Below, in pieces: positions 1-64,000 of a stretch of DNA of 64,000 nucleotides. Within the stretch, counting starts at the first letter, position 1. Every line of letters starts with the position of its first letter. The stretch is from Torpedo marmorata (lineage: Eukaryota), in assembly GCA_977017645.1 (NCBI GenBank), contig OZ360257.1:14694001-14758000 (forward strand). Reading direction: 5' to 3'. The notes below the pieces were generated by a model, which did not search any database, was not told the DNA's origin, and worked only from the letters and a program-made list of their open reading frames with translations. The position numbers and the translations under genes were made by a program.

Positions 1-800
1 AAAAGTGTTCCGTGTTGCATTTTGGAAGGACAAACCAAGAAAGGGCAAACACGGTAAATGGTAGGGCACTGAGGAGTGCGGTAGAAGAGAGGGATCTGGG
101 AATACAGATACATATTTTCCTGAATGTGGTGTCACAGGTGGATAGGGTTGTGAAGAGAGCTTTTGGAATATTGGCCTTCATAAATCAGAGTATTAAGCAT
201 AGGAGTTGGGATGTTATGGTAAAGTTGTATAAAACATTGATGAGGCCAAATGTGGAGTATTGTGTGCACGTTTGGTAACCTAACTACAGGAATGATATCA
301 ATAAGATAGAAAGAGTGCAGAGAACATTTACGTGGATGTTGCCAGGACTTCAGGAACTGAGTTACAGGGAAAGGTGAAACAGGTTAGGACATTATTCCCT
401 GGAACGTCGAAGAATGAAAGGAGATTTGATATAGGTATTTAAAATTATCAAGTGTATAGACAGACTACATATATATAGGCTTTTTCAAATGAGGGTAGGT
501 GAGATACAAATCAGAGGACATGGTTTAAGTGTGAAAGGGGAAAATGTTAGGGTGAACATGAGGAGGAATTTATTCACACAGAGAATATTGGGGTGTGGAA
601 CGAGCTTCCAGCTGAAGTGTGTAATACCGGCTCAATTTTAACATTTAAGCAGAATTTGCACAGCTACGTGGATGGGAGGTCTATGAAGGGTAATTGATTG
701 TGTGCAGGTCAGTGGGATCAGCCAGAATAATTGTTCGGCACAGACTAGAAAGGTCGGTGGGCTTGTTTCTATGATGTAATGTTGGATGTTCTAATGGTTA
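1..800 (+). mobile_element. CR1 LINE, decayed 3' portion
   Basis: ORF2 C-terminal motifs (LHFGRTN, ERDLGI, RPNVEYCV) and a microsatellite-like tail. Confidence 0.9.
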
Positions 801-843
801 TAAGTTGGAGACATGTCAGAGTATTGGTAGGTATATGAATCGG

Positions 844-1961
844 ATGTCTACCACAGTCTGGAGTCAAATTAGAGAATGTGCTAATATTCCCTGGTGGGAG
901 CTGAGAGATGTCTGGGAACAGTTGAGCGTTGCAGTCGATATATCTGTCGGAGGTACAAACCGAAAGCGATAGCTTTGAAAATGGTCGCTGCAACAGAATT
1001 GCGCTAAGCGCAATGTGAAGATGAAATGATTTCCCTTCTGCTCTCCTTGCACGAGTTTCGGAAATCACCTGCATAGAGATATGCAGTCAAACAAAGAAGT
1101 CAGCAGACGATGAGATTGTAGTGTAATACAGTACACAAAAGAGCAGGAGAAACTCATCTGGTCACGCAGCGTTACAGAGGAAGCAAAGATATAATACACT
1201 AAGACCACAAATGTTGATTTTAGATATCTCCTTCCAATGTACGCTGCGTGACCACCTAGGTATCTTCAGCATTTCATGTATGCAAATACATATGCATAGT
1301 TGACCTCATCCCTCTGAATATATTACAAACGAGCCTATAATTTTCGCAACTCAGAACGAGGAAATTTAAAAATGATGGTTGTTATGTCAGACGAATGCAA
1401 AATGTATTTACATAAATACTTTTATCTTTGATCGCTTCGTTATGATTTGTCACTCATCATTATGAACAATATATTCCAATGAAAAATTGCAACACGGGCA
1501 ATAGCATCGTTTGGTTATTATGCGTTTTGGAAAATATTCCAATCTTATTTGCATTGGAACACGTGAAAATAATTGGCAACTTAAAAAGGTTCTGCATCAC
1601 AAAATCATTTTTCTATATCTGACCAATTTCGGCTGCATTATTATGATTGAAAACCAAGTTAACCCCATTTCTACCATCTGTATTGATCCTGGTGTTCAAT
1701 GCCTTGACGATGTAACATATTTTGCTGGCTAACAGAATAAGAAACAAACTCCAAAGAATGAATAGTGAGGGAAGGCAGATGGATCAACAAATTGAAAAGC
1801 GAAGGAACTCAATTGTTTTACGGCTTATAATAGGTGGCAGTATCATTCTATTGTGGACGGTAAATTTAGCCACGTTAATCTCGGTACATTTTACCGAAAG
1901 TCAATTGAAAGCTGATACAGCAATGCATTCACCTTTGCGGAAGAAAGTTGCTTGCAGTTAA
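844..1961 (+). pseudogene. Divergent GPR139-like pseudogene (lineage A)
   Basis: FIFDRFVMIC at 1421-1450. LTPFLPSVLILVFNALTM*HILLANRIRNKL..MDQQIEKRRNSIVL..SIILLW at ~1660-1860 (TM5-ICL3-TM6), with stops and frameshifts. Tentative exon 1 relic MSTTVWSQIRE..IP|GT at 844-895. Confidence 0.8.
1090..1282. repeat. Palindromic interspersed repeat (Penelope-derived/MITE-like)
   Basis: Perfect 14-bp inverted repeat TGGTCACGCAGCGT (1159-1172) / ACGCTGCGTGACCA (1241-1254). Related elements at ~22100-22235, ~48370-48500 and ~61025-61155. Confidence 0.6.
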
Positions 1962-3001
1962 GGTTTCCGTACAGAACCATAGAAGACTACAGCTAAGGAT
2001 CAGGCCCTTCGGTCCATCTGGATTGTTCCGCAATATTATAGTCCCCGGTTCGATTGACCTGCACCCTGACCACAGCATTCCGTCCATACCCCTTCCATCC
2101 ATGTACAAATCTAATTTTTCTTAAATGTCAAACGTGAGCCTGCATTGACCATTTCAGTTGTAGAATCCTAGATCAAAACACCTTCATTTATACCGTTTCT
2201 CAAGTTCAGAGAAGAATTGAAGAACATGATTACACGCCCTCTTTTTCTCTTCTCCTGACCAGTATGAGCAAAATATCACGATTCTTCTGATTGGAAATGA
2301 AATATTTCAGAAAACATAATTGCATATTTTAACGGAATTGGTCTGAACTCCAGTTTTCTTTCGTTTCTCTCGTTGAAGGGATTATTCCATCAGTCCGCGC
2401 CGATGAACCTTGGGCGGTAGGAGAAAATCCTGTGTGTGCTCACAATTCATGCAACATCTGTGGAGAGAATAAAACAGAGATAGCATTTCATGTCAATGAA
2501 CTTTTATTTGAAATCAATTGTATTGACGATACAGGATTGAAAGCAATATTCGTAATGCGTTAAAAAGTCTTTAACAAAGTAGAAGGCATGGGAAGTGTGC
2601 TGCACAGTAATAGTTAGGATCAAATATGAAACGGTGAATTTTGAATAGGATATTTGGCTTGCAAATTAAGAAAAACGTTCGTTTATCATAAACGTCATGA
2701 AAGACATTCACGGGCTTTGTATTTCCAAGTTTCTTAATTGTTTGTAAATGAACATTGACCACCTGAGATTCTGTTATTTTACATTTTACCACCGTCAATC
2801 GCCAGTGCTCTTTCCAATTTCAGGTTTATTTTGAAATAATCACATTCAAACAAGACCCACTGTAAATTAAATGTAATACAGATAAAAGCCAGGCAAATAA
2901 TCATTTAGAGCGTTAATTCCAGAGGAGTATCTACAGTATTCGATAAATAGGTTATAAATACGCACCAACCTATCGCATCCTAAATTGTGTTTTATTTATT
3001 G

Positions 3002-4495
3002 AACCATATAACCATATAACAATTACAGTACAGAAACAGACCAGTTCGGCCCTTCTAGTCCACGCCGAACACCTTCTCTCACCTAGTCCCACTGACCCGC
3101 ACCCGGCCCATAACCCTCCACACCTCTCTCGTCCATATACCTATCCAACTTTTCCTTAAACATTAAAATTGAACCTGCATCTACCACTTCGGCCGGAAGC
3201 TCGTTCCACACTTCCACCACTATCTGAGTGAAGAAATTCCCCCTCATGTTTCCTCTAAACTTCCCCCCTTCAATCTCAATCCATGTCCTCCTGTTTGAAT
3301 CTTCCCAAATCTCAATAGAAAAAGCCTGTCCACATTGACTCTATCTGTCCCATTCCTAATTTTAAATACCTCTAGAAAATCACCCCTCAACCTTCTACGC
3401 TCCAGGGAATAAAGTCCCAGCCTGTTCAACCTTTCCCTGTAACTCAAACCCAGAAACCCAGGTAACATTCTTGTAAATCTCCTCTGCACTCTCTCTATTG
3501 TGTTTATATCCTTCCTGTAATTCGGCGACCAAAACTGCACACAATATTCCAAATTTGGCCTCACCAATGCCTTATACAACTTCAACATGACATCCCAACT
3601 CCTATATTCAATACTCTGATTTATGAAGGCCAACATACCAAATGCCTTCTTCACCACCATATCTACGTGTGACTCAACTTTCAGGGAATTATGTACCAGA
3701 ATTCCTAAATCCCTCTGTTTTACTGCACTTCTCAATTTACTTCCATTTAACATGTATGACCTTTGCTGATTAATCCTACCAAAATGTAGCACCTCACATT
3801 TATCAGTATTAAATTCCATCTGCCATGTTTCCGCCCACTCTTCTAACTGTCCAATATCCCCCTGCAAGCTTTGATATCCTTCTTCACTTTCCACAACACC
3901 ACCAATCTTCGTATCATCTGCATACTTACTAATCCAATTTACCACCCTATCATCTAGATCATTAATATATATGACAAACAACAATGGACCCAATACCGAT
4001 CCCTGAGGCATTCCACTAGTCACCGGCCTCCAATTTTACAATCAATTTTGCACCACTACTCTCTGGCATCTCCTATCCAACCATTGTTGAATCCATTTCA
4101 CTACTTCGTCGTTAATACCTAATGCTTGAACCTTCCTAACGAGCCTCCTATGCGGAACCTTGTCAAATGCCTTACTAAAGTCCATATAGACAACATCCAC
4201 AGCCTTCCCCTCGTCAGCCCTCTTAGTAACCTCATCAAAAAACTCTATGAGATTTGTCAAACATGATCTACCACGAGCAAAACTGTGTTGACTACTCCAA
4301 ATCAATGCTTGTCTTTCCAAATAACTGCATACGCCATCTCTAAGAACACTCTCCATTAATTTACCCACCACCGATGTCAGACTCACAGGCCTATAATTTC
4401 CAGGTTTACTTTTGGAGCCCTTCTTAAACAGCGGGACAACATGAGCTACCCTCCAATCCTCCGGCACCTCCCCCGTGGCCAGTGACATTTTAATA
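3002..4495 (-). mobile_element. CR1 LINE, 5'-truncated (RT domain to 3' tail)
   Basis: NYRPVSLTS, DFSKAFD, PQGSVLGP, YADD; (AACCATAT)n tail at ~3003-3020. Confidence 0.95.
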
Positions 4496-4689
4496 TTTCT
4501 GTCAGAGCATCAACTCACTTCATTAATTTAGAATGAAGTGGTACTGTTTATTAAATCGAGTATGTGGAGATGTTATGTAATTTAAAGTCCCAGTGGAAAC
4601 GGCTGTCCTATAAATTAGGCTTCACAGTGAATCTCTTCGTTTTCTTTCCTGGACCTGTGCTGTACAGCAAACGCTCCTAACCTTAAAAG

Positions 4690-4749
4690 CTGCCGCGCCT
4701 GGACGCCACGGAGATCTTCTATCCCATCGTGCAATTGTCGACATTCCTG
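4690..4749 (+). pseudogene. Orphan dead copy of GPCR exon 1
   Basis: Paralog of 6671-6731 with both ATGs changed to CTG, a 1-nt deletion, and donor GTAAGT changed to CTAAGT. No exon 2 follows before the gene 1 upstream region. Confidence 0.88.
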
Positions 4750-4819
4750 CTAAGTGATTTTGCGGCAATCTCCACATACACACACACACACACGCACGCA
4801 CGCACGCACACACACACAG

Positions 4820-5430
4820 AAAGTTGTTCAGCCACCTTCGCCCTGCCAGGATTTAAAGAATCTTTTGACATGAAGTTGTTGAAGGTAGGCAATCTCCAGT
4901 TACTAGAAAATAAAACCGACGACCTCAGCGCAAAGCGGCTATATCAGAGACAGTTGAGGAAAATCTCAGTTGTTTATTGCTCCGAGTCCTGTCTAATAGA
5001 GAATACAAAGGACGCTGCGATCCGACCAGAGGTTCTAACCATTCACAGGCTGAACTGGGACCTGAATTCTGACAAAGTTATAGGGCACGATGTTTGTTTT
5101 CCAGTTAATATCGGTTGGTGCACGGTCGTTGGTGTTCTTTCAAACTCTTCCTCCGGTTTCGGAGAGCAAATATCGATCAAATGCAAACCCTTCAATGTAC
5201 CCCGAGGGTCCTCATCAGTAATTCTCACCCGGGTTTATCTCCTGCCCGACGCCAATTACAAACAGGCACGTGCGGAGCTGCATGACAATCACAGTCGTTG
5301 ACTTTAACCAGGCCTGTCTTAAGAAAACCCTGCGCAAATATCACCAGCAAGTAGCCTGCTGTACCAGAGGCACCAGAACATTTGATCATTGCGGCAACAA
5401 CATAAGGAATGCTTACGTTCTTTCATGATA
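4820..5430 (+). mobile_element. Rex1/Babar-type LINE endonuclease fragment (orphan intron copy)
   Basis: NLQLLENKTDDL..YQRQL..ESCL..IKCKPF; paralog of 6900-7530. Confidence 0.7.
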
Positions 5431-5924
5431 GAATATGTTGGTGTTTGCTGTCCACCCCATCTAAACTCATCCGACGAATGATGTCCAACCAACCATACGC
5501 CTTCCTGACCAGCGCGTCAAATCGCACAGCAACCTTGAGGGGTGTATTAACCTTGTCCCCAAGGTTTCTCTGCTCCTCCAATCTGTTATAGATCTGCCAT
5601 TAACACGCACTCCGCGTTCGATTTGACCTCCAAAGTGCACCAAACGTAACCGTATTGAACTCAATCTGCCACTTCTCTGCCCAACTCCGCATCCTGTCTA
5701 TATCCCGTTATAACCCACGACAGCCTTCTGCACTCCCGACAACACTGTGAACCGTTGTATCATTAGCAAATGCAAAGAAAATAGAGCACAGAAAGAAATT
5801 CTCTGATTGGACTTGATGCCTTCGAACCAACCCTCAGCGGTGATGCGTTACGCCAAATACCACAGGCGATCCAAACACTCCTCGGATCTGTGTGGCGTTT
5901 GCAACAAAAATTAAATCAGGATTT

Positions 5925-6155
5925 AAAGCGGTACGGTTCACGTCACAGTTCAGCGCAATGCGTTTACAGCGCCAGCGAAACTGGTTCAAATACAGCGCTG
6001 TCCTGGAAGGTGTTTTATTGCTTTCCCTCGTGAACTGCTCGGTTTCCCCGGGTACTCTGGTTTCTTCCCACTCACGAAAAAACGTACGGGGTTGGCATGT
6101 TCATTGGATGTAATTTGGCAGCACGGGCTTCATGAGCTAAGTGTCTGTATACTTT
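5925..6155 (+). mobile_element. Decayed V-SINE ~0.5 kb upstream of each GPCR exon 1
   Basis: GGTTCAAATAC B box and core; copies at ~16260-16490, ~32025-32250, ~42355-42580 and ~54995-55220. Confidence 0.7.
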
Positions 6156-6552
6156 AAAAAAAAGCTTCAGTCAGTCCAGCATGGCAGTCGACGAGTGAAA
6201 ACAAAACTTCAGGTCAGACCGACTGATGACCTTTTGAAAACACATGGGAACAAAGGTATTTTCAGGTGTGTAATAATGAAAAGGAAAATGTGTGTGATAA
6301 TCAGGATCATTGGGAACAAACAGACGGAGAGAATTGCGAACATGTACACCCAGGGACGAGGATAAAGCCAAGCAAATGGAGATAGATGAAGGCGACACTC
6401 CAGTGTCACGGTTCCACGTCAGGTGATGCAGCGAGCTCGCACCTGAACCTTGTTTATTACGATAACTTGTGTTAGTTACTCTGGGCGGAGCGATCTCAGG
6501 ACATTAATTTAGAATGAACTGACACTGTTTGTTAAATCGAGTATGTGGAGGT

Positions 6553-6595
6553 GTTACGTAATTTTTATGTCCCAGTAGAACGGCTGTCCTATAAA
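6553..6595 (+). promoter_or_regulatory. Core promoter of gene 1: GTTACGTAAT (D-box-like) and TATAAA
   Basis: TATAAA at 6590-6595, 81 nt upstream of the ATG; pyrimidine-rich TCA Inr-like site ~30-35 nt downstream. Confidence 0.6.
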
Positions 6596-6670
6596 TTAGG
6601 CTTCAGAGTGAAACTCTTCGTTTTCACATATTCACATGTGCTGTAGAGAAACCGCTCCTATCGTCAAAAG

Positions 6671-6731
6671 ATGCCACGAATGGACGCCACAGAGATCTTC
6701 TATCCCAGTCTTGCAATAGTCGGCATTCCTG
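6671..6731 (+). CDS. GPR139-like GPCR gene 1, coding exon 1 (MPRMDATEIFYPSLAIVGIP-G)
   Basis: ATG at 6671, 20 codons + G, then donor GTAAGT at 6732. The phase-1 junction rebuilds TM1 GIP-GN with exon 2. The same exon precedes all five genes. Confidence 0.9.
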
Positions 6732-6822
6732 GTAAGTGATTTTGCTGCGATCTCCGCCGCGTGTTCCCTGGTTGTCCGTATTCCGGATGGGTATTCCGTG
6801 TGTGTGTGTATGAATATACAGG

Positions 6823-6824
<2 letters not shown>

Positions 6825-6896
<72 letters not shown>
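6825..6896. repeat. (CA)n microsatellite in GPCR intron
   Basis: Seen directly; paralogs at ~4772-4818, ~17063-17110, ~43248-43326 and ~55888-55985. Confidence 0.95.
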
Positions 6897-6899
<3 letters not shown>

Positions 6900-6901
<2 letters not shown>

Positions 6902-7530
6902 TTGTACAGCCGCCGTCGCCCTGCCAGGATTTAAAGAATCATTTGACCTGAAGTTGTTGAAGTTAGACAATGTCCAGTCAATAGAAAATAAATCCGAAGA
7001 CGTCAGGGCAAAACTGCTATATCAGAGACAGTTGAGACAAATCAGTTGTTTGCTGCTCCAAGTCCTGGTTAACAGAAAACACAAAGAACGCTGCGATCCG
7101 ACCAGAGGTTTTAACCATTCACATGGACATGGATTCTGGCAAAGTGAGAGGTTACGGTGTTTGCTTTTCTGTTAATATCGGTTTGTGCCCGGACGCTGGT
7201 GTTCTTTCGAAATCTTCCTGCAGTGGCGGAGAGCAGATATCGATCAAATGCAAACCCATCAATGTACCCCTTAGGTTCTCATCAGTTATTCTCACCCGAG
7301 TTTATCTCCTTCCCGACACCAATTACAAACAGGCACTTGCGGAGCTGCATGACGTGATCAGTAAACAAGCCCACCCCGAGACACTTCCAGTCACAGTCGT
7401 TGACTTTAACCAGGCCTGTCTTAAGAAAGCCCTGCGCAAATATCACCAGCACGTAACCTGCTGTAGCAGAGGCAGTAGCTCATTTGATCATTGCGACAAC
7501 ATAAGGAATGCTTACGTTCTTTCATGATAG
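6900..7530 (+). mobile_element. Rex1/Babar-type LINE APE endonuclease fragment in GPCR intron
   Basis: NVQSIENK..LLYQRQL..ESWL..SGK..GVCF..IKCKP..RVYL. Copies at ~17120-17760, ~43330-43970 and ~55990-56630; mostly deleted in gene 3. Confidence 0.75.
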
Positions 7531-7723
7531 AGCATGTTGGTGTATGCTGTCCACCCCATCCAAACCCCTCATAATGTTGTCTACCCCCAATAATTCACCT
7601 CTACCCCTTAATCGCTGAAAGAGAAAAGCCCCAGCTCCATCTACCTTCCTTCATATGACAGGTTCTCCAATCCAGGCAACACCTTTGCACCCTCTCCAGA
7701 GCGTCCAGATATTTCCCATAAGG

Positions 7724-8165
7724 TTAGAAAAACTGGACTTATATTCGATGGAGTTTAGGAGGATGAGGGGGGATATGATTGAGGTTTACAAAATTATCAA
7801 GGGGATAGACAGGGTGAAGTCAGATTACTCGTTCCCAATGATGGGAGAGACGAGGACTAGAGGGCATAGTTTAAGAATTCAGGGAAGGCCCTTTAGGACG
7901 GAGATGAGAAAAAATTTCTTTAGCCAGAGAAGTGTGAATCTGTGGAATGCTCTGCCACAGAGGGTGGTAGAGGCAGATTCGCTGATTATGTTCAAAAGAG
8001 AGTTAGATAAGACTCTAATGGGCAGAGGATTTAAGGGTTATGGGGACAAGGCTGGTAAGGGGTACTGATAGTAGTGATCAGCCATGATCTGTAAAATGGC
8101 GGTGCTGGCTCGACGGGCCGAAGGGCCTACTCCAGCTCCTATTGTCTATTGTCTATTGTCTATTG
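7724..8165 (+). mobile_element. CR1 3' fragment inserted only in the gene 1 intron
   Basis: RGDMIEVYKI..TRGHSL..FFSQR; (CTATTGT)n tail; absent from the paralogous site at ~17952. Confidence 0.9.
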
Positions 8166-8179
8166 ACCTTACTGAACGC

Positions 8180-8830
8180 AACGATTTCAACTTTTTATCG
8201 TCACGTGTCCGGAGAAAAATGAAAAGGCGTTGTTTTGCGTGCTATCCAGGCAAATTAAGTCAAATAAAATGCAGCCTGCAGCGCAAGAATAAAAATAGTA
8301 AAGGTGATAGTGTTACAATAAAGTACAGTATGACGTGTTAATGACAGGCGTGCTGTTAATCTATGCAAGTCATTACCTTTTACTCATGAGAGGTCTGTTC
8401 AAGAACCTGACAGCAGGAATCTAATTGCCCTTGAATCTGGTGGGTGCGTTTTTTACAAACTCGTGCTTTTTCTACCCGACGGCATGAAGACGCAGAGACT
8501 GCGATAGGAGTGGAATAGATTCTTTAACATGTATAGTGATTATTTATCCCCGAGACGGCGGGAGATATGGGCGGAGTCGATGGACGGGGTATTTGCTTAT
8601 TGATAACACTGAATTGCGTTCATTTCTCTCCGTAGTTTCTTGAGATCCCGATCTTAGCAGTGTGCACAGAAGTGTGTGATGCACCCTCACCGGACACTAT
8701 CTGTTGTGCACCTGCACACAACGGTCAGGATCAGTGGAGGCAGGCCGAAATTCCTCAGCTTCTGTGGAAGTGGAGGCGTTGCTGCGCTATCCGTTCCGTA
8801 GTACCAGTGTAATGTCAGCAACTGCATAAT
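8180..8830 (-). mobile_element. Decayed Rex1/Babar-type 3' end in GPCR intron
   Basis: The minus strand gives QQRFHFLRR-like ORF2 C-terminal sequence. Copies at ~17970-18610, ~33250-33890, ~44190-44780 and ~56850-57440. Confidence 0.6.
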
Positions 8831-8947
8831 TTACAGGAGCATACAAATTATCCGATTAGTAAATTCCCAAAGATTCCATGGTTACATTCACGTTAACGCT
8901 GTTCGCTTGTTTTTCGAGCAGTTTCCTGCTTTTCCATCTTGTTACAG

Positions 8948-9861
8948 GTAACCTGCTCTCGATTGTGGTCCTGTCCCGGGGAATGTGCGGCCTCTCCAAA
9001 GGAGTGATTCGTTACATGGTAACCATGGCAGTTGCAGATACAATGGTCTGTGTGTTCAACGTCACAGTGACAAACGTCTTCCGCCATCATTTTCAGGGTT
9101 CATTCCTTGCACACACCTCCACTTGTCGGCTTACAGCCTTCATACAGATATTTAGCGTGCAATTGTCCGTCTGGGCCACCGTATCGTTCACAGTGGACCG
9201 CTTCATTGCCATTTGTTGCCAGCAATTCAAAACAAAATATTGTACCGAAAGAAACGCCACGGTGGTTCTTACGACTGTGGGTCTGCTGAGCGTTTTGATG
9301 CACATTCCAGCTTATTTCCGGTATGAACCCCATTACATTGCGGTTGATGTCCAATGGGGCTGCCGTACTATAACACAATATATTTCTTCACAAGCATGGC
9401 AGATTTACAGATGGTTGACTAAACTTACGGTACCACTGGTGCCGCTGCCGCTGATGTTGCTGTTGAATTCTCTCACCGTCCGACACATTTTACTTGTCAG
9501 CAGAGCTCGGAAGGCTTTGAAGCGCCATGGGGACGGTGAGATGTGTGATCCCGAGATGACGAACCGGAGGACGTCCATTATTTTGCTCTTCGCCATTTCC
9601 GGTACCTTCATTGCGTTGTGGACACCTGTTACGATAATTGACCTATTTTTCCAACTAACCTCGACTTTTGCGATCGATGCCCCGAAGTCACTGGTTCTGG
9701 CAATTAGAATCGCGATTATGCTGATGTATTTGAGCTGCTCTACAAACACTTGTGTTTATGCATTGACACAGAGGAGATTCCGGGAGGAGGTGAAGAAGGT
9801 GGCAAAATATCCATTTATTGCGGTTGTACGGTTTTTAAAACCAATTACGCAGCCACAATGA
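8948..9861 (+). CDS. GPR139-like class A GPCR gene 1, exon 2 (spliced protein 324 aa)
   Basis: Polypyrimidine tract + TTACAG acceptor at 8947. Motifs: TM2 MAVAD, C3.25, TVDRFIAIC, ECL2 WGC, TM6 LWTP, TM7 NTCVY, helix 8 FREEV. SVWATVxFTVDRFIAIC and the non-proline NxxxY resemble GPR139/142. Confidence 0.93.
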
Positions 9862-10261
9862 ATCAGAGATCATGGCCCTGTTCCACAGTTCGTTTCCAAT
9901 GTCGACTCTCGTCCTTTTTCTTCATCATTCCCTGTAACGTCAGCACCGTAAAACAAAGCCATCCACACACACCATTCCCACACCAACATTCTCGACATGG
10001 CCTCCTCGGCGACTACTGGATAACTAGCCATAGTAAAAGTTTAAACAATTGAACGAATCTATCAATGACATACTGTACGAATCACATATTGCCCCATACG
10101 TTCTCCCCATGTCTCTGTGTGTTTCATCCGTGCCCTCCGGTTTCCTCCCAAATTTTAAAAAAAATCGTAGGGAGGTTGGAGGTTAATTGTTGTATTTAGG
10201 TGGCATGGTCTCATTAACCGGAAGGTTATGTTCCAGTGCTGTATGTCTACATTTAAAATTT

Positions 10262-10370
10262 AAACCACTTCATTGTTTCACTGTCCCAGTGTAAATTCAG
10301 AGAGGGTCTGAACTATGTGGTAAAATGTCCAGTGACTCTTCTTACCAAGTCAACCAAGTGCAAGAAATGA
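10262..10370 (+). pseudogene. TM7/helix-8 remnant of lineage-B GPCR pseudogene
   Basis: NHFIVSLSQCKFREGLNYVVKCP; paralogous to ~30752-30860. Confidence 0.75.
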
Positions 10371-10551
10371 CACCAATTTATATTCTCAAATAACAAAATG
10401 AATAAACTCGAACAAAGTAAACAAAATTCGCTCCACCTGCATGACCACAAAGGGACCTTCAAATGCAAATGGGGTCTCTGGAAGGTGCACAGAACATAAA
10501 ATATACAACACACTGCAGACCCTTCAGTCCACGATGTTGTGCCGATCTATG

Positions 10552-13500
10552 TCACGGTTAGGGGAGATACGAGGAAGAGTAAGGTGGTAGAGAGTACCCG
10601 TGAGGCTTTAACCCTCAACAACAGGTACTCCTCCTGTTCGGGGAGACATCGAAGCTGGGGTAAGCGTCAGTGGCTGTGCCTCGGGCACTGGGTCGGTCTC
10701 TGAGGCTCAGAAGAAGGGTAAGGAAAGGAAGAGGAGGGCAATTGTCATAGAGGAGCAAGGGGCAGGGATTCAAGTTTGTGGATCACTGGGACCATTTCTG
10801 GGGTAGGTGTGACCTGCACAGAAAGGACGTGTTGTATTTGAACCCCAGGGGGACCAGGATTCTGGCGGGGACATTTGCGAGGGTTACCCAGGAGACTTTA
10901 AACAAGAATGGCTGGGGGTAGGGAACAAAATGAAAGAGAACTGCAAGGAGAAGGTAAGAGTGCAATCAGTGAAAGCTTGTTGACAATGTTCGAGGGGGGA
11001 AAGGCAGGAGATAGAAAAGGGGGGTGCTCTATGCGTGGATGGAAGGAAGTCGATTGCAAAAAAGCATAATAAAGCTGTTGATAAAGATAGGGGCATACAG
11101 GAAATGAAAAATGGGAAATCTCTAAAATGCATATATTTTAATGCTTGGAACATTGTAATGAAGGTGGATGAGCTGAAGGTATGGATTGACACTTGGAAGT
11201 ATGACGTAGTGGCGATTAGTGATACATGGTTACAGGAGGGATGTGACTGGCCGCTCAATATTCCTGGATTCCGTTGCTTTAGGTGTGATAGAATCGGAGG
11301 GGCAAGAGGGGGTGGAGTTGCATTACTTGTGTGAGAAATTATCACAGCGGTGCTTCGGAATGATAGAATAGAAGGCTCGTCCAGGGAGGCTATTTGGGTG
11401 GAGTTGAGGAATGAGAAAGGGGAAGTTACACTTATAGGGGTGTATTATAGACCACCAAATGGGGAACGCGAACTAGAGGAGCAAATTAATAGGGAGATAG
11501 CAGATATTTGTAATAGGTACAGGGTAGTGATTGTGGGGGACTTTAATTTTCCCAATATTGATTGGGAAACCCATTCCGTGAAAGGACTGGATGGTTTGGA
11601 GTTTGTAAAATGTGTGCAGGATAGTCTTTTACAGCAATATGTGGAGGTACCAACTAGAGAGGGAGCTGTGTTGGATTTACTGTTGGGAAATTAGATAGGT
11701 CAGGTGACAGAGGTGTGTTTTGGGGAGCACCTCGTGTCCAGTGATCATAGTGCCATTAGTTCCGATATAAGCATGGAAAAGGATAGGTCAGGGCCCAGAG
11801 TTGAGGTTTTGGAGTGGGGAAAAGCTAAGCTTGAGGAGATGCAAAAGAATTTACAAGGGGTGGATTCAAACATCAGATAGAAATATGGAATAGAGTGGAT
11901 AGGGAGATAAGAGGGAAAGGGTTTATTTCTTCAAAAATGCCTCTATATCAAAATATATTTATTCCATTTACTGTTGATAATCAATTATTTAAAATTTGGT
12001 TTCAAAAGGGAATTAAGAAAATAAATGATTGTTTTGAAGCTGGTAAATTTATTACTTATCAAAGAATGAAAGATAACTTTAATGTATTGAATAATACACT
12101 TTTTGCTTAATATCAAATTAGAGCATTTCTAGTTGGGAAGTTAGGCTATAGTTTGACTTTACCAAGACAGAGTGAATTAGAATTATTAGTGACTAACGGA
12201 GGTATAAATAAATTTATTTCTCAAATGTATAGATTGTTTTAGAGAAAAATCTCTAAAGTAGGAATTCTTAAATCAATATTAAAATGGTAATCAGATTTGA
12301 ATGTAACAATAGATGAAGAACATTGGAAAGAATTATGTAAACTAAGTATGACGAAGATTATTAATGTTAGATATAGATTAGTTCAATATCATTTTTTTCA
12401 TCAATTATATTTAACGCCTAAAATATTAAAGATATTTAATGCGACACTATCAGGATAATGTTTTAGATGTAATAGAGAGGAAGGTTCGTTTGTACATTCT
12501 ACATGGTTTTGTCCAAAGGTTTACGATTTTTGGTTGATAGTTAAAACGTTTTCAGATAAAGTATTGAAAATTACATTCCCAATGGACTCAATGATATTTT
12601 TGTTTGGAGATATTAAAAGAGTTAGTATTAAGATGAAATTAAATATGTATCAAATAGAATGTTTGCGAATTTCTTTAGCAGTTTCTAAGAAATGTATTGC
12701 TATTACATGGAAATCTGATGTAGATTTAGGGTTAGAGAAATGGCATGCAGAATTTCGTTCATGTATACCACTTGCAAAAATTACTTATAATTTACGTAAT
12801 AAATATCATTTCTTATTGAAACTATGGAGCCCATATATGAAGGCTGTTGGTTTAAGGATTTGAAGATCTCTGGACATCGGATCTGACTGGCGAACCTATC
12901 CTCCATAATAAAATTAGTTATAGATGTATTTTTTAGATTGACATTCTCCTTATTCTATATTTTTCTTTTCTTTTTCTTTTTATTTTATTAGATTAGTTGG
13001 GATGGGAGGGTAAGGGAGTGGAGGGAGGGAGGGGGGATGAAAATGTATCACAATTATTTTGATAATTTCATATTTTAATTTAGTTATTTTGTGGTTTAAA
13101 ATTTTTAATAAAATATTTAATTAAAAAAAGGGGTGGATTGGGACCATTTGTTTTCTGGGCAGGATGTAGGAGAGAAATGGAGGTCTTTTAAGGAGAGATT
13201 TTTGGAGTAGAAAAATTTTATATACCTGTTAGGTTGAAAGGTACGGTCAAAAGTTTGAGAGAGCCATGGTTCTCAAGGGAGATTGGAAAGTTGGTTGGAA
13301 AAAAGAGGGAGGACTACAATAAATATAAGAAACATGGAAAAAAGGAGATGTTCGGACACTATATTGAAAGTAAAAAGAATCTTAATAAAGAAATTATAAA
13401 AGCTAAAAGAAGGTATGAGGTGGCTGTAGCAAGTAGGGTGAAAATAAATCCAAAGCGTTTCTATAAATATATAAATAGCAAAAGGAAAGTGAGGAATAAA

Positions 13501-15268
13501 ATTGGTCCCATAGAGAATCGGAGCGGACAAATGTGTGTGGAGCCAAAAGAGATGGGGGAGATCTCGAACAACTTATTTTCCTCAGTATTTACTGAGGAGA
13601 AGGATATTGAACGGTGCAGGGTAAAGGAAGCAAAGGGGGTATATATGGAGACTATAGTGATTAAGAAAGAGGAAGTACTGAAGCGGTTGAAGCATATAAA
13701 GGTGGATAAGGCTCCAGGCCCTGACGGGATTTTCCCCAGGATCTTGAGAGAAGTTAATGAGGAACTAGCGGAGGCTCTGGCAGGGATTTTTCAAATGTCA
13801 TTAGGGACGGGTATAGTGCCGGAGGATTGGCGTGTTGCGAATGTGGTTCCTTTGTTTAAAAAGGGTTCGAGGAGCAAGCCTAGCAATTATCGGCCTGTAA
13901 GTCTGACGTCTGTGTTGGGTAAAGTAATGGAAAGCGTTCTTAGAGATAGTGTGTATAAGTATCTGGAGAGACAGGGTCTGATCAGGGACACTCAAGACGG
14001 ATTTGTGCGTGAAGGTCATGTTTAACCAATCTTGTTGAATTTTTTGAAGAGGTGACTAGGAATGTTGATGAAGGGAGAGCAGTGGATGTTGTCTATATGG
14101 ACTTCAGTAAGGCCTTCGATAAGGTTCCGGATGGGAGGTTAGTTCGGTAGACTCAGTCGTTAGGTATTAATTTGGAGACAGTCAATTGGATTGAACAATG
14201 GCTGGAAGGAAGGTGCCAGAGAGCAGTAGTGGATACTTGTTTGTCAGGATGGAAGCAGGTGACAAGCGGTGAGCCTCAGGGTTCGGTATTGGGACTATTG
14301 CAGTTTGTCATATACATTAATGATCTGGAAGATGGAGCGGTAAGTTGGATTAGTAAATATGCAGATGATATTAAAATAGGGGGAATTGTGGATGATGAAG
14401 AGGGTTTTCAAAGATTTCGGAGGTATTTGAACTGCTTTGAGGAGGGGGCTGAAAGATGGCAGATGGAGTTTAATGCTGATAATGTGAGGGGCTTCATTTT
14501 GGAAAGAATAATCAAAGCAAGACATACGTAGTAAATGGGAGAGCATTGAAGAATGCAGTGGAGCAGAGAGATCTAGGAATAACGGTGAATTGTTTCCTAA
14601 AGGTAGGATCGCATGTGGATAGGGTGGTGAAGAAGGCCTTTAGTATGTTTGCCTATATAAATCAATGCATAGAATATAGGAGTTGGGAAGTGATGATGAA
14701 ACTGTACAAGGCATTGGTGAGACCAAATTTGGAGTACTGTGTGCAGTTCTGGTCACCGAATTATAGGAAGGATATCAACAAAATAGAGAGAGTGCAGAGA
14801 AGATTTACAAAAATGTTACCTGGGTTTCAGCAGCAGGAATACAAAGAAAGATTGAACAAAGTAGGTCTTTATTCGTTGAACGTAGAAGGCTGAGAGGAGA
14901 TTTGAAAGAGGTATTTAAGATTATGAGGGGGATAGATAGAGTTGATGTGGATAGACCTTTTTCATTGAGAGTAGGAGAGATGGATACAAGAGGTCATGGG
15001 GTGAGGGGTGACGGGAAAAGATTCAGGAGTAACATGAGGGGGAACTTCTTTACTCAGAGAGTGGTTGATGAGTGGAATGGGCTTCCGGGAGAGGTGGTGG
15101 AGGAAGGGTCAATTCTGTCATTTAAGGAAAAATTGGATAGGTATATGGATGGGAGGGGAATGGAGGGATATGGGAAGGGTGCTGGTAGGTGGGATTAGAG
15201 GAGGTTACTTGGATCGGTGCGAACTGGCCTGTTTCCATTAAGTAGTTGTTAAATTTTATATGGTTATG
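10552..15268 (+). mobile_element. Near full-length decayed CR1 LINE (ORF1 remnant, APE, RT) carrying a nested L1
   Basis: ORF1 esterase-like DHWDHFWGR; APE YFNA..SDTWL..GVYYRPP..GDFNFP; RT YADD; TTATATGG tail. Flanks rejoin the paralogous empty site at ~31040. Confidence 0.95.
11867..13127 (+). mobile_element. 5'-truncated L1-clade LINE nested in CR1
   Basis: 12-bp TSD AAGGGGTGGATT (11855-11866 and 13128-13139); CFRC..H..C zinc knuckle; AATAAA at 13107 and A-rich tail. Confidence 0.92.
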
Positions 15269-15269
15269 T

Positions 15270-16095
15270 AAACTCATTCCACTACAATCTTATTTTCCCT
15301 ATCGCACAGCGATAACGCTATATATTTCTTACGCCCTGTTCCTATCATGGAGTCTTTAGAATGTCCAGATTTTAGCAACCTCCACCAACAGCCCAGGCAA
15401 TGATTTCGAGGTACCAACCACGATGTATGCGAAAAACGTACCTCTCACATTTGCCTTAAAGATTCATTTACTTTCCTAAATAAACTATCATTTGGTATTT
15501 CCTATTGTCGCCACATGAAACAGGTGCCGAATGTGCAGACGTTCTAAGCCCCCTCATAACCTTATATACCTCTGTTGATTCTCCTGTCATCCACAGAGAA
15601 AAGCTCTATCTCTGTCAACCTTGCTCCATATGACATGGTCTCCAATCCAGGCAATAAAATATCCTGATAAATATCTGCACTCCCTCTAATGAATCTACAT
15701 ACTGGCAGTAACAAGGCGACCAGAACTGAACGTAATATACCAAGTGTGGTCTCATCAGAGTTTTAGAGATCTGCAACGTTTCATCTCGGCACTCATCCGA
15801 CGTATTTATGCCAACCCACCATAAGCCTTCTTGACCAGCGCGTCAATTCGAGCAGAAACCTTGAGGGGTGTATTAACCTGGACCCCAGGACCTCTCTGCT
15901 CCTCCAAACTGATAGGAGTTCTGCCATTAACACTCACTCCGCCTTCGGTTCGACCTACAAAGTGCATGACGTCACACTTATCCGTATTGAACTCAATCTG
16001 CTACTTCTATGCCCAACTCCACATCCTGTCTATGTTCCATTATAACCCACGACAGCCTCCTGCACTCCTCAAAACACTGTGAACCGTTGTATCAT
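15270..16095 (-). mobile_element. Old CR1 3' fragment upstream of each GPCR gene
   Basis: The minus strand gives VHFGG..VNGR..EE.RDLGV-like motifs. Copies at ~5465-5770, ~30980-31870, ~41910-42195 and ~54550-54840. Confidence 0.75.
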
Positions 16096-16819
16096 TAGCA
16101 AATGCAAAGGAAATAGAGCACAGGATGAAATTGCCTGATTGGACAAGATGTCTTCGAACCAACCCTCAGCGTTGATGCATTATCCCAAATAGCACAGGCG
16201 ATCCAAACACTCCTCGAATCGGTGTGGCCTTTGGAACAAAACTTAACTCAGCATTTCATGCGGGACGGTGTCCGTTATGGTTCAGGATAACGCTTTTTAC
16301 AGCGAAAGCGACCCGGGTTCAAATACAGCGCTCTCCTGGAAGGAGTTTTATTGCTTTCCCTCGTGAACATCGTGGTTTCCCCGGGTAGTTTGGTTTCTTC
16401 CCACTCACGAAAAAACGTGCGGGGTTGGGATGATCATTGGATGTGATTTAGCAGCACGGGCTTCATGAGCTAAGTGTCTGATATTTTAAATCAGACCCTT
16501 TTGAAAACCGATGGGAACAAATGTATTTTCAGGTGTGTAAAAATGAAAAGAAAAATGTGTGTAATAATCAGGGTCATTGGGAACAAATAGACAGAGAACA
16601 ATGTGAACAGGTACCCACAGGGACGAGGATAAAACCAAGAAATTGGAGATAGTTGAACGCGACACTCCTCTGCCACGGTTCCACGTCAGGTGATGCTGCG
16701 AGCTCGCACCTGAACCTTGTTTATTATGATACCTCGTGTTAATTAACGTGGGCTGAGCGATCTCAGGTCATTAACTTAGAATGAACTGATACTCTTTGTT
16801 AAATCGAGTATGTGGAGGT

Positions 16820-16861
16820 GTTATGTAATTTAATGTCCCAGTGGAACGGCTGTCCTATAAA
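16820..16861 (+). promoter_or_regulatory. Core promoter of gene 2 (GTTATGTAAT, TATAAA)
   Basis: TATAAA at 16856-16861, 81 nt before the ATG. Confidence 0.6.
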
Positions 16862-16936
16862 TTAGGCTTCACAGTGAATCTCTTCGTTTTCGCATCTGCA
16901 CATGTGCTGCAGAGAAATCTCTCCTATCCTCAAAAG

Positions 16937-16997
16937 ATGCCACTAATGGACGTCACCGAGATCTTCTATCCTATTCTTGCAATTGTCGGCATTCCTG
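16937..16997 (+). CDS. GPR139-like gene 2, coding exon 1 (MPLMDVTEIFYPILAIVGIP-G)
   Basis: ATG at 16937, GTAAGT donor at 16998, paralogous to 6671-6731. Confidence 0.9.
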
Positions 16998-17059
16998 GTA
17001 AGTGATTTTGTTGCGATATCCGCTGGGTGTTTCCTGGTTGTTCGTATTCCAGGAGGGGA

Positions 17060-17112
<53 letters not shown>

Positions 17113-18739
17113 CACAGAAAGTCGTACAGCTGCCGTCGCCCTGCCAGGATTTAAAGAATCATTTGAACTGAAGTTGTTGAAGTTAGGCAATATCCAGTCA
17201 CTAGAAAATACAACCGAAGACCTCAGGGCAAAACTGCTATATCAGAGAGAGTTGATACAAATCTCAGTTGTTTGCTGCTCCGAGTCCTGGCTAACAGAAA
17301 ACACAAAGAACGCTGCGATCCGACCAGAGGTTTTAACCATTCACAGGCTGGACTTGGACATGGATTCCGGCAAAATGAGTGGGCACGGTGTTTGCTTTTC
17401 TGTTGATATCGGTTGGTGCCCGGACGTTGGTGTTCTTTCGAAATCTTCCTGCAGTGGCGGAGAGCAGATATCGATCAAATGCAAACCCTTCAATGTAGCC
17501 CTTGGGTTCTAATCAGTTATTCTCACCCGAGTTTATCTCCTTCCCGACACCAATTGCAAACAGGCACTTGCGGAGCTGCATGACGTGGTCAGTAAACAAG
17601 CCCACCCCGAGACACTTCCAGTCACAGTCGTTGATTTTAACCAGGCCTGTCTTAAGAAAGCCCTGCGCAAATATCACCAGCACGTAACCCGCTGTACCAG
17701 AGGCACCAGGTCATTTTATCATTGCGACAACATAAGGAATGCTTACATTCTATCATGATAGAGCATGTTGGTGTTTGCTGTCACCCCATCCAAACCCCTC
17801 ATAATGTTGTCTACCCCCAATAATTCACCTCTACCCCTTCATCGCTGCAGAGAAAAGCCCCAGCTCCATCTACCTTCCTTCATATGACAGGTTCTCCAAT
17901 CCAGGCAACACCTTTGCACACTCTCCAGAGCATCCAGATATTTCCCATAAGGTGGTGACATTACGGAACGCAACGATTTGAACTCTGTATCGTCACATGT
18001 CCGGCGAACAATGTAAAGGCGTTATTTTGCCTGCTATCCAGGCATATCAAGCCAAATGAAATACAGTCGGCAGCGCAAGGATGAAAATAGTACAGGTTAT
18101 AGTGTTACAATAAAGTACAGCATGACGTGTTAAAGACAGGAGTGCCGTTAATCTATGCAAGTCATTACCTTTTACTCATGAGAGGTCTGTTCAAGAACCT
18201 GACAGCAGGAAACTAATTGCCCTTGAATCTGGTGGGTGCGTTTTTTACAAACTCGTGGTTGTTCTGCCCGACGGCATGAAGAAGCAGAAACTGTGATAGG
18301 GGTGGAATAGATTCTTTAACATGTATAGTGAATATTTATCCCCGAGACGGCGGGAGATATGGACGGAGTCGATGGACGGGGTATTGGCTTATTGCTAATA
18401 CTGAATTGCGTTCATTTCTCTCCTTAGTTTCTTGAGATCCCGAGCTTAGCAGTTTCCACAGAAATATGTGATGCACCCTCACCGGACACTATCTGTTGTG
18501 CACCTGCACACAACGGTCAGGATCAGTGGAGGCAGGTCGAAATTCCTCAGCTTCTGTGGACGTATAGGCGTTGCTGCGCTTTCCGTTCGGTAGTGCCAGT
18601 GTAATGTCAGCAACTGCATAATTTACAGGAGCATACAAATGATCCGATTAGTTTATTCCCACAACTTCCATTGTAAAAATCACGTTAAAGGTGTTGGCTT
18701 GTTTTTCTGGTAGTTTCCTGGTTTTCCATCTTGTTACAG

Positions 18740-19629
18740 GTAACCTGCTCTCGATTGTGGTCCTGTCCCGGGGAATGTGCGGCCTCTCCAAAGGAGTGAT
18801 ACGTTACATGGTAACCATGGCAGTTGCAGACACAATGGTCTGTGTGTTTAACGTTACGGTGACAAACGTCTTCCGCCATCATTTTCCTCATTCATTCCTG
18901 GCACACACCTCCACTTGTCGTCTTACAATCTTCATACAGATATTTAGCGTGCAATTCTCTGTCTGGGCCACGGTATCGTTCACAGTGGACCGCTTTATTG
19001 CCATTTGTTGCCAGCAATTCAAAACAAAATATTGTACCGAAAGAAACGCCGCGGTGATTCTAACGACTGTGTGTGTGCTGAGCTTTTTGATGCACATTCC
19101 AGCCTATTTCCGGTATGAACCCATTTACATTGTGGGTGATGTCCAATGGGGCTGCCGTACTCTAACACAATATATTTATTCACCAGCATGGCAGACTTAC
19201 AGATGGTTGTCTAAACTTATGTTACCACTGGTGCCGCTCCCGCTGATGTTGCTGTTGAATTATCTCACCGTCCGACACATTTTACTTGTCAGCAGAGCTC
19301 GGAAGGCTTTGAAGCGCCGTGGGGACGGCGAGGTCTGTGATCCCGAGATGACGAACCGGAGGACGTCCATTATATTGCTCTTCGCCATTTCTGGTACTTT
19401 CATTGCGTTGTGGACACCAGTTACGATACTTGACCTATTTTTCCAACTAACCTCAACTTTTATGATCGACGCACCGAAGTCACTGTTTCTGTCAATTAGA
19501 ATCGCGATTCTGCTGATGTATTTGAGCTGCTCTACAAACACCTGTGTTTATGCATTGACACAGAGGAGATTCCGGGAGGAGGTGAAAAAGGTTGCAAAAT
19601 ATCCATTTATTGCCTTTGTATGGTTTTAA
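18740..19629 (+). CDS. GPR139-like gene 2, exon 2 (spliced protein 316 aa; C-tail 8 aa shorter)
   Basis: AG acceptor at 18738-18739 and full 7TM ORF. A 1-nt shorter T-run gives an early TAA after helix 8. Confidence 0.9.
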
Positions 19630-20032
19630 TACCAATCACGCAGTCACATGAATCAGAGATCATGGCCCTGTTCCTCAGTTCGTTTCCAATGACGACTCTC
19701 GTTCTTTTCTTAATCATTCCCTGCAACGTAAACCCTGTAAAACAAAGCAAAACACACACACTATTCCCACACCAAAATGTCGGTACATTGCCTCCTTTAC
19801 CGCTAAATGGAGGCAAATTGTGCGACTACTGGATAACTGGCCATTGTAAATGTCCAAACTATTAAACGAAACATTCAACGACGAACTGTATGAATCAAAT
19901 GCTGCCAAGGTTAATCAATATGTCAAGTTTGAGTTCAGGTTTATTGTCGCATGAACAAAGACTTTATGAGAGTGTTTTTGCAAAACATACCAGTGGACAT
20001 CTTATACATAGTACAAGGAGTGAGACACAAAG

Positions 20033-20207
20033 NNNNNNNNNNNNNNNNNNNNNNNNNNNNNNNNNNNNNNNNNNNNNNNNNNNNNNNNNNNNNNNNNNNN
20101 NNNNNNNNNNNNNNNNNNNNNNNNNNNNNNNNNNNNNNNNNNNNNNNNNNNNNNNNNNNNNNNNNNNNNNNNNNNNNNNNNNNNNNNNNNNNNNNNNNNN
20201 NNNNNNN
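20033..20207. other. N gap at the position of the (GA)n microsatellite
   Basis: N run. Other gaps at 25852-26033, 32878-33076 and 35397-35578 also map to paralogous microsatellites. Confidence 0.95.
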
Positions 20208-20454
20208 AAGGAAACATAATTTCACTTCTTGGGACAAAAACATAAACGCAGAGATTTCTCAGCAGGCCTGGTGTCGGCTGTGCCAGATCTTTAAAGGAAA
20301 TTACGCTGGAGAACAGAATCGAACTTCATCGGGTCAAGCATTTGAAAATTCTTTTTTTTTGCATTTTTAAAAAGGTAGTATCCCAAACACAGGTCGTGTC
20401 ATATTTAATGTTCTGTACCATAGCATAACAATAAAATAATCTTGAATCTGGTCA

Positions 20455-21000
20455 TATTAAGATCAGTTCAAAACTTGGGTTGAGCGATGACAGCTAGAAT
20501 TTAACACAGAATACTGCACATCGTGCAGGCAATATGCACAGAATGTTCCAGCAGGAAGGAAACATGATGAACAGAGAGACATGGGGGTCTGAATTCACAG
20601 TTCCCTGAAAGCAACAACACAGTTTTTAGGGTGATGTTCCCTTCCTAGGTCGGTGATAAATTATAAGAACTCAAATTTCACAAACACTTTTCAGACTGTA
20701 CTTGAAGTGTTGTTTACAATTCCGGTCGCCACACTATTAATGTGATTGGACCGGAGATGTTTGAAAGGAAATTCACCAGGATGTTGCCTGGACAGGAGGA
20801 TGAGTTTTGGAGGGTGTTTAATAGGAAGGTGTTTATTTTCCCTGGAGCACAGCAGGTTTAGGAACGAGTTGGTAAATGTAAGTAAACTGTTGAGAGTCAC
20901 TGAGAGGGAGAATGTTCAAAATCCATTTCCAATGACAGGGATAACAAAAATAAGTGGACCCGAGTTTAAGGTGAGTTTTAAGGGGGATCTAAGAGATTGT
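20455..21000 (+). mobile_element. Old CR1/L2-type 3' fragment
   Basis: QFWSPH and LFSLE..R motifs; copies at ~35850-36400, ~46730-47280 and ~59390-59940. Confidence 0.7.
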
Positions 21001-21014
21001 CTTCTTAAACAGGC

Positions 21015-21115
21015 ATATGAAGCAAAGAAATATGATGGAGGAACTCAATGGGTCGAGCATCATTCGTGGAGATAAGAAACATCGACGTTTCGGGTCTGAA
21101 CCCTTCATCACGCTT
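21015..21115. mobile_element. Penelope-derived repeat with minimal hammerhead-like motif (minus strand)
   Basis: GCTGGAGGAACTCAG..GCATC-type head, then GACGTTTCGGG..CCCTTCATCAC. Copies at ~36415-36505, ~47295-47387 and ~59950-60043. Confidence 0.55.
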
Positions 21116-22729
21116 GATATTTGTTTTGCTCTTCTCGGGGATGTGGTGAAGTCAGATATAATTCTACATACACCTCCGTAAGGAAGCCACTCTTTCTGTG
21201 AGGCGCGGCTCTTGACTCAATTAGCTTTATGAAGTTGGCTCTCTCGTGTTAGGTGAGGATCTATTTTAATACCCCAGACGCCTTCTCAACAGCAGAATTC
21301 CCGTCAATGGTTTGGAATATCCTTAACCATCAGTATGAACAGTGGAGTGACGAGCAGCACTCTCCATTCCAGCAGAACTGTTCCTGAATCAGCAAAAACG
21401 GAGCAAGTTAATACTTGAATCGTGTGCTGCTACCACTGGGCTCCATAATCATACGTGTGGTCAATCTTAACATGATTGTGCTGATCGGCGTTTTATTGTT
21501 TCATCTCTGGTTTAAACTCTGTCGATTTGAGTGGTGAGCTGTGCCAATATCTGTCCCTGCTTTCAATATCGAAAAGGGGAATTATTCAGCAGATATAATC
21601 AATGTTTACAGTCCAGTCCTCTGAGTCCTAAGATCGCCACGCCAATATCTTTGTGGAACCCTTGTTCAGTTTTGTATCACGTGTGTATATCTTCGCAGAC
21701 TCCTATTACATAACAATACGGATCATAGAAAAGTAGAGCCTGAAAGGGCTTCCCTCTGGTACGGTTTCTATATGCCTGCTCTCCCGCGGTCCGCAACCCC
21801 TCGTGGCCGCTGCCGAGCCGAGGCGCCACTGTCTTGTGCACAGACGCCGAGTGTACAGGATTTTAATTAAAGGTACAGTCGGATCCTTTATCAGCCCATT
21901 TAAAGCCTGTACGGGGCAGCCAACATTAGCGCGGGGCAGTTGAACGCTTCGGAGCAGCGCCATGTCTCGTGGACATGCGCTGTGTCTATGTCAGTCATGT
22001 CTGTCTAAGGCTTTGGGAGCCGGTCTGATAATTGAGGTGTCATGTTAAAATTAGAACTCTGCTGAATCTTGCTTCACAATTAATACCCAGGAAGTTCAAC
22101 AGGTAAGTCTGCCGATGCTGTGATTGTAGTGAAATACACAAAAGTACAGAATAAACTCAGCAGCTCATGCAACGTCCATTGGAAGGAGAGTTATATAACC
22201 CCTGAGTTACTCCAGCACTATTGTGCATTGCACTAATATCCAGGGATGTTTTCCTTTATCTTTTTTCTAACTGAAAAACTGACACTGTGTTTTTTAATTG
22301 AGTAAAGTCGCCATGAAGAGATATTCCTGCATTTGAACGAATCGTTGGGCGCTCTGTGGAATTTTCAAATTCCTTGAGAAAAAATAAATATTATTACCAA
22401 TAAAATAATTTACAAAATAAAACTGTTCAGTCTTCTAGCGTCATTTGTGTCATATCCATAGATAACCGTCACTGTACATTGTTAAAGTCGTTCTCTTTTA
22501 AGCACGTTCGCCACTTTGCCGATACTCCCCCAGCTGGTGATTGAGGCTTCCCCTCCGGTCTCAGCCCCTCAATGTCCGGTAGCGGAAGGACTGCACACCG
22601 TGCTCCTTACTCACTGCGCCATCGCCTTGGCTGCAAGAACATGCAGAATGCTGGCGCTGACCAACAACGCTGTGCGCACGACCCCACAATATCTCAATAG
22701 CATGTTTTAATTTTTGAAATTAACTGTAG

Positions 22730-22990
22730 ATTTTTTTTTAAATTTAGACATAGAGCACGATAACAAGCCCTTTCGGTTCACAAGCTCGTGCCACCCAATT
22801 ACACCCAATTGAACCACACGCCTTGTACGTTTTGAAGGGTGGGAAGAAACCGGAGACCCCGGGGAAACACACGCACACACGAAGAGAAAGTGAAAACTCC
22901 CCACAGACAGCGTGGGATTCGATCCCCAGTCCCAATCGCTGGCGCTGTAACTGCATTGCGGTAACCGCTACGCTAACGGTGCCGCTCCGT
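22730..22990 (-). mobile_element. V-SINE, minus strand
   Basis: Reverse complement of the same head and core; copies at ~49000-49250 and ~61660-61910. Confidence 0.8.
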
Positions 22991-23620
22991 GAGGAAGATC
23001 GAGTACGTTGTTTTGAAAAAGAATATGACTTAAATTCAGATTTTCAAGGTTTGCCCTTCCAAAGGCTGGGTTCATAATGTTGAAACATATAACGTGCTGT
23101 AGTTCTTCGTTTTTATGCAACTTAAATCGCCCATATATTGGCACAAACATCGATAGTTGTGGACAGATTTAAGAAGCCCAACGAAATAATGTTAACAATT
23201 TGTGGGATAATTCGGAAAATCAATTTCAGTTTGCTATTTTCCATCCGATTTATTTGATCTGATTTCTGTGTGGATTTCAGAACAATTATATGTCCCACCC
23301 AAAGGCAAATTGTATAATGTTTTTCAAGATTCCAACACTCTGAATTTAAACAATACTAAGGAACAGCCAAATCATCACAAGATCTCTCGTTTGTTGGCTC
23401 TTTCACGAATCTATAAATACAAATTGTCACTATAATAACGCGATATTGTTATATTTTGTTTGGAATGATTCGTGTTCCTGATAGACATCAGCAGTTATGA
23501 CTTTATCTGTTTGCTCCAATGAAAAATTGCGACTAATGACAATCATTTTGTGTTCATGTGTCATTATGTGTCAGGCATACTTTATTTATAAGTCAGGCAT
23601 TGCTGTGAATTCCATTAAGC

Positions 23621-23995
23621 CAGTGGTTTTCAAACTTTTTCTTTCCACTCACATACCACCTTAAGTAATCCTTATGCCATAGGTGCTCTGTGATTAGTAA
23701 GGTTTACTTAAGGTAGTATGCGAGTGTGGAAAAAAAGGTTTAGAACCATTGCTCAAGACCCAATTGTTAGTGAAATATTTTGCTTGAGAAAAACTGTCTT
23801 TGGCCCATTTCCTTTTGAGTTATGAAACCGTGCACACAACGAGTCAACGAGGTACGATTAAAACAGTGGTTTTCAAACTTTTTCTTTCCACTCACATACC
23901 ACCTTAAGTAATCCCTTACTAATCACAGATCAACTATGGCATAGGGATTACTTAAGGTGGCATGTGAGTGTGAAGAAAAAGTTTGAAAACCACTG
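23621..23995. mobile_element. Non-autonomous hAT (Charlie-like) composite MITE
   Basis: Termini CAGTGGTTTTCAAAC / GTTTGAAAACCACTG; 8-bp TSD CATTAAGC / CATTAAAC. Confidence 0.85.
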
Positions 23996-24139
23996 CATTA
24001 AACTAACTAGCGCAACTGCATCTCATCTGTCCAATCATCGAGCGACCAGTAATTTTAGAGAACGAAAACAATTACAATCCTATTATTAGAATAGTTGGTG
24101 TACTTCGTAAGCCATGTAACATCAGCTAAAAAAAATATT

Positions 24140-24318
24140 ACTCGAGTTTTCAAGTCAACTCATGTCAAGTTTATTTTCATCTGATTGCACAAGTACAACC
24201 CGAAGAAACAGCGTTATCCGGTCCTGGGTACACAACATGCCGACATAACACCAGACATAACACACATACAACCCAATAATACATATTTACGTCATACATA
24301 TAATACATTTTAATGCAC
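24140..24318 (-). mobile_element. Short LINE 3' tail (Rex1-like, (CTTGA)n end)
   Basis: CAAGT repeats followed by TTTATT. Copies at ~37823-37980, ~50420-50575 and ~63078-63232. Confidence 0.5.
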
Positions 24319-25164
24319 AGATTCTCCAACCGGCGCAATGCTCTTGTCCATTGAATAAACGCGTTGCTTTGCTGACGTAAGTACCCAACTTTATAGAAAC
24401 AAATCCCAAGTGTTCGTGTTGCATTTCGATTTTTAATATACTGTAGCAAAATGTTGTGACATAAAGTTGACGGAATTAATGGAAAATAGGTAATGGTTTA
24501 GCTTTGCACGTGGCGAAATAATTTTTAATGTCAGTCAGCCACTCAGAAAAGATCCCCGCCTGCCGATCCAAAATAAGGAAGATATGTGCGCTACGTTGCT
24601 TTATTTTAAGAGATTTTCCGCCGCCCACGTTAAATTTAAGAAACAGTCTGGTAGTTTTTGTTTCCTCGAATTACCTCCAGCTAAAGGACTTGAGACAGCC
24701 GGATCAGAGCAGCCTATGTGTTCCACGTACACGCAGCAGCTACATTGAGCTTCCCAGTGCTCCAGACAGTTGTAGATATCGATCAAAACCAGGTTGCAAT
24801 ACCATCCTAGGAACGAAAATGATCCATAATTATTTGGTGGAATTGGGCATGTTTCGTCGTCTAATTTTTAACTTCCACCAAGTATAATGTGCAGCAAGAT
24901 CATGAAAGAAATACCTTAAATCAAAGGCAACAAGAGGAACAGCATTTGGAAAGAAAATTGAAAATAATTCCGAGGTCCAGGATGAATCCGCAGTTGGGGA
25001 GAAGGGGATTGATTAAGGGGAGATAGCATAGCTTTGTTGTTGGCAGATTATATACAACCAATTTTGTGTTTGTTTCGAGGAACAGCTCAATGTATCGATG
25101 AGAGTACTGCAGTTGATGAAGTTGACACTATTTTCGGTACGACCCTGTCAAATATCCAGATAAT

Positions 25165-25392
25165 GGGCTTGCACGGTTAGCGTAGCGGTTAGTGCAACAC
25201 ATTTACAGGGCCAGTGTCCCGGGTTCGAACCCGGCCCTTTCTGTGAGGAGTTTGTCCGTTCTCCATGTGTCTGCGTGGGTTTCCTCCGGGTGATCCGGTT
25301 TCCTCCCACCCTTTAAAACGTAGCTTTATTGGGTTATTTGAGCGGCACAGACTGTGGGCCAGAAAGGCCTGTTAAGGTGCTGTATGTCTAAA
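25165..25392 (+). mobile_element. tRNA-derived V-SINE (HE1-like)
   Basis: A box TAGCGTAGCGG, B box GGTTCGAACCC, and V-domain-like GGAGTTTG..GTTCTCC..GTGGGTTTCCTCCGGG..CCGGTTTCCTCCCAC. Copies at ~38830-39055 and ~51430-51655. Confidence 0.8.
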
Positions 25393-26294
25393 TAATGCAC
25401 TGGTCACAGTTCAAGGGATCAAAGTCAATTTGGAAATTCGGATTCAATGTTTGCCTCGTAACAGAAGGTAATAGTTCATGATGGAAAATTGAATATAGAA
25501 AATAGAAATCTTCAACGTAGTATAGGCCATTTGGCCCACAGTGTTATGCCAACCTAATAATCTCCGCTTCCAATGGCCGAGAATTTCCGTCCTGCATAAC
25601 GCTCATTTTCTCTCTGTTCCATGTACCAATATACCAGTCTCTTAAAATATCCTAGTGTACCTGCCTCCAAAACATTTGTTAGCAGTGTATTCCATGCACC
25701 CACTACTCACTGTGTGAAGATCGTGCCTCTAACCCTCCCCATGGACTAACTCCGAAGCACTTTTAAACGCCATCCGCCTGAATGGAGGTTTTCCTTTGCG
25801 TGTGGAAACGTTTCTTCCACAGTGCCAAAACGTCAAACTATTGGGGGGACTNNNNNNNNNNNNNNNNNNNNNNNNNNNNNNNNNNNNNNNNNNNNNNNNN
25901 NNNNNNNNNNNNNNNNNNNNNNNNNNNNNNNNNNNNNNNNNNNNNNNNNNNNNNNNNNNNNNNNNNNNNNNNNNNNNNNNNNNNNNNNNNNNNNNNNNNN
26001 NNNNNNNNNNNNNNNNNNNNNNNNNNNNNNNNNATAGTGGAGTCTTCCGGACGATAATTTGCCTCAGGGCCATGCTTGGAATTCAGCTCAGTAAGGTCAC
26101 GTTTGACCCTCTTTTAAGGAGAGATTGATCTCGTAAATGCGCACAAGTCGAAGTGGAGCAAACATGCAAAGTCTCATCGCGCTAACGCCACTCTCTTAAA
26201 ACTACCAGAGAAACGTGGTTCACTAATAATATAATAGCAGCAAATCACGAAATGTCTTCTGTTCTGCCCTTCAGATCAGAGAACATTATTAATC

Positions 26295-27672
26295 TAAATC
26301 TATAAAAAGGGTCATAGAGAGAATCCTGAGAATTAAAGACAGGTGAGGCTTACGTCAGTGGTGCGCAAACTATTGGAGAGGATCCTTAAGGACGGGAGTT
26401 ATGAGAATTAGGACAAAAGCATGGATTTGTGAGAGGATGATCGTGCCTCATGAGCCTCATTGCATTTTCTGATGAGATAATAAAATATATTGAGGAAAGT
26501 GTGAAGGTAGATCAGGTGTATATGGATTTCAGTGAGGCGTTTGACAAGGTTCCCCATGAAAGACTCGGTCAGAAAGACATCAGGCATTCTATCCACGGAA
26601 TCTTGGCTGTGTGGATAATAAAATTGGCTTGCCTGTAGAAAGCAGAGGACGGAACGGATCATATACTGTCTGAACGTCAGTGAGTAGTGGAGTTCCGCTG
26701 GGATATTTTCTTGAACCCCTGCTCTTTGTGATTTTCGTAAATGACCTTGATGAAGAGCGGAAGGGTGGGTCAGTAGGGTTGAAGATGATATAATGGTTGG
26801 AGGAGCTGCAGTTAGTGTTGAAGTGTGTCGTAGATTACAATGCAGAGATGGGCGCAAAAGTGGCAGATCGAGTTCAATCCGGATAAGTTTGTGAAGCATT
26901 TTGGAAGGTCAAACCTTGATGAATACAGCGTTAATGGTCGGATACTTAAGAGTGTGGAGGAACAGAGGGACCATGAAGTTCGAATCCATAGATCTCTCAG
27001 TGTTTCCACGCAGGTTGATAGGATAGTTAAGAAGGCCTATGGGATGCTGTGTTTCAATAATAGGGGGATTGAGTTCAATAGTATAGAGGTCATGTTGCAA
27101 ATCTACACACCTCTGGTGAGACCATACTTATAGTATTTTATTCTGTTCTGGCCACATCGTTATAGGAAGGATGTGGAAACTATGGAGAGGGTGCGGAGGA
27201 GATTTACCAGGGTATTGCCTGGATTGGAAAATGTCTTCTGAGGCACGGTTAGTAGAGCAAGTACTTTTCTGTTTGGAGCGAAGAAGGATGAGAGGTGACT
27301 TCATAAAAGTCTACAAGAATATATACAGTAGATAGGGTAGAGAGCAAGCGCCTTTTTCGCAGGGAGGGAATAGCAAACACCAGGGGACGTTTGCACAAAG
27401 TGAAGGGAGGAAGGTTGAGGGGAGATATCAGAGGTAAATTATTCACACAGAGATGGAGGAGCCGGCAATGCTTTGCCAGGTTGGTGGTGGGGGTTGAAAC
27501 ATTTTGGGTATTTAAGAGACTCGGAGACAGGCACATGGATGAACGAAAATTAGAGGATTAAGAGGTTGGAAGGTTTCAGTATTTTTTTTGGTAGGAATAT
27601 ACAGGTCGGCACAACATTGAAGGCCGAATAGCCTGTACTGTGCTCTCATGTTCCATCTTCTATGTTCTATGT
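26295..27672 (+). mobile_element. Decayed CR1 LINE (RT to tail)
   Basis: MDFSEAFDKVPH; (TTCTATG)n tail. Confidence 0.9.
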
Positions 27673-28160
27673 TTTGAAACTACTTTGATGCCAATCGTGA
27701 TTCTTTTCCATGTAATTTACGGCCTCTCAAAATGCATCACTCAGTGGTTGCTGGGAATGGCAGAAGCTGACTGAGTGGTTGTGAAACTTTATATGAATTG
27801 ATTTTATATGAGATTGACGATCGGTATTTTCCACATTCAGACTTCAATCAGACTTCTCTCTGTAGAGTTTTTCTGACCATGTTATTTATTTCCATTGACG
27901 GTTCAATGTGACTAACTGTGGCTTTCATGTTCGATCGATTTTTTGCAATTTGTCACCAAACGCTACAATCAAAATATTGCACAGAAAATAATTCATCTGT
28001 AGCGAAAGCGCGGTGGAATTTTCCTCAACATTTGGAGAAAACACCATTTCATTTACTAACCTCGAGACGTAATTGATATTGTTGAATAATCCTGCAGGTA
28101 ATATCATGCTTTTGCACCTTATGAATTTGAGCAGCTATTCTCTGGCAGGAAACAGTCTTT

Positions 28161-30182
28161 TTTTATTAATATTTTATTTTAAATTTTAAATTTTCTCACA
28201 GTAATACAACATACGTAGTATACATTATTAATTCCAGTAAATAAAAGACATAGTTTGTATTACAGTGTATCTAACCCCTCTCTTAACCCACCCTCTATAA
28301 AGTTGCCCACCGTCCACCCTTCCCCTCCTTTAAATTCCCTCCCCTTACTAAAAACTAAAGAAAAGAACAGAAAAGAAGGCATTGGTATTTCTTATCAAAA
28401 ACATCTGAACGGATCGCTGCTGGGTCCACGGCTCGACGCGCGGCATTCAACAATATTTATTCTTTGAATTTGAGAGAGTCAACAGGGTCGAGGATGTAGA
28501 GCAACACATTTAAATATTCATACCTAATGATTGGATATATGGACGCCAAATTTTCAAAAATATCCCATATTTGTTTCTCATATTATGTTATTCTTTCCAA
28601 TGGAATACAGCTCCGCATCTCTGAATTCCACCTATCCATGCTTAAATTTGTATCTGATTTCCAAGTTACTGCTATACACTTCCTTGCTACTGCTAAAGCA
28701 ATTTTTACAAATTTCAATTGACATGTAGATAGCTTCAACTTTGGTCCAGTTCCTTCCACATTCCCTAATAAAAATAAATCAGGATTCTGTGGAAATGTAA
28801 CACCTGTAATTTGTTTTAATCGGTTTTCTAACTCTATCCAAAAACATTTGACTTTAGAACATAACCATGTTGAATGTAGAAAAGTTCCCTCCACTTCGCC
28901 ACATCTAAAACACTTATTTGATAGCGTAGATTTTATCTTATTCAATTTTTGTGGTGTAAGGTATAATTGATGTAAAAAATATACTGTACTAATCTATATC
29001 TTACATTAATAGTATTAGTCATACTATCTTGACATAAATCCGACCACCTTTTTTCATCAATTGTAACATTAAGATCTTGCTCCCATCTTTGTCTAGATTT
29101 ATGAAGTCCTCGTTTTAAAGTTCCACTTTGGAGCAAAGAATACATTATAGATGTAATTTTTTTAATATTTACTTTCCTAATAAGGGTTTCTACCTCACTA
29201 CAATCTTGTAACAACATATCTGGACCTAGTGTTTCTCTTAGATAACCTCTTAATTGAAAATAACGAAAAAGAGTGTTATTGGGTATTCCATATTTATTCC
29301 GTAATTGTATAAACGACATCAACTGGTTCCCTTCATAACAATCTTCTATCTTCTTTATTCCCTTCTGTGACCATATGTTTAAAAATTGATTATCTTTTGT
29401 AAATGGTATAAGATTATTCTGTATCAAAGACATTTTGGGTGATATATTTCCTTTCATCCCTATCTCATAACTAATCTTGTTCCAAGCATTAATCAAATGT
29501 TTTAACAACGGTGTTTCTTTAACACCTGTCAATAATTTTGAATTCCATTTATATATAAATTCTTCTGGTACCTTTTCTCCTATTTCACCAAGCTCTATTC
29601 CAACCCATCCAGGTCTTCCTTCACTTTCAAAAAAAGAGGTAACATATCTCATTTGTGCCGCTCGATAATAATTCTTAAAATTAGGGAGTTGTAGACTTCC
29701 CAGTTCATATTTCCATGTTAAACGTTCCATAGAAACTCTTGACATTTTACCTTTCCAAAGAAATTTTCGCACTTGTTTGTTTAAACCCTGAAAAAAAACC
29801 TGTGGTAATAAAATAGGTATAGTTTGATAGAAGTTCTGTATCCTTGGAAATATATTCATTTTAATACAGTTAACTCTTCCAATCAATGTAATAGGTAAAT
29901 TAATCCATTTTTACAAGTCTTCTTTAATCTTTTTAAGAAATGGTAGATAATTCCATTTATATAATTTTTTTAATGTGTTATCTGTTCGAAACCCAAGATA
30001 TTTTAATCCATTATGTGGCCATTTAAACTGAGTACTTCTTTTACATAAAGTATAATCTCCCTCTGTAAGAGGCATAATTTCACTTTTATCCCAATTTATC
30101 TTATAACCAGAGACTTTCCCATATTCCTCCAATTTAAAATGCAATCTTTGCAAAGAGGTCTCAGGCTCTGTCAAATATATTA
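28161..30182 (-). mobile_element. 5'-truncated L1-clade LINE inserted in GPCR pseudogene B
   Basis: 11-bp TSD AAACAGTCTTT (28150-28160 and 30183-30193); SGYKINWDKS, KYLG, CFRCGEVEGTFLHSTWLC; T-rich tail on the left. Confidence 0.93.
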
Positions 30183-30509
30183 AAACAGTCTTTAACTCTT
30201 TTGCTCTTTATGTCTTTATCTTGGCGCCAAATTCCTGACCATCAGCCGCATTATACTGGCTAACCGAGCGAGGAGAGAACTACGAAGAAGGAACACCAAT
30301 GCGAATCTCAGTGTCGCAGAGATGGGGAACCGCAGGAAACCGATAATGTTGCTGCTGGTCATTTCCAGCACGTTTATTCTCTTCAGTATGGCTTTCATAT
30401 GCGTGCAATTTACTGATACGCAGTTTTTGGAAGGAAGCTGCAATGATACCTTCACCATTGCGGGATTGTCGGGTTATATGCTGATGTTTTCGATTTCTTG
30501 CCCAATCCC

Positions 30510-30752
30510 ATTGTTACCAATAGCGGTTGGAGCAACGCTATTACAGCGCCAGCGACAGGGTTCATTTCCAGCGCTACTGTAAGGAGTTTGTACGTTCTCC
30601 ACATGTCTACGTGTGTTTCCTCCGTGCCCTCCGGTTTCCTCCCAAATAAAAAAAAACGTAAGGAGGTTGAAAGTTAATTGTGGTATTTTGGTGGCACCGG
30701 CTCGTGGGCCGGAAGTGCCTGTTCCCGTTCCGTATGCTACATTTTAAATTTA
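30510..30752 (+). mobile_element. V-SINE inserted in TM7 of pseudogene B
   Basis: SINE core interrupts the frame between LMFSISCP and NHFIVAL; partial copy at ~10097-10262. Confidence 0.75.
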
Positions 30753-32647
30753 AACCACTTCATTGTTGCACTCTCCCAGAGACAATTCAGAGAGGGTCTG
30801 AAGAATCTGGTAAAATGTCCAGTGAATCTTCTGACCAAGGCAAACAACTGCAAGGAATGACACCAGTTTATTTTCTCAAATAACAAAATGAATAACCTCG
30901 AACAAAGTAAACAAACATCACTGTACGTGTATGACCACAAATGGACCTTCAAATGAAAATTGGGTCTGTGGAAGGTGCACAGAACATAAAATATACAACA
31001 CACTGCAGACCCTTCAGTACACGACATTGTGCCAAGTTACGTAAACCCGTTCCACAACAATATTATTTCCCAAGCGCACACCGATAACGCTATATCTTTC
31101 TTACACCATGTTCCTAACTTGGAGACATTAGAATGTCCCTATTGTAGCAATCTCCACCACCACCACAGGCAATGATTTCGAGGGACCAACCACTATCTGT
31201 TTAAAAACGTAACTCCCACATTTGCCTTAAAGTTTCCTTTACTCACCTTAATAAGCTGTCCTCCGGTATTAACTATTGTCGCCCCAGGAAACAGGTGCTG
31301 AATGTCCAAACATTCTAAGCCCCCTTATGACCTTATATACCTCTGTTTATTCACCTGACATCCACAGAGAAAAGCTCTATCTCTGTCAACCTTGCTCCAT
31401 ATGACATGGTCTCCAATCCAGGCAATAAAATATCCTGATAAATATCTGTACACTCTCTAATGAATGTACATACTTGTAGTAACAAAGCGACAGGAACTGA
31501 ACGCAATATTCCAAGTGTGGTCTCACCAGAGTTTTATGGGTCTGCAAAATTTCCTCTCGGCTTTTATCCGACGAATGAAGTCCAACCCACCATACACCTT
31601 CTTGACCAGCGCGTCAACTTGCGCAGCAACCTTGAGAGTGTATTAACATGGACCCCAAGATCTCTCAGTTCCTCCAAACTGTTAGCAATTCTGCCATTAA
31701 CACGCACTCCGCCTTCGATTCGACCTCCAAAGTGCACTACACTTAACCGTATTGAACTCAATCTGCCACTTCTCTGCCCAACTCCGCATCCTGTCTATAT
31801 CCCGTTATATCCCACGACAGCCTTCTGCACTCCCGACAACACTGTGAACCGTTGGATGATTAGCAAATGCAAAGAAAATAGAGCACAGAAAGAAATTCTC
31901 TGATTGGACTTGATGCCTTCGAACCAACCCTCAGCGTTTATGCATTACCCCAAATACCACAGGCGATCCAAACAGTCCTCGGATCTGTGTGGCGTTTGCA
32001 ACAAAAATTAACTCAGCATTTCAAGCGGGACGGTTCACGTCACAGTTCAGCGCAACACATTCACAGCGTCAGCGAAACGGGTTCAAATACAGCGCTGTCC
32101 TGGAAGGTGTTTTATTGCTTTCCCTCGTGAACTGCTCGGTTTCCCCGGGTACTCTGGTTTCTTCCCACTCACGAAAAAAAGTATGGGGTTGGCATGTTCA
32201 TTGGATGTGATTTGGCAGCACGGGCGACATGAGCTAAGGGTCTGTATATTTTAAACAAAACTTCAGTCAGTCCAGCATGGCAGTCGACGAGTGAAAACAA
32301 ATCCTCAGGTCAGACCGACTGATGAACTTTTGAAAACTCATGGGAAAAAAGTTATTTTCAGGTGTATAATAATGAAAAGGAAAATATATGTGATAATCAG
32401 GATCATTGGGAACAAACAACGGAGAGAATCGCGAACATGTACCCCCAGGGACGAGGTTAAAGCGAAGCAAATGGAGATAGATGAACGCGACACTCCAGTG
32501 TCACGGTTCCACGTCAGGTGATGCAGCGAGCTCGCACCTGAACCTTGTTTATTACAATAACTAGTGATAGTTACTCTGGGAGGAGCGATCGTAGGTCATT
32601 AAGTTAGAATAAACTGATAGTCTTTGTTAAATCGAGTATGTGGAGGT

Positions 32648-32689
32648 GTTATGCAAGTTAGTGTCCCAGGAGAACGGCTGTCCTATAAA
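32648..32689 (+). promoter_or_regulatory. Core promoter of gene 3 (GTTATGCAAG, TCCCAGGAG, TATAAA)
   Basis: TATAAA at 32684-32689, 81 nt before the ATG. Confidence 0.6.
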
Positions 32690-32764
32690 TTAGGCTTCAC
32701 AGTGAAACTCTTCGTTTTCACATATTCACATGTGCTGTGGAGAAACCGCTCTTATCCTCAAAAG

Positions 32765-32825
32765 ATGCCACGAATAGAAGCCACGGAGATCTTCTATCCC
32801 ATTCTTGCAATTGTCGGCATTCCTG
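32765..32825 (+). CDS. GPR139-like gene 3, coding exon 1 (MPRIEATEIFYPILAIVGIP-G)
   Basis: ATG at 32765, GTAAGT donor at 32826. Confidence 0.9.
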
Positions 32826-34012
32826 GTAAGTGATTTTGCTGCGATCTCCGCCGAGTGTTTTCTGGTTGTCCGTATTCNNNNNNNNNNNNNNNNNNNNNNN
32901 NNNNNNNNNNNNNNNNNNNNNNNNNNNNNNNNNNNNNNNNNNNNNNNNNNNNNNNNNNNNNNNNNNNNNNNNNNNNNNNNNNNNNNNNNNNNNNNNNNNN
33001 NNNNNNNNNNNNNNNNNNNNNNNNNNNNNNNNNNNNNNNNNNNNNNNNNNNNNNNNNNNNNNNNNNNNNNNNNNNNTCGTCGCTCTGCCAGGTTTTAAAG
33101 AATCTTTTGACCAGAAGTTGTTGAAGTTAGACAATGTCCAGTCACTTCCATCATATGATAGATTCTGCAATCCAGGCAACACCTTTGCACACTCTCCACA
33201 GCATCCAGATATTTCCTATAAGGAGGCAACCATAACTGAACGCCATGATTTGAACTGCATATCGTCACGTGTCCGGGGAAAAGTGAAAAGGCGTTATTTT
33301 GCCTGCTATCCAGGCAAATCAAGCCACATAAAATACAGCAGGCAGCGCAAGGATAAAAATAGAACAGGTGATAGTGTTACAATAAAGTACAGCATGACGT
33401 GTTAAAGACAGGAGTGCTGTTAGTCTATGCAAGTCATTACCTTTTCCTCGTGAGAGGGCTATTCAAGAGCCTGCCAGCAGGAATGTAAGTGCCCTTGAAT
33501 CTGGTTGGGTGCGTTTTTTTCCAAACTCGTGCTTCTTCTGCCCGGCGGCAGGGAGAAGGAGAGACTGCGGTAGGGGTGGAACAGATTCTTGAACATGTAC
33601 AGTGATTATTTATCCCGGAGACGGCGGGAGATATGAATGCAGTTTATGGTCGGGGGATTGGCTTATTGATAACACTGAATTGCGTTAATTTCTCTTCTTA
33701 GTTTCTTTTGACCCCGCCGTAGCAGTTTCCACACCAATCTGTGATGAACCCGCACCGGACACTTTCTATTGTTCATATGCACACAACGGACAGGGTCAAC
33801 GGGGGCAGGCTGAAATTCCTCATCTTCTGAGGAAGTGAAAGCGTTGCTGCTCTTTCCATTCCGTAGTGCCAATGTAATGTTGGCAACTGCATAATTTACA
33901 GGAACATACAAATGTTTCTATTAGGTTATTCCCAAAGAATCCATTGTAAAAGGCACGTGAACGATGTTGGCTTGTTTTTCTGGTAGTTTCCTGGTTTTCC
34001 ATCTTGTTACAG

Positions 34013-34926
34013 GTAACCTGCTCTCCATTGTGGTCCTGTCCCGGGGAATGTGCGGCCTCTCCAAAGGAGTGACTCGTTACATGGTAACCATGGCCGTTGC
34101 AGACACAATGGTCTGTGTGTTTAACGTTACAGTGACAATCGTCTTCCGCCATCATTTTCCTCATTCATTCCTGGCACATACCTCCACTTGTCGTCTTACA
34201 GACTTCATGCAGATATTTAGCGTGCAATTCTCTGTCTGGGCCACGGTACTGTTCACAGTAGACCGCTTCATTGCCATTTGTTGCCAGCAATTCAAAACAA
34301 AATATTGTACCGAAAGAAACGCCACGGTGATTCTGACAACTGTGGGTCTGCTGAGCTTTTCGATGCACATTCCAGCTTATTTCCGGTATGAACCCCATTA
34401 CATTGTGGGTGATGTCCAATGGGGCTGCCGTACAATAACACAATATATTTATTCACCAGCATGGCAGACTTACAGATGGTTGTCTAAACTTATGGTACCA
34501 CTGGTGCCGCTGCCGCTGATGTTGCTGTTGAATTCTCTCACCGTCCGACACATTCTACTTGTCAGCAGAGCTCGGAAGGCTTTGAAGCGCCGTGGGGACG
34601 GTGAGGTCTGTGATCCCGAGATGACGAACCGGAGAACGTCCATTATTTTGCTCTTCGCCATTTCCGGTACCTTCATAGCGTTGTGGACACCGGTTACGAT
34701 AATTGACCAATATTTCCATCTCACGTCAAGTTTTTCGATCGACGCCCCGAAGTCACTGCTTCTGGCAATTAGAATCGCGATTCTGCTGATGTATTTGAGC
34801 TGCTCTACAAACACTTGTGTTTATGCAATGACACAGAGGAGATTCCGGGAGGAGTTGAAGAAGGTGGTAAAATATCCATTTATTGCCCTTGTACGGTTTT
34901 TAAAACCAATGACGCAGCCACAATGA
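34013..34926 (+). CDS. GPR139-like gene 3, exon 2 (spliced protein 324 aa)
   Basis: AG acceptor at 34011-34012; intact 7TM ORF with DRF, LWTP and NTCVY. Confidence 0.93.
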
Positions 34927-37299
34927 ATCAGAGATCATGGCCCTGTTCCTTGGTTCGCTTCCAATGTCGAATCTCGTCCTTTTTATTAATAATTCCCTGT
35001 AACGTAAGCCCCGTAAACAAAGCCAACCACACACCTCATTCCCACACCACCATTTCGGGACGTGTCCTCCTGTACTGCTAAATGGAGGCCATCCGCAAAT
35101 TAGGCGACTACTGGATAACTGGCCATTGTAAATGTCCAAACAATTGAATGAAACGTTCAACGACGTACTGCTTGAATCACATTTTCCCAGGTTAATCAAT
35201 ATTTCAAATTTGAGTTCAGGTTGGTTGTCGCATGTACGAAGACATCATGAGAGTGTTTTTTGATTTGTTTTTTTTACAACATACTAGTTGGCATCTCATA
35301 CATAGAAGAAGGAGTGAGACACAACTAAAAAGTGCAGAGTTACAGAGAAGGAGAGAAAGTGAGAGTACGAGAGAGATAACGAAATGGAGAGAGAGANNNN
35401 NNNNNNNNNNNNNNNNNNNNNNNNNNNNNNNNNNNNNNNNNNNNNNNNNNNNNNNNNNNNNNNNNNNNNNNNNNNNNNNNNNNNNNNNNNNNNNNNNNNN
35501 NNNNNNNNNNNNNNNNNNNNNNNNNNNNNNNNNNNNNNNNNNNNNNNNNNNNNNNNNNNNNNNNNNNNNNNNNNNNNNAGTTGGTACGGAACAAAGGAGA
35601 CATAATTTCACTATCTTGGGACAAATACAGAAAACGCAGAGATTTCTCATCAGGCCTGGTCGTCTGTGCCAGATCCTTTAAGGAAATTCCGCTGGAGAGC
35701 AAAATCGAACGTCATCGGGTCAAACATTTGCAAATTATTTTCTTATTTAATTTTTAAATAGGCAGTACCCAAACACAGGTCGTGTCATATTTAATGTTCT
35801 GAATTATAGCATAACAATAAAATAAACTTGAATCTTCTATTTCGGCAGGATATAGATCAGGTGAAAACGTGGGCAGGGCGTTGCCAGGTGGAATTTAATA
35901 CTGACAACTGCAAATAGTGCACGGCACATGCACTAAATGTTCCATCAGGAAGGAAACGTGATGAACAGAGGGACATGGGGGTCTGAATTCATAGTTTCCT
36001 GAAAGCAGCAACACGGTTTTTAGGGTGATGGTGCCTTCCTAGTTCGAGGATAATATACAGGATCTCGAATTTCACAAACACTGTTCAGACTGTACTTGAA
36101 GTATTGTTTGCAGTTCTGGTCGCCACACTATTTATGTGATTGGACCGGAGATGTTGCAGAGGAAATTCACCAGGATGTTGCCTGGAAAGGAGGACGAGCT
36201 GTGGAAGGTGTTTAATAGGAAGGGGCCTATTTTCCCTGGAGCACAGCAGGTTTAGGAACGAGCTGGGAAATATAAGTAAGATGATGAGAGTCACCGATAG
36301 GGAAGATGTTCAAAACCTATTTCTAATGCCAGGGTTAACAAAAGTAAGTGGACACGAGTTTAAAGTTACTTTTGAGGGGGATCGAAGAGATTGTCTTTTT
36401 AAACAGGCATTTGAAGCAAAGAAATATGCTGGAGGAACTCAGTAGGTCGAGCATCATTCGTGGAGAAAATAAACATCGACGTTTCGGGTTAGAACCCTTC
36501 ATCACGTTTAATATCTGATTTGTTCTTCTCGGGGATGCGATGAAGTCACATATAATTCTACAAACACATCAGTAAGGAAGCCACTGTTTCTGTTGCGTGC
36601 TGCTCTTGACTCAATTACCTTTATGACGTTGTCTCTCTCGTATTCGGTATGATCTATTTTATTACCCCGGACGTCTGCTCAACAGCAGAATTCCCGTCAA
36701 TGGGTTCTAATTTCCTTAACCATCACTATGAACAGTGGGATGACGAGCAGAACTCTCCATGCCAGCATAACTGTTCCTGAATCAGCAAAAACGGAACAGG
36801 TTCATTCTTGAAACTTGTGCTGCTTCCACTAGGCTGCATAATCATACGTTATTCAATCTTAACATGAACAATTTGTTGGAGAATTCGGAAAATCAATTTC
36901 AATTTGCTATTTTTCATCCGAATTATTTGATCTGATTTTTGTGTGGATTTCAGAACAATTATATTTCCAAACCAAAGGAAAAATGATATAGTATTTTTCA
37001 AGAATCCAACAGTGTGAATTTAAACAATACTAAGGAACAGGCAAATCATCACAAGTTCTAGGGTTTGTTGGTTCTTTCATGAATCTATAAATACACAACG
37101 TCACTATAATAACGCTATGTGGATATATTTTGTTTGGAATGATTCGTGTTCCTGATCGACATCCGCAGTTATGACTTGATTTAATCTATTTGATCCAATG
37201 AAAATCTGCGACTAATGACAATCATTTTGTGTTCATGTGTCATCATGTGTCAGGTTTACTTAATTTATAAGTTAGGCATTGCTGTGAATTCCATGAAGC

Positions 37300-37673
37300 C
37301 AGTGTTTTTCAAACATTTTCTTTACACTTACATACCACCTTAAGTAATCCCTATGCCATAGGTGCTCTGTGATTAGTAAGGGTTACTTAAGTTGGTATGT
37401 GAGTGGGGAAAAAAGGTTGAGAACCACTGCTCGAGACCTAATTGTTACTGAAATATTTTGCTTAATAAAAATTATCATTGGCCCATTTCCTTTGGAGTTA
37501 TTAAACCGTGCACACAACGAGTCAACGAGGTACGATTAAAACAGTGGTTTTCAAACTTATTATTTCCACTCACATACCACTTTATATAATACCTCACTAA
37601 TCACAGAGCAACTATGGCATAGGGATTACTTAATGTGGTGTGTGAGTGTGAAGAAAAAGTTTGAAAACCACTG
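37300..37673. mobile_element. hAT composite MITE, segmental copy
   Basis: Same structure and flanks as 23621-23995. Confidence 0.85.
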
Positions 37674-39539
37674 CATTAAACTAAATGGCGCAACTGCATT
37701 TCATCTCTCCAATCATGGAGCGACCAGTAATTTTAGAGAACGAAAAAAATAACAATCCTATTCTTTGGTGTACATCGTAAGCCATGTAACATCTGCTAAA
37801 ACTTTTTTTCTTACTCGAATTTTCAAGTCAAGTATATTGTCATCTGATTGTACAAGTACAACCCGAAGAAACAGCGTTCTCTGGTCCTAGGTGCAAAACA
37901 TGCAGACCCACAACCAGACATAACACACATATAGACATATAATATTTATTTACATAATATATATAATACATTTTAATGCACAGCTTCTCCAACCGGCGCA
38001 ATGCTCTTGTCCATTGAATAAACGCGTTGCTTTTGCTGACGTAATTTCCCAAATTTATAGAAACAACTCCCAAGTGTTCGTGTTGCATTTCGATTTTTAA
38101 TATACTGCATCAAAATGTGGTGACATAAAGTTGAGGGAATTAATGGAAAATAGCTAATGGTTTAGATTTGCACGTGGCGAAATAACTTTCAATGGAAGTC
38201 AACCACTCAGAAAAGATCACCGCATGCCGATCCAATATAAGGAAGGTATGTGCGCTACATTGCTTTATTTGAAAGAGATTTTCCGCCGCTCACGTTAAAT
38301 TTAAGAAACAGTCTGGTGGCTTTTGTTTCCTCGAATTACCTCCAGCTAAAGGACTTGAGACAGCAGGATCAGAGCAGCCTGTGTGTTCCAAGTACAAACA
38401 GCAGCTACATGGAGCTTCCCGGTGCTCCAGGCAGTTGTAAATCTCGATCAAAAGCAGGCTGCAATACCATCCTAGGAACGAAAATTATCCATATTTATTT
38501 TGAGGAATTGGGCATGTTTCGTCGTCTGATTTGTAACATCCACCAAGTACAATATGCAGCAAGATCATGAAGAAAATACCTTAAATCAAAGACAACGACA
38601 GGAACAGCATTTGGAAAGGAAATTGAAAATAATTCCGAGGTCCAGGATGAATCCGCAGTTGGAGAGAAGGGGATTGATTAAGGGGGGTTAGCATAGCTTT
38701 TTTGTTGGTCGATTATATACAACTAATTTTGTGTTTGTTTCGAGGAACAGCTCAATGTATCGATGAGAGTACTGCAGTTGATGAAGTTGACACAATTTTC
38801 GTTACGACCCTGTCAGTTATCCAGATAATGGGCTTGCACGGTTAGCGTAGCGGTTAGTGCAACACATTTACAGGGCCAGTGTCCCGGGTTCGAACCCGGC
38901 CCTGTCTGTGAGGAGTTTGTCCGTTCTCCATATGTCTGCGTGGGTTTCCTCCGGGTGATCCTGTTTCCTCCCACCCTTTAAAACGTAGTTTATTGGGTTA
39001 TTTGAGCGGCACAGACCGAGGGCCAGAAAGGCCTGTTACGGTGCTGTATGTCGAAATAATGCACTGGTCCACAGATGAAGGGATCAAAGGCAATTTGGAA
39101 ATTTGGATTCAATGTTTGCCTCGTAACAGAAGGTAATAGTTCATGATGGATAATTGAATATAGAATATAGAAATCTTCAACGTGGTATAGGCCATTTGGG
39201 CCACAGTGTTATGCCAACCTGATAATCTCCGCTTCCAAGAATTCCGAGAATTGCCGTCCTGTATAACGCTCATTTTTATTCTGTTACATGTACCAATATA
39301 CTCGTCTCTTAAAATGTCCAAATGTACCTGCCTCTAAAACAGTTGCCAGCAGTGAATCCCATGCACCCACTACTCACTGTGTGAAGATCGTGCCTCTAAC
39401 CCTCCCCATGTACTTACTCCGAAGCACTTTTAAACGCCCCCCACCCCCGCCTGAATGGAGGTTTTCCTTTGCGTGTGGAAACCTTTCTTACACAGTGCCA
39501 AAACGTGAAACTATTGGGGGCACTCAGCGGATTGAACAG

Positions 39540-39577
39540 CGTGTGTGTGTGTGTGTTACTGTATGTGTGTGTTTGTG

Positions 39578-39616
<39 letters not shown>

Positions 39617-39633
39617 TGTGTGAGTGTGTGAGT
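39540..39633. repeat. (TG)n microsatellite
   Basis: Seen directly; paralog at ~52140-52272. Confidence 0.95.
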
Positions 39634-39944
39634 GGGCGGGTGGCAGCGATAGTGGAGTTTTCGGGGCGATACTTTGCCTCAGGGCCATGCTTGAAGTTCA
39701 GATCAGCAAGGTCACGTTTGACCCTCTTTTCAGAAGACATGGATCTGATCTCGGCTTCCATACGACATCAACGTTATTAAAGTAAATGCGCACAAGTCTA
39801 AGTAGAGCAAACATGCGGTCTCATCGCGCTTAAGCCACACTCTTAAAACTACCATAGAAACGTGGTTCAATAATAATATAATTTCAGCAAATCACGAAGT
39901 GTCTGCTGTTCTGCCTTCAGATCAGAGAACATTATTAATCTAAA

Positions 39945-41336
39945 TCTCTAAAAAGGGTAATAGAGAGTGTCCTGAGAATTACAGACAGGTGAGGCTTACG
40001 TCAGTGGTGTGAAAACTATCGGAGAGGATTGTTAAGGACACGATTTATGAGCATTTGGAGAAGTACAGTCGTCTGAGAGACATAAGCATGGCTTTGTGAG
40101 GGGATGGTCGTGCCTCATGAGCCTCATTGCATTTGCTGAGGAGATAACAAAATATAATGAGGAAAGTGTGCCTTTAGACAAGGTACATATGGATTTCAGT
40201 GAGGCGTTTGACAAGGTTCCCCATGAAGGACTCGGTCAGAAAGACATCAGGCATTCTATCCACGGAATCTCAGCTGTGTGGATAAAAAATTGGCTTGCCT
40301 GTAGAAAGCAGAGGACGGCACAGAAAGTATTCTGTCTGGAAGTCAGTGACCAGTGGAGTTCCGCAAGGATTTTTTCTAGAACCCCTGCTCTTTGTGCATT
40401 TTATAAATGACCGAGATGAAGAGCGGAAGGGTGTGTCAGTAGGTTTGCAGATGATATAATGGTTGGAGGAGCTGCAGTTAGTGTTGAAGTTTGTCGTAGA
40501 TTACAATGCAGAGATGAGCGCAAAAGTGGCAGATCGACTTCAATCCGGATAAGTTTGTGAAGCATTTTGGAGGGTCAAACCTTGATGAATACAGCATTAA
40601 TGGTCGGATACTTAGGAGTGTGGAGGAACAGAGGTACCTTGAAGTTAAAATCCATAGATCTCTCAATGTTTCCGCGCAGGTTGATAGGATAGTTAAGAAG
40701 GCCTAGGGATGCTGGGTTTCAATAATAGGGAGATTGAGTTCAATAGTATAGATGTCATGTTGCAACTCTACACACCTCTGGTTAGACCATACTTATAGTA
40801 TTGTATTCAGTTATGGCCACATCGTTATAGGAAGGATGTGGAAACTGTGGAGAGGGTGCGGAGGAGATTTACCAGTGTATTGCCTGGATTGGAAAATGTC
40901 TTCCGAGGCAAGGTTAGTAGAGCAGGGACTTTTTTGTTTAGAGTGAAGAAGGATGAGAGGTGACTTAATCAAAGTCTACAAGAATATAGACAGTAGATAG
41001 GGAAGACAGCAAGCGCCTTTTCGCAGGGAGGGAATAGCAAACACCAGGGGACGTTTGCACAAAGTGAAGGGAGGAAGGTTGAGGGGAGATATCAGGGGTA
41101 AATTATTCACAAATAGATGGAGGTGCCGGCAATGCTTTGCCAGGTTGGTGGTGGGGGCTGAATCACTTTGGGTATTTAAGAGACTCGTAGACAGGCACGT
41201 GGATGAACGAAAATTAGAGGATTAAAAGTTTGGAAGGTTTCAGTATTTTCTTGGTAGGAATATACAGATCGGCACAACATTGAAGGCCGAATAGCCTGTA
41301 CTGTGCTGTCATGTTCCATGTTCTATGTTATATGTT
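39945..41336 (+). mobile_element. Segmental copy of CR1 26295-27672
   Basis: Same lesions and same flanks as 26295-27672. Confidence 0.9.
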
Positions 41337-41347
41337 TTGAAACTACT

Positions 41348-41908
41348 TTGCTGCCAAACGTCATTCTGTTCCATGTAATTTACGGCCTCTCAAAATGCAT
41401 CACTCAGTGGTTGCTGGGAATGGCAGAAGCTGACTGAGAAGTTGTGAAACTGTATATGAATTGATTTTATATGAGATTAACGATCGGTCTTTTCCACATT
41501 CACACTTCAATCAGACTTCTCTCTGTAGAGTTATTCTGACCATGTTATTTATTTCCATTGACGGTTCAATGTGACTAACTGTGGCTTTCATGTTCGATCG
41601 ATTTTTTGCTATTTGTCACCAAACGCTACAAGCAAAATATTGCACTGAAAATAATTCATCTGTAGCGAAAGCGCGGTGGAATTTTCCTCAACATTTGGGA
41701 AAAAACACCATTTTATTTATTAACCTCGGGAAGTAATTGATAACGTTGAATTATCCTGCAATGTAATATCATGTTTTTACACCTTATGAATTTGAGCAGT
41801 TATTCTCTGGCAGTAAAAAGTCTTTAACTCATTTGCTCTTTATGTCTTTATCTTGGCGCCACATTCCCTGACCATCAGCCGCATTATACTGGCTATCCGA
41901 GCGAGGAG
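41348..41908 (+). pseudogene. Lineage-B GPCR pseudogene copy, no L1 insertion, truncated after ICL3
   Basis: Collinear with 27685-28160 joined to 30194-30272; contains GLSKC and FDRFFAICHQ. Confidence 0.85.
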
Positions 41909-42975
41909 GCCAACCCACCATACACCCTCTTTACCAGCGCGTCAACTCGCGCAGCAACCTTGAGGGGTGTATTAACATGGACCCCAAGATCTCTCAGTTC
42001 CTCCAAACTGTAAGAAATACTGTCATTAACACGCACTCCGCCTTCGATTCGGCCTCCAAAGTGCACTACACTTTACCGTATTGAACTCAATTTGCCACTC
42101 CTCTGCCCAACTCCGCATCCTGTCTATATCCCGTTATAACCCACGACAGCCTTCTGCACTCCCGACAACACTGTGAACCGTTGTATCATTAGCAAATGCA
42201 AAGAAAATAGAGCACAGAAAGAAATTCTCTGATTGGACTTGATGCCTTCGAACCAACCCTCAGCGTTGATGCATTACCCCAAACACCACAGGCGATCCAA
42301 ACACTCCTCGGATCTGTGTGGCGTTTGCAACAAAAATTAAATCAGGATTTCAAGGGGGACGGTTCACGTCACAGTTCAGCGCAACACATTCACAGCGTCA
42401 GCGACGCGGGTTCAAATACAGCGCTGCCCTGGAAGGTGTTTTATTGCTTTCCCTCGTGAACTGCTCGGTTTCCCAGGGTACTCTGGTTTCTTCCCACTCA
42501 CGAAAAAAAGTATGGAATTGGCATGTTCATTGGATGTAATTTGGCAGCACGGGCGTCATGCGCTAAGTGTCTGTATATTTTAAATAAATCTTCAGTCAAG
42601 CTAGCATGGCAGTCGACGTGTGAAAACAAACCATCTGGTCAGACCGACTGATGAACTTTTGAAAACTCATTGGAATAAAGTTATTTTCAGGTGTATAATG
42701 ATAAAAAGGAAAATATGTGTGATAATCAGGATCATTGGGAACAAACAAAGGAGAGAATTGCGAACACGTACCCCAGGGACGAGGTTAAAGCGAAGCAAAT
42801 GGAGATAGATGAACGCGACACTCCAGTGTCACGGTTCCACGTCAGGTGATGCAGCGAGCTCGCACCTGAACCTTGTTTATTACAATAACTAGTGTTAGTT
42901 ACTCTGGGCGGAGTGATCTCAGGTCATTAAGTTAGAATGAACTGATAGTCTTTGTTAAACCGAGTATGTGGAGGT

Positions 42976-43017
42976 GTTATGCAAGTTAGTGTCCCAGGAG
43001 AACGGCTGTCCTATAAA
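42976..43017 (+). promoter_or_regulatory. Core promoter of gene 4
   Basis: TATAAA at 43012-43017, 80 nt before the ATG. Confidence 0.6.
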
Positions 43018-43091
43018 TTAGGCTTCACAGTGAAACTCTTCGTTTTCACATATTCACATGTGCTGTAGAGAAACCGCATTATCCTCAAACG

Positions 43092-43152
43092 ATGCCACGA
43101 ATGAAAGCCACGGATATCTTCTATCACATTATTGCAATTGTCGGCATTCCTG
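43092..43152 (+). CDS. GPR139-like gene 4, coding exon 1 (MPRMKATDIFYHIIAIVGIP-G)
   Basis: ATG at 43092, GTAAGT donor at 43153. Confidence 0.9.
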
Positions 43153-43274
43153 GTAAGTGATTTTGCTGCGATCTCCGCCGAGTGTTTTCTGGTTGTCCGT
43201 ATTCAGGATGAGTATCCCGTTTGTGCGTGCGTGTGTATATAAAGGTATACACACCCACACACACACACACACAC

Positions 43275-43306
<32 letters not shown>

Positions 43307-44905
43307 TCACACACACATACACTCACAGAAAGTTGTTCAGCCGTCGTCGCTCTGCCAGTATTTAAAGAATCTTTTGACCTGAGGTTGTTGAAGTTAGACA
43401 ATGTCCAGTCACTAAAAAATAAAACCGAAGACCTCTGGGCAATGCTGCTATATCAGAGACAGTTGAGACAAATCTCAGTTGTTTGCTGCTGCGAATCCTG
43501 GCTAACAGAAAACACAAATAACGCTGTGATCCGACCAGAGGTTTTAACCATTCACAGGCTGGACTGGGACATGGATTCTGGCAAAGTGACAGGGCACAGT
43601 GTTTGCTTTCCTGTTAATATCGGATGGTGCACGGACGTTGGTGTTCTATCGAAATCTTCCTCCAGTGGCGGAGAGCAGATATCGATCAAATGAAAACTCT
43701 TCAATGTTCCCCGAGGTTTCTCATCAGTTATTCTCACCCGAGTTTATCTCCTTCCCGACACCAATTACAAACAGGCACTTGCGGAGCTGCATGACCTGGT
43801 CAGTAAACAGGCCCACCCCGAGACACTTCCAGTCACAGTCGTTGACTTTCATCAGGCCTGTCTTAAGAAAGCCCTGCGCAAATATCACCAGCACGTAACC
43901 TGCTGTACCAGAGACACCAGCTCATTTGAACTTTGCGACAACAACATAAGGAATGCCTACGTTCCTTCATGATACAGCATGTTGTTGTTTGCTGTTCACC
44001 CCATCTAAACCCCTCATGATGTTGTCTACCCCCAATAATTCACCTCTTCCCCTTCATCGCTGCAGAGAAAAGCCCTAGCTCTGTCGACCTTCCTTCATAT
44101 GATAGGTTCTGCAATCCAGGCAACACCTTTGCACACTCTCCAGAGCATCCATATATTTCCTATAAGGAGGCAACCATAACTGAACGCATAGATTTGAACT
44201 GTTTATCGTCACGTATCCGGGGAAAAGTGAAAAGGCGTTATTTTGCCTGCTATCCAGGCAAATCAAGCCATATAAAATACAGCAGGCAGCGCAAGGATAG
44301 AAATAGTACAGATGATAGTGTTACAATAAAGTACAACATGACGTGCTAAAGACAGGAGTGCTGTTAAGCTATGCAAGTCATTACCTTTTACTCATGAGAG
44401 GTCTATTCAACAGCCTGCCAGCAGGAATGCATGTGCCCTTGAATCTGGTTGGGTGCTATTCTTCCAAACTCGTGCTTCTTCTGCCCGGCGGCAGGGATTA
44501 TTTATCCGGGAGACGGCGGGAGATATGGACGAAGTCGATGGACGGGGGATTGGATTATTGATAACACTGAATTGCGTTCATTACTCTCCGTGGTTTCTTG
44601 AGACTCCGAGCTCAGCAGTTTCCACTCCAATCTGTGATGCACCCGTACCGGACACTTTCTATTGTTCATCAGCACACAACGGACAGGGTCAACGGGGGCA
44701 TGCCGAAATTCCTCAGCTTCTGAGGTAGTGAAAGCGTTGTTGCTCTTTCCATTCCGTAGTGCCAATGTAATGTTGGCAACTGCATAATTTACAGGAACAG
44801 ACAAATGTTTCGATTAGGTTATTCCCAAAGATTCCATTGTAAAAATCACGTTAAAGATGTTGACTTGTTTTTCTGGTAATTTCCTGGTTTTCCATCTTGT
44901 TACAG

Positions 44906-45819
44906 GTAACCTGCTCTCGATTGTGGTCCTGTCACGGGGAATGCGCGGCCTCTCCAAAGGAGTGACTCGTTACATGGTAACCATGGCAGTTGCAGACACA
45001 ATGGTCTGTGTGTTTAACGTTACAGTGATATTCGTCTTCGGCTATCATTTTCCTCATTCATTCCTGGCACATACCTCCACTTGTCGTCTTACAGACTTCA
45101 TACAGAAATCCAGCGTGCAATTTTCTGTCTGGGCCACGGTATCGTTCACAGTGGACCGCTTCATTGCCATTTGTTGCCAGCAATTCAAAACAAAATATTG
45201 TACCGAAATAAACGCCACGGTAGTTCTTACGACTGTGTGTGTGCTGAGCTTTTTGATGCACATTCCAGCTTATTTCCGGTATCAACCCCATTACATTGCG
45301 GGTGATGTCCAATGGGGCTGCCGTACTATAACACGATATATTTCTTCACCAGCATGGCAGACTTACAGATGGTTGTCTAAACTTATGGTACCACTGGTGC
45401 CGCTGCTGCTGATGTTGCTGTTGAATTCTCTCACCGTCCGACACATTTTACTTGTCAGCAGAGCTCGGAAGGCTTTGAAGAGCCGTGGGGACGGTCAGGT
45501 ATTTGATCACGAGATGACGAAACGGAGAACGTCCATTATATTGCTCTTCGCCATTTCTGGTACCTTCATAGCGTTGTGGACACCGGTTACGATAATTGAC
45601 CAATACTTCCATCTCACCTCAAGTTTTTCGATCGACGCCCCGAAGTCACTGCTTCTGGCAATTAGAATCGCGATTCTGCTGATGTATTTGAGCTGCTGTA
45701 CAAACACTTGTGTTTATGCAATGACACAGAGGAGATTCCGGGAGGAGGTGAAGAAGGTGGCAAAACATCCATTTATTGCCCTTGTACGGTTTTTAAAACC
45801 AATGACGCAGCCACAATGA
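44906..45819 (+). CDS. GPR139-like gene 4, exon 2 (spliced protein 324 aa)
   Basis: AG acceptor at 44904-44905; intact 7TM ORF. Confidence 0.93.
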
Positions 45820-46254
45820 ATCAGAGATCATGGCCCTGTTCCTCAGTTCGCTTCCAATGTCGAATCTCGTCCTTTTTATTAATAATTCCCTGTAACATAA
45901 GCCCCGTAAAAAAAGCCAACCACACACACCATTCCCACACCAACATTTCGGGACGTGTCCTCCTGTACTGCTAAATGGAGGCCATCCGCAAATTAGGCGA
46001 CTACTGGATATCTGGCCATTGTAAATGTCCAAACAATTGAATGAAACGTTCAACGACGTACTGCATGAATCACATTTTGCCCAGGTTAATCAATATTTCA
46101 AATTTGAATTCAGGTTTTTTGTTGCATGTACGAAGACCTCACGAGAGTGTTTTTTGATTTGATTTTTTTACAACATACCAGTTGGCATCTCATACATCGA
46201 AGAAGGAGTGAGACGCAACTAAAAAGTGCAGAGTTACAGAGAAGTAGATAAAGT

Positions 46255-46456
46255 GAGAGTACGAGAGAGATAACGAAATGGAGAGAGAGAGAGAGCGAAA
46301 TGGAGAGAGAGAGGGAGCGAGAGAGAGAGACAGAGAGAGTGGGAGAGTGATTCAGCGAGAGAGAGAGAGACAGAGAGAGAGAGAGTGTGTTAGAGATCGA
46401 GAGAGAGTCAGACAGACAGAGACAGAGAGAGGGGAGAGGGAGAGATAGAGAGAGAG
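46255..46456. repeat. (GA)n-rich microsatellite downstream of GPCR gene
   Basis: Seen directly; identical-looking copy at ~58913-59114. Confidence 0.95.
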
Positions 46457-49400
46457 TTCAGTTGGTACTGAACAAAGGAGACATAATTTCACTATCTTGG
46501 GACAAATACAGAAAACGCAGAGATTTCTCAGCAGGCCTGGTCGTCTGTGCCAGATCTTTTAAGGGAATTCCGCTGGAGAGCAGAATCGAACGTCATCGGG
46601 TCAAGCATTTGCAAATACTTTTCTTATTCAATTTTTAAAAAGGAAGTATCCCAAACACAGGTCGTGTCATATTTAATGTTCTGTATTATAGCATAACAAT
46701 AAAATAAAATTGAATCTTCAATTTCGGCAGGATATAGATCAGGTGAAAACTTGGGCTGTGCGTTGCCAGCTGGAATTTTATACTGACAACTGCAAATAAT
46801 GCACGGCATATGCACTAAATGTTCCATCAGGAAGGAAACGTGATGAACAGAGGGACATGGGGGTCTGAATTCATAGTTGCCTGAAAGCAGCAACACGTTT
46901 TTTAGGGTGATGGTGCCTTCCTAGTTCGAGGATAATATATAGGATCTCGAATTTCACAAACACTGTTCAGACTGTACTTGAAGTATAGTTTGCAGTTCTG
47001 GTCGCCACACTATTTATGTGATTGGACCGGAGATGTTGCAGAGGGAATTCACCAGGATGTTGCCTGGAAAGGAGGACGAGCTGTGGAAGGTGCTTAATAG
47101 GAAGGGGCCAATGTTCCCTGGAGCACAGCGGGTTTAGGAACGAGCTGGGAAATATAAGTAAGATGATGAGAGTCACCGATAGGGAAGATGTTCAAAACCT
47201 ATTTCTAATGCCAGGGTTAACAAAAGTAAGTGGACACGAGTTTAAGGTGAGTTTTAAGGGGAATCTAGGAGATTGTCTTTTTAAACAGGCATATGAAGCA
47301 AAGAAATATGCTGGAGGAACTCAGTAGGTCGAGCATCATTCGTGGAGATACGATACATCGACGTTTCGGGTCAGAAACCTTCATCACGTTTAATATCTGA
47401 TTTGCTCTTCTCGGGGATGCGGTGAAGTCAGATATAATTCTCCAAACACATCAGTAAGGAAGCCACTATTTCTGTTGGGTGCTGCACTTGACTCAATTAC
47501 CTTTATGAAGTTGTCTCTCACGTATTCGGTGATGATCTATTTTATTACCCCGGACGTCTGCTCAACAGCTGAATTCCCATCAATGGGTTCTAATTTCCTT
47601 AACCGTCACTATGAACTGTGGGAGGACGAGCAGAAATCTCCATTCCAGCATAACAGTTCCTGAATCAGCAAAAACCTAACAAGTTAATACTTGAAACTTG
47701 TGCTGCTTCCACTAGGCTCCATAATCATATGTGTGTTCAATCTTAACATGATTGAGCACATCGGCCTTTTATTGATCATCTCTGGTCCAAACGCTGTTGG
47801 TTTGAGTGGTGAGGTGAGCCGATACTTATCCCGGCCGTCAATATCGAAAAGTGAAATTATTCAGCAGATATAATCAATGTTTACAGTCCTTTGAGTCCTA
47901 AGATCGCCTTGCCAATATCTGGAACCCTTGTTCAATTTGGTATCACCTGTGAATATCTTCCGACACTCCCATTACATAACAATACAGAACATAGAACAGT
48001 AGAGCCTGAAAGGGCTTCCCTCGGGTACGGTTTCTAACTTCCTACTCTCCCGGGGTCCGAAACTCGTCGTGGCCGCTGCCGAGCCGAGGCGTCACTGTCT
48101 TGGTGACAGACCCCGAGGGTACATGATTTTACTTAAAAATACAGTCGGACCCTTTATCGTCCATTTTAAATCCTGTACGTGTCAGCCGGCAATAGGACCG
48201 GGCATTGGAACCCTTCGGAGTAGTGCTATGTCTCGTGGACAAGCGCTGTTTCTATATCAGTCATGTCAGTCTAAGGCTTTGAAAGCCGGTCTGATACTTG
48301 AGGTATCATGTTAAAATTAGAACTCTGCTGAGTCTTGCATCACAATTAATACGCAGGGAATTCTACAGAATTCTGCCGATGCTGTGATTGCAGTGCAATA
48401 CACAAAGGTACAGAATAAACTCAGCATCTCATGCAACGTCCAATGGAAGGAAAGATATATACATCCTGAATTACTCCAGCACTATTGTGTATTGCACTAA
48501 TATCCAGGGATGTTTTCATTTATCTTTTATCTAACTGCAAAACTGACAAGGTTTTTTTTAAATCGAGCAAAGTCGCCATTGAGCGGTACGAAATACATTT
48601 GAACGAACCAATGGGCGCTCTGTGGAATTTTCAAATACTTTTATCAAAACTAAACATTATTACCAATAAAATAATTTATAAAATAAAACCCTTCAGTCTT
48701 ATCGCGGCATTTGTGTCATATCCATAGATAGGCATCACTCTACATTGTTAAAGTCGTTCTCTTTTAAGCACGTTTGCCACCTGGCCGATGCTCCCCCAAC
48801 TGGTGATTGAGGCTTCCCCTCCGGTCCCGGCCCCTCAATGCCCGGTAACGGAAGTACTGAACACCGTGCTCCTTCCACACGGCGCCATCGCGTTGGCTGC
48901 AAGCACATGCATAATGCAGGTGCTGATCAACTACACTGTGAGAACGACCGACAATATCTAAGTAGCATGCTTTAACTTTTAAATTTAAATTTAGATGATT
49001 ATTTTTTAATGTAGACGTACAGCACGATAACAACCACTTTCGGTCCACAAGCCCATGCCACCTAATCACACCCAATTGACCTATACACCCAGTACGTTTG
49101 AAGGGTGGGAGCAAACCGGAGTCCGTTGGGAAAACCCACGCAGACACGGGGAGAACGTAAAAACTCCTCACAGTCAGCGTGGGATTCGATCCCCAGTCCC
49201 AATCGCTGGCGCTGTAACAGGGTTGCATAACCGCTACGCTAACTGTGCCGCTCAGCGAAGAAGATCGAGTAAGTTATTTTGAAAAAGAATAAGACACAAA
49301 TTCTGATTTTCAAGATTTTCCCTTCCAAAGGCAGGGTTCATAATGCTGAAAATATTATTTGCAGTAGTTCTACGTTGTTATGCAAGTTAAATCGCCAATT

Positions 49401-49891
49401 TATTGGCACAAACGTCGATAGCTGTTGACAAATTTAAGAAGCCCAAAGAAATAATGTGAACAATTTGTGGGAGAATTCGGAAAATCAATTTCAATTTGCT
49501 ATTTTTCATCCGAATTATTTGATTTGATTTTTGTGTGGATTTCAGAACAATTATATTTCTAACCCAAACGCAAAATGATATAGTACTTTTCAAGATTCCA
49601 ACAGTGTGAATTTAAACAATACTAAGGAACAGGCAAATCATCACAAGGTCTCGGGTTTGTTGGTTCTTTCACGAATCTATAAATACACATCGTCACTATA
49701 ATAATGCGATGTGGATATATTTTGTTTGGAATGATTCGTCTTCCTGATCGACATCAGCAGTTATGACTTTATTTAATCTGTTTGCTCCAATGAAAATCTG
49801 CGACTAATGACAATAATTTCGTGTTCATGTGTCATTATGTGTCAGGTTTACTTTATTTATAAGTCAGGCATTGCTGTGAATTCCATGAAGC

Positions 49892-50265
49892 CAGTGGTTT
49901 TCAAACTTTTTCTTTCCACTAACATACCACCTTAAATAATCACTGTGGCATCGGTGCTCTGTGATTAGTAAGGGTTACTTAAATTGGTATGTGAGTGGGG
50001 AAAAAAGATTGAGAACCACTGCTCCAGACCTAATTGTTACTGAAATATTTTGCTTAATAAAAATTGTCATTGGCCCATTTCCTTTGGAGTGATGAAGCCG
50101 TGCACATAACGAGTCAACGAGGTATGATTAAAACAGTGGTTTTCAAACTTTTTATTTCCACTCACATACCACCTTAAATAACCCCTTACTAATCACAGAG
50201 CAACTGTGGCATAGGGATTACTTAATGTGGTGTGTGAGTGTGAAGAAAAGGTTTGAAAACCTCTG
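49892..50265. mobile_element. hAT composite MITE, segmental copy
   Basis: Same structure and flanks as 23621-23995. Confidence 0.85.
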
Positions 50266-52235
50266 CATTAAACTAATGGCGCAACTGCATCTAATCTGTC
50301 CAATCATGGAGCGACCAGTAATTTTAGAGAACGAAAAAAATAACAATCCTATTCTTAGAATACTTGGTGTACATCGTAAGCCATGTAACATCTGCTAAAA
50401 CTTCTTTTCATACTCGAGTTTTCAAGTCAAGTTTTTTGTCATCTGATTGTACAAGTACAACCCGAAGAAACTGCGTTCTCTGGTGTAGGTGCAAAACATG
50501 CAGACATACAACCAGACATAACACACATACAGACAAATAATACATATTTACGTCATACATATAATACATTTTAAGTCACAGCTTCTCCAACCGGCGCAAT
50601 GCTCTTGTCCATTGAATAAACGCGTTGCTTTTGCTGACGAAAGTTCCCAAATTTATAGAAACAACTCCCAAGTATTCGTGTTGCATTTCGATTTTTAATA
50701 TACTGCATCAAAATGTGGTGACATAAAATTGAGGGAATTAATGGAAAATAGCTAATGGTTTAGCTCTGCATGTGGCGAAATAATTTTTAAAGGAAGTCAA
50801 CCACTCAGAAAAGATCCCCGCATGCCGATCCAATATAAGGAAGGTATGTGCGCTACATTGCTTTATTTCAAAGAGATTTTCCGCCGCTCACGTTAAATTC
50901 AAGAAACAGTCTGGTGGCTTTTGTTTCCTCGAATTACCTCCAGCTAAAGGATTTGAGACAGCAGGATCAGAGCAGCCTGTGTGTTCCAAGTACAAGCAGC
51001 AGCTACATGGAGCTTCCCAGTTCTCCAGACAGTTGTAGATCTCGAACAAAACCAGGCTGCAATACCATCCTAGCAACGAAAATGATCCATAATTATTTGG
51101 AGGAATTGGGCATTATTCGTCGTCTGATTTTTAACTTCCACCAAGTATAATGTGCAACAAGATCATGAAAGAAATACTATAAATCAAAGGTAACAACAAG
51201 AACAGCATTTGCAAAGAAAATTGAAAATAATTCCGAGTTCCAGGATGAATCCGCAGTTGGAGAGAAGGGGATTGATTAAGGGGAGATAGCATAGCTTTGT
51301 TGTTGGCAGATTATATACAACCAATTTTATGTTTGTTTCGAGGAACAGCTCAATGTATCGATGAGAGTACTGCAGTTCATGAAGTTGACACGAATTTCGG
51401 TACGACCCTGTCAAATATCCAGACAATGGGCTTGCACGGTTAGCGTAGCGGTTAGTGCAACACATTTACAGGGCCAGTGTCCCGGGTTCGAACCCGGCCC
51501 TGTCTGTGAGGAGTTTGTTCGTTCTCCATGTGTTTGCGTGGGTTTCCTCCGGGTGATCCGGTTTCCTCCCACCCTTTAAAACGTATCTTTATTGGGTTAT
51601 TTGAGCGGCACAGACTGTGGGCCAGAAAGGCCTGTTACAGTGCTGTATGTCTAAATAATGCACTGGTCCACAGTTCAAGGGATCAAAGGCAATTTGGAAA
51701 TTCGGATTCAATGTTTGCCTCGTAACAGAAGGTAATAGTTCATGATGGAATATTGAATATAGAATATAGAAATCTTCAACGTAGTATAGGCCATTTGAGC
51801 CATAGTTTTATGCCAACCTGATAATCTCCGCTTCCAAGAATTCCGAGAATTTCCGTCCTGTATAACGCTCATTTTCTCTCTGTTCCATGCACCAATATGC
51901 TCGTCTCTAAAGATATCCTATTGCACCTGCCTCTAAAACAGTTGCCAGCAGTGAATTCCATGCACCCATTACTCTCTGTGTGAAGATTGTGCCTCTAACC
52001 CTCCCCATCTACTTATCCGAAGCACTTTTAAACGCCCCCCCCACCCCGGCTGAATGGAGGTTTTCCTTTGCGTGTGGAAACCTTTCTTCCACAGTGCCAG
52101 AAAGTCAAACTATTGGGGGGACTCAGCGGATTGAACAGCGTGTGTGTGTGTGTGTTTCTGTATGTATGTGTTTATGTTTTGTGTGTGTTTGTGTTTGTGT
52201 TTCTGTATGTGTGTGTTTGTGTTTTGTGTGTGTTT

Positions 52236-52274
<39 letters not shown>

Positions 52275-52584
52275 GGGGCGGGTGACAGCGATAGTGGAGT
52301 TTTCGGGACGATACTTTGCCTCAGGGCCATGCTTGAAGTTCAGCTCAGTAAGGTCAAGTTTGACCCTCTTTTCAGAAGAGATGGATCTGATCTCGGCTTC
52401 CATATGACATCAACGTTATTAAAGTAAATGCGCACAAGTCTAAGTAGAGCAAACATGAAGTCTCATCGCGCTTATGCCACACTCTTAAAACTACCAGAGA
52501 AACGTGGTTCAATAATAATATAATTGCAGCAAATCACGAAGTGTCTGCTGTTCTGCCTTCAGATCAGAGAACATTATTAATCTC

Positions 52585-53977
52585 AATCTCTAAAAAGGGT
52601 AATAGAGAGTATCCTGAGAATAACCGACAGGTGAGGCTTACGTCACTGGTGTGAAAACTATCGGAGAGGATTCTTTAGGACACGATTTATGAGCATTTGG
52701 AGAAGTACAGTCGTCTGAGAGACATAAGCATGGCTTTGTGAGGGGATGGTCGTGCTTCATGAGCCTCGTTGCATTTTCTGAGGAGATAACAAAATATATT
52801 GAGAAAAATGTGCTTTAGACAAGGTACATATGGATTTCAGTAAGGCGTTTGACAAGGTTCCCCATGAAAGACTCGGTCAGAAAGACATCAGGCATTCTAT
52901 CCACGGAATCTCAGCTGTGTGGATAAAAAATTGGCTTGCCTGTAGAAAGCAGAGGACGGCACAGAAAGTATTCTGTCTGGAAGTCAGTGACCAGTGGAGT
53001 TCCGCAAGGATTTTTTCTAGAACCCCTGCTCTTTGTGCATTTTATTAATGACCGAGATGAAGAGCGGAAGGGTGTGTCAGTAGGTTTGCAGATGATATAA
53101 TGGTTGGAGGAGCTGCAGTTAGTGTTGAAGTTTGTCGTAGATTACAATGCAGAGATGAGCGCAAAAGTGGCAGATCGACTTCAATCCGGATAAGTTTGTG
53201 AAGCATTTTGGAAGGTCAAACCTTGATGAATACAGCATTAATGGTCGGATACTTAGGAGTGTGGAGGAACAGAGGTACCTTGAAGTTAAAATCCATAGAT
53301 CTCTCAATGTTTCCGCGCAGGTTGATAGGATAGTTAAGAAGGCCTAGGGATGCTGGGTTTCAATAATAGGGAGATTGAGTTCAATAGTATAGATGTCATG
53401 TTGCAACTCTACACACCTCTGGTTAGACCATACTTATAGTATTGTATTCAGTTATGGCCACATCGTTATAGGAAGGATGTGGAAACTGTGGAGAGGGTGC
53501 GGAGGAGATTTACCAGTGTATTGCCTGGATTGGAAAATGTCTTCCGAGGCAAGGTTAGTAGAGCAGGGACTTTTTTGTTTAGAGTGAAGAAGGATGAGAG
53601 GTGACTTAATCAAAGTCTACAAGAATATAGACAGTAGATAGGGAAGACAGCAAGCGCCTTTTCGCAGGGAGGGAATAGCAAACACCAGGGGACGTTTGCA
53701 CAAAGTGAAGGGAGGAAGGTTGAGGGGAGATATCAGAGGTAAATTATTCACACAGAGATGGAGGAGCCGGCAATGCTTTGCCAAGTTGGTGGTGGGGGCT
53801 GAATCACTTTGGGTATTTAAGAGACTCGTAGACAGGCACGTGGATGAACGAAAATTAGAGGATTAAAAGTTTGGAAGGTTTCAGTATTTTCTTGGTAGGA
53901 ATATACAGATCGGCACAACATTGAAGGCCGAATAGCCTGTACTGTGCTGTCATGTTCCATGTTCTATGTTATATGTT
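52585..53977 (+). mobile_element. Segmental copy of CR1 26295-27672
   Basis: Same lesions and same flanks as 26295-27672. Confidence 0.9.
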
Positions 53978-53988
53978 TTGAAACTACT

Positions 53989-54549
53989 TTGCTGCCAAAC
54001 GTCATTCTGTTCCATGTAATTTACGGCCTCTCAAAATGGATCACTCAGTGGTTGCTGGGAATGGCAGAAGCTGACTGAGAAGTTGTGAAACTGTATATGA
54101 ATTGATTTTATATGAGATTAACGATCGGTATTTTCCACATTCACACTTCAATCAGACTTCTCTCTGTAGAGTTATTCTGACCATGTTATTTATTTCCATT
54201 GACGGTTCAATGTGACTAACTGTGGCTTTCATGTTCGATCGATTTTTTGCTATTTGTCACCAAACGCTACAAGCAAAATATTGCACTGAAAATAATTCAT
54301 CTGTAGCGAAAGCGCGGTGGAATTTTCCTCAACATTTGGGAAAAAACACCATTTTATTTATTAACCTCGGGAAGTAATTGATAACGTTGAATTATCCTGC
54401 AATGTAATATCATGCTTTTACACCTTATGAATTTGAGCAGTTATTCTCTGGCAGTAAAAAGTCTTTAACTCATTTGCTCTTTATGTCTTTATCTTGGCGC
54501 CACATTCCCTGACCATCAGCCGCATTATACTGGCTATCCGAGCGAGGAG
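53989..54549 (+). pseudogene. Lineage-B GPCR pseudogene copy
   Basis: Near-identical to 41348-41908. Confidence 0.85.
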
Positions 54550-55615
54550 GCCAACCCACCATACACCCTCTTTACCAGCGCGTCAACTCGCGCAGCAACC
54601 TTGAGGGGTGTATTAACATGGACCCCAAGATCTCTCAGTTCCTCCAAACTGTAAGAAATACTGTCATTAACACGCACTCCGCCTTCGATTCGGCCTCCAA
54701 AGTGCACTACACTTTACCGTATTGAACTCAATTTGCCACTCCTCTGCCCAACTCCGCATCCTGTCTATATCCCGTTATAACCCACGACAGCCTTCTGCAC
54801 TCCCGACAACACTGTGAACCGTTGTATCATTAGCAAATGCAAAGAAAATAGAGCACAGAAAGAAATTCTCTGATTGGACTTGATGCCTTCGAACCAACCC
54901 TCAGCGTTGATGCATTACCCCAAACACCACAGGCGATCCAAACACTCCTAGGATCTGTGTGGCGTTTGCAACAAAAATTAAATCAGGATTTCAAGGGGGA
55001 CGGTTCACGTCACAGTTCAGCGCAACACATTCACAGCGTCAGCGACGCGGGTTCAAATACAGCGCTGCCCTGGAAGGAGTTTTATTGCTTTCCCTCGTGA
55101 ACTGCTCGGTTTCCCAGGGTACTCTGGTTTCTTCCCACTCACGAAAAAAAGTATGGAATTGGCATGTTCATTGGATGTAATTTGGCAGCACGGGCGTCAT
55201 GCGCTAAGTGTCTGTATATTTTAAATAAATCTTCAGTCAAGCTAGCATGGCAGTCGACGTGTGAAAACAAACCATCTGGTCAGACCGACTGATGAACTTT
55301 TGAAAACTCATTGGAATAAAGTTATTTTCAGGTGTATAATGATAAAAAGGAAATATGTGTGATAATCAGGATCATTGGGAACAAACAAAGGAGAGAATTG
55401 CGAACACGTACCCCAGGGACGAGGTTAAAGCGAAGCAAATGGAGATAGATGAACGCGACACTCCAGTGTCACGGTTCCACGTCAGGTGATGCAGCGAGCT
55501 CGCACCTGAACCTTGTTTATTACAATAACTAGTGTTAGTTACTCTGGGCGGAGTGATCTCAGGTCATTAAGTTAGAATGAACTGATAGTCTTTGTTAAAT
55601 CGAGTATGTGGAGGT

Positions 55616-55657
55616 GTTATGCAAGTTAGTGTCCCAGGAGAACGGCTGTCCTATAAA
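55616..55657 (+). promoter_or_regulatory. Core promoter of gene 5
   Basis: TATAAA at 55652-55657, 80 nt before the ATG. Confidence 0.6.
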
Positions 55658-55731
55658 TTAGGCTTCACAGTGAAACTCTTCGTTTTCACATATTCACATG
55701 TGCTGTAGAGAAACCGCATTATCCTCAAACG

Positions 55732-55792
55732 ATGCCACGAATGAAAGCCACGGATATCTTCTATCACATTATTGCAATTGTCGGCATTCCTG
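55732..55792 (+). CDS. GPR139-like gene 5, coding exon 1 (same peptide as gene 4)
   Basis: ATG at 55732, GTAAGT donor at 55793. Confidence 0.9.
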
Positions 55793-55891
55793 GTAAGTGA
55801 TTTTGCTGCGATCTCCGCCGAGTGTTTTCTGGTTGTCCGTATTACGGATGAGTATCACGTGTGTGCGTGCGTGTGTATATAAAGGTATACA

Positions 55892-55970
<79 letters not shown>

Positions 55971-57563
55971 ACACATACACTCACAGAAAGTTGTTCAGCC
56001 GTCGTCGCTCTGCCAGTATTTAAAGAATCTTTTGACCTGAGGTTGTTGAAGTTAGACAATGTCCAGTCACTAAAAAATAAAACCGAAGACCTCTGGGCAA
56101 TGCTGCTATATCAGAGACAGTTGAGACAAATCTCAGTTGTTTGCTGCTGCGAATCCTGGCTAACAGAAAACACAAATAACGCTGTGATCCGACCAGAGGA
56201 TTTAACCATTCACAGGCTGGACTGGGACATGGATTCTGGCAAAGTGACAGGGCACAGTGTTTGCTTTCCTGTTAATATCGGATGGTGCACGGACGTTGGT
56301 GTTCTATCGAAATCTTCCTCCAGTGGCGGAGAGCAGATATCGATCAAATGAAAACTCTTCAATGTTCCCCGAGGTTTCTCATCAGTTATTCTCACCCGAG
56401 TTTATCTCCTTCCCGACACCAATTACAAACAGGCACTTGCGGAGCTGCATGACCTGGTCAGTAAACAGGCCCACCCCGAGACACTTCCAGTCACAGTCGT
56501 TGACTTTCATCAGGCCTGTCTTAAGAAAGCCCTGCGCAAATATCACCAGCACGTAACCTGCTGTACCAGAGACACCAGCTCATTTGAACTTTGCGACAAC
56601 AACATAAGGAATGCCTACGTTCCTTCATGATACATCATGTTGTTGTTTGCTGTTCACCCCATCTAAACCCCTCATGATGTTGTCTACCCCCAATAATTCA
56701 CCTCTTCCCCTTCATCGCTGCAGAGAAAAGCCCTAGCTCTGTCGACCTTCCTTCATATGATAGGTTCTGCAATCCAGGCAACACCTTTGCACACTCTCCA
56801 GAGCATCCATATATTTCCTATAAGGAGGCAACCATAACTGAACGCATAGATTTGAACTGTTTATCGTCACGTATCCGGGGAAAAGTGAAAAGGCGTTATT
56901 TTGCCTGCTATCCAGGCAAATCAAGCCATATAAAATACAGCAGGCAGCGCAAGGATAGAAATAGTACAGATGATAGTGTTACAATAAAGTACAACATGAC
57001 GTGCTAAAGACAGGAGTGCTGTTAAGCTATGCAAGTCATTACCTTTTACTCATGAGAGGTCTATTCAACAGCCTGCCAGCAGGAATGCATGTGCCCTTGA
57101 ATCTGGTTGGGTGCTATTCTTCATAACTCGTGCTTCTTCTGCCCGGCGGCAGGGATTATTTATCCGGGAGACGGCGGGAGATATGGACGAAGTCGATGGA
57201 CGGGGGATTGGATTATTGATAACACTGAATTGCGTTCATTACTCTCCGTGGTTTCTTGAGACTCCGAGCTCAGCAGTTTCCACTCCAATCTGTGATGCAC
57301 CCGTACCGGACACTTTCTATTGTTCATCTGCACACAACGGACAGGGTCAACGGGGGCATGCCGAAATTCCTCAGCTTCTGAGGTAGTGAAAGCGTTGTTG
57401 CTCTTTCCATTCCGTAGTGCCAATGTAATGTTGGCAACTGCATAATTTACAGGAACAGACAAATGTTTCGATTAGGTTATTCCCAAAGATTCCATTGTAA
57501 AAATCACGTTAAAGATGTTGACTTGTTTTTCTGGTAATTTCCTGGTTTTCCATCTTGTTACAG

Positions 57564-58477
57564 GTAACCTGCTCTCGATTGTGGTCCTGTCACGGGGAAT
57601 GCGCGGCCTCTCCAAAGGAGTGACTCGTTACATGGTAACCATGGCAGTTGCAGACACAATGGTCTGTGTGTTTAACGTTACAGTGATATTCGTCTTCGGC
57701 TATCATTTTCCTCATTCATTCCTGGCACATACCTCCACTTGTCGTCTTACAGACTTCATACAGAAATCCAGCGTGCAATTTTCTGTCTGGGCCACGGTAT
57801 CGTTCACAGTGGACCGCTTCATTGCCATTTGTTGCCAGCAATTCAAAACAAAATATAGTACCGAAATAAACGCCACGGTAGTTCTTACGACTGTGTGTGT
57901 GCTGAGCTTTTTGATGCACATTCCAGCTTATTTCCGGTATCAACCCCATTACATTGCGGGTGATGTCCAATGGGGCTGCCGTACTATAACACGATATATT
58001 TCTTCACCAGCATGGCAGACTTACAGATGGTTGTCTAAACTTATGGTACCACTGGTGCCGCTGCTGCTGATGTTGCTGTTGAATTCTCTCACCGTCCGAC
58101 ACATTTTACTTGTCAGCAGAGCTCGGAAGGCTTTGAAGAGCCGTGGGGACGGTCAGGTATTTGATCACGAGATGACGAAACGGAGAACGTCCATTATATT
58201 GCTCTTCGCCATTTCTGGTACCTTCATAGCGTTGTGGACACCGGTTACGATAATTGACCAATACTTCCATCTCACCTCAAGTTTTTCGATCGACGCCCCG
58301 AAGTCACTGCTTCTGGCAATTAGAATCGCGATTCTGCTGATGTATTTGAGCTGCTGTACAAACACTTGTGTTTATGCAATGACACAGAGGAGATTCCGGG
58401 AGGAGGTGAAGAAGGTGGCAAAACATCCATTTATTGCCCTTGTACGGTTTTTAAAACCAATGACGCAGCCACAATGA
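57564..58477 (+). CDS. GPR139-like gene 5, exon 2 (324 aa; differs from gene 4 by KYC>KYS in ICL2)
   Basis: AG acceptor at 57562-57563; intact 7TM ORF. Confidence 0.92.
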
Positions 58478-61400
58478 ATCAGAGATCATGGCCCTGTTCC
58501 TCAGTTCGCTTCCAATGTCGAATCTCGTCCTTTTTATTAATAATTCCCTGTAACATAAGCCCCGTAAAAAAAGCCAACCACACACACCATTCCCACACCA
58601 ACATTTCGGGACGTGTCCTCCTGTACTGCTAAATGGAGGCCATCCGCAAATTAGGCGACTACTGGATATCTGGCCATTGTAAATGTCCAAACAATTGAAT
58701 GAAACGTTCAACGACGTACTGCATGAATCACATTTTGCCCAGGTTAATCAATATTACAAATTTGAATTCAGGTTTTTTGTTGCATGTACGAAGACCTCAC
58801 GAGAGTGTTTTTTGATTTGATTTTTTTACAACATACCAGTTGGCATCTCATACATCGAAGAAGGAGTGAGACGCAACTAAAAAGTGCAGAGTTACAGAGA
58901 AGTAGATAAAGTGAGAGTACGAGAGAGATAACGAAATGGAGAGAGAGAGAGAGCGAAATGGAGAGAGAGAGGGAGCGAGAGAGAGAGACAGAGAGAGTGG
59001 GAGAGTGATTCAGCGAGAGAGAGAGAGACAGAGAGAGAGAGAGTGTGTTAGAGATCGAGAGAGAGTCAGACAGACAGAGACAGAGAGAGGGGAGAGGGAG
59101 AGATAGAGAGAGAGTTCAGTTGGTACTGAACAAAGGAGACATAATTTCACTATCTTGGGACAAATACAGAAAACGCAGAGATTTCTCAGCAGGCCTGGTC
59201 GTCTGTGCCAGATCTTTTAAGGGAATTCCGCTGGAGAGCAGAATCGAACGTCATCGGGTCAAGCATTTGCAAATTCTTTTCTTATTCAATTTTTAAAAAG
59301 GAAGTATCCCAAACACAGGTCGTGTCATATTTAATGTTCTGTATTATAGCATAACAATAAAATAAAATTGAATCTTCAATTTCGGCAGGATATAGATCAG
59401 GTGAAAACTTGGGCTGTGCGTTGCCAGCTGGAATTTTATACTGACAACTGCAAATAATGCACGGCATATGCACTAAATGTTCCATCAGGAAGGAAACGTG
59501 CTGAACAGAGGGACATGGGGGTCTGAATTCATAGTTGCCTGAAAGCAGCAACACGTTTTTTAGGGTGATGGTGCCTTCCTAGTTCGAGGATAATATATAG
59601 GATCTCGAATTTCACAAACACTGTTCAGACTGTACTTGAAGTATAGTTTGCAGTTCTGGTCGCCACACTATTTATGTGATTGGACCGGCGTTGTTGCAGA
59701 AAATTCACCAGGATGTTGCCTGGAAAGGAGGACGAGCTGTGGAAGGTGCTTAATAGGAAGGGGCCAATTTTCCCTGGAGCACAGCGGGTTTAGGAACGAG
59801 CTGGGAAATATAAGTAAGATGATGAGAGTCACCGATAGGGAAGATGTTCAAAACCTATTTCTAATGCCAGGGTTAACAAAAGTAAGTGGACACGAGTTTA
59901 AGGTGAGTTTTAAGGGGAATCTAGGAGATTGTCTTTTTAAACAGGCATATGAAGCAAAGAAATATGCTGGAGGAACTCAGTAGGTCGAGCATCATTCGTG
60001 GAGATACGATACATCGACGTTTCGGGTCAGAAACCTTCATCACGTTTAATATCTGATTTGCTCTTCTCGGGGATGCGGTGAAGTCAGATATAATTCTCCA
60101 AACACATCAGTAAGGAAGCCACTATTTCTGTTGGGTGCTGCACTTGACTCAATTACCTTTATGAAGTTGTCTCTCACGTATTCGGTGATGATCTATTTTA
60201 TTACCCCGGACGTCTGCTCAACAGCTGAATTCCCATCAATGGGTTCTAATTTCCTTAACCGTCACTATGAACTGTGGGAGGACGAGCAGAAATCTCCATT
60301 CCAGCATAACAGTTCCTGAATCAGCAAAAAGTAACAAGTTAATACTTGAAACTCGTGCTGCTTCCACTTGGCTCCATAATCATATGTGTGTTCAATCTTA
60401 ACATGATTGAGCACATCGGCCTTTTATTGATCATCTCTGGTCCAAACGCTGTTGGTTTGAGTGGTGAGGTGAGCCGATACTTATCCCGGCCGTCAATATC
60501 GAAAAGTGAAATTATTCAGCAGATATAATCAATGTTTACAGTCCTTTGAGTCCTAAGATCGCCTTGCCAATATCTGGAACCCTTGTTCAATTTGCTATCA
60601 CCTGTGAATATCTTCCGACACTCCCATTACATAACAATACAGAACATAAAACAGTAGAGCCTGAAAGGGCTTCCCTTGGGTACGGTTTCTATCTTCCTCC
60701 TCTCCCGGGGTCCGAAACTCGTCGTGGCCGCTGCCGAGCCGAGGCGTCACTGTCTTGGTGACAGACCCCGAGGGTACATGATTTTACTTACAAATACAGT
60801 CGGACGCTTTATCGGCCATTTTAAAGCCTGTACGTGTCAGCCGGCATTAGGACCGGGCATTGGAACCCTTCGGAGTAGTGCTATGTCTCGTGGACAAGCG
60901 CTGTTTCTATGTCAGAAATGTCAGTCTAAGGCTTTGGGAGCCGGTCTGATGCTTGAGGTATCATGTTAAAATTAGAACTCTGCTGAATCTTGCATCACAA
61001 TTAATACGCAGGGAATTCTACAGAATTCTGCCGATGCTGTGATTGTAGTGCAATACACAAAAGTACAGAATAAACTCAGCATCTCATGCAACGTCCATTG
61101 GAAGGAAAGTTATATACATCCTGAATTACTCCAGCACTATTGTGTATTGCACTAATATCGAGGGATGTTTTCATTTATCTTTTATCTAACTGCAAAACTG
61201 ACACCGTTTTTTATATTAATCGAGCAAAGTCGCCATGGAGCGGTACGCCATACATTTGAACGAACCAATGGGCGCTCTGTGGAATTTTCAAATACTTTTA
61301 TCAAAAATAAACATTATTACCAATAAAATAATTTACAAAATAAAACCCTTCAGTCTTATCGCGGCATTTGTGTCATATCCATAGATAGGCATCACTCTAC

Positions 61401-62549
61401 ATTGTTAAAGTCGTTCTCTTTTAAGCACGTTTGCCACCGGGCCGATGCTCCCCCAACTGGTGATTGAGGCTTCCCCTCCGGTCTCGGCCCCTCAATGCCC
61501 GGTAACGGAAGTACTGAACACCGTGCCCCTTACACACGGCGCCATCGCGTTGGCTGCAAGCACATGCATAATGCAGCTGCTAATCAACAACACTGTGAGA
61601 ACGACCGACAATAGCTAAGTAGCATGCTTTAACTTTTAAATTTAAATTTAGATGATTATTTTTTAATTTAGACGTACAGCACGATAACAACCCCTTTCGG
61701 TCCACAAGCCCATGCCACATAATCACACCCAATTGACCGACACACCCAGTACGTTTGAAGGGTGGGAGCAAACCGGAGTCCGTTGGGAAAACCCACGTAG
61801 ACACGGGGAGAACGTAAAAACTCCTCACAGTCAGCGTGGGATTCGATCCCCGGTCCCAATCGCAGGCGCTGTAACAGGGTTGCGCTAACCGCTACGCTAA
61901 CTGTGCCGCTCAGCGAAGAAGATTGAGTAAGTTATTGTGAAAAAGAATAAGACCCAAATTCTGATTTTCAAGATTTTCCATTCCGAAGGCAGGGTTCATA
62001 ATGCTGAAAATATTATGTGCAGTAGTTCTACGTTGTTATGCAAGTTAAATCGCCAATTTATTGGCACAAACGTCGATAGCTGTTGACAAATTTAAGAAGC
62101 CCAAGGAAATAATGTGAACAATTTGTGGGAGAATTCGGAAAATCAATTTCAATTTGCTATTTTTCATCCGAATTATTTGATCTGATTTTTGTGTCGATTT
62201 CAGAACAATTATATTTCTAACCCAAAGGCATAATGATATAGTATTTTTCAAGATTCCAACAGTGTGAATTTAAACAATACTAAGGAACAGGCAAATCATC
62301 ACAGGGTCTCGGGTTTGTTGGTTCCTTCACGAATCTATAAATACACATCGTAACTATAATAATGCGATGTGGATATATTTTGTTTGGAATGATTCGTCTT
62401 CCTGATCGACATCAGCAGTTATGACTTTATTTAATCTGCTTGCTCCAATGAAAATCTGCGACTAATGACAATAATTTCGTGTTCATGTGTCATTATGTGT
62501 CAGGTTTACTTTATTTATAAGTCAGGCATTGCTGTGAATTCCATGAAGC

Positions 62550-62922
62550 CAGTGGTTTTCAAACTTTTTCTTTCCACTAACATACCTCCTTAAATAATCA
62601 CTGTGGCATTGGTGCTCTGTGATTAGTAAGGGTTACTTAAATTGGTATGTGAGTGGGGAAAAAAGATTGAGAACCACTGCTCCAGACCTAATTGTTACTG
62701 AAATATTTTGCTTAATAAAATTATCATTGGCCCATTTCCTTTGGAGTTATGAAGCCGTGCACATAACGAGGCAAAGAGGTATGATTAAAACAGTGGTTTT
62801 GAAACTTTTTATTTCCACTCACATACCACCTTAAATAATCCCTTACTAATCACAGAGCAACTATGGCATAGGGATAACTTAATGTGGTGTGTGAGTGTGA
62901 AGAAAAAGTTTGAAAACCTCTG
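62550..62922. mobile_element. hAT composite MITE, segmental copy
   Basis: Same structure and flanks as 23621-23995. Confidence 0.85.
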
Positions 62923-64000
62923 CATTAAACTAATGGCGCAACTGCATCTAATCTGTCCAATCATGGAGCGACCAGTAATTTTAGAGAACGAAAAAAATAA
63001 CAATCCTATTCTTAGAATACTTGGTGTACATCGTAAGCCATGTAACATCTGCTAAAACTTCTTTTCATACTCGAGTTTTCAAGTCAAGTTTTTTGTCATC
63101 TGATTGTACAAGTACAACCCGAAGAAACTGCGTTCTCTGGTGTAGGTGCAAAACATGCAGACATACAACCAGACATAACACACATACAGACAAATAATAC
63201 ATATTTACGTCATACATATAATACATTTTAAGGCACAGCTTCTCCAACCGGCGCAATGCTGTTGTCCATTGAATAAACGCGTTGCTTTTGCTGACGTAAG
63301 TTCCCAAATTTATAGAAACAACTCCCAAGTATTCGTGTTGCATTTCGATTTTTAATATACTGCATCAAAATGTGGTGACATAAAATTGAGGGAATTAATG
63401 GAAAATAGCTAATGGTTTAGCTCTGCACGTGGCGAAATAATTTTTAATGGAAGTCAACCACTCAGAAAAGATCCCCGCATGCCGATCCAATATAAGGAAG
63501 GTATGTGCGCTACATTGCTTTATTTCAAAGAGATTTTCCGCCGCTCACGTTAAATTCAAGAAACAGTCTGGTGGCTTTTGTTTCCTCGAATTACCTCCAG
63601 CTAAAGGATTTGAGACAGCAGGATCAGAGCAGCCTGTGTGTTCCAAGTACAAGCAGCAGCTACATGGAGCTTCCCAGTTCTCCAGACAGTTGTAGATCTC
63701 GAACAAAACCAGGCTGCAATACCATCCTAGCAACGAAAATGATCCATAATTATTTGGAGGAATTGGGCATTATTCGTCGTCTGATTTTTAACTTCCACCA
63801 AGTATAATGTGCAACAAGATCATGAAAGAAATACTATAAATCAAAGGTAACAACAAGAACAGCATTTGCAAAGAAAATTGAAAATAATTCCGAGTTCCAG
63901 GATGAATCCGCAGTTGGAGAGAAGGGGATTGATTAAGGGGAGATAGCATAGCTTTGTTGTTGGCAGATTATATACAACCAATTTTATGTTTGTTTCGAGG

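What the first reader, a model, noticed from the sequence alone, without database searches (positions are those of the whole stretch)
844..58477. Tandem birth-and-death array of GPR139-like orphan GPCRs: a candidate unrecognised chemoreceptor family
Seen: five intact co-oriented two-exon 7TM genes, one dead exon-1 copy, and several pseudogenes of at least two more divergent lineages within 64 kb. Known: mammalian GPR139 and GPR142 are single-copy sensors of L-Trp/L-Phe; cartilaginous fishes have very small OR repertoires; clustered, compact, pseudogene-rich GPCR families typically are OR, TAAR, V1R, T2R, FPR or MRGPR. Inference: this is a lineage-specific expanded sensory (smell, taste, solitary chemosensory or immune) receptor repertoire built from the GPR139 scaffold. 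Pipelines may already label such genes GPR139-like, so the novelty would be in function, not existence.
Basis: partly seen in the sequence, partly recalled or inferred. Interest (0 to 1): 0.85.

Follow-up and report, generated by a model that had tools for sequence, protein, structure and literature searches.

The report
Large overlooked shark-ray receptor family
This stretch of ray-like DNA holds a tandem row of cell-surface receptor genes from a large, fast-changing family of sharks and rays that databases mislabel as GPR139 and that looks like an unrecognised set of chemical sensors, though where it is expressed is still unknown.

Summary
The array is real. It has five intact, co-oriented, two-exon class A GPCR genes (four distinct; g4 and g5 differ by 1 nt), a dead exon-1 copy, and two old pseudogenes, one copied several times.

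The genes are not GPR139 paralogues. Human GPR139 scores no better than distant unnamed outgroups (85 bits against 73-126). Only 1 of its 5 Trp/Phe-site residues is kept, and the TM3 and ECL2 cysteines that GPR139 lacks are present.

The family is elasmobranch-wide: 119 of 120 listed relatives are from 21 shark and ray species, with at least 16-21 clusters on 10 scaffolds in single genomes. Its sisters are two conserved, apparently single-copy vertebrate orphans, one in amphibians and sturgeon and one probably beside TMEM183A.

The family's pocket is hypervariable (identity 0.32 against 0.55 for other TM positions), whereas the single-copy relatives conserve it (0.95 against 0.78; 0.75 against 0.63). 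This pattern suggests many ligands and one transducer.

No expression or ligand data were available, and positive selection is not shown. Ten literature searches found no description. Best reading: an unrecognised chemoreceptor repertoire; an immune or MRGPR-like role is the main rival.

The parts
1412..1955 (+). psiA: decayed exon-2 pseudogene (TM3-TM6) of another subfamily; a possible C-terminal scrap at 2202-2243
   Evidence: (profile E 7e-33)
4514..5466 (+). Dead partial copy: promoter, broken exon 1 and start of intron, no exon 2
6590..6731 (+). g1 TATA box (6590) and exon 1 (6671-6731): 7-residue N-terminus and most of TM1
8948..9861 (+). g1 exon 2 (end of TM1 to C-terminus); protein 324 aa
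10097..10543 (+). 3' remnant of psiB
16856..16997 (+). g2 TATA box and exon 1 (16937-16997)
18740..19629 (+). g2 exon 2; protein 316 aa
24052..24106 (+). Probable decayed exon 1 of psiB copy 1 (weak profile score, followed by a donor site)
27652..30857 (+). psiB copy 1 exon 2, split by an insertion of about 2 kb (about 28.2-30.1 kb)
32684..32825 (+). g3 TATA box and exon 1 (32765-32825)
34013..34926 (+). g3 exon 2; protein 324 aa
36865..64000 (.). Young tandem repeat, unit about 12.6 kb (psiB copy plus intact gene); 36865-51343 is 97.2% identical to 49457-64000
37722..37776 (+). Probable decayed exon 1 of psiB copy 2 (bounds taken by offset from copy 1)
41315..41912 (+). psiB copy 2 exon 2, 3' truncated
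43012..43152 (+). g4 TATA box and exon 1 (43092-43152)
44906..45819 (+). g4 exon 2; protein 324 aa
50321..50375 (+). Probable decayed exon 1 of psiB copy 3
53956..54553 (+). psiB copy 3 exon 2, 99.6% identical to copy 2
55652..55792 (+). g5 TATA box and exon 1 (55732-55792)
57564..58477 (+). g5 exon 2; one base from g4, changing Cys119 (invariant in 58 of 58 aligned members) to Ser
62978..63032 (+). Probable decayed exon 1 of a fourth psiB copy; the array probably continues past the window

Best explanation
The genes belong to a large elasmobranch multigene family of class A GPCRs that grew from one branch of vertebrate orphans in the GPR139/GPR142/MIP-receptor/FMRFamide-receptor superclade. 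They most likely form an environment-facing chemoreceptor repertoire (nose, taste buds, solitary chemosensory cells or skin nerve endings). Each receptor has almost no N-terminus, so the ligand would bind in the outer half of the helix bundle under a disulfide-tied ECL2. That half differs between paralogues, giving different specificities for water-soluble cues, probably small peptides, amino-acid derivatives or amines. The inner half is conserved and feeds one shared G protein, probably Gq or Gi/o to PLC. Copies arise by tandem duplication of 10-16 kb units and die as pseudogenes. Shown: gene anatomy, tandem duplication, family breadth, sister genes, outer-variable and inner-conserved pattern. 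Inferred: expression site, ligand class, G protein, duplication by unequal crossing-over.
For: Breadth: 302 of 1,746 candidates pass E 1e-5; 119 of the 120 listed are named shark or ray proteins from 21 species, with 21 clusters on 10 scaffolds in Heptranchias and 16 on 10 in Heterodontus (lower bounds); 89 clusters at 50% identity score E<=1e-30, fragments included. Monophyly 95/92, sister to the amphibian and sturgeon gene 99/94. Pocket identity 0.32 against 0.55 other TM and 0.67 inner half in 109 members; 0.95 against 0.78 and 0.75 against 0.63 in the two single-copy families. The pattern holds within one genome (Heterodontus 0.37/0.58, 19 rows; Heptranchias 0.35/0.61, 14 rows) and in 54 cluster representatives (0.34/0.50). 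Among g1-g4, nonsynonymous:synonymous changes are 44:19 on the outer side and 28:28 elsewhere, Fisher p=0.038. Overall dN/dS 0.37-0.70 in 9 of 9 measurable pairs indicates functional genes. Precedent: nematode srw, a birth-and-death putative chemoreceptor family related to myosuppressin and FMRFamide receptors (PMC2576165 passages). Need: cartilaginous fishes average only 43.8 known olfactory receptor genes despite many sensory neurons (PMC10869828 passages).
Against: No expression or ligand evidence was found. Outer non-pocket positions are nearly as variable as pocket positions (0.36-0.45 against 0.32-0.37 in the four broad sets), which relaxed constraint could also give. Among g1-g4 pocket identity is not lower than other TM (0.88 against 0.90, P=0.33); the 9:1 pocket count is small. 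No pair has dN/dS above 1, and no site model was run. The 50 most abundant and specific genes of a catshark brain-plus-olfactory library included no GPCR (PMC11979771 passage; uninformative for sparse receptors). Catshark olfactory neurons are described as V2R-dominated (PMC10116579 passages). An olfactory-type promoter motif (recalled consensus) is at chance level in the window: 86 matches against 98 expected.
Confidence: 0.5

Rival explanations
1. An immune or barrier sensor family: an elasmobranch analogue of MRGPRs or formyl-peptide receptors, expressed on granulocytes, mast-like cells, gut or skin, detecting microbial, parasite or damage peptides.
For: The same signature is expected: tandem turnover, short N-terminus, variable outer half. 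Cartilaginous fishes lack MAS1 and its relatives (PMC8455134 passage), leaving that niche open (inference).
Against: No sequence kinship to FPR or MRGPR: neither is among the 27 PDB matches of the family profile. No expression evidence; the one held supplement of a nurse-shark spleen paper (4,750 characters) had no hit and is too small to count.
Confidence: 0.25
2. Receptors for a diversified set of endogenous or conspecific signals (neuropeptides, reproductive peptides, pheromones), continuing the peptide-receptor role of the superclade.
For: GPR139/142 cluster with MIP, proctolin, FMRFamide and myosuppressin receptors (PMC8514136 and PMC12208981 passages). The TM3 and ECL2 cysteines and an ECL2 hairpin typical of peptide receptors are present.
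Against: Endogenous-ligand receptors usually keep copy number and pocket stable, as the two single-copy relatives do and as nematode FMRFamide-receptor-related genes do.
Confidence: 0.15
3. Largely neutral copy-number drift in repeat-rich DNA, with relaxed constraint on the ligand side of redundant copies.
For: Retroelement remnants lie between the units, dead psiB was copied along passively, g5 carries a change at an invariant Cys, and dN/dS reaches 0.70.
Against: Several subfamilies are shared by sharks and rays, the inner half is conserved (0.61-0.72), and 5 of 5 complete copies of the young subfamily keep frame, splice sites and TATA box.
Confidence: 0.07
4. True GPR139 paralogues that sense L-Trp and L-Phe.
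For: GPR139 is the best PDB match by sequence, profile and fold; both have two exons (PMC7318219 passage); 106 of 119 named relatives carry that automatic name.
Against: Identity is 22-23% in the structural match, against 70% between human and zebrafish GPR139. Profile score is 85 bits, against 167-234 for the two orphan families and 73-126 for distant outgroups. 4 of 5 site residues are changed.
Confidence: 0.03

Closest known systems
GPR139 / GPR142 (aromatic amino-acid receptors)
   Same: Nearest characterised receptor: best PDB hit by phmmer (E 1.8e-12), profile (5e-23) and Foldseek; two exons; W6.48 and P6.50; no proline in the TM7 motif.
   Different: About 22-23% identity; F3.33, H5.42(5x43), R6.51 and N7.39(7x38) replaced; TM3 and ECL2 cysteines present, absent in GPR139; many copies instead of one; variable pocket.
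Unnamed single-copy orphan of amphibians and sturgeon (P0214 family, auto-named GPR139)
   Same: Sister group of the expansion (99/94); short N-terminus, C3.25; profile score 171-234 bits.
   Different: About one cluster per species (20 amphibian and 1 sturgeon among 25 hits); pocket almost invariant (0.95) and GPR139-like at F3.33, K6.51, N7.39.
Unnamed orphan probably beside TMEM183A (P0229 family; sharks, coelacanth, ray-finned fishes, amphibians, turtles, squamates)
   Same: Next sister (vertebrate clade 100/100); profile-profile E 1.7e-52; same TM1/ICL1 pattern; gene models break at the same place before N1.50, suggesting the same intron.
   Different: Mostly one cluster per species, also present as such in sharks; pocket conserved (R6.51 and D7.36 100%); no mammal or bird among the named hits of the 120 of 145 listed.
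Nematode srw and related invertebrate FMRFamide-receptor-like putative chemoreceptor expansions
   Same: Same broad receptor neighbourhood and birth-and-death behaviour; weak Pfam Srx and Srw matches in 17 and 2 of 58 members.
   Different: Independent expansion from a vertebrate orphan branch; not orthologous at family level; srw ligands are themselves only speculated.
Vertebrate OR, TAAR, V1R, T2R, FPR, MRGPR families
   Same: Works like them in genome behaviour: compact genes, tandem clusters, pseudogenes, short N-terminus, variable outer half.
   Different: No OR, V1R or T2R Pfam match in 58 of 58 members; Gln rather than the aminergic Asp at 3.32; not among the six families surveyed in PMC10869828.

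Membership tests
Class A (rhodopsin-like) GPCR | 7tm_1 match, seven helices, N1.50, D2.50, D-R3.50, P5.50, P6.50 | tested here: met
   (58 of 58)
GPR139 orthologue or paralogue | High identity to mammalian GPR139 (70% human to zebrafish) | tested here: not met
   22-23%; 50.7 bits
GPR139 orthologue or paralogue | Trp/Phe site F3x33, H5x43, W6x48, R6x51, N7x38 (PMC5430874) | tested here: not met
   Only W6.48 kept in g1-g5; others I/K, T/S, V, I
GPR139 orthologue or paralogue | No TM3-ECL2 disulfide cysteines | tested here: not met
   Cys80 and Cys159 in 5 of 5 genes; C3.25 in 94% of 109
GPR139 orthologue or paralogue | Groups with GPR139 to the exclusion of other receptors | tested here: inconclusive
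   No true GPR139/142 sequence could be put in a tree; by profile score it ranks with distant outgroups, below two other orphan families
GPR139 orthologue or paralogue | Two coding exons | tested here: met
   the position of the human intron was not checked
GPR139/142-MIPR-FMRFaR superclade | Nearest named receptors are GPR139, FMRFamide-receptor-like and Srw-domain proteins | tested here: met
   by similarity only, not by a tree with named members
OR / V1R / T2R | Family-specific Pfam match | tested here: not met
   0 of 58 at E<=0.01
TAAR | Asp at 3.32 and aminergic kinship (recalled) | tested here: not met
   Gln in g1-g5; Asp not among the four commonest residues in 109 members
FPR / MRGPR | Closest similarity to those receptors | tested here: not met
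   Absent from the 27 profile matches in PDB
Chemoreceptor multigene family (functional kind) | Tandem clusters, birth and death, lineage-specific expansions | tested here: met
Chemoreceptor multigene family (functional kind) | Variable ligand side, conserved transducer side | tested here: met
   (family-wide; weaker within the window)
Chemoreceptor multigene family (functional kind) | Positive selection at pocket codons | tested here: inconclusive
   9 nonsynonymous to 1 synonymous in 34 codons of 4 genes; overall dN/dS below 1
Chemoreceptor multigene family (functional kind) | Sparse expression in sensory cells | not testable with these tools
   Catshark atlas supplement unreadable
Chemoreceptor multigene family (functional kind) | Activation by external chemicals | not testable with these tools
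   needs an assay

The most novel reading that the evidence does not exclude
This is a further vertebrate chemoreceptor family beyond the six usually surveyed. It is expressed one or a few receptors per cell in the shark and ray nose or taste organs, is comparable to or larger than their whole known olfactory repertoire, and evolved independently from the same peptide-receptor neighbourhood that gave nematodes their srw receptors. It would help explain how elasmobranchs smell well with so few ORs.
Probability: 0.35. Interest if true: 0.92.

Novelty: new variant of a known kind. Interest (0 to 1): 0.72.

Why it matters
Cartilaginous fishes are reported to have the smallest olfactory receptor repertoire of the vertebrate groups surveyed (mean 43.8 genes) and a general paucity of GPCRs. 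Surveys search only the known families, so a multi-locus family hidden under the automatic name 'probable GPR139' would be missed. It gives a concrete gene list that existing tissue RNA-seq can test at once. Even if the role is immune rather than sensory, it is a large receptor radiation with two conserved vertebrate orphan relatives that serve as built-in controls and deorphanisation targets.

Tried and rejected
1. Expression data. The catshark 31-tissue atlas supplement could not be read; its main text has no GPR139 mention. Supplement searches found no family entry in PMC10115646 (3 files searched, 1 not readable), PMC11589584 (5 listed, 1 not readable), PMC10529500 (1 small file) or PMC8455134 (24 files, one cut when stored; a single GPR142 orthogroup label). 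Unseen supplements, bioRxiv ones included, may hold the decisive data.

2. Placing true GPR139/GPR142 in a tree. No stored protein had their TM3 pattern, so placement rests on profile scores.

3. Names of the 17 distant outgroup proteins were not obtained; they are presumed invertebrate from their look and the Atlas neighbours.

4. Olfactory-type promoter motif: chance level; rejected. Promoters are only slightly more alike than introns (0.91 against 0.88); uninformative.

5. An exon at position 844: no profile support.

6. Gene conversion scan along the CDS: one nearly shared g3/g4 block (2 differences in 120 nt); not pursued.

7. Holocephalans, lampreys and lungfish: none among the listed named hits, but 182 of 302 hits were not shown; unchecked. 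No eukaryotic genome scan was available, so per-genome counts and synteny are unchecked.
Full report
OBSERVATION. A six-frame scan found five long receptor ORFs on the + strand. Each is exon 2 of a two-exon gene. Exon 1 is 61 nt, followed by a phase-1 GT-AG intron of 1.2-2.2 kb in the codon before N1.50, with a TATA box 80-81 nt before the ATG. The proteins are 316-324 aa with about seven residues before TM1. All 5 match Pfam 7tm_1, and a model of g3 exon 2 built on a 58-row alignment has the 7TM fold (pLDDT 89.4). Start codons are 10.3, 15.8, 10.3 and 12.6 kb apart, and self-BLAST shows a tandem array. g1-g4 are 85-91% identical in protein, with dN/dS 0.37-0.70. g4 and g5 differ by one base and sit in a repeat about 99.5% identical over 40.3-47.7 kb, with 3-6% blocks on either side. 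A very young duplication and a second haplotype cannot be told apart here.

PSEUDOGENES. A broken promoter and exon-1 copy lies at 4.5-5.5 kb. psiA lies at 1412-1955. psiB is one dead gene copied with the tandem unit: exon-2 pieces at 10.1, 27.6+30.1, 41.3 and 54.0 kb, and probable exon-1 remnants at 24.1, 37.7, 50.3 and 63.0 kb. psiA and psiB both group with one Heterodontus protein (SH-aLRT 94, quick tree of 57 rows). That protein lies on the same scaffold as a Heterodontus member of the intact genes' subfamily, suggesting an old mixed cluster. Some of the remaining ORFs are retroelement remnants (2 of 5 tested gave RT or endonuclease matches above the Pfam cut-off).

THE FAMILY. A homologue search passed 302 of 1,746 candidates. 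Of the 120 listed, 119 are named shark or ray proteins from 21 species: 106 are auto-named GPR139 and 13 carry assorted other names. The nearest are from the electric ray Narcine bancroftii (83%), so the window is probably from an electric ray (inference). Single genomes give at least 21 clusters on 10 scaffolds (Heptranchias) and 16 on 10 (Heterodontus). The window's own subfamily has separate arrays in Narcine (6 clusters on one scaffold), Mustelus (6), Hemiscyllium (8) and Heptranchias (8). In the 50%-identity library, 89 representatives score E<=1e-30, fragments included. Median pairwise identity among 105 named members is 46%. True per-genome counts are unknown and may be much higher.

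ORIGIN. Human GPR139 is the nearest solved receptor by sequence, profile and fold, which explains the label, but it is remote. With one family profile, selected family members score 315-521 bits, an amphibian and sturgeon orphan family 171-234, a second orphan family 167-214, 17 unnamed distant receptors 73-126, and human GPR139 84.7. The first orphan has 20 amphibian and 1 sturgeon clusters among 25 hits. The second occurs in sharks, coelacanth, ray-finned fishes, amphibians, turtles and squamates, with no mammal or bird among the named hits of the 120 of 145 listed; two fused gene models suggest it lies beside TMEM183A. A careful tree (39 selected rows, LG+C20) gives the expansion as a clade (95/92), sister to the amphibian and sturgeon gene (99/94), then the second orphan (100/100 against 8 unnamed outgroups). 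A 106-row FastTree agrees. True GPR139/142 could not be included, so their position rests on scores.

GPR139 FEATURES. GPR139 lacks the TM3 and ECL2 cysteines, and its Trp/Phe site is F3x33, H5x43, W6x48, R6x51 and N7x38 (PMC5430874 passages). The window genes have both cysteines and keep only W6.48. The single-copy orphans keep a more GPR139-like site, with an aromatic residue at 3.33 and a basic one at 6.51.

SIGNATURE OF FUNCTION. I assigned 34 pocket-facing positions by generic class A numbering (a recalled convention, not computed from the model). Mean pairwise identity there is 0.32 in 109 family members (105 named hits of 290 aa or more plus g1-g4; 14 short hits and 1 unnamed dropped). 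This compares with 0.55 at other TM positions and 0.67 in the inner half (0 of 10,000 random column sets as low). The controls go the other way: 0.95 against 0.78 in 21 amphibian and sturgeon orthologues, and 0.75 against 0.63 in 31 named members chosen from the 120 listed for the second orphan. The pattern holds in 54 cluster representatives, in 19 Heterodontus and 14 Heptranchias paralogues, and weakly in the window's subfamily (0.55 against 0.65, P=0.018). Among g1-g4, amino-acid changes are enriched on the outer side (44:19 against 28:28, p=0.038). Against this reading: outer non-pocket positions are almost as variable as the pocket, pocket identity among g1-g4 alone is not reduced (P=0.33), columns are not independent, paralogues are being compared with orthologues, and positive selection is not shown.

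MECHANISM. The anatomy fits a repertoire with many ligands and one transducer: ligand bound in the outer bundle under ECL2, and a conserved inner face with intact D-R3.50, W6.48 and P6.50. GPR139 is described as Gq-coupled (PMC6367278, abstract in the listing) and was solved with Gi. Catshark olfactory neurons are Go- and TRPC2-positive (PMC10116579 passages). Coupling to PLC is therefore plausible but inferred. I put an environment-facing sensory role at 0.5, an immune or barrier role at 0.25 (sharks lack MAS1 and relatives, PMC8455134 passage), endogenous or conspecific peptides at 0.15, drift at 0.07 and GPR139-like Trp/Phe sensing at 0.03. Nematode srw is a precedent for a birth-and-death family arising beside myosuppressin and FMRFamide receptors (PMC2576165 passages), and GPR139/142 cluster with that group (PMC8514136, PMC12208981 passages).

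NOVELTY. The genes exist in databases as automatic 'probable GPR139' models. Ten searches of the held library showed no paper describing the expansion or the two orphans. Only 4 papers hold both 'GPR139' and 'shark'; I read passages of one and saw the other three as listings only, and none has sharks as its subject. 'GPR139' is absent from the main text of PMC11979771, PMC10116579, PMC8455134 and PMC10869828. All papers were seen as listings or search passages, none whole; PMC7318219, PMC12844162 and PMC11682238 likewise as passages, and PMC10115646, PMC11589584 and PMC10529500 only through supplement searches. Subscription papers are not covered, so prior description cannot be excluded.

VERDICT. 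This is an elasmobranch-wide, apparently undescribed receptor radiation with a chemoreceptor-like signature, wrongly tied to GPR139, and its function is directly testable with existing tissue data. Interest 0.72.

Noticed in passing
P0229 family: A conserved, mostly single-copy orphan GPCR, probably beside TMEM183A, in sharks, coelacanth, fishes, amphibians and reptiles but not seen in mammals or birds; auto-named GPR139/142 but distinct, with an invariant polar pocket suggesting one endogenous ligand.
   Followed up: partly
P0214 family: A second orphan, found in 20 amphibian clusters and one sturgeon, with a 95% conserved pocket; it is the bony-vertebrate sister of the shark expansion.
   Followed up: partly
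window 57564-58477: g5 differs from g4 only at Cys119, a residue invariant in 58 aligned members: a nascent pseudogene, an allele or a sequence error.
   Followed up: partly
window 36865-64000: The young repeat is a mosaic of about 6%, 0.4% and 3% divergence blocks; all four N gaps (175-199 nt) lie before 35.6 kb, where sister units carry microsatellites. A haplotype duplicate cannot be excluded.
   Followed up: partly
window 8394-8532, 18186-18372, 33464-33564: Intron sequence matches the N-terminus of Narcine model P0002, so that database model has a false first exon taken from the intron; many models of the family miss the 61-nt exon 1.
   Followed up: partly
window 4.8-5.5, 6.9-7.6, 17.1-17.8, 43.3-44.0, 55.9-56.7 kb: A shared intronic segment with retroelement-like open frames next to a CA microsatellite follows exon 1 in most units; no Pfam match for the one ORF tested.
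   Followed up: no
window 28.2-30.1 kb: An insertion of about 2 kb with a minus-strand ORF splits psiB copy 1; it is 66% identical to 11.9-12.8 kb. I read it as a LINE remnant from recall; Pfam did not confirm.
   Followed up: no
g1-g5 proteins: No N-glycosylation sequon on the outer face (sequons only at residues 58 and 123), so surface expression in cell lines may need a tag or chaperone.
   Followed up: no

Follow-up and report, generated by a model that had tools for sequence, protein, structure and literature searches.

A large tandem family of class A receptor genes in the ray Torpedo marmorata evolves faster in its extracellular than in its intracellular half

Introduction

The window analysed here, a stretch of 64,000 nucleotides of the Torpedo marmorata genome (contig OZ360257.1 of assembly GCA_977017645.1), contains five similar receptor genes in tandem. 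A first-pass annotation proposed that their differences cluster at ligand-pocket positions above a conserved G-protein face. The locus raises the question of which receptors these are, how many of them the genome holds and whether selection has diversified their outer face.

Cartilaginous fishes are described as having a paucity of GPCRs in the accessible text of PMC8455134. The accessible text of PMC11979771 gives a canonical catshark repertoire of 2 ORs, 3 V1R-type, 3 TAAR and 32 V2R genes, and cites 1,948 olfactory receptors for the elephant. In the literature on GPR139-like genes in sharks, rays and cartilaginous fishes that our search covered, with subscription papers mostly outside that coverage, the expansion reported below is undescribed; the genes appear in the NCBI annotation under GPR139 names.

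Structure and class of the window genes

The five open frames of the window, each of about 325 codons, are the second exons of two-exon genes (Table 1). In all five genes, exon 1 closes with G/GTAAG and is spliced in phase 1 to TTACAG/GT AAC across the single coding intron, yielding products of 316–324 aa. The open frame upstream of position 8948 was rejected as coding sequence, the region being intron. Gene-bearing repeat units are 10–17 kb long. For genes 4 and 5, the units share 97% identity across 14.5 kb, and the two genes are 99.3% identical over 4.5 kb.

A Pfam scan of genes 1 and 4 matched only 7tm_1 (E 8e-20 and 7e-23). With this domain, seven helices, D2.50, a DRY-like motif, W6.48/P6.50 and N7.49–Y7.53, the proteins belong to class A. 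The activation motifs are near-invariant in 99 proteins, with position 7.50 being T instead of P. The structure predicted from a 120-sequence alignment reached a pLDDT of 85.8 (36.6 from a five-sequence alignment).

Other remnants were also observed in the window. An orphan copy of exon 1 (about 4690–4755), upstream of exon 1 of gene 1, lacks the ATG, is frameshifted and has an altered donor. Broken fragments of more distant subfamilies within this receptor family lie between the intact genes (1379–1940, 27640–28073, 30208–30842, 41303–41961 and 53968–54602), as do degenerate LINE reverse-transcriptase remnants (3002–4511, 11904–12863, 13192–15265 and 28535–29910), which we take to be CR1-like and L1-like from their motifs.

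Table 1 Features of the five receptor genes, in window coordinates
Feature	Position	Strand	Remarks
Gene 1 exon 1	6671..6731	+	ATG to phase-1 donor G/GTAAG; short N-terminus and first half of TM1
Gene 1 exon 2	8948..9861	+	TM1 to stop; spliced product 324 aa, 7tm_1
Top of TM2 and ECL1 (2.61 to ECL1 codon 50)	9070..9099	+	Rapid change; 2.65 recurs in two other subfamilies
Top of TM3 (3.28–3.34)	9133..9153	+	3.29 at 9136–9138, 3.33 at 9148–9150 (gene 1 codons)
ECL2 with C45.50	9322..9390	+	Array dN/dS 1.13
ICL3	9520..9558	+	6 of 13 sites variable among the five genes
ECL3	9661..9687	+	Highest amino-acid rate of the loops (2.3); synonymous rate also highest (2.86)
Gene 2 exon 1	16937..16997	+	
Gene 2 exon 2	18740..19629	+	Product 316 aa
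Gene 3 exon 1	32765..32825	+	
Gene 3 exon 2	34013..34926	+	Product 324 aa
Gene 4 exon 1	43092..43152	+	
Gene 4 exon 2	44906..45819	+	Product 324 aa
Gene 5 exon 1	55732..55792	+	
Gene 5 exon 2	57564..58477	+	Differs from gene 4 by one residue

Relationship to GPR139 and GPR142

GPR139 and GPR142 are orphan class A receptors for L-Trp/L-Phe and melanocortin-type peptides. The closest named proteins of the window genes are from the electric ray Narcine bancroftii (78–83%), followed by sharks. GPR139 is the best PDB match of the protein and, by 26 bits (E 5e-23 vs 3e-15 for the next match), of the family profile; the nearest PDB relatives of the profile are GPR139 and peptide receptors, and GPR139 ranks second among 500 Foldseek matches. 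The family also has the phase-1 TM1 intron of GPR139 at the same place, before N1.50, and both C3.25 and C45.50 are present. Based on the closest solved relative and the common intron, the family is related to GPR139/142, and public annotation labels most of its members 'probable GPR139'.

However, gene 1 is only about 25% identical to GPR139, and the family falls outside the GPR139+GPR142 clade (FastTree). The GPR139 ligand residues E3.32, F3.33, H5x43, R6x51 and N7x38 (from the accessible part of PMC8807744) are replaced by Q, I/V/K/R, S/T, V and I/L, respectively. Orthology with GPR139 was rejected: the true ortholog is a separate locus (L129 on C56), 98% identical to a ray GPR139 and the only match of a GPR139 motif in the genome.

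In the FastTree analysis, its members make up a separate clade, in which several subfamilies are common to sharks and rays. Proteins of salamander, coelacanth and teleost origin cluster with this clade and not with GPR139/142 (SH-like support 0.98–1.0). These trees, which hold no unrelated class A outgroups, suggest another lineage, the third related to GPR139/142, whose amplification spans sharks and rays. As a lead only, this lineage may correspond to the GPR210A/B subtype of Rinne et al. (PMC6504862), whose accessible text names coelacanth (ENSLACP00000014196, ENSLACP00000015589) and fish genes as GPR210A/B and does not contain the word 'shark'. The grouping of the coelacanth relative with the expansion fits this assignment, whereas the salamander members are not expanded and represent one conserved cluster. 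The salamander relatives (P0443, P0502–P0505) form a single 90% cluster spanning three genera. The Atlas listing contains several chordate 'GPR139' clusters, followed by FMRFamide/Srw-type clusters. According to the accessible text of PMC8557429, both aromatic amino acids and peptides elicit a response from GPR139, and RFamide/Wamide peptides do so from its protostome kin.

Size of the family

A genome search returned at least 130 scored matches, all on contig C80 between 14.14 and 16.72 Mb, in an array of 2.6 Mb to which the five window genes belong. Genome-wide, the TM3 family motif occurs 3,193 times (1,668 + 1,525; control 0) and the TM7 motif 2,656 times (1,357 + 1,299; control 1). Both motifs undercount, the former catching 96 and the latter 40 of 128 array loci. 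A second query gave 123 further full-length matches on dozens of contigs, 122 of them stop-free. About 3,000 motif-bearing copies lie on many contigs (C39, C45, C52, C78, C83–C133 and smaller ones); several subfamilies are interleaved every 30–100 kb over the initial 12 Mb of C39, and likewise on numerous contigs of medium size.

Exon 2 was intact in 17 of 20 copies sampled along the listed C39 matches (95% interval 62–97%), in 5 of 10 copies from small clusters on C5, C11, C30 and C31, and in 0 of 10 dispersed fragments. Provided that C39 is typical, and with exon 1 judged in the window only, extrapolation gives about 2,000–3,000 intact copies.

The dispersed fragments are a repeat of about 0.9 kb (L180–L189 on C1, C2, C5, C22, C25, C30 and C31), which contains a TM2–TM4 piece of the family exon in copies 83–92% identical and resembles part of a gene that a mobile element has picked up. 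That the motif count reflects mainly this mobile fragment was rejected, as only 31 of the 3,193 TM3 matches, all exact, belong to it.

Uncollapsed haplotypes could in principle account for most of the copy count. The assembly consists of 4,566 contigs, many matches lie on small ones, and some pairs are 99.4–99.9% identical over 3.9 kb. Retained haplotypes could at most double the count, however, and no pair among the 17 intact C39 samples exceeds 96% identity. Locus L161 is without an exact twin, its 39 relatives being 96–99% identical (next best 99, 98 and 97%). In public data, one member has matches at E ≤ 1e-10 in 2,151 protein clusters (90% identity); those with names among the 120 listed all come from sharks or rays. 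We therefore regard a mostly artefactual count as very improbable. Distinct receptors are nevertheless fewer than copies: a single gene is present in at least 39 additional copies of about 99% identity, which points to DNA amplification more than to tuning.

Variation among the five window genes

Among the five genes, 57 of 290 codons differ in the encoded amino acid. The residues listed in the first-pass annotation were read correctly: with 25 ungapped residues from C3.25 (TSTC) to R3.50 (DRF), position 3.29 is A/I/D/D/D and position 3.33 is I/I/I/K/K in genes 1–5, and the reported variants of TM2/ECL1, ECL2 and TM6 as well as three fixed stretches are all present. As genes 4 and 5 are near-twins, their shared D/D and K/K represent one event each.

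The proposed clustering in the pocket did not emerge from five genes alone. Variation affects 9 of the 34 positions that we take as the generic class A pocket, placed by generic numbering, vs 48 of 256 other sites (Fisher p = 0.20). The 15 mappable GPR139 contacts, taken from the accessible part of PMC8807744, gave a similar result (4 of 15 vs 53 of 275 elsewhere, p = 0.34). The sole significant split is a coarse one, with 33 of 126 extracellular vs 24 of 164 intracellular sites variable (p = 0.011), and it weakens when set against synonymous sites (33:14 vs 24:22, p = 0.058). The TM6 difference DLFFQL/DQYFHL comprises changes at 6.56, 6.57 and 6.59 and spares the counterparts of GPR139 contacts 6x55 and 6x58. 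ICL3, located between two of the fixed stretches, had been passed over.

Substitution rates in the array

All 130 array matches were examined. Early stops or frameshifts excluded ten of them, and the 120 intact copies gave 104 distinct sequences over 290 codons. The codon model used reproduces IQ-TREE M0 (lnL -8837.9, omega 0.54).

A dN/dS uniform across domains, named beforehand as the outcome contrary to the proposal, was not seen. Values were 0.71 for the extracellular and 0.41 for the intracellular half (synonymous rates 1.53 and 1.48; permutation p = 5e-5), and 1.07 for pocket-facing helix sites vs 0.45 for other extracellular helix sites (permutation p = 0.003). These contrasts hold with 3 or 5 segment trees. 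Parsimony counts of nonsynonymous to synonymous changes, with CpG transitions excluded, agree with them (104:28 vs 104:88, p = 3e-6); in the same counts, extracellular and intracellular loops did not differ (p = 0.37).

Within the pocket, dN/dS was 1.07 in the upper and 0.71 in the deep part. The pocket as a whole was indistinguishable from 1 (0.91, LRT 0.3), and six upper TM2/TM3 sites, picked post hoc, reached 2.6. The charge-changing character of the pocket substitutions was borne out, with 27 charge-class changes at 31 pocket positions vs 6 at 55 neighbours. Neither the deep pocket nor the GPR139 contacts were enriched; for the contacts compared to the rest, dN/dS was 0.54 (permutation p = 0.31). 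The clustering that five genes were too few to reveal is hence found in the array for pocket-facing sites; it concerns the pocket rim and loops, but not the 15 positions at which GPR139 binds its ligands. TM6 residues 231–236 were rejected as a hot spot (dN/dS 0.67).

The presumed conservation of the G-protein face agrees with its array dN/dS of 0.33, but does not extend to ICL3, which is variable among the five genes and shows 22 charge changes at its 13 sites in the array, or to position 2.40, which also varies. At this intracellular TM2 site (codon 20, window 9007–9009), repeated I/T toggling was observed (9 amino-acid changes, 1 synonymous), which could be due to conversion or a coupling switch.

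At site 3.29, 13 amino-acid changes were inferred in the array, none of them CpG, next to 0 synonymous ones; site 3.33 has 7 and 1, respectively. Some rapid sites are CpG-driven, namely codons 131 (6 of 7 changes) and 39 (7 of 8).

Positive selection and relaxed constraint

With a constant rate across sites, the comparison of M8a and M8 gave an LRT of 34.4, with 12 sites above 0.9, nine of them extracellular. Gene conversion is strong in the array (PHI p = 0.0005; about 660 lnL units gained with three segment trees), and segment trees left the constant-rate LRT at 28.6 and 30.3. Synonymous rate variation among sites is real (68 lnL units). After addition of a site-rate gamma, the LRT fell to 5.1 (one tree) and 2.2 (five trees), and 17 of 20 data sets simulated without dN/dS > 1 reached 34.4 in the constant-rate test. 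Because the null simulations reproduce its signal and the LRT collapses with gamma, the standard M7/M8-type test, which the annotation had suggested, is unreliable here and should be used with caution on such arrays, where it yields a false signal. The gamma control is in turn conservative, since it also absorbs real amino-acid rate differences. Site 3.29 scored 0.91–1.00 as long as rates were constant, and 0.56 and 0.89 once gamma was included; on a free grid, P(dN>dS) was 0.98 and 1.00. The intracellular site 2.40 also ranks high. The data of the C80 array do not allow dN/dS > 1 to be told apart from relaxed constraint combined with site-rate variation.

Two further subfamilies of this genome were analysed: subfamily B (19 distinct of 22 loci, obtained as top matches to P0068, plus one C39 sample) and subfamily C (12 loci, with numbering that relies on a gapped alignment). 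With the site-rate control, the LRT for 1, 3 and 5 segments was 37.9, 23.0 and 22.6 in B (null maximum 12.1, n = 7 simulations) and 10.6, 9.1 and 6.7 in C (null maximum 3.2, n = 8 simulations). In both, dN/dS > 1 does survive this control. Single-tree sites above 0.9 are all extracellular (5 of 126 vs 0 of 166 intracellular in B; 6 of 138 vs 0 of 165 in C). The top sites include 3.29, 2.65, ECL2 and ECL3 in B and 2.62, 2.65, ECL1 and ECL2 in C, so that 2.65 recurs in both and 3.29 in B only. Segment trees raise the intracellular sites 2.40 and 5.74 in B. In subfamily C (L161, L163, L164, L169, L170 and L172–L178), the TM2–ECL1 region is about 11 residues longer; it varies strongly and contains many aromatic and acidic residues.

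Of five other paralog groups, four were more variable on the extracellular than on the intracellular side (p < 0.05). Among protein sets of other species, the contrast was seen in Mustelus, Heptranchias and Pristiophorus (p < 0.05), with p = 0.07 in bamboo sharks. Pocket vs non-pocket differences were non-significant in 2 of 5 other groups. Position 3.33 is invariant in all five, and its K/R switch is therefore specific to the C80 array. Purifying selection on the inside is strong (dN/dS 0.28–0.41).

These results bear on an alternative in which the array is a selfishly or neutrally amplified repeat under relaxed constraint, with a tolerant outer face, mostly redundant copies, and conversion and rate variation that mimic selection. 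The pocket dN/dS near 1, the conversion and synonymous rate variation, the M8 signal reproduced by null simulations, the near-identical copies of one gene and the CpG-driven codons 131 and 39 are all in line with it. Conversely, frames are open in 120 of 130 and 17 of 20 copies with the inside strongly constrained, the non-CpG changes at 3.29 are matched by no synonymous change and recur in subfamily B, subfamilies B and C lie above their nulls, and several subfamilies are common to sharks and rays. We consider this alternative unlikely on balance.

Functional interpretation and comparison with known receptor families

What stands out most is how large the family is; the inference from five genes was underpowered, and the contrast between outside and inside holds in the full array. 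The interpretation that we favour, with slightly better than even confidence, is that these intact two-exon class A genes form a huge tandem family distinct from, though related to, GPR139/142, with a faster extracellular half, and serve as a repertoire for varied external small-molecule or peptide cues. Given that the ligand-facing half changes faster, the copies probably constitute a sizeable and overlooked sensor set for diverse chemical cues. The gene structure, the array size, the genome-wide motif counts, gene conversion, the rate contrast and the separation from true GPR139 are direct results; the origin and working of the family are inferred from them. Tandem duplication and conversion would generate new copies, and purifying selection would maintain the activation motifs (D2.50, DRF, W6.48, P6.50, N7.49, Y7.53), the deep pocket and the G-protein face. 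Constraint would be loose at the rim of the pocket (2.61, 2.65, 3.28, 3.29, 3.33, ECL1–3, 7.32), with a few sites there under positive selection. Rim changes would then shift the ligand preference of individual copies that all converge on the same signalling path, so that a change of ligand specificity among paralogs, as first proposed, may be inferred. The conserved floor, variable rim and TM3–ECL2 disulfide pair would suit peptides or amino-acid derivatives as ligands.

Formyl-peptide (FPR) and Mas-related (MRGPR) receptors offer a comparison for another use, in which the family would form an immune or barrier surveillance set, carried by leukocytes, skin or gut, for the detection of peptides from microbes or parasites, its rim being engaged in a host-pathogen race. 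The rapid rim and loop change with charge swaps would fit peptide ligands, but thousands of copies exceed the sizes of FPR/MRGPR-type families as we know them, and we hold this use to be quite improbable. It would be consistent with the response of GPR139 itself to peptides besides amino acids (PMC8557429, accessible text).

Going by the precedent of birth-and-death receptor families, a chemosensory role would be the likeliest use of the favoured sensor repertoire. More specifically, sharks and rays may hold an unrecognised fifth chemosensory GPCR family, derived from a GPR139-related amino-acid/peptide receptor and numbering about 2,000–3,000 intact copies in this ray; we regard this as tentative and somewhat doubtful. 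A catshark study counts against a chemosensory reading: no GPCR is among its 50 most abundant, specific olfactory-library genes, and V2Rs are its main olfactory family (PMC11979771, accessible text). A gene named 'GPR139' is high in the snail osphradium (PMC10638732, accessible text).

A class A receptor family that runs to thousands of copies, most of them intact, that diversifies on its outer face and is concealed by the automatic name 'probable GPR139' is at odds with the GPCR-poor picture of these fishes. If the family is indeed the fifth chemosensory one, it would rival the elephant olfactory receptors and overturn the view of cartilaginous fishes as poor in GPCRs and smelling with about 30–40 V2Rs. 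Whatever the tissue, the family offers a route to how sharks and rays achieve chemical discrimination.

By sequence, no membership in the OR, TAAR, V1R or V2R families was found, the Pfam scan of genes 1 and 4 having given 7tm_1 only. The likeness to these families and to nematode srw/srz lies in the large, clustered birth-and-death repertoire, with tandem clusters and pseudogenes, and in the diversified extracellular over a conserved inner face; in contrast to them, the ray family has one coding intron. In the accessible texts of PMC2576165 and PMC8557429, nematode srw is derived from FMRFamide/myosuppressin-type receptors, which are kin of GPR139, and is described as expanded and proposed to sense environmental peptides.
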